This document shows positions 1-64,000 of a DNA stretch of 64,000 nt, piece by piece. Below the pieces are notes generated by a model. The model saw only the letters and a list, made by a program, of their open reading frames with translations, did not search any database and had not been told where the DNA came from. Origin of the DNA: Eledone cirrhosa (taxonomy: Eukaryota). The stretch lies in assembly GCA_964016885.1 (NCBI GenBank), contig OZ024743.1, positions 134,044,001-134,108,000 of the forward strand, read 5' to 3'. Both the position numbers and the translations under genes were made by a program. Each line of letters opens with the position of its first letter. The stretch's first letter is position 1.

Positions 1-1775
1 TTGGTGTTTGGTGCTTGGTGCTTGGTGTTTGGTGCTGGGTGCTGGGTGCTTGGTGTTTGGTGCTTGGTGCTTGGTGCTTGGTGTTTGGTGCTTGGTGCTT
101 TGTGCTTGGTCTTTGGTGCTTGGTGTTTGCTGTTTGGTGCTTGGTGCTTGGTGCTTGGTGTTTGGTGCTTGGTGATTAGTGTTTGGTGCTTGGTACTTGG
201 TGTTTGGTGCTTGCTGTTTGGTGTTTGCTGTTTGGTGTTTGGTGTTTGGTGTTTGCTGTTTGGTGTCTGCTTTTTGGTGTTTGGTGTTTGCTGTATGGTG
301 TCTGCTGTTTCGTGTTTGGTGTTTGCTGTTTGGTGTTTGGTGCTTGGTGCTTGGTGTTTGGTGCTTGGTGCTTGGTGCTCGGTGGTTGGTGTTTGGTGCT
401 TGGTGTTTGGTGCTGGGTGCTTGGTGTTTGGTGCTTGGTGCTTGGTGTTTGGTGCTTGGTGTTTGGTGTTTGGTGCTTGGTGCTTGGTGTTTGGTGCTTG
501 GTGCTTGGTGTTTGGTGCTTGGTGCTTAGTGTTTGGTGCTAGGTGCTTGGGGTTTGGTGTTTGGTGCTTGGTGTTTGGTGCTTGGTGCTTGGTGTTTGGT
601 GTTTGGTGTTCGGTGCTTGGTGCTTGGTATTTGGTGTTTGATGTTTGCTGTTTGGTGTTTGTTGTTTGGTGTTTGTTGTTTGGTGTTTGCTGTTTGGTGT
701 TTGGTGTTTGGTGTTTGCTGTTTGGTGTCTGCTTTTTGGTGTTTGGTGTTTGCTGTATGTTGTTTGCTGTTTGGTGTTTGGTGTTTGGTATTTGGTGTTT
801 GGTGCTTGGTGCTTGGTGTTTGGTGCTTGGATCTTGGTGCTTGGTGCCTGGTGTTTGGTGTTTATTGCTTGTTGCTTGGTGCTTGGTGCTTGGTGTTTGG
901 TGTTTGGTGCTTGGGGTTTGGTGCTGGGTGCTTGGTGTTTGGTGCATGGTGCTTGGTGCTTGGTGTTTGGTGTTATATGCTTGGTGTTTGATGCTTGGTG
1001 CTTGGTGCTTGGTGTTTGGTGTTTGGTGCTTGGTGTTTGATGCTTGGTGTTTGATGCTTGGTGCTTGGTGCTTGGTGTTTGTTGCTTGGTGCTTGGTGTT
1101 TGTACTTGGTGCTTGGTGCTTGGTTCTTGGTGTTTGGTGCTTGGTGCTTGGTGCTTTGTGTTTGGTGCTTGGTGCCTGCTGCTTGGTGCTTGGTGTTTGG
1201 TGTTTGGTGTTTGGTGCTTGGTGTTAGGTGTTTGGTGCTTGGTGCTTGGTGTTTGGTGCTTGGTGCTTGGTGTTTGGTGTTTGGTGCTTGGTGTTTGGTG
1301 CTTGGTACTTGGTGCTTGGTGCTTGGTGTTAGGTGTATGGTGCTTGATGCTTGGTGTTTGGTTTTTGGTGCTTGGTGCTTGGTGTTTGGTGTTTGGTGCT
1401 TGCTGCTGGCTGCTTGGTGCTTGGTGATTGGTGCTTGGTGTTTGGTGCTTGGTGTTTGGTGTTTGGTGCTAGGTGCTTGGTGCTTGGTGTTTGGTGCTTG
1501 GTGCTTGGTGTTTGGTGTTTGGTGTTTGGTGCTTGGTGCTTGGTGTTTGGTGCTTGGTGCTTGGTGCTGGGTGGTTGGTGTTTGGTGCTTGGTGTTTGGT
1601 GCTGGGTGCTTGGTGTTTGGTGCTTGGTGCTTGGTGTTTGGTGCTTGGTGTTTGGTGTTTGGTGCTTGGTGCTTGGTGTTTGGTGCTTGGTGCTTGGTGT
1701 TTGGTGCTTGGTGCTTAGTGTTTGGTGCTAGGTGCTTGGGGTTTGGTGTTTGGTGCTTGGTGTTTGGTGCTTGGT
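1..1775. repeat. Block recurring at +7308 (~7309-9083) and at a further +5973 (~13282-15056)
   Basis: GGATC landmark at 829, 8137 and 14110. Near-identical ORF translations at 179/7487/13460, 533/7841/13814 and 1044/8352/14325. Confidence 0.92.
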
Positions 1776-1859
1776 GCATGGTGTTTGGTGCTGGGTGCTT
1801 GGTGTTTGGTGCTTGGTGTTTGGTGCTTGGTGCTTGGTGTTTGGTGTTTGGTGTTTGAT

Positions 1860-4290
1860 GCTTGGTGCTTGGTGCTTGGTGTTTGGTGCTTGGTGTTTGT
1901 ACTTGGTGCTTGGTGCTTGGTGTTTTGTGCTTAGTTCTTGGTGTTTGGTGTTTGGTGCTTGGTGCTTGGTGCTTGGTGTTAGGTGTTTGGTGCTTGGTGC
2001 TTGGTGTTTGGTCTTTGGTGCTTGGTGTTTGGTGCTTGGTGCTTGGTGTTTGCTGTTTGGTGCTAGATGCTTGGTGCTTGGTGTTTGGTGTTTGGTGTTT
2101 GGTGTTTGGTGCTTCGTGCTTGGGGTTTGGTGTTTGGTGCTTGGTGCTTGGTGCTTGGTCTTTGGTGCTTGGTGCTTGGTGTTTGGTGTTTCGTGTTTGG
2201 TGCTTGGTGCTTGGTGTTTGGTGCTTGGTGCTTGGTGCTGGGTGGTTGGTATTTGGTGCTTGGTGCTTGGTGTTTGGTGCTTGGTGCTTGGTGCTTGGTG
2301 TTTGGTGCTTGGTGCTTGGTGCTTGGTCTTTGGTGCTTGGTGTTTGGTGTTTGGTGCTTGGTGCTTCGTGTTTGGTGTTTGATGCTTGGTGCTTGATGTT
2401 TGGTGCTTGGTGCTTGGTGTTTGGTGCTTGGTGCTTGGTGTTTGTACTTGTTGCTTGGTGCTTGATGTTTGGTGCTTGGTTTTTGGTGCTTGGTGTTTGG
2501 TGTTTGCTGTTTGCTGTTTGGTGCTTGGTGTTTGCTGTTTGGTGTTTGTTGTTTGGTGTTTGCTGTTTGGTGTTTGCTGTTTGGTGTTTGGTGCTTGCTG
2601 TTTGGTGCTTGGTGTTTGGTGCTTGGTGCTTAGTGTTTGGTGTTTGGTGCTTGGTGCTTGGGGCTTGGTGTTTGGTGCTTGGTGCTTGGTGCTTGGTGCT
2701 TGGTGTTTGGTGCATGGTGCTTGGTGCTTGGTGTTTGTCGCTTGGTGCTTGGTGCTTGGTGTTTGGTGCTTGGTGTTTGGTGTTTGGTGCTTGGTGTTTG
2801 GTGTTTGGTGTTTGGTGTTTGAATTTTGCTGTTTGGTGTTTGCTGTTTGCTGTTTGGTGTCTGCTTTTTGGTGTTTGGTGTTTTCTGTATGGTGTTTGCT
2901 GTTTCGTGTTTGGTGTTTGCTGTTTGGTGTTTGCTGTTTGCTGTTTGGTGTTTGGTGCTTGGTGCTTGGTGCTTGGTGTTTGGTGTTTGGTGCTTGGTGT
3001 TTGGTGTTTGGTGCTTGGTGCTTGGATTTTGGTGCTTGGTGCCTGCTGCTTGGTGTTTGGTGTTTGATGCTTGGTGCTTGATGCTTGGTGCTTGGTGTTT
3101 GGTGCTTGGTGCTTGGTGTTTGTACTTGTTACTTGGTGCTTGGTGTCTGGTGTTTGGTGCTTGGTGTCTGGTGTTTTGTGCTTGGTGTTTGGTGTTTGGT
3201 GCTTGGTGCTTGGTGTTTGGTGTTTGGTGCTTGGTGCTTGGTGTTTGGTGTTTAGTGCTTGGTGTTTGGTGTTTGGTGCTTGGTGCTTGGTGTTTGTTGC
3301 TTGGTACTTGGTGCATGGTGTTTGGTGCTGGGTGCTTGGTGTTTGGTGCTTGGTGTTTGGTGCTTGGTGCTTGGTGTTTGGTGTTTGGTGCTTGGTGTTT
3401 GGTGCTTGGTACTTGGTGCTTGGTGCTTGGTGTTAGGTGTTTGGTGCTTGGTGCTTGGTGTTTGATTTTTGGTGCTTGGTGCTTGGTGTTTGGTGCTTGG
3501 TGTTTGTACTTGGTGCTTGGTGCTTGGTGTTTTGTGCTTAGTTCTTGGTGTTTGGTGTTTGGTGCTTGGTGCTTGGTGCTTGGTGTTAGGTGTTTGGTGC
3601 TTGGTGCTTGGTGTTTGGTCTTTGGTGCTTGGTGTTTGGTGCTTGGTGCTTGGTGTTTGCTGTTTGGTGCTAGATGCTTGGTGCTTGGTGTTTGGTGTTT
3701 GGTGTTTGGTGTTTGGTGCTTCGTGCTTGGGGTTTGGTGTTTGGTGCTTGGTGCTTGGTGCTTGGTCTTTGGTGCTTGGTGCTTGGTGTTTGGTATTTCG
3801 TGTTTGGTGCTTGGTGTTTGGTGCTTGGTGCTTGGTGCTGGGTGGTTGGTATTTGGTGCTTGGTGCTTGGTGTTTGGTGCTTGGTGCTTGGTGCTTGGTG
3901 TTTGGTGCTTGGTGCTTGGTGTTTGTTGTTTGGTGCTTTCTGCTTGCTGCTTGGTGTTTGGTGCTTGGTCATTGGTGCTTGGTGTTTGGTGCTTGGTGCT
4001 TGGTGTTTGCTGTTTGGTGCTAGATGCTTGGTGCTTGGTGTTTGGTGTTTGGTGTTTGGTGTTTGGTGCTTCGTGCTTGGGGTTTGGTGTTTGGTGCTTG
4101 GTGCTTGGTGCTTGGTCTTTGGTGCTTGGTGCTTGGTGTTTGGTGTTTCGTGTTTGGTGCTTGGTGCTTGGTGTTTGGTGTTTGGTGCTTGGTGCTTGGT
4201 GCTTGGTGTTTGGTGCTTGGTGCTTGGTGCTTGGTCTTTGGTGCTTGGTGTTTGGTGTTTGGTGCTTGGTGCTTGGTGCTTGGTGTTTGG
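1860..4290. repeat. Three copies of a ~350-450 bp sub-block (offsets 1607 and 350)
   Basis: The CTAGATGC...TTCGTGC TTGGGGT signature recurs. ORFs with the same start sequence begin at 2067, 3674 and 4024; 1862 pairs with 3469. Confidence 0.85.
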
Positions 4291-4559
4291 TGCTTGGTGA
4301 TTAGTGTTTGGTGCTTGGTGCTTGGGGTTTGGTGTTTGGTGCTTGGTGCTTGGTGTTTGGTGCTTGGTACTTGGTGTTTGGTGCTTGGTGTTTGGTGTTT
4401 GCTGTTTGGTGTTTGGTGTTTGGTGTTTGCTGTTTGGTGTCTGCTTTTTGGTGTTTGGTGTTTGCTGTATGGTGTTTGCTGTTTCGTGTTTGGTGTTTGC
4501 TGTTTGGTGTTTGGTGTTTGCTGTTAGGTGGTTGGTCTTTGGTGCTTGGTGTTTGGTGC

Positions 4560-5610
4560 TTGGTGTTTGGTGTTTGGTGCTTGGTGCTTGGTGTTTGGTG
4601 TTTGGTGTTTGGTGCTTGGTGCTTGGTGTTTGGTGTTTGGTGCTTGGTGTTTGGTGTTTGGTGTTTGGTGCTTGGTGTTTGGTGTTTGGTGCCTGGTGTT
4701 TGGTGTTTATTGCTTGTTGCTTGGTGCTTGGTGCTTGGTGTTTGGTGTTTGGTGCTTGGGGTTTGGTGCTGGGTGCTTGGTGTTTGGTGCTTGGTGCTTG
4801 GTGCTTGGTGCTTGGTGTTTCGTGTTTGGTGCTGGGTGATTGGTGTTTGGTGTTTGGTGTTATATGCTTGGTGTTTGATGCTTAGTGCTTGGTGCTTGGT
4901 GTTTGGTGTTTGGTGCTTGGTGTTTGCTGCTTGGTGTTTGATGCTTGGTGCTTGGTACTTGGTGTTTGGTGCTTGGTGCTTGGTGTTTGTACTTGGTGCT
5001 TGGTGTTTGGTTCTTGGTGTTTGGTGCTTGGTGCTTGGTGCTTGGTGCTTTGTGTTTGGTGCTTGGTGTTTGGTGCTTGGTGTTTGGTGCTTGGTGCCTG
5101 CTGCTTGGTGCTTGGTGTTTTGTGTTTGGTGTTTTGGGCTTGGTGTTAGGTGTTTGGTGCTTGGTGCTTGGTGTTTGGTGTTTGGTGCTTGGTGTTTGGT
5201 GCTTGGTGCTTGGTGCTTGGTGTTTGGTGTTTGGTGCTTGGTGCTTGGTGCTTGGTGTTTGGTGTTTGGTGCTTGGTGTTTGGTGTTTGGTGTTTGGTGC
5301 TTGGTGTTTGGTGTTTGGTGCCTGGTGTTTGGTGTTTATTGCTTGTTGCTTGGTGCTTGGTGCTTGGTGTTTGGTGTTTGGTGCTTGGGGTTTGGTGCTG
5401 GGTGCTTGGTGTTTGGTGCTTGGTGCTTGGTGCTTGGTGCTTGGTGTTTCGTGTTTGGTGCTGGGTGCTTGGTGTTTCGTGTTTGGTGTTATATGCTTGG
5501 TGTTTGATGCTTAGTGCTTGGTGCTTGGTGTTTGGTGTTTGGTGCTTGGTGTTTGCTGCTTGGTGTTTGATGCTTGGTGCTTGGTACTTGGTGTTTGGTG
5601 CTTGGTGCTT
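4560..5610. repeat. Local duplication, offset 629 bp (601 bp in the homologous copy at ~10500-11520)
   Basis: The TTATTGC...TTATATG...TTAGTG signature occurs twice. ORF pairs 4889/5518 and 10835/11436. Confidence 0.85.
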
Positions 5611-5619
5611 GGTGTTTGG

Positions 5620-8600
5620 TGCTTTGTGTTTGGTGCTTGGTGTTTGGTGCTTGGTGTTTGGTGCTTGGTGCCTGTGCTTGGTGCTTGGTGTTTGGTGTTT
5701 GGTGTTTGGGGCTTGGTGTTAGGTGTTTGGTGCTTGGTGCTTGGTGTTTGGTGTTTGGTGCTTGGTGTTTGGTGCTTGGTGCTTGGTGTTTGGTGTTTGG
5801 TGCTTGGTGTTTGGTGCTTGGTACTTGGTGCTTGGTGCTTGGTGTTAGGTGTTTGGTGCTTGGTGCTTGGTGTTTGGTTTTTGGTGCTTGGTGCTTGGTG
5901 TTTGGTGTTTGGTGCTTGCTGCTGGCTGCTTGGTGCTTGGTGATTGGTGCTTGGTGTTTGGTGCTTGGTGTTTGGTGTTTGGTGCTAGGTGCTTGGTGCT
6001 TGGTGTTTGGTGCTTGGTGCTTGGTGTTTGGTGTTTGGTGTTTGGTGCTTGGTGCTTGGTGTTTGGTGCTTGGTGCTTGGTGCTGGGTGGTTGGTGTTTG
6101 GTGCTTGGTGTTTGGTGCTGGGTGCTTGGTGTTTGGTGCTTGGTGTTTGGTGCTTGGTGTTTGGTGTTTGGTGCTTGGTGCTTGGTGTTTGGTGCTTGGT
6201 TCTTGGTGTTTGGTGCTTGGTGCTTAGTGTTTGGTGCTAGGTGCTTGGGGTTTGGTGTTTGGTGCTTGGTGTTTGGTGCTTGGTGCTTGGTGTTTGGTGT
6301 TTGGTGTTTGGTGCTTGGTGCTTGGTATTTGGTGTTTGCTGTTTGCTGTTTGGTGTTTGTTGTTTGGTGTTTGTTGTTTGGTGTTTGGTGTTTGCTGTTT
6401 GGTGTCTGCTTTTTGGTGTTTGGTGTTTGCTGTATGTTGTTTGCTGTTTGGTGTTTGGTGTTTGGTATTTGGTGTTTGGTGCTTGGTGCTTGGTGTTTGG
6501 TGCTTGGTGCTTGGTGTTTGGTGCCTGGTGCTTGGTGCTTGGTGTTTGGTGTTTGGTGCTTGGTGCTTGGTGCTTGGAGTTTGGTGTTTGGTGCTTGTTG
6601 CTTGGTGTTTTGTGTTTGGTGTTTGGTTTTTGGTGCTTGGTGCTTGGTGCTTGGTCCTTGGTGTTTGATGCTGGGTGCTTTGTGTTTGGTGCTTGGTGCT
6701 TCGTGCTTGGTGTTTGGTGTTTGCTGCTTGGTGTTTGGTGCTTGGTGCTTGGTGTTTGGTGTTTTGAGTTTGGTGCTTGGTGCTTGGTGTTTGGTGCTTT
6801 GTGCTTGGTGCTTGGTGCTTTTACTTGGTGCTTGGTGCTTGGTGTTTGGTTCTTGGTTCTTGGTGTTTGGTACTTGGTGCTTGGTGCTTGGTGTTTGGTG
6901 CTTGGTGTTTGGTGCTTGTTGCTTGGTGTTTGGTGCTTGGTGTTTGGTGTTTGGTGCTTGGTGCTTGGTGTTTGGTGTTTGGTGTTTGGTGTTTGCTGTT
7001 TGGTGTTTGGTGTTTGCTGTTTGCTGTTTGGTGTCTGCTTTTTGGTGTTTGGTGTTTGCTGTATGGTGTTTGCTGTTTTGGTGTTTGGTGTTTGCTGTTT
7101 GGTGTTTGGTCTTTGGTGCTTGGTGTTTGGTGTTTGGTGCTTGGTGCTTGGTGCTTGGTGTTTGGTGTTTGGTGCTTGGTGTCTGGTGCTTGGTGTTTGG
7201 TGTTTGGTGCTTGGTGTTTGGTGTTTGGTGTTTGGTGCTTGGTGCTTGGTGTTTGGTGTTTGGTGCTTGGTGTTTGGTGTTTGGTGCTTGTTGCTTGGTG
7301 CTTGGTGCTTGGTGTTTGGTGCTTGGTGCTTGGTGTTTGGTGCTGGGTGCTGGGTGCTTGGTGTTTGGTGCTTGGTGCTTGGTGCTTGGTGTTTGGTGCT
7401 TGGTGCTTTGTGCTTGGTCTTTGGTGCTTGGTGTTTGCTGTTTGGTGCTTGGTGCTTGGTGCTTGGTGTTTGGTGCTTGGTGATTAGTGTTTGGTGCTTG
7501 GTACTTGGTGTTTGGTGCTTGCTGTTTGGTGTTTGCTGTTTGGTGTTTGGTGTTTGGTGTTTGCTGTTTGGTGTCTGCTTTTTGGTGTTTGGTGTTTGCT
7601 GTATGGTGTCTGCTGTTTCGTGTTTGGTGTTTGCTGTTTGGTGTTTGGTGCTTGGTGCTTGGTGTTTGGTGCTTGGTGCTTGGTGCTCGGTGGTTGGTGT
7701 TTGGTGCTTGGTGTTTGGTGCTGGGTGCTTGGTGTTTGGTGCTTGGTGCTTGGTGTTTGGTGCTTGGTGTTTGGTGTTTGGTGCTTGGTGCTTGGTGTTT
7801 GGTGCTTGGTGCTTGGTGTTTGGTGCTTGGTGCTTAGTGTTTGGTGCTAGGTGCTTGGGGTTTGTTGTTTGGTGCTTGGTGTTTGGTGCTTGGTGCTTGG
7901 TGTTTGGTGTTTGGTGTTCGGTGCTTGGTGCTTGGTATTTGGTGTTTGATGTTTGCTGTTTGGTGTTTGTTGTTTGGTGTTTGTTGTTTGGTGTTTGCTG
8001 TTTGGTGTTTGGTGTTTGGTGTTTGCTGTTTGGTGTCTGCTTTTTGGTGTTTGGTGTTTGCTGTATGTTGTTTGCTGTTTGGTGTTTGGTGTTTGGTATT
8101 TGGTGTTTGGTGCTTGGTGCTTGGTGTTTGGTGCTTGGATCTTGGTGCTTGGTGCCTGGGGTTTGGTGTTTATTGCTTGTTGCTTGGTGCTTGGTGCTTG
8201 GTGTTTGGTGTTTGGTGCTTGGGGTTTGGTGCTGGGTGCTTGGTGTTTGGTGCATGGTGCTTGGTGCTTGGTGTTTGGTGTTATATGCTTGGTGTTTGAT
8301 GCTTGGTGCTTGGTGCTTGGTGTTTGGTGTTTGGTGCTTGGTGTTTGATGCTTGGTGTTTGATGCTTGGTGCTTGGTGCTTGGTGTTTGTTGCTTGGTGC
8401 TTGGTGTTTGTACTTGGTGCTTGGTGCTTGGTTCTTGGTGTTTGGTGCTTGGTGCTTGGTGCTTTGTGTTTGGTGCTTGGTGCCTGCTGCTTGGTGCTTG
8501 GTGTTTGGTGTTTGGTGTTTGGTGCTTGCTGTTAGGTGTTTGGTGCTTGGTGCTTGGTGTTTGGTGCTTGGTGCTTGGTGTTTGGTGTTTGGTGCTTGGT

Positions 8601-11600
8601 GTTTGGTGCTTGGTACTTGGTGCTTGGTGCTTGGTGTTAGGTGTATGGTGCTTGATGCTTGGTGTTTGGTTTTTGGTGCTTGGTGCTTGGTGTTTGGTGT
8701 TTGGTGCTTGCTGCTGGCTGCTTGGTGCTTGGTGATTGGTGCTTGGTGTTTGGTGCTTGGTGTTTGGTGTTTGGTGCTAGGTGCTTGGTGTTTGGTGTTT
8801 GGTGCTTGGTGCTTGGTGTTTGGTGTTTGGTGTTTGGTGCTTGGTGCTTGGTGTTTGGTGCTTGGTGCTTGGTGCTGGGTGGTTGGTGTTTGGTGCTTGG
8901 TGTTTGGTGCTGGGTGCTTGGTGTTTGGTGCTTGGTGCTTGGTGTTTGGTGCTTGGTGTTTGGTGTTTGGTGCTTGGTGCTTGGTGTTTGGTGCTTGGTG
9001 CTTGGTGTTTGGTGCTTGGTGCTTAGTGTTTGGTGCTAGGTGCTTGGGGTTTGGTGTTTGGTGCTTGGTGTTTGGTGCTTGGTGCTTGGTGTTTGGTGTT
9101 TGGTGTTTGGTGCTTGGTGCTTGGTATTTGGTGTTTACTGTTTGCTGTTTGGTGTTTGTTGTTTGGTGTTTGTTGTTTGGTGTTTGCTGTTTGGTGTTTG
9201 CTGCTTGGTGTTTGGTGCTTGGTGCTTGATGCTTGGTGTTTTGTGTTTGGTGCTTGGTGCTTGGTGTTTGGTGCTTGGTGCTTGGTTCTAGGTGTTTGTA
9301 CTTAGTGCTTGGTGTTTGGTGCTTGGTGCTTGGTGCTTGGTGTTTGGTGTTTGGTGCTTGGTTCTTGGTGCTTGGAGTTTGGTGTTTGGTGATTGTTGCT
9401 TGGTGTTTGGTGCTTGGTGCTTTGTGCTTGGTGTTTGGTGTTTGCTGCTTGGTGTTTTGTGCTTGGTGCTTGGTGCTTGGTGTTTTGAGTTTGGTGCTTG
9501 GTGCTTGGTGTTTGGTGCTTGGTGCTTGGTGCTTGGTGTTTGTACTTGGTGCTTGGTGCTTGGTGTTTGGTTCTTGGTTCTTGGTGTTTGGTACTTGGTG
9601 CTTGGTGCTTGGTGCTTGGTGTTTGGTGCTTGGTGTTTGGTGCTTGTTGCTTGGTGTTTGGTGCTTGGTGTTTGGTGTTTGGTGCTTGGTGCTTGGTGTT
9701 TGGTGTTTGGTGTTTGCTGTTTGCTGTTTGGTGTTTGGTGTTTGCTGTTTGCTGTTTGGTGTCTGCTTTTTGGTGTTTGGTGTTTGCTGTATGGTGTTTG
9801 CTGTTTTGGTGTTTGGTGTTTGCTGTATGGTGTTTGGTCTTTGGTGCTTGGTGTTTGGTGCTTGGTGCTTGGTGTTTGGTGTTTGGTGCTTGGTGTTTGG
9901 TGTTTGGTGTTTGGTGCTTGGTGCTTGGTGCTTGGTGTTTGGTGTTTGGTGTTTGGTGCTTGGTGTCTGGTGCTTGGTGCTTGGTGTTTGGTGCTTGGTG
10001 TTTGGTGTTTGGTGTTTGGTGCTTGGTGCTTGGTGTCTGGTGTTTGGTGCTTGGTGTTTGGTGTTTGGTGCTTGTTGCTTGGTGCTTGGTGCTTGGTGTT
10101 TGGTGCTTGGTGCTTGGTGTTTGGTGCTGGGTGCTGGGTGCTTGGTGTTTGGTGCTTGGTGCTTGGTGCTTGGTGTTTGGTGCTTGGTGCTTGGTGCTTG
10201 GTCTTTGGTGCTTGGTGTTTGCTGTTTGGTGCTTGGTGCTTGGTGCTTCGTGTTTGGTGCTTGGTGATTAGTGTTTGGTGCTTGGTTCTTGGGGTTTGGT
10301 GTTTGGTACTTGGTGTTTGGTGCTTGGTGTTTGGTGTTTGCTGTTTGGTGTTTGGTGTTTGGTGTTTGGTGTTTGCTGTTTGGTGTCTGCTTTTTGGTGT
10401 TTGGTGTTTGCTGTATGGTGTTTGCTGTTTCGTGTTTGGTGTTTGCTGTTTGGTGTTTGGTGTTTGCTGTTAGGTGGTTGGTCTTTGGTGCTTGGTGTTT
10501 GGTGCTTGGTGTTTGGTGTTTGGTGCTTGGTGCTTGGTGTTTGGTGTTTGGTGTTTGGTGCTTGGTGCTTGGTGTTTGGTGTTTGGTGCTTGGTGTTTGG
10601 TGTTTGGTGTTTGGTGCTTGGTGTTTGGTGTTTGGTGCCTGGTGTTTGGTGTTTATTGCTTGTTGCTTGGTGCTTGGTGCTTGGTGTTTGGTGTTTGGTG
10701 CTTGGGGTTTGGTGCTGGGTGCTTGGTGTTTGGTGCTTGGTGCTTGGTGCTTGGTGCTTGGTGTTTCGTGTTTGGTGCTGGGTGATTGGTGTTTGGTGTT
10801 TGGTGTTATATGCTTGGTGTTTGATGCTTAGTGCTTGGTGCTTGGTGTTTGGTGTTTGGTGCTTGGTGTTTGCTGCTTGGTGTTTGATGCTTGGTGCTTG
10901 GTGTTTGTACTTGGTGCTTGGTGCTTGGTTCTTGGTGTTTGGTGCTTGGTGCTTGGTGCTTGGTGCTTTGTGTTTGGTGCTTGGTGTTTGGTGCTTGGTG
11001 TTTGGTGCTTGGTGCCTGCTGCTTGGTGCTTGGTGTTTTGTGTTTGGTGTTTTGGGCTTGGTGTTAGGTGTTTGGTGCTTGGTGCTTGGTGTTTGGTGTT
11101 TGGTGCTTGGTGTTTGGTGCTTGGTGCTTGGTGCTTGGTGTTTGGTGTTTGGTGCTTGGTGCTTGGTGCTTGGTGTTTGGTGTTTGGTGCTTGGTGTTTG
11201 GTGTTTGGTGTTTGGTGCTTGGTGTTTGGTGTTTGGTGCCTGGTGTTTGGTGTTTATTGCTTGTTGCTTGGTGCTTGGTGCTTGGTGTTTGGTGTTTGGT
11301 GCTTGGGGTTTGGTGCTGGGAGCTTGGTGTTTGGTGCTTGGTGCTTGGTGCTTGGTGCTTGGTGTTTCGTGTTTGGTGCTGGGTGCTTGGTGTTTCGTGT
11401 TTGGTGTTATATGCTTGGTGTTTGATGCTTAGTGCTTGGTGCTTGGTGTTTGGTGTTTGGTGCTTGGTGTTTGCTGCTTGGTGTTTGATGCTTGGTGCTT
11501 GGTACTTGGTGTTTGGTGCTTGGTGCTTGGTGTTTGTACTTGGTGCTTGGTGCTTGGTTCTTGGTGTTTGGCGCTTGGTGCTTGGTGCTTGGTGCTTTGT

Positions 11601-14600
11601 GTTTGGTGCTTGGTGTTTGGTGCTTGGTGTTTGGTGCTTGGTGCCTGTGCTTGGTGCTTGGTGTTTGGTGTTTGGTGTTTGGGGCTTGGTGTTAGGTGTT
11701 TGGTGCTTGGTGCTTGGTGTTTGGTGTTTGGTGCTTGGTGTTTGGTGCTTGGTGCTTGGTGTTTGGTGTTTGGTGCTTGGTGTTTGGTGCTTGGTACTTG
11801 GTGCTTGGTGCTTGGTGTTAGGTGTTTGGTGCTTGGTGCTTGGTGTTTGGTTTTTGGTGCTTGGTGCTTGGTGTTTGGTGTTTGGTGCTTGCTGCTGGCT
11901 GCTTGGTGCTTGGTGATTGGTGCTTGGTGTTTGGTGCTTGGTGTTTGGTGTTTGGTGCTAGGTGCTTGGTGCTTGGTGTTTGGTGCTTGGTGCTTGGTGT
12001 TTGGTGTTTGGTGTTTGGTGCTTGGTGCTTGGTGTTTGGTGCTTGGTGCTTGGTGCTGGGTGGTTGGTGTTTGGTGCTTGGTGTTTGGTGCTGGGTGCTT
12101 GGTGTTTGGTGCTTGGTGTTTGGTGCTTGGTGTTTGGTGTTTGGTGCTTGGTGCTTGGTGTTTGGTGCTTGGTTCTTGGTGTTTGGTGCTTGGTGCTTAG
12201 TGTTTGGTGCTAGGTGCTTGGGGTTTGGTGTTTGGTGCTTGGTGTTTGGTGCTTGGTGCTTGGTGTTTGGTGTTTGGTGTTTGGTGCTTGGTGCTTGGTA
12301 TTTGGTGTTTGCTGTTTGCTGTTTGGTGTTTGTTGTTTGGTGTTTGTTGTTTGGTGTTTGGTGTTTGCTGTTTGGTGTCTGCTTTTTGGTGTTTGGTGTT
12401 TGCTGTATGTTGTTTGCTGTTTGGTGTTTGGTGTTTGGTATTTGGTGTTTGGTGCTTGGTGCTTGGTGTTTGGTGCTTGGTGCTTGGTGTTTGGTGCCTG
12501 GTGCTTGGTGCTTGGTGTTTGGTGTTTGGTGCTTGGTGCTTGGTGCTTGGAGTTTGGTGTTTGGTGCTTGTTGCTTGGTGTTTTGTGTTTGGTGTTTGGT
12601 TTTTGGTGCTTGGTGCTTGGTGCTTGGTCCTTGGTGTTTGATGCTGGGTGCTTTGTGTTTGGTGCTTGGTGCTTCGTGCTTGGTGTTTGGTGTTTGCTGC
12701 TTGGTGTTTGGTGCTTGGTGCTTGGTGTTTGGTGTTTTGAGTTTGGTGCTTGGTGCTTGGTGTTTGGTGCTTTGTGCTTGGTGCTTGGTGCTTTTACTTG
12801 GTGCTTGGTGCTTGGTGTTTGGTTCTTGGTTCTTGGTGTTTGGTACTTGGTGCTTGGTGCTTGGTGTTTGGTGCTTGGTGTTTGGTGCTTGTTGCTTGGT
12901 GTTTGGTGCTTGGTGTTTGGTGTTTGGTGCTTGGTGCTTGGTGTTTGGTGTTTGGTGTTTGGTGTTTGCTGTTTGGTGTTTGGTGTTTGCTGTTTGCTGT
13001 TTGGTGTCTGCTTTTTGGTGTTTGGTGTTTGCTGTATGGTGTTTGCTGTTTTGGTGTTTGGTGTTTGCTGTTTGGTGTTTGGTCTTTGGTGCTTGGTGTT
13101 TGGTGTTTGGTGCTTGGTGCTTGGTGCTTGGTGTTTGGTGTTTGGTGCTTGGTGTCTGGTGCTTGGTGTTTGGTGTTTGGTGCTTGGTGTTTGGTGTTTG
13201 GTGTTTGGTGCTTGGTGCTTGGTGTTTGGTGTTTGGTGCTTGGTGTTTGGTGTTTGGTGCTTGTTGCTTGGTGCTTGGTGCTTGGTGTTTGGTGCTTGGT
13301 GCTTGGTGTTTGGTGCTGGGTGCTGGGTGCTTGGTGTTTGGTGCTTGGTGCTTGGTGCTTGGTGTTTGGTGCTTGGTGCTTTGTGCTTGGTCTTTGGTGC
13401 TTGGTGTTTGCTGTTTGGTGCTTGGTGCTTGGTGCTTGGTGTTTGGTGCTTGGTGATTAGTGTTTGGTGCTTGGTACTTGGTGTTTGGTGCTTGCTGTTT
13501 GGTGTTTGCTGTTTGGTGTTTGGTGTTTGGTGTTTGCTGTTTGGTGTCTGCTTTTTGGTGTTTGGTGTTTGCTGTATGGTGTCTGCTGTTTCGTGTTTGG
13601 TGTTTGCTGTTTGGTGTTTGGTGCTTGGTGCTTGGTGTTTGGTGCTTGGTGCTTGGTGCTCGGTGGTTGGTGTTTGGTGCTTGGTGTTTGGTGCTGGGTG
13701 CTTGGTGTTTGGTGCTTGGTGCTTGGTGTTTGGTGCTTGGTGTTTGGTGTTTGGTGCTTGGTGCTTGGTGTTTGGTGCTTGGTGCTTGGTGTTTGGTGCT
13801 TGGTGCTTAGTGTTTGGTGCTAGGTGCTTGGGGTTTGTTGTTTGGTGCTTGGTGTTTGGTGCTTGGTGCTTGGTGTTTGGTGTTTGGTGTTCGGTGCTTG
13901 GTGCTTGGTATTTGGTGTTTGATGTTTGCTGTTTGGTGTTTGTTGTTTGGTGTTTGTTGTTTGGTGTTTGCTGTTTGGTGTTTGGTGTTTGGTGTTTGCT
14001 GTTTGGTGTCTGCTTTTTGGTGTTTGGTGTTTGCTGTATGTTGTTTGCTGTTTGGTGTTTGGTGTTTGGTATTTGGTGTTTGGTGCTTGGTGCTTGGTGT
14101 TTGGTGCTTGGATCTTGGTGCTTGGTGCCTGGTGTTTGGTGTTTATTGCTTGTTGCTTGGTGCTTGGTGCTTGGTGTTTGGTGTTTGGTGCTTGGGGTTT
14201 GGTGCTGGGTGCTTGGTGTTTGGTGCATGGTGCTTGGTGCTTGGTGTTTGGTGTTATATGCTTGGTGTTTGATGCTTGGTGCTTGGTGCTTGGTGTTTGG
14301 TGTTTGGTGCTTGGTGTTTGATGCTTGGTGTTTGATGCTTGGTGCTTGGTGCTTGGTGTTTGTTGCTTGGTGCTTGGTGTTTGTACTTGGTGCTTGGTGC
14401 TTGGTTCTTGGTGTTTGGTGCTTGGTGCTTGGTGCTTTGTGTTTGGTGCTTGGTGCCTGCTGCTTGGTGCTTGGTGTTTGGTGTTTGGTGTTTGGTGCTT
14501 GCTGTTAGGTGTTTGGTGCTTGGTGCTTGGTGTTTGGTGCTTGGTGCTTGGTGTTTGGTGTTTGGTGCTTGGTGTTTGGTGCTTGGTACTTGGTGCTTGG

Positions 14601-16278
14601 TGCTTGGTGTTAGGTGTATGGTGCTTGATGCTTGGTGTTTGGTTTTTGGTGCTTGGTGCTTGGTGTTTGGTGTTTGGTGCTTGCTGCTGGCTGCTTGGTG
14701 CTTGGTGATTGGTGCTTGGTGTTTGGTGCTTGGTGTTTGGTGTTTGGTGCTAGGTGCTTGGTGTTTGGTGTTTGGTGCTTGGTGCTTGGTGTTTGGTGTT
14801 TGGTGTTTGGTGCTTGGTGCTTGGTGTTTGGTGCTTGGTGCTTGGTGCTGGGTGGTTGGTGTTTGGTGCTTGGTGTTTGGTGCTGGGTGCTTGGTGTTTG
14901 GTGCTTGGTGCTTGGTGTTTGGTGCTTGGTGTTTGGTGTTTGGTGCTTGGTGCTTGGTGTTTGGTGCTTGGTGCTTGGTGTTTGGTGCTTGGTGCTTAGT
15001 GTTTGGTGCTAGGTGCTTGGGGTTTGGTGTTTGGTGCTTGGTGTTTGGTGCTTGGTGCTTGGTGTTTGGTGTTTGGTGTTTGGTGCTTGGTGCTTGGTAT
15101 TTGGTGTTTACTGTTTGCTGTTTGGTGTTTGTTGTTTGGTGTTTGTTGTTTGGTGTTTGCTGTTTGGTGTTTGCTGCTTGGTGTTTGGTGCTTGGTGCTT
15201 GATGCTTGGTGTTTTGTGTTTGGTGCTTGGTGCTTGGTGTTTGGTGCTTGGTGCTTGGTTCTAGGTGTTTGTACTTAGTGCTTGGTGTTTGGTGCTTGGT
15301 GCTTGGTGCTTGGTGTTTGGTGTTTGGTGCTTGGTTCTTGGTGCTTGGAGTTTGGTGTTTGGTGATTGTTGCTTGGTGTTTGGTGCTTGGTGCTTTGTGC
15401 TTGGTGTTTGGTGTTTGCTGCTTGGTGTTTTGTGCTTGGTGCTTGGTGCTTGGTGTTTTGAGTTTGGTGCTTGGTGCTTGGTGTTTGGTGCTTGGTGCTT
15501 GGTGCTTGGTGTTTGTACTTGGTGCTTGGTGCTTGGTGTTTGGTTCTTGGTTCTTGGTGTTTGGTACTTGGTGCTTGGTGCTTGGTGCTTGGTGTTTGCT
15601 GCTTGGTGTTTGGTGCTTGTTGCTTGGTGTTTGGTGCTTGGTGTTTGGTGTTTGGTGCTTGGTGCTTGGTGTTTGGTGTTTGGTGTTTGCTGTTTGCTGT
15701 TTGGTGTTTGGTGTTTGCTGTTTGCTGTTTGGTGTCTGCTTTTTGGTGTTTGGTGTTTGCTGTATGGTGTTTGCTGTTTTGGTGTTTGGTGTTTGCTGTA
15801 TGGTGTTTGGTCTTTGGTGCTTGGTGTTTGGTGCTTGGTGCTTGGTGTTTGGTGTTTGGTGCTTGGTGTTTGGTGTTTGGTGTTTGGTGCTTGGTGCTTG
15901 GTGCTTGGTGTTTGGTGTTTGGTGTTTGGTGCTTGGTGTCTGGTGCTTGGTGCTTGGTGTTTGGTGCTTGGTGTTTGGTGTTTGGTGTTTGGTGCTTGGT
16001 GCTTGGTGTCTGGTGTTTGGTGCTTGGTGTTTGGTGTTTGGTGCTTGTTGCTTGGTGCTTGGTGCTTGGTGTTTGGTGCTTGGTGCTTGGTGTTTGGTGC
16101 TGGGTGCTGGGTGCTTGGTGTTTGGTGCTTGGTGCTTGGTGCTTGGTGTTTGGTGCTTGGTGCTTGGTGCTTGGTCTTTGGTGCTTGGTGTTTGCTGTTT
16201 GGTGCTTGGTGCTTGGTGCTTCGTGTTTGGTGCTTGGTGATTAGTGTTTGGTGCTTGGTTCTTGGGGTTTGGTGTTTG
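5620..16278. repeat. 5973-bp higher-order duplication (~5620-10305 vs ~11593-16278)
   Basis: Constant +5973 offset for ORFs 5849/11822, 6241/12214, 7487/13460, 8366/14339 and 9233/15206. Translations appear identical apart from about two substitutions (near 8160 and 15599). Confidence 0.95.
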
Positions 16279-19200
16279 GTGCTTGGTGCTTGGTGTTTGG
16301 TGCTTGGTACTTGGTGTTTGGTGCTTGGTGTTTGGTGTTTGCTGTTTGGTGTTTGGTGTTTGGTGTTTGGTGTTTGCTGTTTGGTGTCTGCTTTTTGGAG
16401 TTTGGTGTTTGCTGTATGGTGTTTGCTGTTTCGTGTTTAGTGTTTGCTGTTTGGTGTTTGGTGCTTGGTGCTTGGTGTTTGGTGCTTGGTGCTTGGTACT
16501 GGGTGGTTGGTGTTTGGTGCTTGGTGTTTGGTGCTGGGTGCTTGGTGTTTGGTGCTTGGTGCTTGGTGTTTGGTGCTTGGTGTTTGGTGTTTGGTGCTTG
16601 GTGCTTGGTGTTTGGTGCTTGGTGCCTGGTGTTTGGTGCTTGGTGCTTAGTGTTTGGTGCTAGATGCTTGGGGTTTGGTGTTTGGTGCTTGGTGTTTGGT
16701 GCTTGTTGCTTGGTGTTTGGTGTTTGGTGTTTGGTGCTTGGTGCTTGGTATTTGGTGTTTGATGTTTGCTGTTTGGTGTTTGTTGTTTGGTGTTTGTTGT
16801 TTGGTGTTTGCTGTTTGGTGTTTGGTGTTTGGTGTTTGCTGTTTGGTGTCTGCTTTTTGGTGTTTGGTGTTTGCTGTATGTTGTTTGCTGTTTGGTGTTT
16901 GGTGTTTGGTATTTGGTGTTTGGTGCTTGGTGCTTGGTGTTTGGTGCTTGGATCTTGGTGTTTGGTGCCTGGTGCTTGGTGCTTGGTGTTTGGTGTTTGG
17001 TGCTTGGTGCTTGGTGCTTGGTGCTTGGAGTTTGGTGTTTGGTGCTTGTTGCTTGGTGTTTTGTGTTTGGTGTTTGGTTTTTGGTGCTTGGTGCTTGGTG
17101 CTTGGTCCTTGGTGTTTGGTGCTGGGTGCTTTGTGTTTGGTGCTTGGTGCTTCGTGCTTGGTGTTTGGTCTTTGCTGCTTGGTGTTTGGTGCTTGGTGCT
17201 TGGTGCTTGGTGTTTTGAGTTTGGTGCTTGGTGCTTGGTGTTTGGTGCTTGGTGCTTGGTGCTTGGTGTTTGTACTTGGTGCTTGGTGCTTGGTGTTTGG
17301 TTCTTGGTTCTTGGTGTTTGGTACTTGGTGCTTGGTGCTTGGTGTTTGGTGTTTGGTGCTTGGTGTTTGGTGCTTGTTGCTTGGTGTTTGGTGCTTGGTG
17401 TTTGGTGTTTGGTGCTTGGTGCTTGGTGTTTGGTGTTTGGTGTTTGCTGTTTGCTGTTTGGTGTTTGGTGTTTGCTGTTTGCTGTTTGGTGTCTGCTTTT
17501 TGGTGTTTGGTGTTTGCTGTTTGGTGTTTGGTCTTTGGTGTCTGGTTTTTGGTGCTTGGTGCTTGGTGTTTGGTGTTTGGTGCTTGCTGCTGGCTGCTTG
17601 GTGCTTGGTGATTGGTGCTTGGTGTTTGGTGCTTGGTGTTTGGTGTTTGGTGCTAGGTGCTTGGTGCTTGGTGTTTGGTGCTTAGTGCTTGGTGTTTGGT
17701 GTTTGGTGTTTGGTGCTTGGTGCTTGGTGTTTGGTGCTTGGTGCTTGGTGCTGGGTGGTTGGTGTTTGGTGCTTGGTGTTTGGTGCTGGGTGCTTGGTGT
17801 TTGGTGCTTGGTGCTTGGTGTTTGGTGCTTGGTGTTTGGTGTTTGGTGCTTGGTGCTTGGTGTTTGGTGGTTGGTGCTTGGTGTTTGGTGCTTGGTGCTT
17901 AGTGTTTGGTGCTAGGTGCTTGGGGTTTGGTGTTTGGTGCTTGGTGTTTGGTGCTTGGTGCTTGGTGTTTGGTGTTTGGTGTTTGGTGCTTGGTGCTTGG
18001 TATTTGGTGTTTGCTGTTTGCTGTTTGGTGTTTGTTGTTTGGTGTTTGTTGTTTGGTGTTTGCTGTTTGGTGTTTGCTGTTTGGTGTTTGGTGCTTGGTG
18101 CTTGATGCTTGGTGTTTTGTGTTTGGTGCTTGGTGCTTGGTGTTTGGTGCTTGGTGCTTGGTGCTAGGTGTTTGTACTTGGTGCTTGGTGTTTGGTGCTT
18201 GGTGCTTGGTGCTTGGTGTTTGGTGTTTGGTGCTTGGTTCTTGGTGCTTGGAGTTTGGTGTTTGGTGCATGTTGCTTGGTGTTTGGTGCTTGGTGCTTTG
18301 TGCTTGGTGTTTGGTGTTTGCTGCTTGGTGTTTGGTGCTTGGTGCTTGGTGCTTGGTGTTTTGAGTTTGGTGCTTGGTGCTTGGTGTTTGGTGCTTGGTG
18401 CTTGGTGCTTGGTGTTTGTACTTGGTGCTTGGTGCTTGGTGTTTGGTTCTTGGTTCTTGGTGTTTGGTACTTGGTGCTTGGTGCTTGGTGCTTGGTGTTT
18501 GGTGCTTGGTGTTTGGTGCTTGTTGCTTGGTGTTTGGTGCTTGGTGTTTGGTGTTTGGTGCTTGGTGCTTGGTGTTTGGTGTTTGGTGTTTGCTGTTTGG
18601 TGTTTGGTGCTTGGTGTTTGCTGTTTGCTGTTTGGTGTCTGCTTTTTGGTGTTTGGTGTTTGCTGTATGGTGTTTGCTGTTTTGGTGTTTGGTGTTTGCT
18701 GTTTGGTGTTTGGTCTGTGGTGCTTGGTGTTTGGTGCTTGGTGCTTGGTGTTTGGTGTTTGGTGCTTGGTGTTTGGTGTTTGGTGTTTGGTGCTTGGTGC
18801 TTGGTGCTTGGTGTTTGGTGTTTGGTGTTTGGTGCTTGGTGTCTGGTGCTTGGTGCTTGGTGTTTGGTGCTTGGTGTTTGGTGTTTGGTGTTTGGTGCTT
18901 GGTGCTTGGTGTTTGGTGTTTGGTGCTTGGTGTTTGGTGTTTGGTGCTTGTTGCTTGGTGCTTGGTGCTTGGTGTTTGGTGCTTGGTGCTTGGTGTTTGG
19001 TGCTGGGTGCTGGGTGCTTGGTGTTTGGTGCTTGGTGCTTGGTGCTTGGTGTTTGTTGCTTGGTGCTTGGTGCTTGGTCTTTGGTGCTTGGTGTTTGCTG
19101 TTTGGTGCTTGGTGCTTGGTGCTTCGTGTTTGGTGCTTGGTGATTAGTGTTTGGTGCTTGGTGCTTGGGGTTTGGTGTTTGGTGCTTGGTGCTTGGTGTT

Positions 19201-19865
19201 TGGTGCTTGGTACTTGGTGTTTGGTTCTTGGTGTTTGGTGTTTGCTGTTTGGTGTTTGGTGTTTGGTGTTTGGTGTTTGCTGTTTGGTGTCTGCTTTTTG
19301 GTGTTTGGTGTTTGCTGTATGGTGTTTGCTGTTTCGTGTTTAGTGTTTGCTGTTTGGTGTTTGGTGCTTGGTGCCTGGTGTTTGGTGCTTGGTGCTTGGT
19401 GCTGGGTGGTTGGTGTTTGGTGCTTGGTGTTTGGTGCTGGGTGCTTGGTGTTTGGTGCTTGGTGCTTGGTGTTTGGTGCTTGGTGTTTGGTGTTTGGTGC
19501 TTGGTGCTTGGTGTTTGGTGCTTGGTGCCTGGTGTTTGGTGCTTGGTGCTTAGTGTTTGGTGCTAGATGCTTGGGGTTTGGTGTTTGGTGCTTGGTGTTT
19601 GGTGCTTGTTGCTTGGTGTTTGGTGTTTGGTGTTTGGTGCTTGGTGCTTGGTATTTGGTGTTTGATGTTTGCTGTTTGGTGTTTGTTGTTTGGTGTTTGC
19701 TGTTTGGTGTTTGCTGTTTGGTGTTTGGTGTTTGGTGTTTGCTGTTTGGTGTCTGCTTTTTGGTGTTTGGTGTTTGCTGTATGTTGTTTGCTGTTTGGTG
19801 TTTGGTGTTTGGTATTTGGTGTTTGGTGCTTGGTGCTTGGTGTTTGGTGCTTGGATCTTGGTGTT
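14640..19865. repeat. 2903-bp duplication (~14640-16960 vs ~17545-19865), more diverged than the 5973-bp pair
   Basis: ORF pairs 14754/17657, 15206/18109, 16244/19147 and 16654/19557. GGATC at 16950 and 19853. Confidence 0.9.
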
Positions 19866-22800
19866 TGGTGCCTGGTGCTTGGAGTTTGGTGTTTGGTGCT
19901 TGTTGCTTGGTGTTTTGTGTTTGGTGTTTGGTTTTTGGTGCTTGGTGCTTGGTGCTTGGTCCTTGGTGTTTGGTGCTGGGTGCTTTGTGTTTGGTGCTTG
20001 GTGCTTCGTGCTTGGTGTTTGGTCTTTGCTGCTTGGTGTTTGGTGCTTGGTGCTTGGTGCTTGGTGTTTTGAGTTTGGTGCTTGGTGCTTGGTGTTTGGT
20101 GCTTGGTGCTTGGTGCTTGGTGTTTGTACTTGGTGCTTGGTGCTTGGTGTTTGGTTCTTGGTTCTTGGTGTTTGGTACTTGGTGCTTGGTGCTTGGTGCT
20201 TGGTGTTTGGTGCTTGGTGTTTGGTGCTTGTTGCTTGGTGTTTGGTGCTTGGTGTTTGGTGTTTGGTGCTTGGTGTTTGCTGTTTGCTGTTTGGTGTTTG
20301 GTGTTTGCTGTTTGCTGTTTGGTGTCTGCTTTTTGGTGTTTGGTGTTTGTTGTTTGGTGTTTGGTCTTTGGTGCTTGGTGTTTGGTGCTTGGTGCTTGGT
20401 GTTTGGTGTTTGATGTTTGGTGCTTGGTGTTTGGTGTTTGGTGTTTGGTGCTTGGTGCTTGGTGCTTGGTGTTTGGTGTTTGGTGCTTGGTGTCTGGTGC
20501 TTGGTCTTTGGTGTTTGGTGCTTGGTGTTTGGTGTTTGGTGTTTGGTGCTTGGTGCTTGGTGCTTGGTGTTTGGTGCTTGGTGTTTGGTGTTTGGTTCTT
20601 GTTGCTTGGTGCTTGGTGCTTGGTGTTTGGTGCTGGGTGCTTGGTGTTTGGTGCTTGGTGCTTGGTGTTTGGTGCTTGGTGTTTGGTGTTTGGTGCTTGG
20701 TGCTTGGTGTTTGGTGCTTGGTGCCTGGTGTTTGGTGCTTGGTGCTTAGTGTTTGGTGCTAGATGCTTGGGGTTTGGTGTTTGGTGCTTGGTGTTTGGTG
20801 CTTGTTGCTTGCTGTTTGGTGTTTGTTGTTTGGTGTTTGCTGTTTGGTGTTTGCTGTTTGGTGTTTGGTGTTTGGTGTTTGCTGTTTGGTGTCTGCTTTT
20901 TGGTGTTTGGTGTTTGCTGTATGTTGTTTGCTGTTTGGTGTTTGGTGTTTGGTATTTGGTGTTTGGTGCTTGGTGCTTGGTGTTTGGTGCTTGGATCTTG
21001 GTGTTTGGTGCCTGGTGCTTGGAGTTTGGTGTTTGGTGCTTGTTGCTTGGTGTTTTGTGTTTGGTGTTTGGTGTTTGGTGCTTGGTGCTTGGTGCTTGGT
21101 GTTTGGTGTTTGGTGCTGGGTGCTTTGTGTTTGGTGCTTGGTGCTTCGTGCTTGGTGTTTGGTCTTTGCTGCTTGGTGTTTGGTGCTGGGTGCTTGGTGC
21201 TTGGTGTTTTGAGTTTGCTGCTTGGTGCTTGGTGTTTGGTGCTTGGTGCTTGGTGCTTGGTGTTTGTACTTGGTGCTTGGTGCTTGGTGTTTGGTTCTTG
21301 GTTCTTGGTGTTTGGTACTTGGTGCTTGGTGCTTGGTGCTTGGTGTTTGGTGCTTGGTGTTTGGTGCTTGTTGCTTGGTGTTTGGTGCTTGTTGTTTGGT
21401 GTTTGGTGCTTGGTGTTTGCTGTTTGCTGTTTGGTGTTTGGTGTTTGCTGTTTGCTGTTTGGTGTCTGCTTTTTGGTGTTTGGTGTTTGTTGTTTGGTGT
21501 TTGGTCTTTGGTGCTTGGTGTTTGGTGCTTGGTGCTTGGTGTTTGGTGTTTGATGTTTGGTGCTTGGTGTTTGGTGTTTGGTGTTTGGTGCTTGGTGCTT
21601 GGTGCTTGGTGTTTGGTGTTTGGTGCTTGGTGTCTGGTGCTTGGTCTTTGGTGTTTGGTGCTTGGTGTTTGGTGTTTGGTGTTTGGTGCTTGGTGCTTGG
21701 TGCTTGGTGTTTGGTGCTTGGTGTTTGGTGTTTGGTCCTTGTTGCTTGGTGCTTGGTGCTTGGTGTTTGGTGCTGGGTGCTTGGTGTTTGGTGCTTGGTG
21801 CTTGGTGTTTGCTGTTTGGTGTCTGCTTTTTGGTGTTTGGTGTTTGCTGTATGGTGTTTGCTGTTTCGTGTTTAGTGTTTGCTGTTTGGTGTTTGGTGCT
21901 TGGTGCCTGGTGTTTGGTGCTTGGTGCTTGGTGCTGGGTGGTTGGTGTTTGGTGCTTGGTGTTTGGTGCTGGGTGCTTGGTGTTTGGTGCTTGGTGCTTG
22001 GTGTTTGGTGCTTGGTGTTTGGTGTTTGGTGCTTGGTGCTTGGTGTTTGGTGCTTGGTGCCTGGTGTTTGGTGCTTGGTGCTTAGTGTTTGGTGCTAGAT
22101 GCTTGGGGTTTGGTGTTTGGTGCTTGGTGTTTGGTGCTTGTTGCTTGGTGTTTGGTGTTTGGTGTTTGGTGCTTGGTGCTTGGTATTTGGTGTTTGATGT
22201 TTGCTGTTTGGTGTTTGTTGTTTGGTGTTTGCTGTTTGGTGTTTGCTGTTTGGTGTTTGGTGTTTGGTGTTTGCTGTTTGGTGTCTGCTTTTTGGTGTTT
22301 GGTGTTTGCTGTATGTTGTTTGCTGTTTGGTGTTTGGTGTTTGGTATTTGGTGTTTGGTGCTTGGTGCTTGGTGTTTGGTGCTTGGATCTTGGTGTTTGG
22401 TGCCTGGTGCTTGGAGTTTGGTGTTTGGTGCTTGTTGCTTGGTGTTTTGTGTTTGGTGTTTGGTTTTTGGTGCTTGGTGCTTGGTGCTTGGTCCTTGGTG
22501 TTTGGTGCTGGGTGCTTTGTGTTTGGTGCTTGGTGCTTCGTGCTTGGTGTTTGGTCTTTGCTGCTTGGTGTTTGGTGCTTGGTGCTTGGTGCTTGGTGTT
22601 TTGAGTTTGGTGCTTGGTGCTTGGTGTTTGGTGCTTGGTGCTTGGTGCTTGGTGTTTGTACTTGGTGCTTGGTGCTTGGTGTTTGGTTCTTGGTTCTTGG
22701 TGTTTGGTACTTGGTGCTTGGTGCTTGGTGCTTGGTGTTTGGTGCTTGGTGTTTGGTGCTTGTTGCTTGGTGTTTGGTGCTTGGTGTTTGGTGTTTGGTG

Positions 22801-25430
22801 CTTGGTGTTTGCTGTTTGCTGTTTGGTGTTTGGTGTTTGCTGTTTGCTGTTTGGTGTCTGCTTTTTGGTGTTTGGTGTTTGTTGTTTGGTGTTTGGTCTT
22901 TGGTGCTTGGTGTTTGGTGCTTGGTGCTTGGTGTTTGGTGTTTGATGTTTGGTGCTTGGTGTTTGGTGTTTGGTGTTTGGTGCTTGGTGCTTGGTGCTTG
23001 GTGTTTGGTGTTTGGTGCTTGGTGTCTGGTGCTTGGTCTTTGGTGTTTGGTGCTTGGTGTTTGGTGTTTGGTGTTTGGTGCTTGGTGCTTGGTGCTTGGT
23101 GTTTGGTGCTTGGTGTTTGGTGTTTGGTTCTTGTTGCTTGGTGCTTGGTGCTTGGTGTTTGGTGCTGGGTGCTTGGTGTTTGGTGCTTGGTGCTTGGTGT
23201 TTGGTGCTTGGTGTTTGGTGTTTGGTGCTTGGTGCTTGGTGTTTGGTGCTTGGTGCCTGGTGTTTGGTGCTTGGTGCTTAGTGTTTGGTGCTAGATGCTT
23301 GGGGTTTGGTGTTTGGTGCTTGGTGTTTGGTGCTTGTTGCTTGCTGTTTGGTGTTTGTTGTTTGGTGTTTGCTGTTTGGTGTTTGCTGTTTGGTGTTTGG
23401 TGTTTGGTGTTTGCTGTTTGGTGTCTGCTTTTTGGTGTTTGGTGTTTGCTGTATGTTGTTTGCTGTTTGGTGTTTGGTGTTTGGTATTTGGTGTTTGGTG
23501 CTTGGTGCTTGGTGTTTGGTGCTTGGATCTTGGTGTTTGGTGCCTGGTGCTTGGAGTTTGGTGTTTGGTGCTTGTTGCTTGGTGTTTTGTGTTTGGTGTT
23601 TGGTTTTTGGTGCTTGGTGCTTGGTGCTTGGTGTTTGGTGTTTGGTGCTGGGTGCTTTGTGTTTGGTGCTTGGTGCTTCGTGCTTGGTGTTTGGTCTTTG
23701 CTGCTTGGTGTTTGGTGCTGGGTGCTTGGTGCTTGGTGTTTTGAGTTTGCTGCTTGGTGCTTGGTGTTTGGTGCTTGGTGCTTGGTGCTTGGTGTTTGTA
23801 CTTGGTGCTTGGTGCTTGGTGTTTGGTTCTTGGTTCTTGGTGTTTGGTACTTGGTGCTTGGTGCTTGGTGCTTGGTGTTTGGTGCTTGGTGTTTGGTGCT
23901 TGTTGCTTGGTGTTTGGTGCTTGGTGTTTGGTGTTTGGTGCTTGGTGTTTGCTGTTTGCTGTTTGGTGTTTGGTGTTTGCTGTTTGCTGTTTGGTGTCTG
24001 CTTTTTGGTGTTTGGTGTTTGTTGTTTGGTGTTTGGTCTTTGGTGCTTGGTGTTTGGTGCTTGGTGCTTGGTGTTTGGTGTTTGATGTTTGGTGCTTGGT
24101 GTTTGGTGTTTGGTGTTTGGTGCTTGGTGCTTGGTGCTTGGTGTTTGGTGTTTGGTGCTTGGTGTCTGGTGCTTGGTCTTTGGTGTTTGGTGCTTGGTGT
24201 TTGGTGTTTGGTGTTTGGTGCTTGGTGCTTGGTGCTTGGTGTTTGGTGCTTGGTGTTTGGTGTTTGGTCCTTGTTGCTTGGTGCTTGGTGCTTGGTGTTT
24301 GGTGCTGGGTGCTTGGTGTTTGGTGCTTGGTGCTTGGTGTTTGGTGCTTGGTGTTTGGTGTTTGGTGCTTGGTGCTTGGTGTTTGGTGCTTGGTGCCTGG
24401 TGTTTGGTGCTTGGTGCTTAGTGTTTGGTGCTAGATGCTTGGGGTTTGGTGTTTGGTGCTTGGTGTTTGGTGCTTGTTGCTTGCTGTTTGGTGTTTGTTG
24501 TTTGGTGTTTGCTGTTTGGTGTTTGCTGTTTGGTGTTTGGTGTTTGGTGTTTGCTGTTTGGTGTCTGCTTTTTGGTGTTTGGTGTTTGCTGTATGTTGTT
24601 TGCTGTTTGGTGTTTGGTGTTTGGTATTTGGTGTTTGGTGCTTGGTGCTTGGTGTTTGGTGCTTGGATCTTGGTGTTTGGTGCCTGGTGCTTGGAGTTTG
24701 GTGTTTGGTGCTTGTTGCTTGGTGTTTTGTGTTTGGTGTTTGGTTTTTGGTGCTTGGTCCTTGGTGTTTGGTGCTGGGTGCTTTGTGTTTGGTGCTTGGT
24801 GCTTCGTGCTTGGTGTTTGGTCTTTGCTGCTTGGTGTTTGGTGCTTGGTGCTTGGTGCTTGGTGTTTTGAGTTTGGTGCTTGGTGCTTGGTGTTTGGTGC
24901 TTGGTGCTTGTTGCTTGGTGTTTGTACTTGGTGCTTGGTGCTTGGTGTTTGGTTCTTGGTTCTTGGTGTTTGGTACTTGGTGCTTGGTGCTTGGTGCTTG
25001 GTGTTTGGTGCTTGGTGTTTGGTGCTTGTTGCTTGGTGTTTGGTGCTTGGTGTTTGGTGTTTGGTGCTTGGTGTTTGCTGTTTGCTGTTTGGTGTTTGGT
25101 GTTTGCTGTTTGCTGTTTGGTGTCTGCTTTTTGGTGTTTGGTGTTTGTTGTTTGGTGTTTGGTCTTTGGTGCTTGGTGTTTGGTGCTTGGTGCTTGGTGT
25201 TTGGTGTTTGATGTTTGGTGCTTGGTGTTTGGTGTTTGGTGTTTGGTGCTTGGTGCTTGGTGCTTGGTGTTTGGTGTTTGGTGCTTGGTGTCTGGTGCTT
25301 GGTCTTTGGTGTTTGGTGCTTGGTGTTTGGTGTTTGGTGTTTGGTGCTTGGTGCTTGGTGCTTGGTGTTTGGTGCTTGGTGTTTGGTGTTTGGTCCTTGT
25401 TGCTTGGTGCTTGGTGCTTGGTGTTTGGTG
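19300..25430. repeat. Five-copy array of a 1140-bp unit, containing a 2532-bp super-repeat
   Basis: GGATC at 19853, 20993, 22385, 23525 and 24665 (spacings 1140, 1392, 1140, 1140). ORF pairs 19347/21879 and 19669/22201 at +2532. The last copy is 14 bp shorter (23754 vs 24880). Confidence 0.95.
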
Positions 25431-27859
25431 CTTGATGCTTGGTGTTTGGTGCTGGGTGCTGGGTGCTTGGTGTTTGGTGCTTGGTGCTTGGTGCTTGGTG
25501 TTTGGTGCTTGGTGCTTGGTGCTTGGTCTTTGGTGCTTGGTGTTTGGTGTTTGGTGCTTGGTGCTTGGTGCTTGGTGATTGGTGCTTGGTGATTAGTGTT
25601 TGGTACTTGGTGCTTGGGGTTTTTGTTTGGTGCTTGGCGCTTGGTGTTTGGTGCTTGGTACTTGGTGTTTGGTGCTTGGTGTTTGGTGTTTGCTGTTTGG
25701 TGTTTGGTGTTTGGTGTTTGGTGTTTGGTGTTTGGTGTTTGCTGTTTGGTGTCTGCTTTTTGGTGTTTGGTGTTTGCTGTATGGTGTTTGCTGTTTCGCG
25801 TTTGGTGTTTGCTGTTTGGTGTTTGCTGTTTGCTGTTTGGTGTTTGGTCTTTGGTGCTTGGTGTTTGGTGCTTGGTGCTTGGTGTTTGGTGTTTGGTGCT
25901 TGGTGTTTGGTGTTTGGTGTTTGGTGCTTGGTGTTTGGTGTTTGGTGCCTGGTGTTTGGTGCTGGGTGCTTGGTGTTTAGTGCTTGGCGCTTGGTGCTTG
26001 GTGTTTCGTGTTTGGTGCTTGGTGCTTGTTGTTTGGTGTTATATGCTTGGTGTTTGATGCTTGGTGCTTGGTGCTTGGTGCTTGGTGTTTGGTGTTTGGT
26101 GCTTGGTGTTTGATGCTTGGTGTTTGATGCTTGGTGCTTGGTGCTTGGTGTTTGGTGCTTGGTGCTTGGTGTTTGTACTTGGTGCTTGGTGCTTGGTTCT
26201 TGGTGTTTGGTGCTTGGTGTTTGGTGCTTGGTGCTTTGTGTTTGGTGCTTGGTGTTTGGTGCTTCGTATTTGGTGCTTGGTGCCTGGTGCTTGGTGCTTG
26301 GTGCTTGGTGTTTGGTGCTTGGTGTTTGGTGCTTGGTGTTAGGTGTTTGATGCTTGGTGCTTGGTGTTTGGTGCTTGGTGTTTTGTGCTTGGTGCTTGGT
26401 GTTTGGTGTTTGGTGCTTGGTGTTTGGTGCTTGCTACTTGGTGCTTGGTGCTTGGTGTTAGGTGTTTGGTGCTTGGTGCTTGGTGTTTGGTTTTTGGTGC
26501 TTGGTGCTTGGTGTTTGGTGTTTGGTGCTTGCTGCTGGCTGCTTGGTGATTGGTGCTTGGTGTTTAGTGCTTGGTGTTTGGTGTTTGGTGCTAGGTGCTT
26601 GGTGCTTGGTGTTTGGTGCTTGGTGCTTGGTGTTTGGAGTTTGGTGTTTGGTGCTTGGTGCTTGGTGTTTGGTGCTTGGTGCTTGGTGCTGGGTGGTTGG
26701 TGTTTGGTGCTTGGTGTTTGGTGCTGGGTGCTTGGTGTTTGGTGCTTGGTGCTTGGTGCTTGGTGCTTGGTGTTTGGTGTTTGGTGCTTGGTGCTTGGTG
26801 TTTGGTGCTTGGTGCTTGGTGTTTGGTGCTTGGTGCTTCGTGTTTGGTGCTAGGTGCTTGGGGTTTGGTGTTTGGTGCTTGGTGTTTGGTGTTTGGTGTT
26901 TGGTGCTTGGTGCTTGGTATTTGGTGTTTGCTGTTTGCTGTTTGGTGTTTGTTGTTTGGTGTTTGTTGTTTGGTGTTTGCTGTTTGGTGTTTGGTGTTTG
27001 GTGTTTGCTGTTTGGTGTCTGCTTTTTGGTGTTTGGTGTTTGCTGTATGTTGTTTGCTGTTTGGTGTTTGGTGTTTGGTGCTTGGTGTTTGGTGCTTGGT
27101 GCTTGGTGTTTGGTGCTTGTTGCTTGGTGTTTGGTGCCTGGTGCTTGGTGCTTGGTGTTTGGTGTTTGGTGCTTGGTGCTTGGTGTTTTGTGTTTGGTTT
27201 TTGGTGCTTGGTGCTTGGTGCTTGGTCCTTGGTGTTTGGTGCTGGGTGCTTTGTGTTTGGTGCTTGGTGCTTTGTGCTTGGTGTTTGGTGTTTGCTGCTT
27301 GGTGTTTGGTGCTTGGTGCTTGATGCTTGGTGTTTTGTGTTTGGTGCTTGGTGCTTGGTGTTTGGTGCTTGGTGCTTGGTGCTAGGTGTTTGTACTTGGT
27401 GCTTGGTGTTTGGTTCTTGGTTCTTGGTGTTTGGTACTTGGTGCTTGGTGCTTGGTGCTTGGTGTTTGGTGCTTGGTGTTTGGTGCTTGGTGCTTGGTGT
27501 TTGGTGCTTGGTGTTTGGTGTTTGGTGCTTGGTGCTTGGTGTTTGCTGTTTGCTGTTTGATGTTTGGTGTTTGCTGTTTGCTGTTTGGTGTCTGCTTTTT
27601 GGTGTTTGGTGTTTGCTGTATGGTGTTTGCTGTTTGGTGTTTGGTGTTTGCTGTTTGGTGTTTGGTCTTTGGTGCTTGGTGTTTGGTGTTTGGTGTTTGG
27701 TATTTGGTGTTTGGTGCTTGGTGCTTGGTGTTTGGTGCTTGGTGCTTGGTGTTTGGTGCCTGGTGCTTGGTGCTTGTTGTTTGGTGCTTGGTGCTTGGTG
27801 CTTGGTGCTTGGAGTTTGGTGTTTGGTGCTTGTTGCTTGGTGTTTTGTGTTTGGTGTTT

Positions 27860-28450
27860 GGTTTTTGGTGCTTGGTGCTTGGTGCTTGGTCCTTGGTGTT
27901 TGGTGCTGCGTGCTTTGTGTTTGGTGCTTGGTGCTTTGTGCTTGGTGTTTGGTGTTTGCTGCTTGGTGTTTGGTGCTTGGTGCTTGGTGCTTGGTGTTTT
28001 GTGTTTGGTGCTTGGTGCTTGGTGTTTGGTGCTTGGTGCTTGGTGCTTGGTGTTTGTACTTGGTGCTTGGTGCTTGGTGTTTGGTTCTTGGTTCTTGGTG
28101 TTTGGTACTTGGTGCTTGGTGCTTGGTGCTTGGTGTTTGGTGCTTGGTGTTTGGTGCTTGGTGCTTGGTGCTTGGTGCTTGGTCCTTGGTGTTTGGTGCT
28201 GCGTGCTTTGTGTTTGGTGCTTGGTGCTTTGTGCTTGGTGTTTGGTGTTTGCTGCTTGGTGTTTGGTGCTTGGTGCTTGGTGCTTGGTGTTTTGTGTTTG
28301 GTGCTTGGTGCTTGGTGTTTGGTGCTTGGTGCTTGGTGCTTGGTGTTTGTACTTGGTGCTTGGTGCTTGGTGTTTGGTTCTTGGTTCTTGGTGTTTGGTA
28401 CTTGGTGCTTGGTGCTTGGTGCTTGGTGTTTGGTGCTTGGTGTTTGGTGC
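27860..28450. repeat. 293-bp tandem duplication
   Basis: GCTGCG at 27905 and 28198, each with the same GGTCC, TTGTAC and GGTTCTTGGTTC flanks. Confidence 0.88.
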
Positions 28451-28599
28451 TTGGTGCTTGGTGTTTGGTGCTTGGTGTTTGGTGTTTGGTGCTTGGTGCT
28501 TGGTGTTTGCTGTTTGGTGTTTGGTGTTTGCTGTTTGCTGTTTGGTGTTTGGTGTTTGCTGTTTGCTGTTTGGTGTCTGCTTTTTGGTGTTTGGAGTTT

Positions 28600-31450
28600 G
28601 GTGTTTGGTGCTTGTTGCTTGGTGTTTTGTGTTTGGTGTTTGGTTTTTGGTGCTTGGTGTTTGGTTCTTGGTTCTTGGTGTTTGGTACTTGGTGCTTGGT
28701 GCTTGGTGCTTGGTGTTTGGTGCTTGGTGCTTGGTGTTTGGTGTTTGGTGCTTGGTGCTTGGTGTTTGGTGTTTGGTGTTTGGTGCTTGGTGTCTGGTGC
28801 TTGGTGCTTGGTGCTTGGTGTTTGGTGTTTGGTGTTTGGTGCTTGGTGCTTGGTGCTTGGTGTTTGGTGCTTGGTGTTTGGCGTTTGGTGCTTGTTGCTT
28901 GGTGCTTGGTGCTTGGTGTTTGGTGCTTGGTGCTTGGTGTTTGGTGCTGGGTGCTGGGTGCTTGGTGTTTGGTGCTTGGTGCTTGGTGTTTGGTGCTTGG
29001 TGCTTGGTGCTTGGTCTTTGGTGCTTGGTGTTTGGTGTTTGGTGCTTGGTGCTTGGTGCTTGGTGTTTGGTGCTTGGTGATTAGTGTTTGGTGCTTGGTG
29101 CTTGGGCTTTGGTGTTTGGTGCTTGGTGCTTGGTGTTTGGTGCTTGGTACTTGGTATTTGGTTGTTGGTGTTTGGTGTTTGCTGTTTGGTGTGTGGTGTT
29201 TGGTGTTTGGTGTTTGCTGTTTGGTGTCTGCTTTTTTGTGTTTGGGTTTGCTGTATGGTGTTTGCTGTTTCGTGTTTGGTGTTTGCTGTTTGCTGTTTGG
29301 TATTTGGTGTTTGCTGTTTGGTGTTTGGTCTTTGGTGCTTGGTGTTTGGTGCTTGGTGTTTGGTGTTTGGTGCTTGGTGCTTGGTGCTTGGTGTTTGGTG
29401 TTTGGTGCTTGGTGCTTGGTGCTTGGTGTTTGGTGCTTGGTGCTTGGTGTTTGGTGCTGGGTGCTTGGTGTTTGGTGCTTGGTGCTTGGTGCTTGGTGTT
29501 TGGTGCTGGGTGCTTGGTGTTTGGTGTTCGGTGTTATATGCTTGGTGTTTGATGCTTGGTGCTTGGTGCTTGTTGTTTGGTGTTTGGTGCTTGGTGTTTA
29601 ATGCTTGGTGTTTGATGCTTGGTGCTTGGTGCTTGGTGTTTGGTGCTTGGTGCTTGGTGTTTGTACTTGGTGCTTGGTGCTTGGTGTTTGGTGCTTGGTG
29701 CCTGGTGCTTGGTGCTTGGTGCTTGGTGTTTGGTGCTTGGTGCTTGGTGCTTGGTGCTTTGTGTTTGGTGCTTGGTGTTTGGTGCTTGGTGTTTGGTGCT
29801 TGGTGCCTGGTGCTTGGTGCTTGGTGCTTGGTGTTTGGTGCTTGGTGTTTGGTGCTTGGTGTTAGGTGTTTGGTGCTTGGTGCTTGGTGCTTGGTGTTTG
29901 GTGCTTGGTGCTTGGTGTTTGTACTTGGTGCTTGGTGCTTGGTTCTTTGTGTTTGGTCCTTGGTGCTTGGTGCTTGGTGCTTTGTGTTTGGTGCTTGGTG
30001 TTTGGTGCTTGGTGTTTGGTGCTTGGTGCCTGGTGCTTGGTGCTTGGTGCTTGGTGTTTGGTGCTTGGTGTTTGGTGCTTGGTGTTAGGTGTTTGGTGCT
30101 TGGTGCTTGGTGTTTGGTGTTTGGTGCTTGGTGTTTGGTGCTTGGTGCTTGGTGTTTGGTGTTTGGTGCTTGGTGTTTGGTGCTTGGTACTTGGTGCTTG
30201 GTGTTAGGTGTTTGGTGCTTGGTGCTTGGTGTTTGGTTTTTGGTGCTTGATGCTTGGTGTTTGGTGTTTGGTGCTTGCTGCTGGCTGCTTGGTGCTTGGT
30301 GATTGGTGCTTGGTGTTTGGTGCTTGGTGTTTGGTGTTTGGTGCTAGGTGCTTGGTGCTTGGTGTTTGGTGCTTGTTGCTTCGTGTTTTGTGTTTGGTGT
30401 TTGGTTTTTGGTGCTTGGTGTTTGGTTCTTGGTTCTTGGTGTTTGGTACTTGGTGCTTGGTGCTTGGTGCTTGGTGTTTGGTGCTTGGTGCTTGGTGTTT
30501 GGTGTTTGGTGGTTGGTGCTTGGTGTTTGGTGTTTGGTGCTTGGTGCTTGGTGTCTGGTGCTTGGTGCTTGGTGCTTGGTGTTTGGTGTTTGGTGTTTGG
30601 TGCTTGGTGCTTGGTGCTTGGTGTTTGGTGCTTGGTGTTTGGCGTTTGGTGCTTGTTGCTTGGTGCTTGGTGCTTGGTGTTTGGTGCTTGGTGCTTGGTG
30701 TTTGGTGCTGGGTGCTGGGTGCTTGGTGTTTGGTGCTTGGTGCTTGGTGTTTGGTGCTTGGTGCTTGGTGCTTGGTCTTTGGTGCTTGGTGTTTGGTGTT
30801 TGGTGCTTGGTGCTTGGTGCTTGGTGTTTGGTGCTTGGTGATTAGTGTTTGGTGCTTGGTGCTTGGGGTTTGGTGTTTGGTGCTTGGTGCTTGGTGTTTG
30901 GTGCTTGGTACTTGGTGTTTGGTGCTTGGTGTTTGGTGTTTGCTGTTTGGTGTGAGGTGTTTGGTGTTTGGTGTTTGCTGTTTGGTGTCTGCTTTTTTGT
31001 GTTTGGTGTTTGCTGTATGGTGTTTGCTGTTTCGTGTTTGGTGTTTGCTGTTTGCTGTTTGGTATTTGGTGTTTGCTGTTTGGTGTTTGGTCTTTGGTGC
31101 TTGGTGTTTGGTGCTTGGTGTTTGGTGTTTGGTGCTTGGTGCTTGGTGCTTGGTGTTTGGTGTTTGGTGCTTGGTGCTTGGTGCTTGGTGTTTGGTGCTT
31201 GGTGCTTGGTGTTTGGTGCTGGGTGCTTGGTGTTTGGTGCTTGGTGCTTGGTGCTTGGTGTTTGGTGCTGGGTGCTTGGTGTTTGGTGTTCGGTGTTATA
31301 TGCTTGGTGTTTGATGCTTGGTGCTTGGTGCTTGTTGTTTGGTGTTTGGTGCTTGGTGTTTGATGCTTGGTGTTTGGTGCTTGGTGCTTGGTGCTTGGTG
31401 TTTGGTGCTTGGTGCTTGGTGTTTGTACTTGGTGCTTGGTGCTTGGTTCT
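28600..31450. repeat. 1761-bp-offset duplication
   Basis: GGCG variant at 28880 and 30641; GATTAG at ~29080 and ~30841; ORFs 29088/30849. Confidence 0.85.
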
Positions 31451-32530
31451 TTGTGTTTGGTGCTTGGTGCTTGGTGCTTGGTGCTTTGTGTTTGGTGCTT
31501 GGTGTTTGGTGCTTGGTGTTTGGTGCTTGGTGCCTGGTGCTTGGTGCTTGGTGCTTGGTGTTTGGTGCTTGGTGTTTGGTGCTTGGTGTTAGGTGTTTGG
31601 TGCTTGGTGCTTGGTGCTTGGTGTTTGGTGCTTGGTGCTTGGTGTTTGTACTTGGTGCTTGGTGCTTGGTTCTTTGTGTTTGGTGCTTGGTGCTTGGTGC
31701 TTGGTGCTTTGTGTTTGGTGTTTGGTGTTTGGTGCTTGGTGTTTGGTGCTTGGTGCCTGGTGCTTGGTGCTTGGTGCTTGGTGTTTGGTGCTTGGTGTTT
31801 GGTGCTTGGTGTTAGGTGTTTGGTGCTTGGTGCTTGGTGTTTGGTGTTTGGTGCTTGGTGTTTGGTGCTTGGTGCTTGGTGTTTGGTGCTGGGTGCTTGG
31901 TGTTTGGTGCTTGGTGCTTGGTGCTTGGTGTTTGGTGCTGGGTGCTTGGTGTTTGGTGTTCGGTGTTATATGCTTGGTGTTTGATGCTTGGTGCTTGGTG
32001 CTTGTTGTTTGGTGTTTGGTGCTTGGTGTTTGATGCTTGGTGTTTGGTGCTTGGTGCTTGGTGCTTGGTGTTTGCTGCTTGGTGCTTGGTGTTTGTACTT
32101 GGTGCTTGGTGCTTGGTTCTTTGTGTTTGGTGCTTGGTGCTTGGTGCTTGGTGCTTTGTGTTTGGTGCTTGGTGTTTGGTGCTTGGTGTTTGGTGCTTGG
32201 TGCCTGGTGCTTGGTGCTTGGTGCTTGGTGTTTGGTGCTTGGTGTTTGGTGCTTGGTGTTAGGTGTTTGGTGCTTGGTGCTTGGTGCTTGGTGTTTGGTG
32301 CTTGGTGCTTGGTGTTTGTACTTGGTGCTTGGTGCTTGGTTCTTTGTGTTTGGTGCTTGGTGCTTGGTGCTTGGTGCTTTGTGTTTGGTGCTTGGTGTTT
32401 GGTGCTTGGTGTTTGGTGCTTGGTGCCTGGTGCTTGGTGCTTGGTGCTTGGTGTTTGGTGCTTGGTGTTTGGTGCTTGGTGTTAGGTGTTTGGTGCTTGG
32501 TGCTTGGTGTTTGGTGTTTGGTGCTTGGTG
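29700..32530. repeat. 223-bp tandem dimers, one of them re-duplicated as a 670-bp unit (~31190-32530)
   Basis: TTAGG variant pairs at 29862/30085, 31589/31812 and 32259/32482. ORFs 31318/31988 and 31593/32263 at +670. Confidence 0.88.
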
Positions 32531-35500
32531 TTTGGTGCTTGGTGCTTGGTGTTTGGTGTTTGGTGCTTGGTGTTTGGTGCTTGGTACTTGGTGCTTGGTG
32601 TTAGGTGTTTGGTGCTTGGTGCTTGGTGTTTGGTTTTTGGTGCTTGATGCTTGGTGTTTGGTGTTTGGTGCTTGCTGCTGGCTGCTTGGTGCTTGGTGAT
32701 TGGTGCTTGGTGTTTGGTGCTTGGTGTTTGGTGTTTGGTGCTAGGTGCTTGGTGCTTGGTGTTTGGTGCTTGGTGTTTGGTGTTTGGTGTTTGGTGCTTG
32801 GTGCTTGGTGTTTGGTGCTTGGTGCTGGGTGGTTGGTGTTTGGTGCTTGGTGTTTGGTGCTGGGTGCTTGGTGTTTGGTGCTTGGTGCTTGGTCTTTGGT
32901 GCTTGGTGTTTGGTGTTTGGTGCTTGCTGCTTGGTGTTTGGTTCTTGGTGCTTGGTGTTTGGTGCTTGGTGCTTAGTGTTTGGTGCTAGGTGCTTGGGGT
33001 TTGGTGTTTGGTGCTTGGTGTTTGGTGCTTGGTTCTTGGTATTTGGTGTTTGCTGTTTACTGTTTGGTGTTTGTTGTTTGGTGTTTGTTGTTTGGTGTTT
33101 GTTGTTTGGTGTTTGTTGTTTGGTGTTTGCTGTTTGGTGTTTGGTGTTTGTTGTTTGGTGTTTGCTGTTTGGTGTCTGCTTTTTGGTGTTTGGTGTTTGT
33201 TGTATGTTGTTTGCTGTTTGGTGTTTGGTGTTTGGTATTTGGTGTTTGGTGCTTGGTGCTTTGTGTTTGGTGCTTGGTGCTTGGTGTTTGGTGCCTGGTG
33301 CTTGGTGCTTGGTGTTTGGTGTTTGGTGCTTGGTGCTTGGAGCTTGGAGTTTGGTGTTTGGTGCTTGTTGCTTGGTGTTTTGTGTTTGGTGTTTGGTATT
33401 TGGTGCTTGGTGCTTGGTGCTTGGTCCTTGGTGTTTGGTGCTGGGTGCTTTGTGTTTGGTGCTTGGTGCTTCGTGCTTGGTGTTTGGTGTTTGGTGCTTG
33501 ATGTTTGGTGTTATATGCTTGGTGTTTGATGCTTGGTGCTTGGTGTTTGGTGTTTGATGCTTGGTGCTTGATGCTTGGTGTTTGGTGCTTGGTGCTTAGT
33601 GCTTGGTGTTTTGTGTTTGGTGCTTGGTGCTTGGTGTTTGTACTTGGTGCTTGGTGCTTGGTACTTGGTGCTTGCTGTTTGGTGCTTGGTGTTTGGTGCT
33701 TGGTGTTTGGTGCTTGGTGCTTGGTATTTGGTGCTTGGTGTTTGGTGTTTGGTGCTTGGTGCTTGGTGTTTGGTGTTTGGTGTTTGGTGTTTGCTGTTTG
33801 CTGTTTGGTGTCTGCTTTTTGGTGTTTGGTGTTTGCTGTATGGTGTTTGCTGTTTCGTGTTTGGTGTTTGCTGTTTGGTGTTTGGTCTTTGGTGCTTGGT
33901 GTTTGGTGCTTGGTGCTTGGTGTTTGGTGTTTGGTGCTTGCTGCTTGGTGCTTGGTGTTTGGTGTTTGGTGCTTGGTGTCTGGTGCTTGGTGTTTGGTGC
34001 TTGGTGTTTGGTGTCTGGTGTTTGGTGCTTGGTGCTTGGTGTTTGGTGTTTGGTGCTTGGTGTTTGGTGTTTGGTGTTTGGTGCTTGTTGCTTGGTGCTT
34101 GGTGTTTGGTGCTTGGTGCTTGGTGTTTGGTGCTGGGTGCTGGGTGCTTGGTGCTTGGTGCATGGTGCTTGGTGCTTGGTGTTTGGTGTTTGGTGCTTGG
34201 TGTTTGGTGTTATATGCTTGGTGTTTGATGCTTGGTGCTTGGTGTTTGGTGTTTGATGCTTGGTGCTTGATGCTTGGTGCTTGGTGCTTGGTGTTTGGTG
34301 CTTGGTGCTTGGTGTTTGTACTTGTTGCTTGGTGCTTGATGCTTGGTGATTGGTGTTTGGTGCTTGGTTCTTGGTGTTTGGTGCTTGGTGTTTGGTGCTT
34401 GGTGCTTGGTGTTTGGTGCTTGGTGCTTGGTGTTTGGTGTTTGGTGCTTGGTGCTTGGTTCTTGGTGTTTGGTGCTTGGTGCTTGGTGCTTGGTGTTTGG
34501 TGCTTGGTGCTTGGTGTTTGGTGCTTGGTGTTTGGTGCTTGTTGTTTGGTGCTTGGTGCTTGGTGCTTGGTGCATGGTGCTTGGTGTTTGGTGCTTGGTG
34601 TTTGGTGCTTGGTGTTAGGTGTTTGGTGCTTGGTGCTTGGTGTTTGGTGTTTGGTGCTTGGTGTTTGGTGCTTGGCGCTTGGTGTTTGGTGTTTGGTGCT
34701 TGGTGTTTGGTGCTTGCTACGTGGTGATTGGTGCTTGGTGTTAGGTGTTTGGTGCTTGGTGCGTGGTGTTTGGTTTTTGGTGCTTGGTGCTTGGTGTTTG
34801 GTGTTTGGTGCTTGCTGCTGGCTGCTTGGTGTTTGGTGCTTGGTGATTGGTGCTTGGTGTTTGGTGCTTGGTGTTTGGTGTTTGGTGCTAGGTGCTTGGT
34901 GCTTGGTGTTTGGTGCTTGGTGCTTGGTGTTTGGTGTTTGGTGCTTTGTGCTTGGTGTTTGGTGCTTGGTGCTGGGTGGTTGGTGTTTGGTGCTTGGTGT
35001 TTGGTGCTGGGTGCTTGGTGTTTGGTGCTTGGTGCTTGGTCTTTGGTGCTTGGTGTTTGGTGTTTGGTGCTTGGTGCTTGGTGCTTGGTGTTTGGTGCTT
35101 GGTGCTTGGTGTTTGGTGTTTGGTGCTTAGTGTTTGGTGCTAGGTGCTTGGGGTTTGGTGTTTGGTGCTTGGTGCTTGGTGCTTGGTGTTTGGTGCTTGG
35201 TGCTTGGTGCTTGGTGCTTGGTCTTTGGAGTTTGGTGTTTAGTGCTTGGTGCTTGGTGCTTGGTGTTTGGTGCTTGGTGCTTGGTGCAGTGTGATTAGTG
35301 TTTGGTGCTTGGTGCTTGGGGTTTGGTGTTTGGTGCTTGGTGCTTGGTATTTGGTGCTTGGTACTTGGTGTTTGGTGCTTGGTGTTTGCTGTTTGCTGTT
35401 TGGTGTTTTTGGTGTTTGCTGTTTGCTGTTTGGTGTCTGCTTTTTGGTGTTTGGTGTTTGCTCTATGGTGTTTGCTGTTTCATGTTTGGTGTTTGCTGTT

Positions 35501-38500
35501 TGGTGTTTGGTGTTTGCTCTATGGTGTTTGCTGTTTCATGTTTGGTGTTTGCTGTTTGGTGTTTGGTCTTTGGTGCTTGGTCTTTGGTGCTTGGTGTTTG
35601 GTGTTTGGTGCTTGCTGCTTGGTGCTTGGTGATTGGTGCTTGGTGATTAGTGTTTGGTACTTGGTGCTTGGGGTTTGGTGTTTGGTGCTTGGCGCTTGGT
35701 GTTTGGTGCTTGGTACTTGGTGTTTGGTGCTTGGTGTTTGCTGTTTGGTGTTTGGTGTTTGGTGTTTGGTGTTTGGTGTTTGGTGTTTGCTGTTTGGTGT
35801 CTGCTTTTTGGTGTTTGGTGTTTGCTCTATGGTGTTTGCTGTTTCGTGTTTGGTGTTTGCTGTTTGGTGTTTGGTGTTTGCTGTTTGGTGTTTGGTCTTT
35901 GGTGCTTGGTGTTTGGTGCTTGGTGCTTGGTGTTTGGTGTTTGGTGCTTGGTGTTTGGTGTTTGGTGTTTGGTGCTTGGTGTTTGGTGTTTGGTGCCTGG
36001 TGTTTGGTGATTATTGCTTGTTGCTTGGTGCTTGGTGCTTGGTGTTTGGTGCTTGGTGTTTGGTGCTGGGTGCTTGGTGTTTAGTGCTTGGCGCTTGGTG
36101 CTTGGTGTTTCGTGTTTGGTGCTTGGTGCTTGTTGTTTGGTGTTATATGCTTGGTGTTTGATGCTTGGTGCTTGGTGCTTGGTGTTTGGTGTTTGGTGCT
36201 TGGCGTTTGATGCTTGGTGTTTGATGCTTGGTGCTTGGTGCTTGGTGTTTGGTGCTTGGTGCTTGGTGTTTGTACTTGGTGCTTGGTGCTTGGTTCTTGG
36301 TGTTTGGTGCTTGGTGTTTGGTGCTTGGTGCTTTGTGTTTGGTGCTTGGTGTTTGGTGCTTCGTGTTTGGTGCTTGGTGCCTGGTGCTTGGTGCTTGGTG
36401 CTTGGTGTTTGGTGCTTGGTGTTTGGTGCTTGGTGTTTTGTGCTTGGTGCTTGGTGTTTGGTGTTTGGTGCTTGGTGTTTGGTGCTTGCTACTTGGTGCT
36501 TGGTGCTTGGTGTTAGGTGTTTGGTGCTTGGTGCTTGGTGTTTGGTTTTTGGTGCTTGGTGCTTGGTGTTTGGTGTTTGGTGCTTGCTGCTGGTTGCTTA
36601 GTGATTGGTGCTTGGTGTTTGGTGCTTGGTGTTTGGTGTTTGGTGCTAGGTGCTTGGTGCTTGGTGTTTGGTGCTTGGTGCTTGGTGTTTGGTGTTTGGT
36701 GTTTGGTGCTTGGTGTTTGGTGTTTGGTGCTTGGTGCTTGGTGCTGGGTGGTTGGTGTTTGGTGCTTGGTGTTTGGTGCTGGGTGCTTGGTGTTTGGTGC
36801 TTGGTCCTTGGTGCTTGGTGCTTGGTGTTTGGTGTTTGGTGCTTGGTGCTTGGTGTTTGGTGCTTGGTGCTTGGTGTTTGGTGCTTGGTGCTTCGTGTTT
36901 GGTGCTAGGTGCTTGGGGTTTGGTGTTTGGTGCTTGGTGTTTGGTGTTTGGTGTTTTGTGCTTGGTGCTTGGTATTTGGTGTTTGCTGTTTGCTGTTTGA
37001 TGTTTGTTGTTTGGTGTTTGTTGTTTGGTGTTTGCTGTTTAGTGTTTGGTGTTTGGTGTTTGCTGTTTGGTGTCTGCTTTTTGGTGTTTGGTGTTTGCTG
37101 TATGTTGTTTGCTGTTTGGTGTTTGGTGTTTGGTGCTTGGTGTTTGGTGCTTGGTGCTTGGTGTTTGGTGCTTGGTGCATGGTGTTTGGTGCCTGGTGCT
37201 TGGTGCTTGGTGTTTGGTGTTTGGTGCTTGGTGCTTGGTGCTTGGAGTTTGGTGTTTGGTGCTTGTTGCTTGGTGTTTTGTGTTTGGTTTTTGGTGCTTG
37301 GTGCTTGGTGCTTGGTCCTTGGTGTTTGGTGCTGGGTGCTTTGTGTTTGGTGCTTGGTGCTTGATGCTTGGTGTTTTGTGTTTGGTGCTTGGTGCTTGGT
37401 GTTTGGTGCTTGGTGCTTGTTGCTAGGTGTTTGTACTTGGTGCTTGGTGTTTGGTTCTTGGTTCTTGGTGTTTGGTACTTGGTGCTTGGTGCTTGGTGCT
37501 TGGTGTTTGTTGCTTGGTGTTTGGTGCTTGGTGCTTGGTGTTTGGTGCTTGGTGTTTGGTGTTTGGTGCTTGGTGCTTGGTGTTTGGTGTTTGCTGTTTG
37601 CTGTTTGCTGTTTGCTGTTTGGTGTTTGGTGTTTGCTGTTTGCTGTTTGGTGTCTGCTTTTTGGTGTTTGGTGTTTGCTGTATGTTGTTTGCTGTTTGGT
37701 GTTTGGTGTTTGGTATTTGGTGTTTGGTGCTTGGTGCTTGGTGTTTGGTGCTTGGTGCTTGGTGTTTGGTGCCTGGTGCTTGGTGCTTGTTGTTTGGTGT
37801 TTGGTGCTTGGTGCTTGGTGCTTGGAGTTTGGTGTTTGGTGCTTGTTGCTTGGTGTTTTGTGTTTGGTGTTTGGTTTTTGGTGCTTGGTGCTTGGTGCTT
37901 GGTCCTTGGTGTTTGGTGCTGCGTGCTTTGTGTTTGGTGCTTGGTGCTTTGTGCTTGGTGTTTGGTGTTTGCTGCTTGGTGTTTGGTGCTTGGTGCTTCG
38001 TGCTTGGTGTTTTGTGTTTGGTGCTTGGTGCTTGGTGTTTGGTGCTTGGTGCTTGGTGCTTGGTGTTTGGTGCTTGGTGCTTGGTGCTTGGTGTTTGGTT
38101 CTTGGTTCTTGGTGTTTGGTACTTGGTGCTTGGTGCTTGGTGCTTGGTGTTTGGTGCTTGGTGTTTGGTGCTTGGTGCTTGGTGTTTGGTGCTTGGTGTT
38201 TGGTGCTTGGTGCTTGGTATTTGGTGTTTGGTGTTTGGTGTTTGCTGTTTGCTGTTTGGTGTTTGGTGTTTGCTGTTTGCTGTTTGGTGTCTGCTTTTTG
38301 GTGTTTGGTGTTTGCTGTATGGTGTTTGCTGTTTGGTGTTTGGTGTTTGCTGTTTGGTGTTTGGTCTTTGGTGCTTGGTGTTTGGTGCTTGGTGCTTGGT
38401 GTTTGGTGTTTGGTGCTTGGTGCTTGGTGTTTGGTGTTTGGTGCTTGGTGCTTGGTGTCTGGTGCTTGGTGCTTGGTGCTTGGTGTTTGGTGTTTGGTGT

Positions 38501-41500
38501 TTGGTGCTTGGTGCTTGGTGCTTGGTGTTTGGTGCTTGGTGTTTGGCGTTTGGTGCTTGTTGCTTGGTGCTTGGTGTTTGGTGCTTGGTGCTTGGTGCTG
38601 GGTGCTGGGTGCTTGGTCTTTGGTGCTTGGTGTTTGGTGTTTGGTGCTTGGTGCTTGGTGCTTGGTGTTTGGTGCTTGGTGATTAGTGTTTGGTGCTTGG
38701 TGCTTGGGGTTTGGTGTTTGGTGCTTGGTGCTTGGTGTTTGGTGCTTGGTACTTGGTGTTTGGTGCTTGGTGTTTGGTGTTTGCTGTTTGGTGTTTGGTG
38801 TTTGCTGTTTGGTGTTTGCTGTTTGGTGTCTGCTTTTTGGTGTTTTGTGTTTGCTGTATGGTGTTTGCTGTTTCGTGTTTGGTGTTTGCTGTTTGCTGTT
38901 TGGTGTTTGGTGTTTGCTGTTTGGTGTTTGGTCTTTGGTGCTTGGTGTTTGGTGCTTGGTGTTTGGTGTTTGGTGCTTGGTGTTTGGTTTTTGGTGCTTG
39001 GTGCTTGCTGCTTGGTGTTTGGTGTTTGGTGCTTGGTGCTTGGTGCTTGGTGTTTGGTGCTTGGTGCTTGGTGTTTGGTGATGGGTGCTTGGTGTTTGGT
39101 GCTTGGTGCTTGGTGCTTGGTGTTTGGTGCTGGGTGCTTGGTGTTTGGTGTTCGGTGTTATATGCTTGGTGTTTGATGCTTGGTGCTTGGTGCTTGTTGT
39201 TTGGTGTTTGGTGCTTGGTGTTTGATGCTTGGTGTTTGATGCTTGGTGCTTGGTGCTTGGTGTTGGTGCTTGGTGCTTGGTGTTTGTACTTGGTGCTTGG
39301 TTCTTTGTGTTTGGTGCTTGGTGCTTGGTGCTTGGTGCTTTGTGTTTGGTGCTTGGTGTTTGGTGCTTGGTGCCTGGTGCTTGGTGCTTGGTGCTTGGTG
39401 TTTGGTGCTTGGTGTTTGGTGCTTGGTGTTAGGTGTTTGGTGCTTGGTGCTTGGTGTTTGGTGTTTGGTGCTTGGTGTTTGGTGCTTGGTGCTTGGTGTT
39501 TGGTGTTTGGTGCTTGGTGTTTAGTGCTTGGTACTTGGTGCTTGGTGTCAGGTGTTTGGTGCTTGGTGCTTGGTGTTTGGTTTTTGGTGCTTGGTGCTTG
39601 GTGTTTGGTGTTTGGTGCTTGCTGCTGGCTGCTTGGTGCTTGGTGATTGGTGCTTGGTGTTTGGTGCTTGGTGTTTGGTGTTTGGTGTTTGGTGCTTGGT
39701 GTTTGGTGCTTGGTGCTGGGTGGTTGGTGTTTGGTGCTTGGTGTTTGGTGCTGGGTGCTTGGTGTTTGGTGCTTGGTGCTTGGTCTTTGGTGCTTGGTGT
39801 TTGGTGTTTGGTGCTTGCTGCTTGGTGTTTGGTGCTTGGTGCTTGGTGTTTGGTGCTTGGTGCTTAGTGTTTGGTGCTAGGTGCTTGGGGTTTGGTGTTT
39901 GGTGCTTGGTGTTTGGTGCTTGGTGCTTGGTATTTGGTGTTTGCTGTTTACTGTTTGGTGTTTGTTGTTTGGTGTTTGTTGTTTGGTGTTTGTTGTTTGG
40001 TGTTTGTTGTTTGGTGTTTGCTGTTTGGTGTTTGGTGTTTGTTGTTTGGTGTTTGCTGTTTGGTGTCTGCTTTTTGGTGTTTGGTGTTTGCTGTATGTTG
40101 TTTGCTGTTTGGTGTTTGGTGTTTGGTATTTGGTGTTTGGTGCTTGGTGCTTGGTGTTTGGTGCTTGGTGCTTGGTGTTTGGTGCCTGGTGCTTGGTGCT
40201 TGGTGTTTGGTGTTTGGTGCTTGGTGCTTGGTGCTTGGAGTTTGGTGTTTGGTGCTTGTTGCTTGGTGTTTTGTGTTTGGTGTTTGGTTTTTGGTGCTTG
40301 GTGCTTGGTGCTTGGTCCTTGGTGTTTGGTGCTGGGTGCTTTGTGTTTGGTGCTTGGTGCTTCGTGCTTGGTGTTTGGTGTTTGCTGCTTGGTGTTTGGT
40401 GCTTGGTGCTTGGTGCTTGGTGTTTTGTGTTTGGTGCTTGGTGCTTGGTGTTTGTACTTGGTGCTTGGTGCTTGGTGTTTGGTTCTTGGTTCTTGGTGTT
40501 TGGTACTTGGTGCTTGCTGCTTGGTGCTTGGTGTTTGGTGCTTGGTGTTTGGTGCTTGGTGCTTGGTGTTTGGTGCTTGGTGTTTGGTGTTTGGTGCTTG
40601 GTGTTTGGTGTTTGGTGTTTGGTGTTTGCTGTTTGCTGTTTGGTGTCTGCTTTTTGGTGTTTGTTGTTTGCTGTATGGTGTTTGCTGTTTCGTGTTTGGT
40701 GTTTGCTGTTTGGTGTTTGGTCTTTGGTGCTTGGTGTTTGGTGCTTGGTGCTTGGTGTTTGGTGTTTGGTGCTTGGTGCTTGGTGTTTGGTGTTTGGTGC
40801 TTGGTGCTTGGTGCTTGGTGTTTGGTGTTTGGTGCTTGGTGTCTGGTGCTTGGTGTTTGGTACTTGGTGTTTGGTGTCTGGTGTTTGGTGCTTGGTGCTT
40901 GGTGTTTGGTGTTTGGTGCTTGGTGTTTGGTGTTTGGTGTTTGGTGCTTGTTGCTTGGTGCTTGGTGTTTGGTGCTTGGTGCTTGGTGTTTGGTGTTATA
41001 TGCTTGGTGTTTGATGCTTGGTGCTTGGTGTTTGGTGTTTGATGCTTGGTGCTTGATGCTTGGTGCTTGGTGCTTGGTGTTTGGTGCTTGGTGCTTGGTG
41101 TTTGTACTTGTTGCTTGGTGCTTGATGCTTGGTGATTGGAGTTTGGTGCTTGGTTCTTGGTGTTTGGTGCTTGGTGTTTGGTGCTTGGTGCTTGGTGTTT
41201 GGTGCTTGGTGCTTGGTGTTTGGTGTTTGGTGCTTGGTGCTTGGTTCTTGGTGTTTGGTGCTTGGTGCTTGGTGCTTGGTGTTTGGTGCTTGGTGCTTGG
41301 TGTTTGGTGCTTGGTGTTTGGTGATTGGTGTTTGGTGCTTGGTGCTTGGTGCTTGGTGCATGGTGCTTGGTGTTTGGTGCTTGGTGTTTGGTGCTTGGTG
41401 TTAGGTGTTTGGTGCTTAGTGCTTGGTGTTTGGTGTTTGGTGCTTGGTGTTTGGTGCTTGGTGCTTGGTGTTTGGCGCTTGGTGCATGGTGTTTGGTGCC

Positions 41501-44219
41501 TGGTGCTTGGTGCTTGGTGTTTGGTGTTTGGTGCTTGGTGCTTGGTGCTTGGAGTTTGGTGTTTGGTGCTTGTTGCTTGGTGTTTTGTGTTTGGTTTTTG
41601 GTGCTTGGTGCTTGGTGCTTGGTCCTTGGTGTTTGGTGCTGGGTGCTTTGTGTTTGGTGCTTGGTGCTTTGTGCTTGGTGTTTGGTGTTTGCTGCTTGGT
41701 GTTTGGTGCTTGGTGCTTGATGCTTGGTGTTTTGTGTTTGGTGCTTGGTGCTTGGTGTTTGGTGCTTGGTGCTTGGTGCTAGGTGTTTGTACTTGGTGCT
41801 TGGTGTTTGGTTCTTGGTTCTTGGTGTTTGGTACTTGGTGCTTGGTGCTTGGTGCTTGGTGTTTGTTGCTTGGTGTTTGGTGCTTGGTGTTTGGTGTTTG
41901 GTGCTTGGTGCTTGGTGTTTGGTGTTTGCTGTTTGATGTTTGCTGTTTGCTGTTTGGTGTTTGGTGTTTGCTGTTTGCTGTTTGGTGTCTGCTTTTTGGT
42001 GTTTGGTGTTTGCTGTATGGTGTTTGCTGTTTGGTGTCTGGTGTTTGCTGTTTGGTGTTTGGTCTTTGGTGCTTGGTGTTTGGTGCTTGGTGCTTGGTGT
42101 TTGGTGTTTGGTGCTTGGTGCTTGGTGTTTGGTGTTTGGTGCTTGGTGCTTGGTGTTTGGTGTTTGGTGCTTTGTGTCAGGTGCTTGGTGTTTGGTGTTT
42201 GCTGTATGTTGTTTGCTGTTTGGTGTTTGGTGTTTGGTATTTGGTGTTTGGTGCTTGGTGCTTGGTGTTTGGTGCTTGGTGCTTGGTGTTTGGTGCCTGG
42301 TGCTTGGTGCTTGTTGTTTGGTGTTTGGTGCTTGGTGCTTGGTGCTTGGAGTTTGGTGTTTGGTGCTTGTTGCTTGGTGTTTTGTGTTTGGTTTTTGGTT
42401 TTTGGTGCTTGGTGCTTGGTGCTTGGTCCTTGGTGTTTGGTGCTGCGTGCTTTGTGTTTGGTGCTTGGTGCTTTGTGCTTGGTGTTTGGTGTTTGCTGCT
42501 TGGTGTTTGGTGCTTGGTGCTTCGTGCTTGCTGTTTTGTGTTTGGTGCTTGGTGCTTGGTGTTTGGTGCTTGGTGCTTGGTGCTTGGTGTTTGTACTTGG
42601 TGCTTGGTGCTTGGTGTTTGGTTCTTGGTTCTTGGTGTTTGGTACTTGGTGCTTGGTGCTTGGTGCTTGGTGTTTGGTGCTTGGTGTTTGGTGCTTGGTG
42701 CTTGGTGTTTGGTGCTTGGTGTTTGGTGCTTGGTGCTTGGTATTTGGTGTTTGGTGTTTGGTGTTTGCTGTTTGCTGTTTGGTGTTTGGTGTTTGCTGTT
42801 TGCTGTTTGGTGTCTGCTTTTTGGTGTTTGGTGTTTGCTGTATGGTGTTTGCTGTTTGGTGTTTGGTGTTTGCTGTTTGGTGTTTGGTCTTTGGTGCTTG
42901 GTGTTTGGTGCTTGGTGCTTGGTGTTTGGTGTTTGGTGCTTGGTGCTTGGTGTTTGGTGTTTGGTGCTTGGTGCTTGGTGTCTGGTGCTTGGTGCTTGGT
43001 GCTTGGTGTTTGGTGCTTGGTGCTTGGTGCTGAGTGCTGGGTGCTTGGTCTTTGGTGCTTGGTGTTTGGTGTTTGGTGCTTGGTGTTTGGTGCTTGGTGT
43101 TTGGTGCTTGGTGATTAGTGTTTGGTGCTTGGTGCTTGGGGTTTGGTGTTTCGTGCTTGGTGCTTGGTGTTTGGTGCTTGGTACTTGGTGTTTGGTGCTT
43201 GGTGTTTGGTGTTTGCTGTTTGGTGTTTGGTGTTTGGTGTTTGGTGTTTGCTGTTTGGTGTCTGCTTTTTGGTGTTTGGTGTTTGTTGTATGGTGTTTGC
43301 TGTTTCGTGTTTGGTGTTTGCTGTTTGCTGTTTGGTGTTTGGTGTTTGCTGTTTGCTGTTTGGTCTTTGGTGCTTGGTGATTGGTGCTTGGTGTTTGGTG
43401 TTTGGTGCTTGGTGTTTGGTTTTTGGTGCTTGGTGCTTGGTGCTTGGTGTTTGGTGTTTGGTGCTTGGTGCTTGGTGCTTGGTGTTTGGTGCTTGGTGCT
43501 TGGTGTTTGGTGCTGGGTGCTTGGTGTTTGGTGCTTGGTGCTTGGTGCTTGGTGTTTGGTGCTGGGTGCTTGGTGTTTGGTGTTCGGTGTTATATGCTTG
43601 GTGTTTGATGCTTGGTGCTTGGTGCTTGTTGTTTGGTGTTTGGTGCTTGGTGTTTGATGCTTGGTGTTTGATGCTTGGTGCTTGGTGCTTGGTGTTTGGT
43701 GCTTGGTGCTTGGTGTTTGTACTTGGTGCTTGGTTCTTTGTGTTTGGTGCTTGGTGCTTGGTGCTTTGTGTTTGGTGCTTGGTGTTTGGTGCTTGGTGTT
43801 TGGTGCTTGGTGCCTGGTGCTTGGTGCTTGGTGCTTGGTGTTTGGTGCTTGGTGTTTGGTGCTTGGTGTTAGGTGTTTGGTGCTTGGTGCTTGGTGTTTG
43901 GTGTTTGGTGCTTGGTGTTTGGTGCTTGGTGCTTGGTGTTTGGTGTTTGGTGCTTGGTGTTTGGTGCTTGGTACTTGGTGCTTGGTGTTAGGTGTTTGGT
44001 GCTTGGTGCTTGGTGTTTGGTTTTTGGTGCTTGGTGCTTGGTGTTTGGTGTTTGGTGCTTGCTGCTGGCTGCTTGGTGCTTGGTGATTGGTGCTTGGTGT
44101 TTGGTGCTTGGTGTTTGGTGTTTGGTGTTTGGTGCTTGGTGCTTGGTGTTTGGTGCTTGGTGCTGGGTGGTTGGTGTTTGGTGCTTGGTGTTTGGTGCTG
44201 GGTGCTTGGTGTTTGGTGC

Positions 44220-46165
44220 TTGGTGCTTGGTCTTTGGTGCTTGGTGTTTGGTGTTTGGTGCTTGCTGCTTGGTGTTTGGTTCTTGGTGCTTGGTGTTTGG
44301 TGCTTGGTGCTTAGTGTTTGGTGCTAGGTGCTTGGGGTTTGGTGTTTGGTGCTTGGTGTTTGGTGCTTGGTGCTTGGTATTTGGTGTTTGCTGTTTACTG
44401 TTTGGTGTTTGTTGTTTGGTGTTTGTTGTTTGGTGTTTGTTGTTTGGTGTTTGTTGTTTGGTGTTTGCTGTTTGGTGTTTGGTGTTTGTTGTTTGGTGTT
44501 TGCTGTTTGGTGTCTGCTTTTTGGTGTTTGGTGTTTGCTGTATGTTGTTTGCTGTTTGGTGTTTGGTGTTTGGTATTTGGTGTTTGGTGCTTGGTGCTTG
44601 GTGTTTGGTGCTTGGTGCTTGGTGTTTGGTGCCTGGTGCTTGGTGCTTGGTGTTTGGTGTTTGGTGCTTGGTGCTTGGTGCTTGGAGTTTGGTGTTTGGT
44701 GCTTGTTGCTTGGTGTTTTGTGTTTGGTGTTTGGTTTTTGGTGCTTGGTGCTTGGTGCTTGGTCCTTGGTGTTTGGTGTTTGCTGCTTGGTGTTTGGTGT
44801 TTGGTGCTTGGTGATTGGTGCTTGGTGTTTTGTGTTTGGTGCTTGGTGCTTGGTGTTTGTACTTGGTGCTTGGTGCTTGGTGTTTGGTTCTTGGTTCTTG
44901 GTGTTTGGTACTTGGTGCTTGCTGCTTGGTGCTTGGTGTTTGGTGCTTGGTGTTTGGTGCTTGGTGCTTGGTGTTTGGTGCTTGGTGTTTGGTGTTTGGT
45001 GCTTGGTGTTTGGTGCTTGGTGCTTGGTGCTTGGTGTTTGGTGTTTGGTGCTTGGTGTCTGGTGCTTGGTGTTTGGTGCTTGGTGTTTGGTGTCTGGTGT
45101 TTGGTGCTTGGTGCTTGGTGTTTGGTGTTTGGTGCTTGGTGTTTGGTGTTTGGTGTTTGGTGCTTGTTGCTTGGTGCTTGGTGTTTGGTGCTTGGTGCTT
45201 GGTCTTTGGTGCTTGGTGTTTGGTGTTTGGTGCTTGCTGCTTGGTGTTTGGTTCTTGGTGCTTGGTGTTTGGTGCTTGGTGCTTAGTGTTTGGTGCTAGG
45301 TGCTTGGGGTTTGGTGTTTGGTGCTTGGTGTTTGGTGCTTGGTGCTTGGTATTTGGTGTTTGCTGTTTACTGTTTGGTGTTTGTTGTTTGGTGTTTGTTG
45401 TTTGGTGTTTGTTGTTTGGTGTTTGTTGTTTGGTGTTTGCTGTTTGGTGTTTGGTGTTTGTTGTTTGGTGTTTGCTGTTTGGTGTCTGCTTTTTGGTGTT
45501 TGGTGTTTGCTGTATGTTGTTTGCTGTTTGGTGTTTGGTGTTTGGTATTTGGTGTTTGGTGCTTGGTGCTTGGTGTTTGGTGCTTGGTGCTTGGTGTTTG
45601 GTGCCTGGTGCTTGGTGCTTGGTGTTTGGTGTTTGGTGCTTGGTGCTTGGTGCTTGGAGTTTGGTGTTTGGTGCTTGTTGCTTGGTGTTTTGTGTTTGGT
45701 GTTTGGTTTTTGGTGCTTGGTGCTTGGTGCTTGGTCCTTGGTGTTTGGTGTTTGCTGCTTGGTGTTTGGTGTTTGGTGCTTGGTGATTGGTGCTTGGTGA
45801 TTTGTGTTTGGTGCTTGGTGCTTGGTGTTTGTACTTGGTGCTTGGTGCTTGGTGTTTGGTTCTTGGTTCTTGGTGTTTGGTACTTGGTGCTTGCTGCTTG
45901 GTGCTTGGTGTTTGGTGCTTGGTGTTTGGTGCTTGGTGCTTGGTGTTTGGTGCTTGGTGTTTGGTGTTTGGTGCTTGGTGTTTGGTGCTTGGTGCTTGGT
46001 GCTTGGTGTTTGGTGTTTGGTGCTTGGTGTCTGGTGCTTGGTGTTTGGTGCTTGGTGTTTGGTGTCTGGTGTTTGGTGCTTGGTGCTTGGTGTTTGGTGT
46101 TTGGTGCTTGGTGTTTGGTGTTTGGTGTTTGGTGCTTGTTGCTTGGTGCTTGGTGTTTGGTGCTT
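44220..46165. repeat. 972-bp tandem duplication
   Basis: ORF pairs 44318/45290, 44328/45300 and 44815/45787. Confidence 0.9.
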
Positions 46166-49100
46166 GGTGCTTGGTGTTTGGTGTTATATGCTTGGTGTTT
46201 GATGCTTGGTGCTTGGTGTTTGGTGTTTGATGCTTGGTGCTTGATGCTTGGTGCTTGGTGCTTGGTGTTTGGTGCTTGGTGCTTGGTGTTTGTACTTGTT
46301 GCTTGGTGCTTGATGCTTGGTGATTGGTGTTTGGTGCTTGGTTCTTGGTGTTTGGTGCTTGGTGTTTGGTGCTTGGTGCTTGGTGTTTGGTGCTTGGTGC
46401 TTGGTGTTTGGTGTTTGGTGCTTGGTGCTTGGTTCTTGGTGTTTGGTGCTTGGTGCTTGGTGCTTGGTGTTTGGTGCTTGGTGCTTGGTGTTTGGTGCTT
46501 GGTGTTTGGTGCTTGGTGTTTGGTGCTTGGTGCTTGGTGCTTGGTGCATGGTGCTTGGTGTTTGGTGCTTGGTGTTTGGTGCTTGGTGTTAGGTGTTTGG
46601 TGCTTAGTGCTTGGTGTTTGGTGTTTGGTGCTTGGTGTTTGGTGCTTGGTGCTTGGTGTTTGGTGTTTGGTGCTTCGTGTTTGGTGCTTGCTACGTGGTG
46701 CTTGGTGCTTGGTGTTAGGTGTTTGGTGCTTGGTGTGTGGTGTTTGGTTTTTGGTGCTTGGTGTTAGGTGTTTGGTGCTTAGTGCTTGGTGTTTGGTGTT
46801 TGGTGCTTGGTGTTTGGTGCTTGGTGCTTGGTGTTTGGTGTTTGGTGCTTGGTGTTTGGTGCTTGCTACGTGGTGCTTGGTGCTTGGTGTTTGCTGTTTG
46901 CTGTTTGGTGTCTGCTTTTTGGTGTTTGGTGTTTGCTGTATGGTGTTTGCTGTTTGGTGTCTGGTGTTTGCTGTTTGGTGTTTGGTCTTTGGTGCTTGGT
47001 GTTTGGTGCTTGGTGCTTGGTGTTTGGTGTTTGGTGCTTGGTGCTTGGTGTTTGGTGTTTGGTGCTTGGTGCTTGGTGTTTGGTGTTTGGTGCTTTGTGT
47101 CAGGTGCTTGGTGTTTGGTGTTTGCTGTATGTTGTTTGCTGTTTGGTGTTTGGTGTTTGGTATTTGGTGTTTGGTGCTTGGTGCTTGGTGTTTGGTGCTT
47201 GGTGCTTGGTGTTTGGTGCCTGTTGCTTGGTGCTTGTTGTTTGGTGTTTGGTGCTTGGTGCTTGGTGCTTGGAGTTTGGTGTTTGGTGCTTGTTGCTTGG
47301 TGTTTTGTGTTTGGTTTTTGGTTTTTGGTGCTTGGTGCTTGGTGCTTGGTCCTTGGTGTTTGGTGCTGCGTGCTTTGTGTTTGGTGCTTGGTGCTTTGTG
47401 CTTGGTGTTTGGTGTTTGCTGCTTGGTGTTTGGTGCTTGGTGCTTCGTGCTTGGTGTTTTGTGTTTGGTGCTTGGTGCTTGGTGTTTGGTGCTTGGTGCT
47501 TGGTGCTTGGTGTTTGTACTTGGTGCTTGGTGCTTGGTGTTTGGTTCTTGGTTCTTGGTGTTTGGTACTTGGTGCTTGGTGCTTGGTGCTTGGTGTTTGG
47601 TGCTTGGTGTTTGGTGCTTGGTGCTTGGTGTTTGGTGCTTGGTGTTTGGTGCTTGGTGCTTGGTATTTGGTGTTTGGTGTTTGGTGTTTGCTGTTTGCTG
47701 TTTGGTGTTTGGTGTTTGCTGTTTGCTGTTTGGTGTCTGCTTTTTGGTGTTTGGTGTTTGCTGTATGGTGTTTGCTGTTTGGTGTTTGGTGTTTGCTGTT
47801 TGGTGTTTGGTCTTTGGTGCTTGGTGTTTGGTGCTTGGTGCTTGGTGTTTGGTGTTTGGTGCTTGGTGCTTGGTGTTTGGTGTTTGGTGCTTGGTGCTTG
47901 GTGTCTGGTGCTTGGTGCTTGGTGCTTGGTGTTTGGTGCTTGGTGCTTGGTGCTGGGTGCTGGGTGCTTGGTCTTTGGTGCTTGGTGTTTGGTGTTTGGT
48001 GCTTGGTGTTTGGTGCTTGGTGTTTGGTGCTTGGTGATTAGTGTTTGGTGCTTGGTGCTTGGGGTTTGGTGTTTCGTGCTTGGTGCTTGGTGTTTGGTGC
48101 TTGGTACTTGGTGTTTGGTGCTTGGTGATTGGTGCTTGGTGATTTGTGTTTGGTGCTTGGTGCTTGGTGTTTGTACTTGGTGCTTGGTGCTTGGTGTTTG
48201 GTTCTTGGTTCTTGGTGTTTGGTACTTGGTGCTTGCTGCTTGGTGCTTGGTGTTTGGTGCTTGGTGTTTGGTGCTTGGTGCTTGGTGTTTGGTGCTTGGT
48301 GTTTGGTGTTTGGTGCTTGGTGTTTGGTGCTTGGTGCTTGGTGCTTGGTGTTTGGTGTTTGGTGCTTGGTGTCTGGTGCTTGGTGTTTGGTGCTTGGTGT
48401 TTGGTGTCTGGTGTTTGGTGCTTGGTGCTTGGTGTTTGGTGTTTGGTGCTTGGTGTTTGGTGTTTGGTGTTTGGTGCTTGTTGCTTGGTGCTTGGTGTTT
48501 GGTGCTTGGTGCTTGGTGTTTGGTGTTATATGCTTGGTGTTTGATGCTTGGTGCTTGGTGTTTGGTGTTTGATGCTTGGTGCTTGATGCTTGGTGCTTGG
48601 TGCTTGGTGTTTGGTGCTTGGTGCTTGGTGTTTGTACTTGTTGCTTGGTGCTTGATGCTTGGTGATTGGTGTTTGGTGCTTGGTTCTTGGTGTTTGGTGC
48701 TTGGTGTTTGGTGCTTGGTGCTTGGTGTTTGGTGCTTGGTGCTTGGTGTTTGGTGTTTGGTGCTTGGTGCTTGGTTCTTGGTGTTTGGTGCTTGGTGCTT
48801 GGTGCTTGGTGTTTGGTGCTTGGTGCTTGGTGTTTGGTGCTTGGTGTTTGGTGCTTGGTGTTTGGTGCTTGGTGCTTGGTGCTTGGTGCATGGTGCTTGG
48901 TGTTTGGTGCTTGGTGTTTGGTGCTTGGTGTTAGGTGTTTGGTGCTTAGTGCTTGGTGTTTGGTGTTTGGTGCTTGGTGTTTGGTGCTTGGTGCTTGGTG
49001 TTTGGTGTTTGGTGCTTCGTGTTTGGTGCTTGCTACGTGGTGCTTGGTGCTTGGTGTTAGGTGTTTGGTGCTTGGTGTGTGGTGTTTGGTTTTTGGTGCT

Positions 49101-50460
49101 TGGTGTTAGGTGTTTGGTGCTTAGTGCTTGGTGTTTGGTGTTTGGTGCTTGGTGTTTGGTGCTTGGTGCTTGGTGTTTGGTGTTTGGTGCTTGGTGTTTG
49201 GTGCTTGCTACGTGGTGCTTGGTGCTTGGTGTTTGCTGTTTGCTGTTTGGTGTCTGCTTTTTGGTGTTTGGTGTTTGCTGTATGGTGTTTGCTGTTTGGT
49301 GTCTGGTGTTTGCTGTTTGGTGTTTGGTCTTTGGTGCTTGGTGTTTGGTGCTTGGTGCTTGGTGTTTGGTGTTTGGTGCTTGGTGCTTGGTGTTTGGTGT
49401 TTGGTGCTTGGTGCTTGGTGTTTGGTGTTTGGTGCTTTGTGTCAGGTGCTTGGTGTTTGGTGTTTGCTGTATGTTGTTTGCTGTTTGGTGTTTGGTGTTT
49501 GGTATTTGGTGTTTGGTGCTTGGTGCTTGGTGTTTGGTGCTTGGTGCTTGGTGTTTGGTGCCTGTTGCTTGGTGCTTGTTGTTTGGTGTTTGGTGCTTGG
49601 TGCTTGGTGCTTGGAGTTTGGTGTTTGGTGCTTGTTGCTTGGTGTTTTGTGTTTGGTTTTTGGTTTTTGGTGCTTGGTGCTTGGTGCTTGGTCCTTGGTG
49701 TTTGGTGCTGCGTGCTTTGTGTTTGGTGCTTGGTGCTTTGTGCTTGGTGTTTGGTGTTTGCTGCTTGGTGTTTGGTGCTTGGTGCTTCGTGCTTGGTGTT
49801 TTGTGTTTGGTGCTTGGTGCTTGGTGTTTGGTGCTTGGTGCTTGGTGCTTGGTGTTTGTACTTGGTGCTTGGTGCTTGGTGTTTGGTTCTTGGTTCTTGG
49901 TGTTTGGTACTTGGTGCTTGGTGCTTGGTGCTTGGTGTTTGGTGCTTGGTGTTTGGTGCTTGGTGCTTGGTGTTTGGTGCTTGGTGTTTGGTGCTTGGTG
50001 CTTGGTATTTGGTGTTTGGTGTTTGGTGTTTGCTGTTTGCTGTTTGGTGTTTGGTGTTTGCTGTTTGCTGTTTGGTGTCTGCTTTTTGGTGTTTGGTGTT
50101 TGCTGTATGGTGTTTGCTGTTTGGTGTTTGGTGTTTGCTGTTTGGTGTTTGGTCTTTGGTGCTTGGTGTTTGGTGCTTGGTGCTTGGTGTTTGGTGTTTG
50201 GTGCTTGGTGCTTGGTGTTTGGTGTTTGGTGCTTGGTGCTTGGTGTCTGGTGCTTGGTGCTTGGTGCTTGGTGTTTGGTGCTTGGTGCTTGGTGCTGGGT
50301 GCTGGGTGCTTGGTCTTTGGTGCTTGGTGTTTGGTGTTTGGTGCTTGGTGTTTGGTGCTTGGTGTTTGGTGCTTGGTGATTAGTGTTTGGTGCTTGGTGC
50401 TTGGGGTTTGGTGTTTCGTGCTTGGTGCTTGGTGTTTGGTGCTTGGTACTTGGTGTTTGG
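45780..50460. repeat. 2342-bp tandem duplication, essentially identical copies
   Basis: ORF pairs 45787/48129, 46184/48526 and 46719/49061. CTACG at 46691/49033 and 46866/49208. Confidence 0.95.
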
Positions 50461-53079
50461 TGCTTGGTGTTTGGTGTTTGCTGTTTGGTGTTTGGTGTTT
50501 GGTGTTTGGTGTTTGCTGTTTGGTGTCTGCTTTTTGGTGTTTGGTGTTTGTTGTATGGTGTTTGCTGTTTCGTGTTTGGTGTTTGCTGTTTGCTGTTTGG
50601 TGTTTGGTGTTTGCTGTTTGGTGTTTGGTCTTTGGTGCTTGGTGATTGGTGCTTGGTGTTTGGTGTTTGGTGCTTGGTGTTTGGTTTTTGGTGCTTGGTG
50701 CTTGGTGCTTGGTGTTTGGTGTTTGGTGCTTGGTGCTTGGTGCTTGGTGTTTGGTGCTTGGTGCTTGGTGTTTGGTGCTGGGTGCTTGGTGTTTGGTGCT
50801 TGGTGCTTGGTGCTTGGTGTTTGGTGCTGGGTGCTTGGTGTTTGGTGTTCGGTGTTATATGCTTGGTGTTTGATGCTTGGTGCTTGGTGCTTGTTGTTTG
50901 GTGTTTGGTGCTTGGTGTTTGATGCTTGGTGTTTGATGCTTGGTGCTTGGTGCTTGGTGTTTGGTGCTTGGTGCTTGGTGTTTGTACTTGGTGCTTGGTT
51001 CTTTGTGTTTGGTGCTTGGTGCTTGGTGCTTTGTGTTTGGTGCTTGGTGTTTGGTGCTTGGTGTTTGGTGCTTGGTGCCTGGTGCTTGGTGCTTGGTGCT
51101 TGGTGTTTGGTGCTTGGTGTTTGGTGCTTGGTGTTAGGTGTTTGGTGCTTGGTGCTTGGTGTTTGGTGTTTGGTGCATTGTGTTTGGTGCTTGGTGCTTG
51201 GTGTTTGGTGTTATATGCTTGGTGTTTGATGCTTGGTGCTTGGTGTTTGGTGTTTGATGCTTGGTGCTTGATGCTTGGTGCTTGGTGCTTGGTGTTTGGT
51301 GCTTGGTGCTTGGTGTTTGTACTTGTTGCTTGGTGCTTGATGCTTGGTGATTGGTGTTTGGTGCTTGGTTCTTGGTGTTTGGTGCTTGGTGTTTGGTGCT
51401 TGGTGCTTGGTGTTTGGTGCTTGGTGCTTGGTGTTTGGTGTTTGGTGCTTGGTGCTTGGTTTTTGGTGTTTGGTGCTTGGTGCTTGGTGCTTGGTGTTTG
51501 GTGCTTGGTGCTTGGTGTTTGGTGCTTGGTGTTTGGTGCTTGGTGTTTGGTGCTTGGTGCTTGGTGCTTGGTGCATGGTGCTTGGTGTTTGGTGCTTGGT
51601 GTTTGGTGCTTGGTGTTAGGTGTTTGGTGCTTAGTGCTTGGTGTTTGGTGTTTGGTGCTTGGTGTTTGGTGCTTGGTGCTTGGTGTTTGGTGTTTGGTGC
51701 TTGGTGTTTGGTGCTTGCTACGTGGTGCTTGGTGCTTGGTGTTAGGTGTTTGGTGCTTGGTGTGTGGTGTTTGGTTTTTGGTGCTTGGTGTTAGGTGTTT
51801 GGTGCTTAGTGCTTGGTGTTTGGTGTTTGGTGCTTGGTGTTTGGTGCTTGGTGCTTGGTGTTTGGTGTTTGGTGCTTGGTGTTTGGTGCTTGCTACGTGG
51901 TGCTTGGTGCTTGGTGTTTGCTGTTTGCTGTTTGGTGTCTGCTTTTTGGTGTTTGGTGTTTGCTGTATGGTGTTTGCTGTTTGGTGCTTTGTGTCAGGTG
52001 CTTGGTGTTTGGTGTTTGCTGTATGTTGTTTGCTGTTTGGTGTTTGGTGTTTGGTATTTGGTGTTTGGTGCTTGGTGCTTGGTGTTTGGTGCTTGGTGCT
52101 TGGTGTTTGGTGCCTGTTGCTTGGTGCTTGTTGTTTGGTGTTTGGTGCTTGGTGCTTGGTGCTTGGAGTTTGGTGTTTGGTGCTTGTTGCTTGGTGTATT
52201 GTGTTTGGTTTTTGGTTTTTGGTGCTTGGTGCTTGGTGCTTGGTCCTTGGTGTTTGGTGCTGCGTGCTTTGTGTTTGGTGCTTGGTGCTTTGTGCTTGGT
52301 GTTTGGTGTTTGCTGCTTGGTGTTTGGTGCTTGGTGCTTCGTGCTTGGTGTTTTGTGTTTGGTGCTTGGTGCTTGGTGTTTGGTGCTTGGTGCTTGGTGC
52401 TTGGTGTTTGTACTTGGTGCTTGGTGCTTGGTGTTTGGTTCTTGGTTCTTGGTGTTTGGTACTTGGTGCTTGGTGCTTGGTGCTTGGTGTTTGGTGCTTG
52501 GTGTTTGGTGCTTGGTGCTTGGTGTTTGGTGCTTGGTGCTTGGTATTTGGTGTTTGGTGTTTGGTGTTTGCTGTTTGCTGTTTGGTGTTTGGTGTTTGCT
52601 GTTTGCTGTTTGGTGTCTGCTTTTTGGTGTTTGGTGTTTGCTGTATGGTGTTTGCTGTTTGGTGTTTGCTGTTTGCTGTTTGGTGTTTGGTCTTTGGTGC
52701 TTGGTGTTTGGTGCTTGGTGCTTGGTGTTTGGTGTTTGGTGCTTGGTGCTTGGTGTTTGGTGTTTGGTGCTTGGTGCTTGGTCTCTGGTGCTTGGTGCTT
52801 GGTGCTTGGTGTTTGGTGCTTGGTGCTTGGTGCTGGGTGCTGGGTGCTTGGTCTTTGGTGCTTGGTGTTTGGTGTTTGCTGTTTGGTATTTGGTGTTTGG
52901 TGTTTGGTGTTTGCTGTTTGGTGTCTGCTTTTTGGTGTTTGGTGTTTGTTGTATGGTGTTTGCTGTTTCGTGTTTGGTGTTTGCTGTTTGCTGTTTGGTG
53001 TTTGGTGTTTGCTGTTTGGTGTTTGGTCTTTGGTGCTTGGTGATTGGTGCTTGGTGTTTGGTGTTTGGTGCTTGGTGTT

Positions 53080-56000
53080 TGGTTTTTGGTGCTTGGTGCT
53101 TGGTGCTTGGTGTTTGGTGTTTGGTGCTTGGTGCTTGGTGCTTGGTGTTTGGTGCTTGGTGCTTGGTGTTTGGTGCTGGGTGCTTGGTGTTTGGTGCTTG
53201 GTGCTTGGTGCTTGGTGTTTGGTGCTGGGTGCTTGGTGTTTGGTGTTCGGTGTTATAAGCTTGGTGTTTGATGCTTGGTGCTTGGTGCTTGTTGTTTGGT
53301 GTTTGGTGATTGGTGTTTGATGCTTGGTGTTTGATGCTTGGTGCTTGGTGCTTGGTGTTTGGTGCTTGGTGCTTGGTGTTTGTACCTGGTGCTTGGTTCT
53401 TTGTGTTTGGTGCTTGGTGCTTGGTGCTTTGTGTTTGGTGCTTGGTGTTTGGTGCTTGGTGTTTGGTGCTTGGTGCCTGGTGCTTGGTGCTTGGTGCTTG
53501 GTGTTTGGTGCTTGGTGTTTGGTGCTTGGTGTTAGGTGTTTGGTGCTTGGTGCTTGGTGTTTGGTGTTTGGTGCTTGGTGTTTGGTGCTTGGTGCTTGGT
53601 GTTTGGTGTTTGGTGCTTGGTGTTTGGTGCTTGGTACTTGGTGCTTGGTGTTAGGTGTTTGGTGCTTGGTGCTTGGTGTTTGGTTTTTGGTGCTTGGTGC
53701 TTGGTGTTTGGTGTTTGGTGCTTGCTGCTGGCTGCTTGGTGCTTGGTGATTGGTGCTTGGTGTTTGGTGCTTGGTGTTTGGTGTTTGGTGTTTGGTGCTT
53801 GGTGCTTGGTGCATGGTGCTTGGTGTTTGGTGCTTGGTGTTTGGTGCTTGGTGTTAGGTGTTTGGTGCTTAGTGCTTGGTGTTTGGTGTTTGGTGCTTGG
53901 TCTTTGGTGCTTGGTGCTTGGTGTTTGGTGTTTGGTGCTTGGTGTTTGGTGCTTGCTACGTGGTGCTTGGTGCTTGGTGTTAGGTGTTTGGTGCTTGGTG
54001 TGTGGTGTTTGGTTTTTGGTGCTTGGTGTTAGGTGTTTGGTGCTTAGTGCTTGGTGTTTGGTGTTTGGTGCTTGGTGTTTGGTGCTTGGTGCTTGGTGTT
54101 TGGTGTTTGGTGCTTGGTGTTTGGTGCTTGCTACGTGGTGCTTGGTGCTTGGTGTTTGCTGTTTGCTGATTGGTGTCTGCTTTTTGGTGTTTGGTGTTTG
54201 TTGTATGGTGTTTGCTGTTTGGTGTCTGGTGTTTGCTGTTTGGTGTTTGGTCTTTGGTGCTTGGTGTTTGGTGCTTGGTGCTTGGTGTTTGGTGTTTGGT
54301 GCTTGGTGCTTGTTGTTTGGTGTTTGGTGCTTGGTGCTTGGTGTTTGGTGTTTGGTGCTTTGTGTCAGGTGCTTGGTGTTTGGTGTTTGCTGTATGTTGT
54401 TTGCTGTTTGGTGTTTGGTGTTTGGTATTTGGTGTTTGGTGCTTGGTGCTTGGTGTTTGGTGCTTGGTGCTTGGTGTTTGGTGCCTGTTGCTTGGTGCTT
54501 GTTGTTTGGTGTTTGGTGCTTGGTGCTTGGTGCTTGGAGTTTGGTGTTTGGTGCTTATTGCTTGGTGTTTTGTGTTTGGTTTTTGGTTTTTGGTGCTTGG
54601 TGCTTGGTGCTTGGTCCTTGGTGTTTGGTGCTGCGTGCTTTGTGTTTGGTGCTTGGTGCTTTGTGCTTGGTGTTTGGTGTTTGCTGCTTGGTGTTTGGTG
54701 CTTGGTGCTTCGTGCTTGGTGTTTTGTGTTTGGTGCTTGGTGCTTGGTGTTTGGTGCTTGGTGCTTGGTGCTTGGTGTTTGTACTTGGTGCTTGGTGCTT
54801 GGTGTTTGGTTCTTGGTTCTTGGTGTTTGGTACTTGGTGCTTGGTGCTTGGTGCTTGGTGTTTGGTGCTTGGTGTTTGGTGCTTGGTGCTTGGTGTTTGG
54901 TGCTTGGTGTTTGGTGCTTGGTGCTTGGTATTTGGTGTTTGGTGTTTGGTGTTTGCTGTTTGCTGTTTGGTGTTTGGTGTTTGCTGTTTGCTGTTTGGTG
55001 TCTGCTTTTTGGTGTTTGGTGTTTGCTGTATGGTGTTTGCTGTTTGGTGTTTGGTGTTTGCTGTTTGGTGTTTGGTCTTTGGTGCTTGGTGTTTGGTGCT
55101 TGGTGCTTGGTGTTTGGTTTTTGGTGCTTGGTGCTTGGTGCTTGGTGTTTGGTGTTTGGTGCTTGGTGCTTGGTGCTTGGTGTTTGGTGCTTGGTGCTTG
55201 GTGTTTGGTGCTGGGTGCTTGGTGTTTGGTGCTTGGTGCTTGGTGCTTGGTGTTTGGTGCTGGGTGCTTGGTGTTTGGTGTTCGGTGTTATAAGCTTGGT
55301 GTTTGATGCTTGGTGCTTGGTGCTTGTTGTTTGGTGTTTGGTGCTTGGTGTTTGATGCTTGGTGTTTGATGCTTGGTGCTTGGTGCTTGGTGTTTGGTGC
55401 TTGGTGCTTGGTGTTTGTACTTGGTGCTTGGTTCTTTGTGTTTGGTGCTTGGTGCTTGGTGCTTTGTGTTTGGTGCTTGGTGTTTGGTGCTTGGTGTTTG
55501 GTGCTTGGTGCCTGGTGCTTGGTGCTTGGTGCTTGGTGTTTGGTGCTTGGTGTTTGGTGCTTGGTGTTAGGTGTTTGGTGCTTGGTGCTTGGTGTTTGGT
55601 GTTTGGTGCTTGGTGTTTGGTGCTTGGTGCTTGGTGTTTGGTGTTTGGTGCTTGGTGTTTGGTGCTTGGTACTTGGTGCTTGGTGTTAGGTGTTTGGTGC
55701 TTGGTGCTTGGTGTTTGGTTTTTGGTGCTTGGTGCTTGGTGTTTGGTGTTTGGTGCTTGCTGCTGGCTGCTTGGTGCTTGGTGATTGGTGCTTGGTGTTT
55801 GGTGCTTGGTGTTTGGTGTTTGGTGTTTGGTGCTTGGTGCTTGGTGCATGGTGCTTGGTGTTTGGTGCTTGGTGTTTGGTGCTTGGTGTTAGGTGTTTGG
55901 TGCTTAGTGCTTGGTGTTTGGTGTTTGGTGCTTGGTCTTTGGTGCTTGGTGCTTGGTGTTTGGTGTTTGGTGCTTGGTGTTTGGTGCTTGCTACGTGGTG

Positions 56001-57140
56001 CTTGGTGCTTGGTGTTAGGTGTTTGGTGCTTGGTGTGTGGTGTTTGGTTTTTGGTGCTTGGTGTTAGGTGTTTGGTGCTTAGTGCTTGGTGTTTGGTGTT
56101 TGGTGCTTGGTGTTTGGTGCTTGGTGCTTGGTGTTTGGTGTTTGGTGCTTGGTGTTTGGTGCTTGCTACGTGGTGCTTGGTGCTTGGTGTTTGCTGTTTG
56201 CTGATTGGTGTCTGCTTTTTGGTGTTTGGTGTTTGTTGTATGGTGTTTGCTGTTTGGTGTCTGGTGTTTGCTGTTTGGTGTTTGGTCTTTGGTGCTTGGT
56301 GTTTGGTGCTTGGTGCTTGGTGTTTGGTGTTTGGTGCTTGGTGCTTGTTGTTTGGTGTTTGGTGCTTGGTGCTTGGTGTTTGGTGTTTGGTGCTTTGTGT
56401 CAGGTGCTTGGTGTTTGGTGTTTGCTGTATGTTGTTTGCTGTTTGGTGTTTGGTGTTTGGTATTTGGTGTTTGGTGCTTGGTGCTTGGTGTTTGGTGCTT
56501 GGTGCTTGGTGTTTGGTGCCTGTTGCTTGGTGCTTGTTGTTTGGTGTTTGGTGCTTGGTGCTTGGTGCTTGGAGTTTGGTGTTTGGTGCTTATTGCTTGG
56601 TGTTTTGTGTTTGGTTTTTGGTTTTTGGTGCTTGGTGCTTGGTGCTTGGTCCTTGGTGTTTGGTGCTGCGTGCTTTGTGTTTGGTGCTTGGTGCTTTGTG
56701 CTTGGTGTTTGGTGTTTGCTGCTTGGTGTTTGGTGCTTGGTGCTTCGTGCTTGGTGTTTTGTGTTTGGTGCTTGGTGCTTGGTGTTTGGTGCTTGGTGCT
56801 TGGTGCTTGGTGTTTGTACTTGGTGCTTGGTGCTTGGTGTTTGGTTCTTGGTTCTTGGTGTTTGGTACTTGGTGCTTGGTGCTTGGTGCTTGGTGTTTGG
56901 TGCTTGGTGTTTGGTGCTTGGTGCTTGGTGTTTGGTGCTTGGTGTTTGGTGCTTGGTGCTTGGTATTTGGTGTTTGGTGTTTGGTGTTTGCTGTTTGCTG
57001 TTTGGTGTTTGGTGTTTGCTGTTTGCTGTTTGGTGTCTGCTTTTTGGTGTTTGGTGTTTGCTGTATGGTGTTTGCTGTTTGGTGTTTGGTGTTTGGTGTT
57101 TGGTGTTTGGTCTTTGGTGCTTGGTGTTTGGTGCTTGGTG
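53080..57140. repeat. 2035-bp tandem duplication
   Basis: AAGCTT at 53257 and 55292. ORFs 53536/55571 and 54170/56205. CTACG at 53956/55991. Confidence 0.93.
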
Positions 57141-57679
57141 CTTGGTGTTTGGTGTTTGGTGCTTGGTGCTTGGTGTTTGGTGTTTGGTGCTTGGTGCTTG
57201 GTGTCTGGTGCTTGGTGCTTGGTGCTTGGTGTTTGGTGCTTGGTGCTTGGTGCTGGGTGCTGGGTGCTTGGTCTTTGGTGCTTGGTGTTTGGTGTTTGGT
57301 GCTTGGTGTTTGGTGCTTGGTGTTTGGTGCTTGGTGATTAGTGTTTGGTGCTTGGTGCTTGGGGTTTGGTGTTTCGTGCTTGGTGCTTGGTGTTTGGTGC
57401 TTGGTACTTGGTGTTTGGTGCTTGGTGTTTGGTGTTTGCTGTTTGGTGTTTGGTGTTTGGTGTTTGGTGTTTGCTGTTTGGTGTCTGCTTTTTGGTGTTT
57501 GGTGTTTGTTGTATGGTGTTTGCTGTTTCGTGTTTGGTGTTTGCTGTTTGCTGTTTGGTGTTTGGTGTTTGCTGTTTGGTGTTTGGTCTTTGGTGCTTGG
57601 TGATTGGTGCTTGGTGTTTGGTGTTTGGTGCTTGGTGTTTGGTTTTTGGTGCTTGGTGCTTGGTGCTTGGTGTTTGGTG

Positions 57680-59620
57680 TTTGGTGCTTGGTGCTTGGTG
57701 CTTGGTGTTTGGTGCTTGGTGCTTGGTGTTTGGTGCTGGGTGCTTGGTGTTTGGTGCTTGGTGCTTGGTGCTTGGTGTTTGGTGCTGGGTGCTTGGTGTT
57801 TGGTGTTCGGTGTTATATGCTTGGTGTTTGATGCTTGGTGCTTGGTGCTTGTTGTTTGGTGTTTGGTGCTTGGTGTTTGATGCTTGGTGTTTGATGCTTG
57901 GTGCTTGGTGCTTGGTGTTTGGTGCTTGGTGCTTGGTGTTTGTACTTGGTGCTTGGTTCTTTGTGTTTGGTGCTTGGTGCTTGGTGCTTTGTGTTTGGTG
58001 CTTGGTGTTTGGTGCTTGGTGTTTGGTGCTTGGTGCCTGGTGCTTGGTGCTTGGTGCTTGGTGTTTGGTGCTTGGTGTTTGGTGCTTGGTGTTAGGTGTT
58101 TGGTGCTTGGTGCTTGGTGTTTGGTGTTTGGTGCTTGGTGTTTGGTGCTTGGTGCTTGGTGTTTGGTGTTATATGCTTGGTGTTTGATGCTTGGTGCTTG
58201 GTGTTTGGTGTTTGATGCTTGGTGCTTGATGCTTGGTGCTTGGTGCTTGGTGTTTGGTGCTTGGTGCTTGGTGTTTGTACTTGTTGCTTGGTGCTTGATG
58301 CTTGGTGATTGGTGTTTGGTGCTTGGTTCTTGGTGTTTGGTGCTTGGTGTTTGGTGCTTGGTGCTTGGTGTTTGGTGCTTGGTGCTTGGTGTTTGGTGTT
58401 TGGTGCTTGGTGCTTGGTTCTTGGTGTTTGGTGCTTGGTGCTTGGTGCTTGGTGTTTGGTGCTTGGTGCTTGGTGTTTGGTGCTTGGTGTTTGGTGCTTG
58501 GTGTTTGGTGCTTGGTGCTTGGTGCTTGGTGCATGGTGCTTGGTGTTTGGTGCTTGGTGTTTGGTGCTTGGTGTTAGGTGTTTGGTGCTTAGTGCTTGGT
58601 GTTTGGTGTTTGGTGCTTGGTGTTTGGTGCTTGGTGCTTGGTGTTTGGTGTTTGGTGCTTGGTGCTTGGTGCTTGGTGTTTGGTGCTTGGTGCTTGGTGT
58701 TTGGTGCTGGGTGCTTGGTGTTTGGTGCTTGGTGCTTGGTGCTTGGTGTTTGGTGCTGGGTGCTTGGTGTTTGGTGTTCGGTGTTATATGCTTGGTGTTT
58801 GATGCTTGGTGCTTGGTGCTTGTTGTTTGGTGTTTGGTGCTTGGTGTTTGATGCTTGGTGTTTGATGCTTGGTGCTTGGTGCTTGGTGTTTGGTGCTTGG
58901 TGCTTGGTGTTTGTACTTGGTGCTTGGTTCTTTGTGTTTGGTGCTTGGTGCTTGGTGCTTTGTGTTTGGTGCTTGGTGTTTGGTGCTTGGTGTTTGGTGC
59001 TTGGTGCCTGGTGCTTGGTGCTTGGTGCTTGGTGTTTGGTGCTTGGTGTTTGGTGCTTGGTGTTAGGTGTTTGGTGCTTGGTGCTTGGTGTTTGGTGTTT
59101 GGTGCTTGGTGTTTGGTGCTTGGTGCTTGGTGTTTGGTGTTATATGCTTGGTGTTTGATGCTTGGTGCTTGGTGTTTGGTGTTTGATGCCTGGTGCTTGA
59201 TGCTTGGTGCTTGGTGCTTGGTGTTTGGTGCTTGGTGCTTGGTGTTTGTACTTGTTGCTTGGTGCTTGATGCTTGGTGATTGGTGTTTGGTGCTTGGTTC
59301 TTGGTGTTTGGTGCTTGGTGTTTGGTGCTTGGTGCTTGGTGTTTGGTGCTTGGTGCTTGGTGTTTGGTGTTTGGTGCTTGGTGCTTGGTTTTTGGTGTTT
59401 GGTGCTTGGTGCTTGGTGCTTGGTGTTTGGTGCTTGGTGCTTGGTGTTTGGTGCTTGGTGTTTGGTGCTTGGTGTTTGGTGCTTGGTGCTTGGTGCTTGG
59501 TGCATGGTGCTTGGTGTTTGGTGCTTGGTGTTTGGTGCTTGGTGTTAGGTGTTTGGTGCTTAGTGCTTGGTGTTTGGTGTTTGGTGCTTGGTGTTTGGTG
59601 CTTGGTGCTTGGTGTTTGGT
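57680..59620. repeat. 971-bp tandem duplication
   Basis: ORF pairs 57884/58855, 58169/59140 and 58302/59273. Confidence 0.9.
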
Positions 59621-62600
59621 GTTTGGTGCTTGGTGTTTGGTGCTTGCTACGTGGTGCTTGGTGCTTGGTGTTAGGTGTTTGGTGCTTGGTGTGTGGTGTT
59701 TGGTTTTTGGTGCTTGGAGTTAGGTGTTTGCTGCTTAGTGCTTGGTGTTTGGTGTTTGGTGCTTGGTGTTTGGTGCTTGGTGCTTGGTGTTTGGTGTTTG
59801 GTGCTTGGTGTTTGGTGCTTGCTACGTGGTGCTTGGTGCTTGGTGTTTGCTGTTTGCTGTTTGGTGTCTGCTTTTTGGTGTTTGGTGTTTGCTGTATGGT
59901 GTTTGCTGTTTGGTGTCTGGTGTTTGCTGTTTGGTGTTTGGTCTTTGGTGCTTGGTGTTTGGTGCTTGGTGCTTGGTGTTTGGTGTTTGGTGCTTGGTGC
60001 TTGGTGTTTGGTGTTTGGTGCTTGGTGCTTGGTGTTTGGTGTTTGGTGCTTTGTGTCAGGTGCTTGGTGTTTGGTGTTTGCTGTATGTTGTTTGCTGTTT
60101 GGTGTTTGGTGTTTGGTATTTGGTGTTTGGTGCTTGGTGCTTGGTGTTTGGTGCTTGGTGCTTGGTGTTTGGTGCCTGTTGCTTGGTGCTTGTTGTTTGG
60201 TGTTTGGTGCTTGGTGCTTGGTGCTTGGAGTTTGGTGTTTGGTGCTTGTTGCTTGGTGTATTGTGTTTGGTTTTTGGTTTTTGGTGCTTGGTGCTTGGTG
60301 CTTGGTCCTTGGTGTTTGGTGCTGCGTGCTTTGTGTTTGGTGCTTGGTGCTTTGTGCTTGGTGTTTGGTGTTTGCTGCTTGGTGTTTGGTGCTTGGTGCT
60401 TCGTGCTTGGTGTTTTGTGTTTGGTGCTTGGTGCTTGGTGTTTGGTGCTTGGTGCTTGGTGCTTGGTGTTTGTACTTGGTGCTTGGTGCTTGGTGTTTGG
60501 TTCTTGGTTCTTGGTGTTTGGTACTTGGTGCTTGGTGCTTGGTGCTTGGTGTTTGGTGCTTGGTGTTTGGTGCTTGGTGCTTGGTGTTTGGTGCTTGGTG
60601 CTTGGTATTTGGTGTTTGGTGTTTGGTGTTTGCTGTTTGCTGTTTGGTGTTTGGTGTTTGCTGTTTGCTGTTTGGTGTCTGCTTTTTGGTGTTTGGTGTT
60701 TGCTGTATGGTGTTTGCTGTTTGGTGTTTGGTGTTTGCTGTTTGGTGTTTGGTCTTTGGTGCTTGGTGTTTGGTGCTTGGTGCTTGGTGTTTGGTGTTTG
60801 GTGCTTGGTGCTTGGTGTTTGGTGTTTGGTGCTTGGTGCTTGGTCTCTGGTGCTTGGTGCTTGGTGCTTGGTGTTTGGTGCTTGGTGCTTGGTGCTGGGT
60901 GCTGGGTGCTTGGTCTTTGGTGCTTGGTGTTTGGTGTTTGCTGTTTGGTATTTGGTGTTTGGTGTTTGGTGTTTGCTGTTTGGTGTCTGCTTTTTGGTGT
61001 TTGGTGTTTGTTGTATGGTGTTTGCTGTTTCGTGTTTGGTGTTTGCTGTTTGCTGTTTGGTGTTTGGTGTTTGCTGTTTGGTGTTTGGTCTTTGGTGCTT
61101 GGTGATTGGTGCTTGGTGTTTGGTGTTTGGTGCTTGGTGTTTGGTTTTTGGTGCTTGGTGCTTGGTGCTTGGTGTTTGGTGTTTGGTGCTTGGTGCTTGG
61201 TGCTTGGTGTTTGGTGCTTGGTGCTTGGTGTTTGGTGCTGGGTGCTTGGTGTTTGGTGCTTGGTGCTTGGTGCTTGGTGTTTGGTGCTGGGTGCTTGGTG
61301 TTTGGTGTTCGGTGTTATAAGCTTGGTGTTTGATGCTTGGTGCTTGGTGCTTGTTGTTTGGTGTTTGGTGCTTGGTGTTTGATGCTTGGTGTTTGATGCT
61401 TGGTGCTTGGTGCTTGGTGTTTGGTGCTTGGTGCTTGGTGTTTGTACTTGGTGCTTGGTTCTTTGTGTTTGGTGCTTGGTGCTTGGTGCTTTGTGTTTGG
61501 TGCTTGGTGTTTGGTGCTTGGTGTTTGGTGCTTGGTGCCTGGTGCTTGGTGCTTGGTGCTTGGTGTTTGGTGCTTGGTGTTTGGTGCTTGGTGTTAGGTG
61601 TTTGGTGCTTGGTGCTTGGTGTTTGGTGTTTGGTGCTTGGTGTTTGGTGCTTGGTGCTTGGTGTTTGGTGTTTGGTGCTTGGTGTTTGGTGCTTGGTACT
61701 TGGTGCTTGGTGTTAGGTGTTTGGTGCTTGGTGCTTGGTGTTTGGTTTTTGGTGCTTGGTGCTTGGTGTTTGGTGTTTGGTGCTTGCTGCTGGCTGCTTG
61801 GTGCTTGGTGATTGGTGCTTGGTGTTTGGTGCTTGGTGTTTGGTGTTTGGTGTTTGGTGCTTGGTGCTTGGTGCATGGTGCTTGGTGTTTGGTGCTTGGT
61901 GTTTGGTGCTTGGTGTTAGGTGTTTGGTGCTTAGTGCTTGGTGTTTGGTGTTTGGTGCTTGGTCTTTGGTGCTTGGTGCTTGGTGTTTGGTGTTTGGTGC
62001 TTGGTGTTTGGTGCTTGCTACGTGGTGCTTGGTGCTTGGTGTTAGGTGTTTGGTGCTTGGTGTGTGGTGTTTGGTTTTTGGTGCTTGGTGTTAGGTGTTT
62101 GGTGCTTAGTGCTTGGTGTTTGGTGTTTGGTGCTTGGTGTTTGGTGCTTGGTGCTTGGTGTTTGGTGTTTGGTGCTTGGTGTTTGGTGCTTGCTACGTGG
62201 TGCTTGGTGCTTGGTGTTTGCTGTTTGCTGATTGGTGTCTGCTTTTTGGTGTTTGGTGTTTGTTGTATGGTGTTTGCTGTTTGGTGTCTGGTGTTTGCTG
62301 TTTGGTGTTTGGTCTTTGGTGCTTGGTGTTTGGTGCTTGGTGCTTGGTGTTTGGTGTTTGGTGCTTGGTGCTTGTTGTTTGGTGTTTGGTGCTTGGTGCT
62401 TGGTGTTTGGTGTTTGGTGCTTTGTGTCAGGTGCTTGGTGTTTGGTGTTTGCTGTATGTTGTTTGCTGTTTGGTGTTTGGTGTTTGGTATTTGGTGTTTG
62501 GTGCTTGGTGCTTGGTGTTTGGTGCTTGGTGCTTGGTGTTTGGTGCCTGTTGCTTGGTGCTTGTTGTTTGGTGTTTGGTGCTTGGTGCTTGGTGCTTGGA

Positions 62601-64000
62601 GTTTGGTGTTTGGTGCTTATTGCTTGGTGTTTTGTGTTTGGTTTTTGGTTTTTGGTGCTTGGTGCTTGGTGCTTGGTCCTTGGTGTTTGGTGCTGCGTGC
62701 TTTGTGTTTGGTGCTTGGTGCTTTGTGCTTGGTGTTTGGTGTTTGCTGCTTGGTGTTTGGTGCTTGGTGCTTCGTGCTTGGTGTTTTGTGTTTGGTGCTT
62801 GGTGCTTGGTGTTTGGTGCTTGGTGCTTGGTGCTTGGTGTTTGTACTTGGTGCTTGGTGCTTGGTGTTTGGTTCTTGGTTCTTGGTGTTTGGTACTTGGT
62901 GCTTGGTGCTTGGTGCTTGGTGTTTGGTGCTTGGTGTTTGGTGCTTGGTGCTTGGTGTTTGGTGCTTGGTGTTTGGTGCTTGGTGCTTGGTATTTGGTGT
63001 TTGGTGTTTGGTGTTTGCTGTTTGCTGTTTGGTGTTTGGTGTTTGCTGTTTGCTGTTTGGTGTCTGCTTTTTGGTGTTTGGTGTTTGCTGTATGGTGTTT
63101 GCTGTTTGGTGTTTGGTGTTTGCTGTTTGGTGTTTGGTCTTTGGTGCTTGGTGTTTGGTGCTTGGTGCTTGGTGTTTGGTGTTTGGTGCTTGGTGCTTGG
63201 TGTTTGGTGTTTGGTGCTTGGTGCTTGGTGTCTGGTGCTTGGTGCTTGGTGCTTGGTGTTTGGTGCTTGGTGCTTGGTGCTGGGTGCTGGGTGCTTGGTC
63301 TTTGGTGCTTGGTGTTTGGTGTTTGGTGCTTGGTGTTTGGTGCTTGGTGTTTGGTGCTTGGTGATTAGTGTTTGGTGCTTGGTGCTTGGGGTTTGGTGTT
63401 TCGTGCTTGGTGCTTGGTGTTTGGTGCTTGGTACTTGGTGTTTGGTGCTTGGTGTTTGGTGTTTGCTGTTTGGTGTTTGGTGTTTGGTGTTTGGTGTTTG
63501 CTGTTTGGTGTCTGCTTTTTGGTGTTTGGTGTTTGTTGTATGGTGTTTGCTGTTTCGTGTTTGGTGTTTGCTGTTTGCTGTTTGGTGTTTGGTGTTTGCT
63601 GTTTGGTGTTTGGTCTTTGGTGCTTGGTGATTGGTGCTTGGTGTTTGGTGTTTGGTGCTTGGTGTTTGGTTTTTGGTGCTTGGTGCTTGGTGCTTGGTGT
63701 TTGGTGTTTGGTGCTTGGTGCTTGGTGCTTGGTGTTTGGTGCTTGGTGCTTGGTGTTTGGTGCTGGGTGCTTGGTGTTTGGTGCTTGGTGCTTGGTGCTT
63801 GGTGTTTGGTGCTGGGTGCTTGGTGTTTGGTGTTCGGTGTTATATGCTTGGTGTTTGATGCTTGGTGCTTGGTGCTTGTTGTTTGGTGTTTGGTGCTTGG
63901 TGTTTGATGCTTGGTGTTTGATGCTTGGTGCTTGGTGCTTGGTGTTTGGTGCTTGGTGCTTGGTGTTTGTACTTGGTGCTTGGTTCTTTGTGTTTGGTGC

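What the first reader, a model, noticed from the sequence alone, without database searches (positions are those of the whole stretch)
1..64000. Simple 7-mer satellite carrying an irregular, multi-scale higher-order repeat mosaic
Seen: duplication offsets of 175, 223, 293, 350, 629, 670, 971, 972, 1140, 1607, 1761, 2035, 2342, 2532, 2903, 5973, 6027, 6958, 7308, 8062 and ~10,055 bp, nested and overlapping, with no single fixed HOR period. Established: HORs are typical of primate alpha satellite (171-bp monomer), and human HSat2/3 builds kb-scale units from a 5-mer. Inference: this is an HSat-like architecture built on a heptamer that I do not recognise as a named satellite family, and it may be undescribed.
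Basis: partly seen in the sequence, partly recalled or inferred. Interest (0 to 1): 0.72.

Follow-up and report, generated by a model that had tools for sequence, protein, structure and literature searches.

The report
Scrambled 7-base megabase satellite, likely octopus
This window is a small piece of a 14.6-million-base block of one 7-letter repeat on one chromosome of what is likely an octopus; its irregular duplications are real and are likely the scrambled remains of one older 2.4-kb unit, recopied at every scale up to about a million bases as in human satellites 2 and 3, so the sequence appears undescribed but the architecture is a known kind.

Summary
Observation confirmed. The window is pure (TTGGTGY)n, and all 21 claimed offsets carry exact matches of 142-2,544 bp; 10 randomised controls reach 92-119 bp at most. 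The offsets are not HOR periods: the strongest period holds 4.2%. They are scars of single duplications and deletions in one ancestral unit of about 345-358 monomers (2.4-2.5 kb), which explains the whole window at 98.3% identity. The window lies in a 14.6-Mb array on one 379-Mb chromosome that holds about the whole genomic amount. The array is built from roughly megabase modules: one inversion junction stands in 10 copies that differ by about 0.6%. A toy model of random in-register duplication and deletion reproduces most window statistics, so no special mechanism is needed. It works like human HSat2/3 but is not a member. The host is likely an octopod. No paper with the motif was found; Dfam and Repbase could not be searched. 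A centromere role is untested. The scan already found this array from another window (e1-10312968).

The parts
1..64000 (+). Continuous (TTGGTGY)n satellite in one orientation; 64 kb of a 14.6-Mb array (G000:C4 about 128.823-143.422 Mb), subfamily A
38599..40982 (+). The only complete pass through the ancestral unit of about 345 monomers (2.4 kb); it was the seed of the master consensus
25467..27682 (+). Independent near-complete pass through the same unit, in the same order, with one small internal repeat
5571..16280 (+). Duplication at offset 5,973: 5571-10307 copied at 11544-16280, 4,737 bp, 5 mismatches
1..9085 (+). Duplication at offset 7,308: 1-1777 copied at 7309-9085, 4 mismatches
14640..19882 (+). 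Older duplication at offset 2,903: 2,340 bp, 23 mismatches
19270..24758 (+). Nested tandem duplications at offsets 2,532 (2,542 bp, 2 mismatches) and 1,140 (1,418 bp, 5 mismatches)
27865..28463 (+). Perfect tandem duplication of 293 bp with a 13-bp junction overlap
45766..50469 (+). Perfect tandem duplication of 2,342 bp with a 20-bp junction overlap; no mismatch, so either very young or an assembly error
48855..64000 (+). Overlapping duplications at offsets 6,958, 8,062, 2,035, 6,027 and 971 (1.0-3.2 kb each, 2-11 mismatches)

Best explanation
The window is non-coding satellite DNA from a 14.6-Mb single-chromosome block of a 7-base repeat, and its mosaic is likely the record of repeated out-of-register copying: a 2.4-2.5-kb unit was likely amplified in tandem and then cut up by duplications and deletions of every size. 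Shown: the 7-bp monomer; one unit order that explains the whole window; structural changes that keep the 7-bp register; four interleaved subfamilies; and an inverted block whose end junctions are copied along the array. Inferred order of events: (1) a TTGGTGY run picked up variant monomers; (2) a piece of about 85 monomers was multiplied into the unit of about 345 monomers; (3) that unit spread as subfamily A beside subfamilies B, C and D; (4) one inversion of a subfamily-C block took place; (5) the C-B-A segment of about 1 Mb was copied about ten times, twice in reverse; (6) small and kb-scale duplications and deletions go on at about one per four substitutions. The likely engine is homology-guided repair or unequal exchange between misaligned monomers, since every 7-bp step offers short homology. 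The sequence cannot separate unequal crossover from break-induced replication or slippage. The block is most likely heterochromatin with no sequence-specific function.
For: Master unit: jump alignment gives 87% token and 98.3% base identity over about 26 copies, in 152 segments with 68 distinct jumps. On 3,000 tokens the real score is +1,886 against about -1,430 in 3 shuffles. On window 1-36,000, which excludes the seed, the true order needs 84 jumps against 134-170 for 12 block-permuted masters; a second seed converges on 358 monomers in the same order. The order also holds in distant subfamily-A samples: 234 of 922 anchor pairs colinear, about 6% expected. Sub-period: self-hit 23.5 at lag 82 and 18.5 at lag 87 against a best of 14.5 in 30 shuffles. 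Array: 125 of 127 samples between 128.9 and 143.4 Mb are this satellite; ends; 416,462 genome-wide matches equal about 14.4 Mb. Modules: 10 of 10 junctions found share both arms, 2 of them reversed; the opposite junction is also shared in 2 of 2 places examined. Junction copies differ by 5.6-6.0 substitutions and 1.4-1.5 structural breaks per kb (157 of 180 ordered pairs kept, 23 with 1,500 aligned bp or less dropped). Simulation with structural-to-substitution ratios of 0.3-0.6 gives 733-2,003 matches of 100 bp or more (real 1,176), 97-310 offsets (real 159) and top peaks of 2.1-4.5% (real 4.2%); without structural events the top peak is about 40%. Longest reading frames lie within or near the shuffle range. 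No stable fold in the one 300-nt piece tested, z 0.10.
Against: The simulation is a toy with hand-picked sizes and 3 runs per setting. It keeps less of the 2.2-2.6-kb spacing (2-8% in the settings that fit best) than the real window (15%), and no run exceeded 37 matches of 500 bp or more (real 40). The only full pass through the master is its own seed, so a once-regular tandem array is inferred, not seen. In distant subfamily-A samples 688 of 922 anchor pairs are not colinear. Preference for longer junction homology is weak: 18.3 bp against 13.5 bp, p 0.048, 10 events, one with an ambiguous value. The megabase picture rests on samples about 0.1 Mb apart, not on the whole array. No reads were laid on the array and there are no chromatin data.
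Confidence: 0.8

Rival explanations
1. The array is, or holds, the centromere of this chromosome: a chromosome-specific centromeric satellite whose turnover is driven by fork collapse and out-of-register restart. This is compatible with the copying history above and differs in function.
For: It is a single multi-megabase block at 34-38% of a 379-Mb chromosome, nearly free of interruptions (125 of 127 samples), with young large duplications. Unchecked earlier notes report other single-locus megabase satellites on other pieces of this genome. A review describes break-induced repair as a model of centromeric expansion (PMC8122249, passages).
Against: It is not a repeat shared by all chromosomes: the genome-wide amount is about that of this one array, with a small C2 island. 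About 30% is in reverse orientation with many switches (39 of 125 samples), and there is no homogeneous core among the samples. In humans that pattern marks pericentromeric HSat3 and diverged alpha satellite rather than active HOR arrays (passages).
Confidence: 0.2
2. The kb- and Mb-scale duplications are assembly artefacts, such as mis-joined reads or both haplotypes placed in tandem.
For: Low-complexity DNA is hard to assemble. The 2,342-bp and 293-bp tandem copies have no mismatch. No read-level check was obtained.
Against: Of the 21 claimed offsets, 18 differ by 1-23 substitutions. The same rearrangement junctions recur up to 10 times. Ten junction copies differ pairwise by about 0.6% plus structural changes; a haplotype duplication would give two copies. 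No N in the 284-kb stretch around the window.
Confidence: 0.04
3. The array is a true fixed higher-order repeat of the alpha-satellite type, kept regular by selection, with structural variants.
For: A recognisable unit of 345-358 monomers exists, and 15% of informative spacings fall at 2.2-2.6 kb.
Against: Only 1 of 152 segments spans a whole unit and the median segment is 44 monomers. No spacing exceeds 4.2% in the window or 1.1% in the 284-kb stretch.
Confidence: 0.03
4. The repeat encodes a repetitive protein; the canonical heptamer has no stop codon in any frame.
For: Stop-free frames of 1,198 codons (+) and 2,050 codons (-) exist.
Against: Five token shuffles give 727-1,101 (+) and 1,034-2,219 (-) codons and the same number of stops. 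RNA runs hold only 5-12% of sampled words and are metatranscriptomes.
Confidence: 0.01

Closest known systems
Human HSat2/HSat3 with nested tandem repeats (Altemose et al., bioRxiv 10.1101/2021.07.12.452052, passages; PMC4022460, passages)
   Same: A short simple repeat built into kb-scale units (1.77 kb for HSat2A2); chromosome-specific arrays of 12.7-27.6 Mb; subfamilies; periodicity that varies along an array; many inversion breakpoints in chr9 HSat3B5.
   Different: Unrelated monomer (7 bp against the CATTC pentamer) and phylum. Here 73% of monomers are still canonical, and the kb unit is almost never intact. A pericentromeric position is shown for HSat2/3 and untested here.
Yq12 heterochromatin, DYZ1/DYZ2 (T2T-Y, bioRxiv 10.1101/2022.12.01.518724, passages)
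   Same: Blocks of 0.1-1 Mb of alternating satellite types, copied by iterative tandem duplications of up to 5 Mb and ascribed to unequal exchange.
   Different: Yq12 alternates two unrelated families with over 98% identical units. Here the blocks are subfamilies of one heptamer, and each module carries an inverted block.
Unequal-crossover model of satellite evolution (Smith 1976, seen only as summarised in PMC8122249, passages)
   Same: Periodicity and its turnover arise from repeated out-of-register exchange without selection; the toy simulation here behaves that way.
   Different: A model, not a family. It does not address inversions or the megabase modules.
Alpha-satellite higher-order repeats
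   Same: Multimeric units made of variant monomers, and recent nested duplications.
   Different: No dominant period, no stable monomer classes at 7 bp, and no CENP-A evidence.
Drosophila virilis 7-bp satellites (recalled, from no call; 'virilis' had 0 hits in the review read)
   Same: Megabase-scale heptamer satellite.
   Different: As recalled, AT-rich and near-homogeneous with other motifs; not compared here.

Membership tests
Human HSat2/HSat3 | Derived from the CATTC pentamer | tested here: not met
   Period 7; the pentamer is not among the 30 commonest 5-mers and the strand has 1.3% A.
Human HSat2/HSat3 | Kb-scale nested unit built from a simple repeat, varying along the array | tested here: met
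   2.4-2.5-kb master; local offsets vary.
Human HSat2/HSat3 | Multi-megabase, largely chromosome-specific array with subfamilies and inversions | tested here: met
   14.6 Mb; 4 clusters (58, 45, 18, 4 of 125 samples); 39 of 125 reversed.
Human HSat2/HSat3 | Pericentromeric heterochromatin | not testable with these tools
   No FISH, Hi-C or chromatin data.
Alpha-satellite-type HOR array | A fixed multimer repeated head to tail with one dominant period | tested here: not met
   Top period 4.2%; 1 of 152 segments is a whole unit.
Centromeric satellite | CENP-A occupancy | not testable with these tools
   No ChIP data; one paper holds cephalopod, centromer, CENP-A and octopus, and its passages concern the protein.
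Centromeric satellite (genome-wide type) | A large array on every chromosome | tested here: not met
   Genome-wide amount about 14.4 Mb against a 14.6-Mb span on C4; only C4 and C2 seen. Small arrays elsewhere are not excluded.
Telomeric or interstitial telomeric repeat | TTAGGG units | tested here: not met
   0 on either strand.
Any named satellite in Dfam or Repbase | Consensus match to a library entry | not testable with these tools
   Libraries not held; motif searches of papers gave 0 hits and 1 irrelevant hit.

The most novel reading that the evidence does not exclude
The block is the chromosome-specific centromere or pericentromere of a giant octopod chromosome, in a genome where each large chromosome carries a private short-monomer megabase satellite instead of a shared centromeric repeat. 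Its five nested scales (7 bp, about 0.6 kb, 2.4 kb, 1-25 kb, about 1 Mb) and ten marked junction copies would then give a measurable clock of structural against point mutation in cephalopod centromeric DNA.
Probability: 0.2. Interest if true: 0.62.

Novelty: new member of a known kind. Interest (0 to 1): 0.3.

Why it matters
If the best reading holds, the array shows that the HSat2/3 and Yq12 architecture arises independently from another monomer in a mollusc, as a generic result of recombination. It also gives a rare number: about one structural change per four substitutions between copies of one junction. The motif is a ready chromosome-specific FISH probe. It would matter more if CENP-A sits on it, because the searches here found no description of cephalopod centromeric DNA.

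Tried and rejected
Coding repeat: frames no longer than shuffles. Strand secondary structure: none in the 300 nt folded. Telomere origin: no TTAGGG. Fixed HOR: rejected. Exact matches of 60 bp as evidence: too common in controls. Long junction homology as a mechanism marker: 10.0 bp null with random pairs but 13.5 bp with distance-matched pairs, p 0.048, so only weak. No read-level check of the duplications was obtained. A clean plus-to-minus junction pattern found 1 place; the others are degenerate and two were found by reading contiguous stretches. The minus-to-plus switch between 131.6 and 131.7 Mb was not hit by the exact pattern, so 10 junction copies is a lower bound. Mapping the 25/27-bp satellite over all chromosomes failed because only 40 of 853 candidates were scored. 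Paper searches without a relevant hit: 0; 1, loquat SSR primers; 7; 4; 10; 0; listings only. Earlier-findings look-ups near the window, by motif words and by sequence gave nothing or unrelated bacterial heptamers.

Full report
Observation. The window is one uninterrupted array of period 7 with 9,152 copies, 49% GC with constant strand skew. Two monomers, TTGGTGC (37.8%) and TTGGTGT (35.1%), and 95 rarer types make it up; 9,075 of 9,152 tokens are 7 bp. The window has 1,176 exact matches of 100 bp or more; 5 token shuffles give 0-1 and 5 Markov simulations give 3-9, none longer than 119 bp. No period dominates: the top spacing is 4.2%.

A hidden ancestral unit. Rare monomers recur in a fixed order. 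A circular consensus of 345 monomers (2,413 bp), seeded at 38,599-40,982, explains the whole window when jumps are allowed: 87% token identity, 98.3% base identity, about 26 copies, 152 segments and 68 distinct jumps, 37 backward and 31 forward. The order is not an artefact of the seed. On window 1-36,000 it needs 84 jumps against 134-170 for 12 block-permuted versions, and a second seed, which I joined from two window pieces, converges on 358 monomers (2,504 bp) in the same order. In distant samples of the same subfamily, 234 of 922 anchor pairs keep the spacing, against about 6% by chance. The unit shows an older sub-period of about 82-87 monomers (self-hit 23.5 against at most 14.5 in 30 shuffles). 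Against the reading: the only complete pass is the seed itself and the median segment is 44 monomers, so a formerly regular array is inferred.

The surroundings. The window is G000:C4:134,044,001-134,108,000 on a 378.8-Mb sequence. Of 127 samples between 128.9 and 143.4 Mb, 125 are this satellite, 86 forward and 39 reverse. The ends lie near 128.823 and 143.422 Mb. A five-monomer pattern has 416,462 matches in the genome, none for its control. At the mean density of 49 samples that equals about 14.4 Mb, or 12.3 Mb at the window's own density, so this array holds about all of it. A small island lies on C2 from 250.8606 to past 250.905 Mb, inside a 25/27-bp satellite. In the 284 kb around the window there are further duplications at offsets of 9,267, 18,395 and 19,459 bp.

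Megabase modules. The samples fall into four clusters (58, 45, 18 and 4 of 125), and the order reversed C, then B, then A recurs along the array. An exact pattern finds 10 minus-to-plus junctions between 130.44 and 142.89 Mb. All 10 share both arms, 2 in reverse, so they descend from one inversion. The other end of the inverted block is also the same junction at both places read, near 133.0366 and 134.3270 Mb. The module holding the window is therefore 1.23-1.29 Mb; spacings between same-direction junction copies found range from 0.4 to 2.8 Mb, the largest spanning a switch the pattern missed. Between copies the first 3 kb of each arm differ by 5.6-6.0 substitutions and 1.4-1.5 structural breaks per kb, about half of the breaks being 1-3 monomers (157 of 180 ordered pairs kept). 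This graded divergence among ten copies argues against assembly error. Single perfect duplications, such as 45,766-50,469, cannot be cleared without reads.

Mechanism. Shown: rearrangements keep the 7-bp register and occur from one monomer to about 1 Mb. Inferred: they arise by homology-guided exchange or repair between misaligned monomers. A toy simulation, starting from a regular array of the master with random duplications and deletions of 1-1,500 monomers, gives 733-2,003 matches of 100 bp or more, 97-310 offsets and top peaks of 2.1-4.5% at structural-to-substitution ratios of 0.3-0.6; the real values are 1,176, 159 and 4.2%, and the measured ratio is about 0.25. It keeps less of the unit spacing than the real window (2-8% against 15%). 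Junction overlaps in 10 young tandem duplications are only slightly longer than matched chance (18.3 against 13.5 bp, p 0.048). Coding and folding were rejected. I put 0.8 on this history with a passive heterochromatic role, and 0.2 on a centromeric role, which the sequence cannot test.

Host. The genome has mollusc-type haemocyanin domains, 39 matches, with seven in a row in one gene on C1. One unit scores best among single units against PDB 1js8 (818.7 bits) ahead of 4yd9_C (712.6). That these are octopus and squid proteins, and that seven units mark octopods, is recalled, not from a call. A LINE-like fragment beside the array has 36 homologues, and the only named animal hit is from Octopus bimaculoides. 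An octopod is likely.

Comparison. It works like HSat2/3: a simple repeat built into kb-scale nested units, arrays of 12.7-27.6 Mb, periodicity varying along an array, and many inversions (10.1101/2021.07.12.452052, passages; PMC4022460, passages). Yq12 shows iterative duplications of up to 5 Mb ascribed to unequal exchange (10.1101/2022.12.01.518724, passages). The general model is summarised in PMC8122249 (passages). It is not a member of HSat2/3 (other monomer), nor an alpha-type HOR (no dominant period). Searches for the motif and for cephalopod satellites or centromeres found no description (listings; PMC12210499 passages). Dfam, Repbase, subscription journals and the bioRxiv supplements, which hold the NTRprism figures, were not seen.

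Earlier notes and verdict. I stated my reading before the first look-up. An unreviewed note from a window 8.74 Mb downstream reached the same reading of the same array (e1-10312968); it is not independent support. Verdict: real, a new member of a known kind, interest 0.3. The open question is whether it marks a cephalopod centromere.

Noticed in passing
L082, L012, L080, L081 (G000:C2 about 250.71-251.10 Mb); L148, L182 (C4 140.10-140.14 Mb); C4 205.93-206.28 Mb; C2 244.31 Mb: A second satellite with 25-bp and 27/28-bp units. It surrounds the heptamer island on C2, and a block of it sits inside the heptamer array on C4, which suggests exchange between the two chromosomes.
   Followed up: partly
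L012, L077-L079 (G000:C2 250.8606-250.905 Mb): The heptamer island on C2 is closest to C4 samples at 138.35 and 135.548 Mb (0.79 and 0.75 of informative 42-mers shared), so it is likely a recent transfer from the main array.
   Followed up: partly
L164-L173; L003 near 7337; C4 129.226, 133.0366 and 134.3270 Mb: The inversion junctions seen join the strands at or beside the self-complementary GC of the monomer; the amplified one is a 40-bp perfect palindrome in 9 of 10 copies. Only about two independent inversions, so no statistics.
   Followed up: partly
G000:C4 129.212-129.226 Mb (L003): A small inversion of about 14 kb inside a reverse-oriented domain.
   Followed up: no
L158 (G000:C4 142.450-142.456 Mb): A degenerate AT-rich 11/12-bp satellite in both orientations with microsatellites between, interrupting the array.
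   Followed up: no
L033, L001 (upstream of the window, about -15,065 to +3,355): A near-perfect 9,267-bp tandem duplication reaching into the window start; exact runs of 6,017 and 3,136 bp.
   Followed up: no
G000:C1 173.74-173.91 Mb, C26 21.93-22.02 Mb, C27: Several haemocyanin gene copies on three sequences, those on C26 as an inverted pair.
   Followed up: no
L017 8324-9625; L013 4439-5191: A 433-aa frame that looks like a retroelement gag or ORF1 by eye (not searched), and a LINE-like fragment with 36 homologues, in the flanks of the array.
   Followed up: partly
window 1-64000: Only 129 CpG against about 2,217 expected from composition; this follows from the motif and leaves little substrate for DNA methylation.
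   Followed up: no
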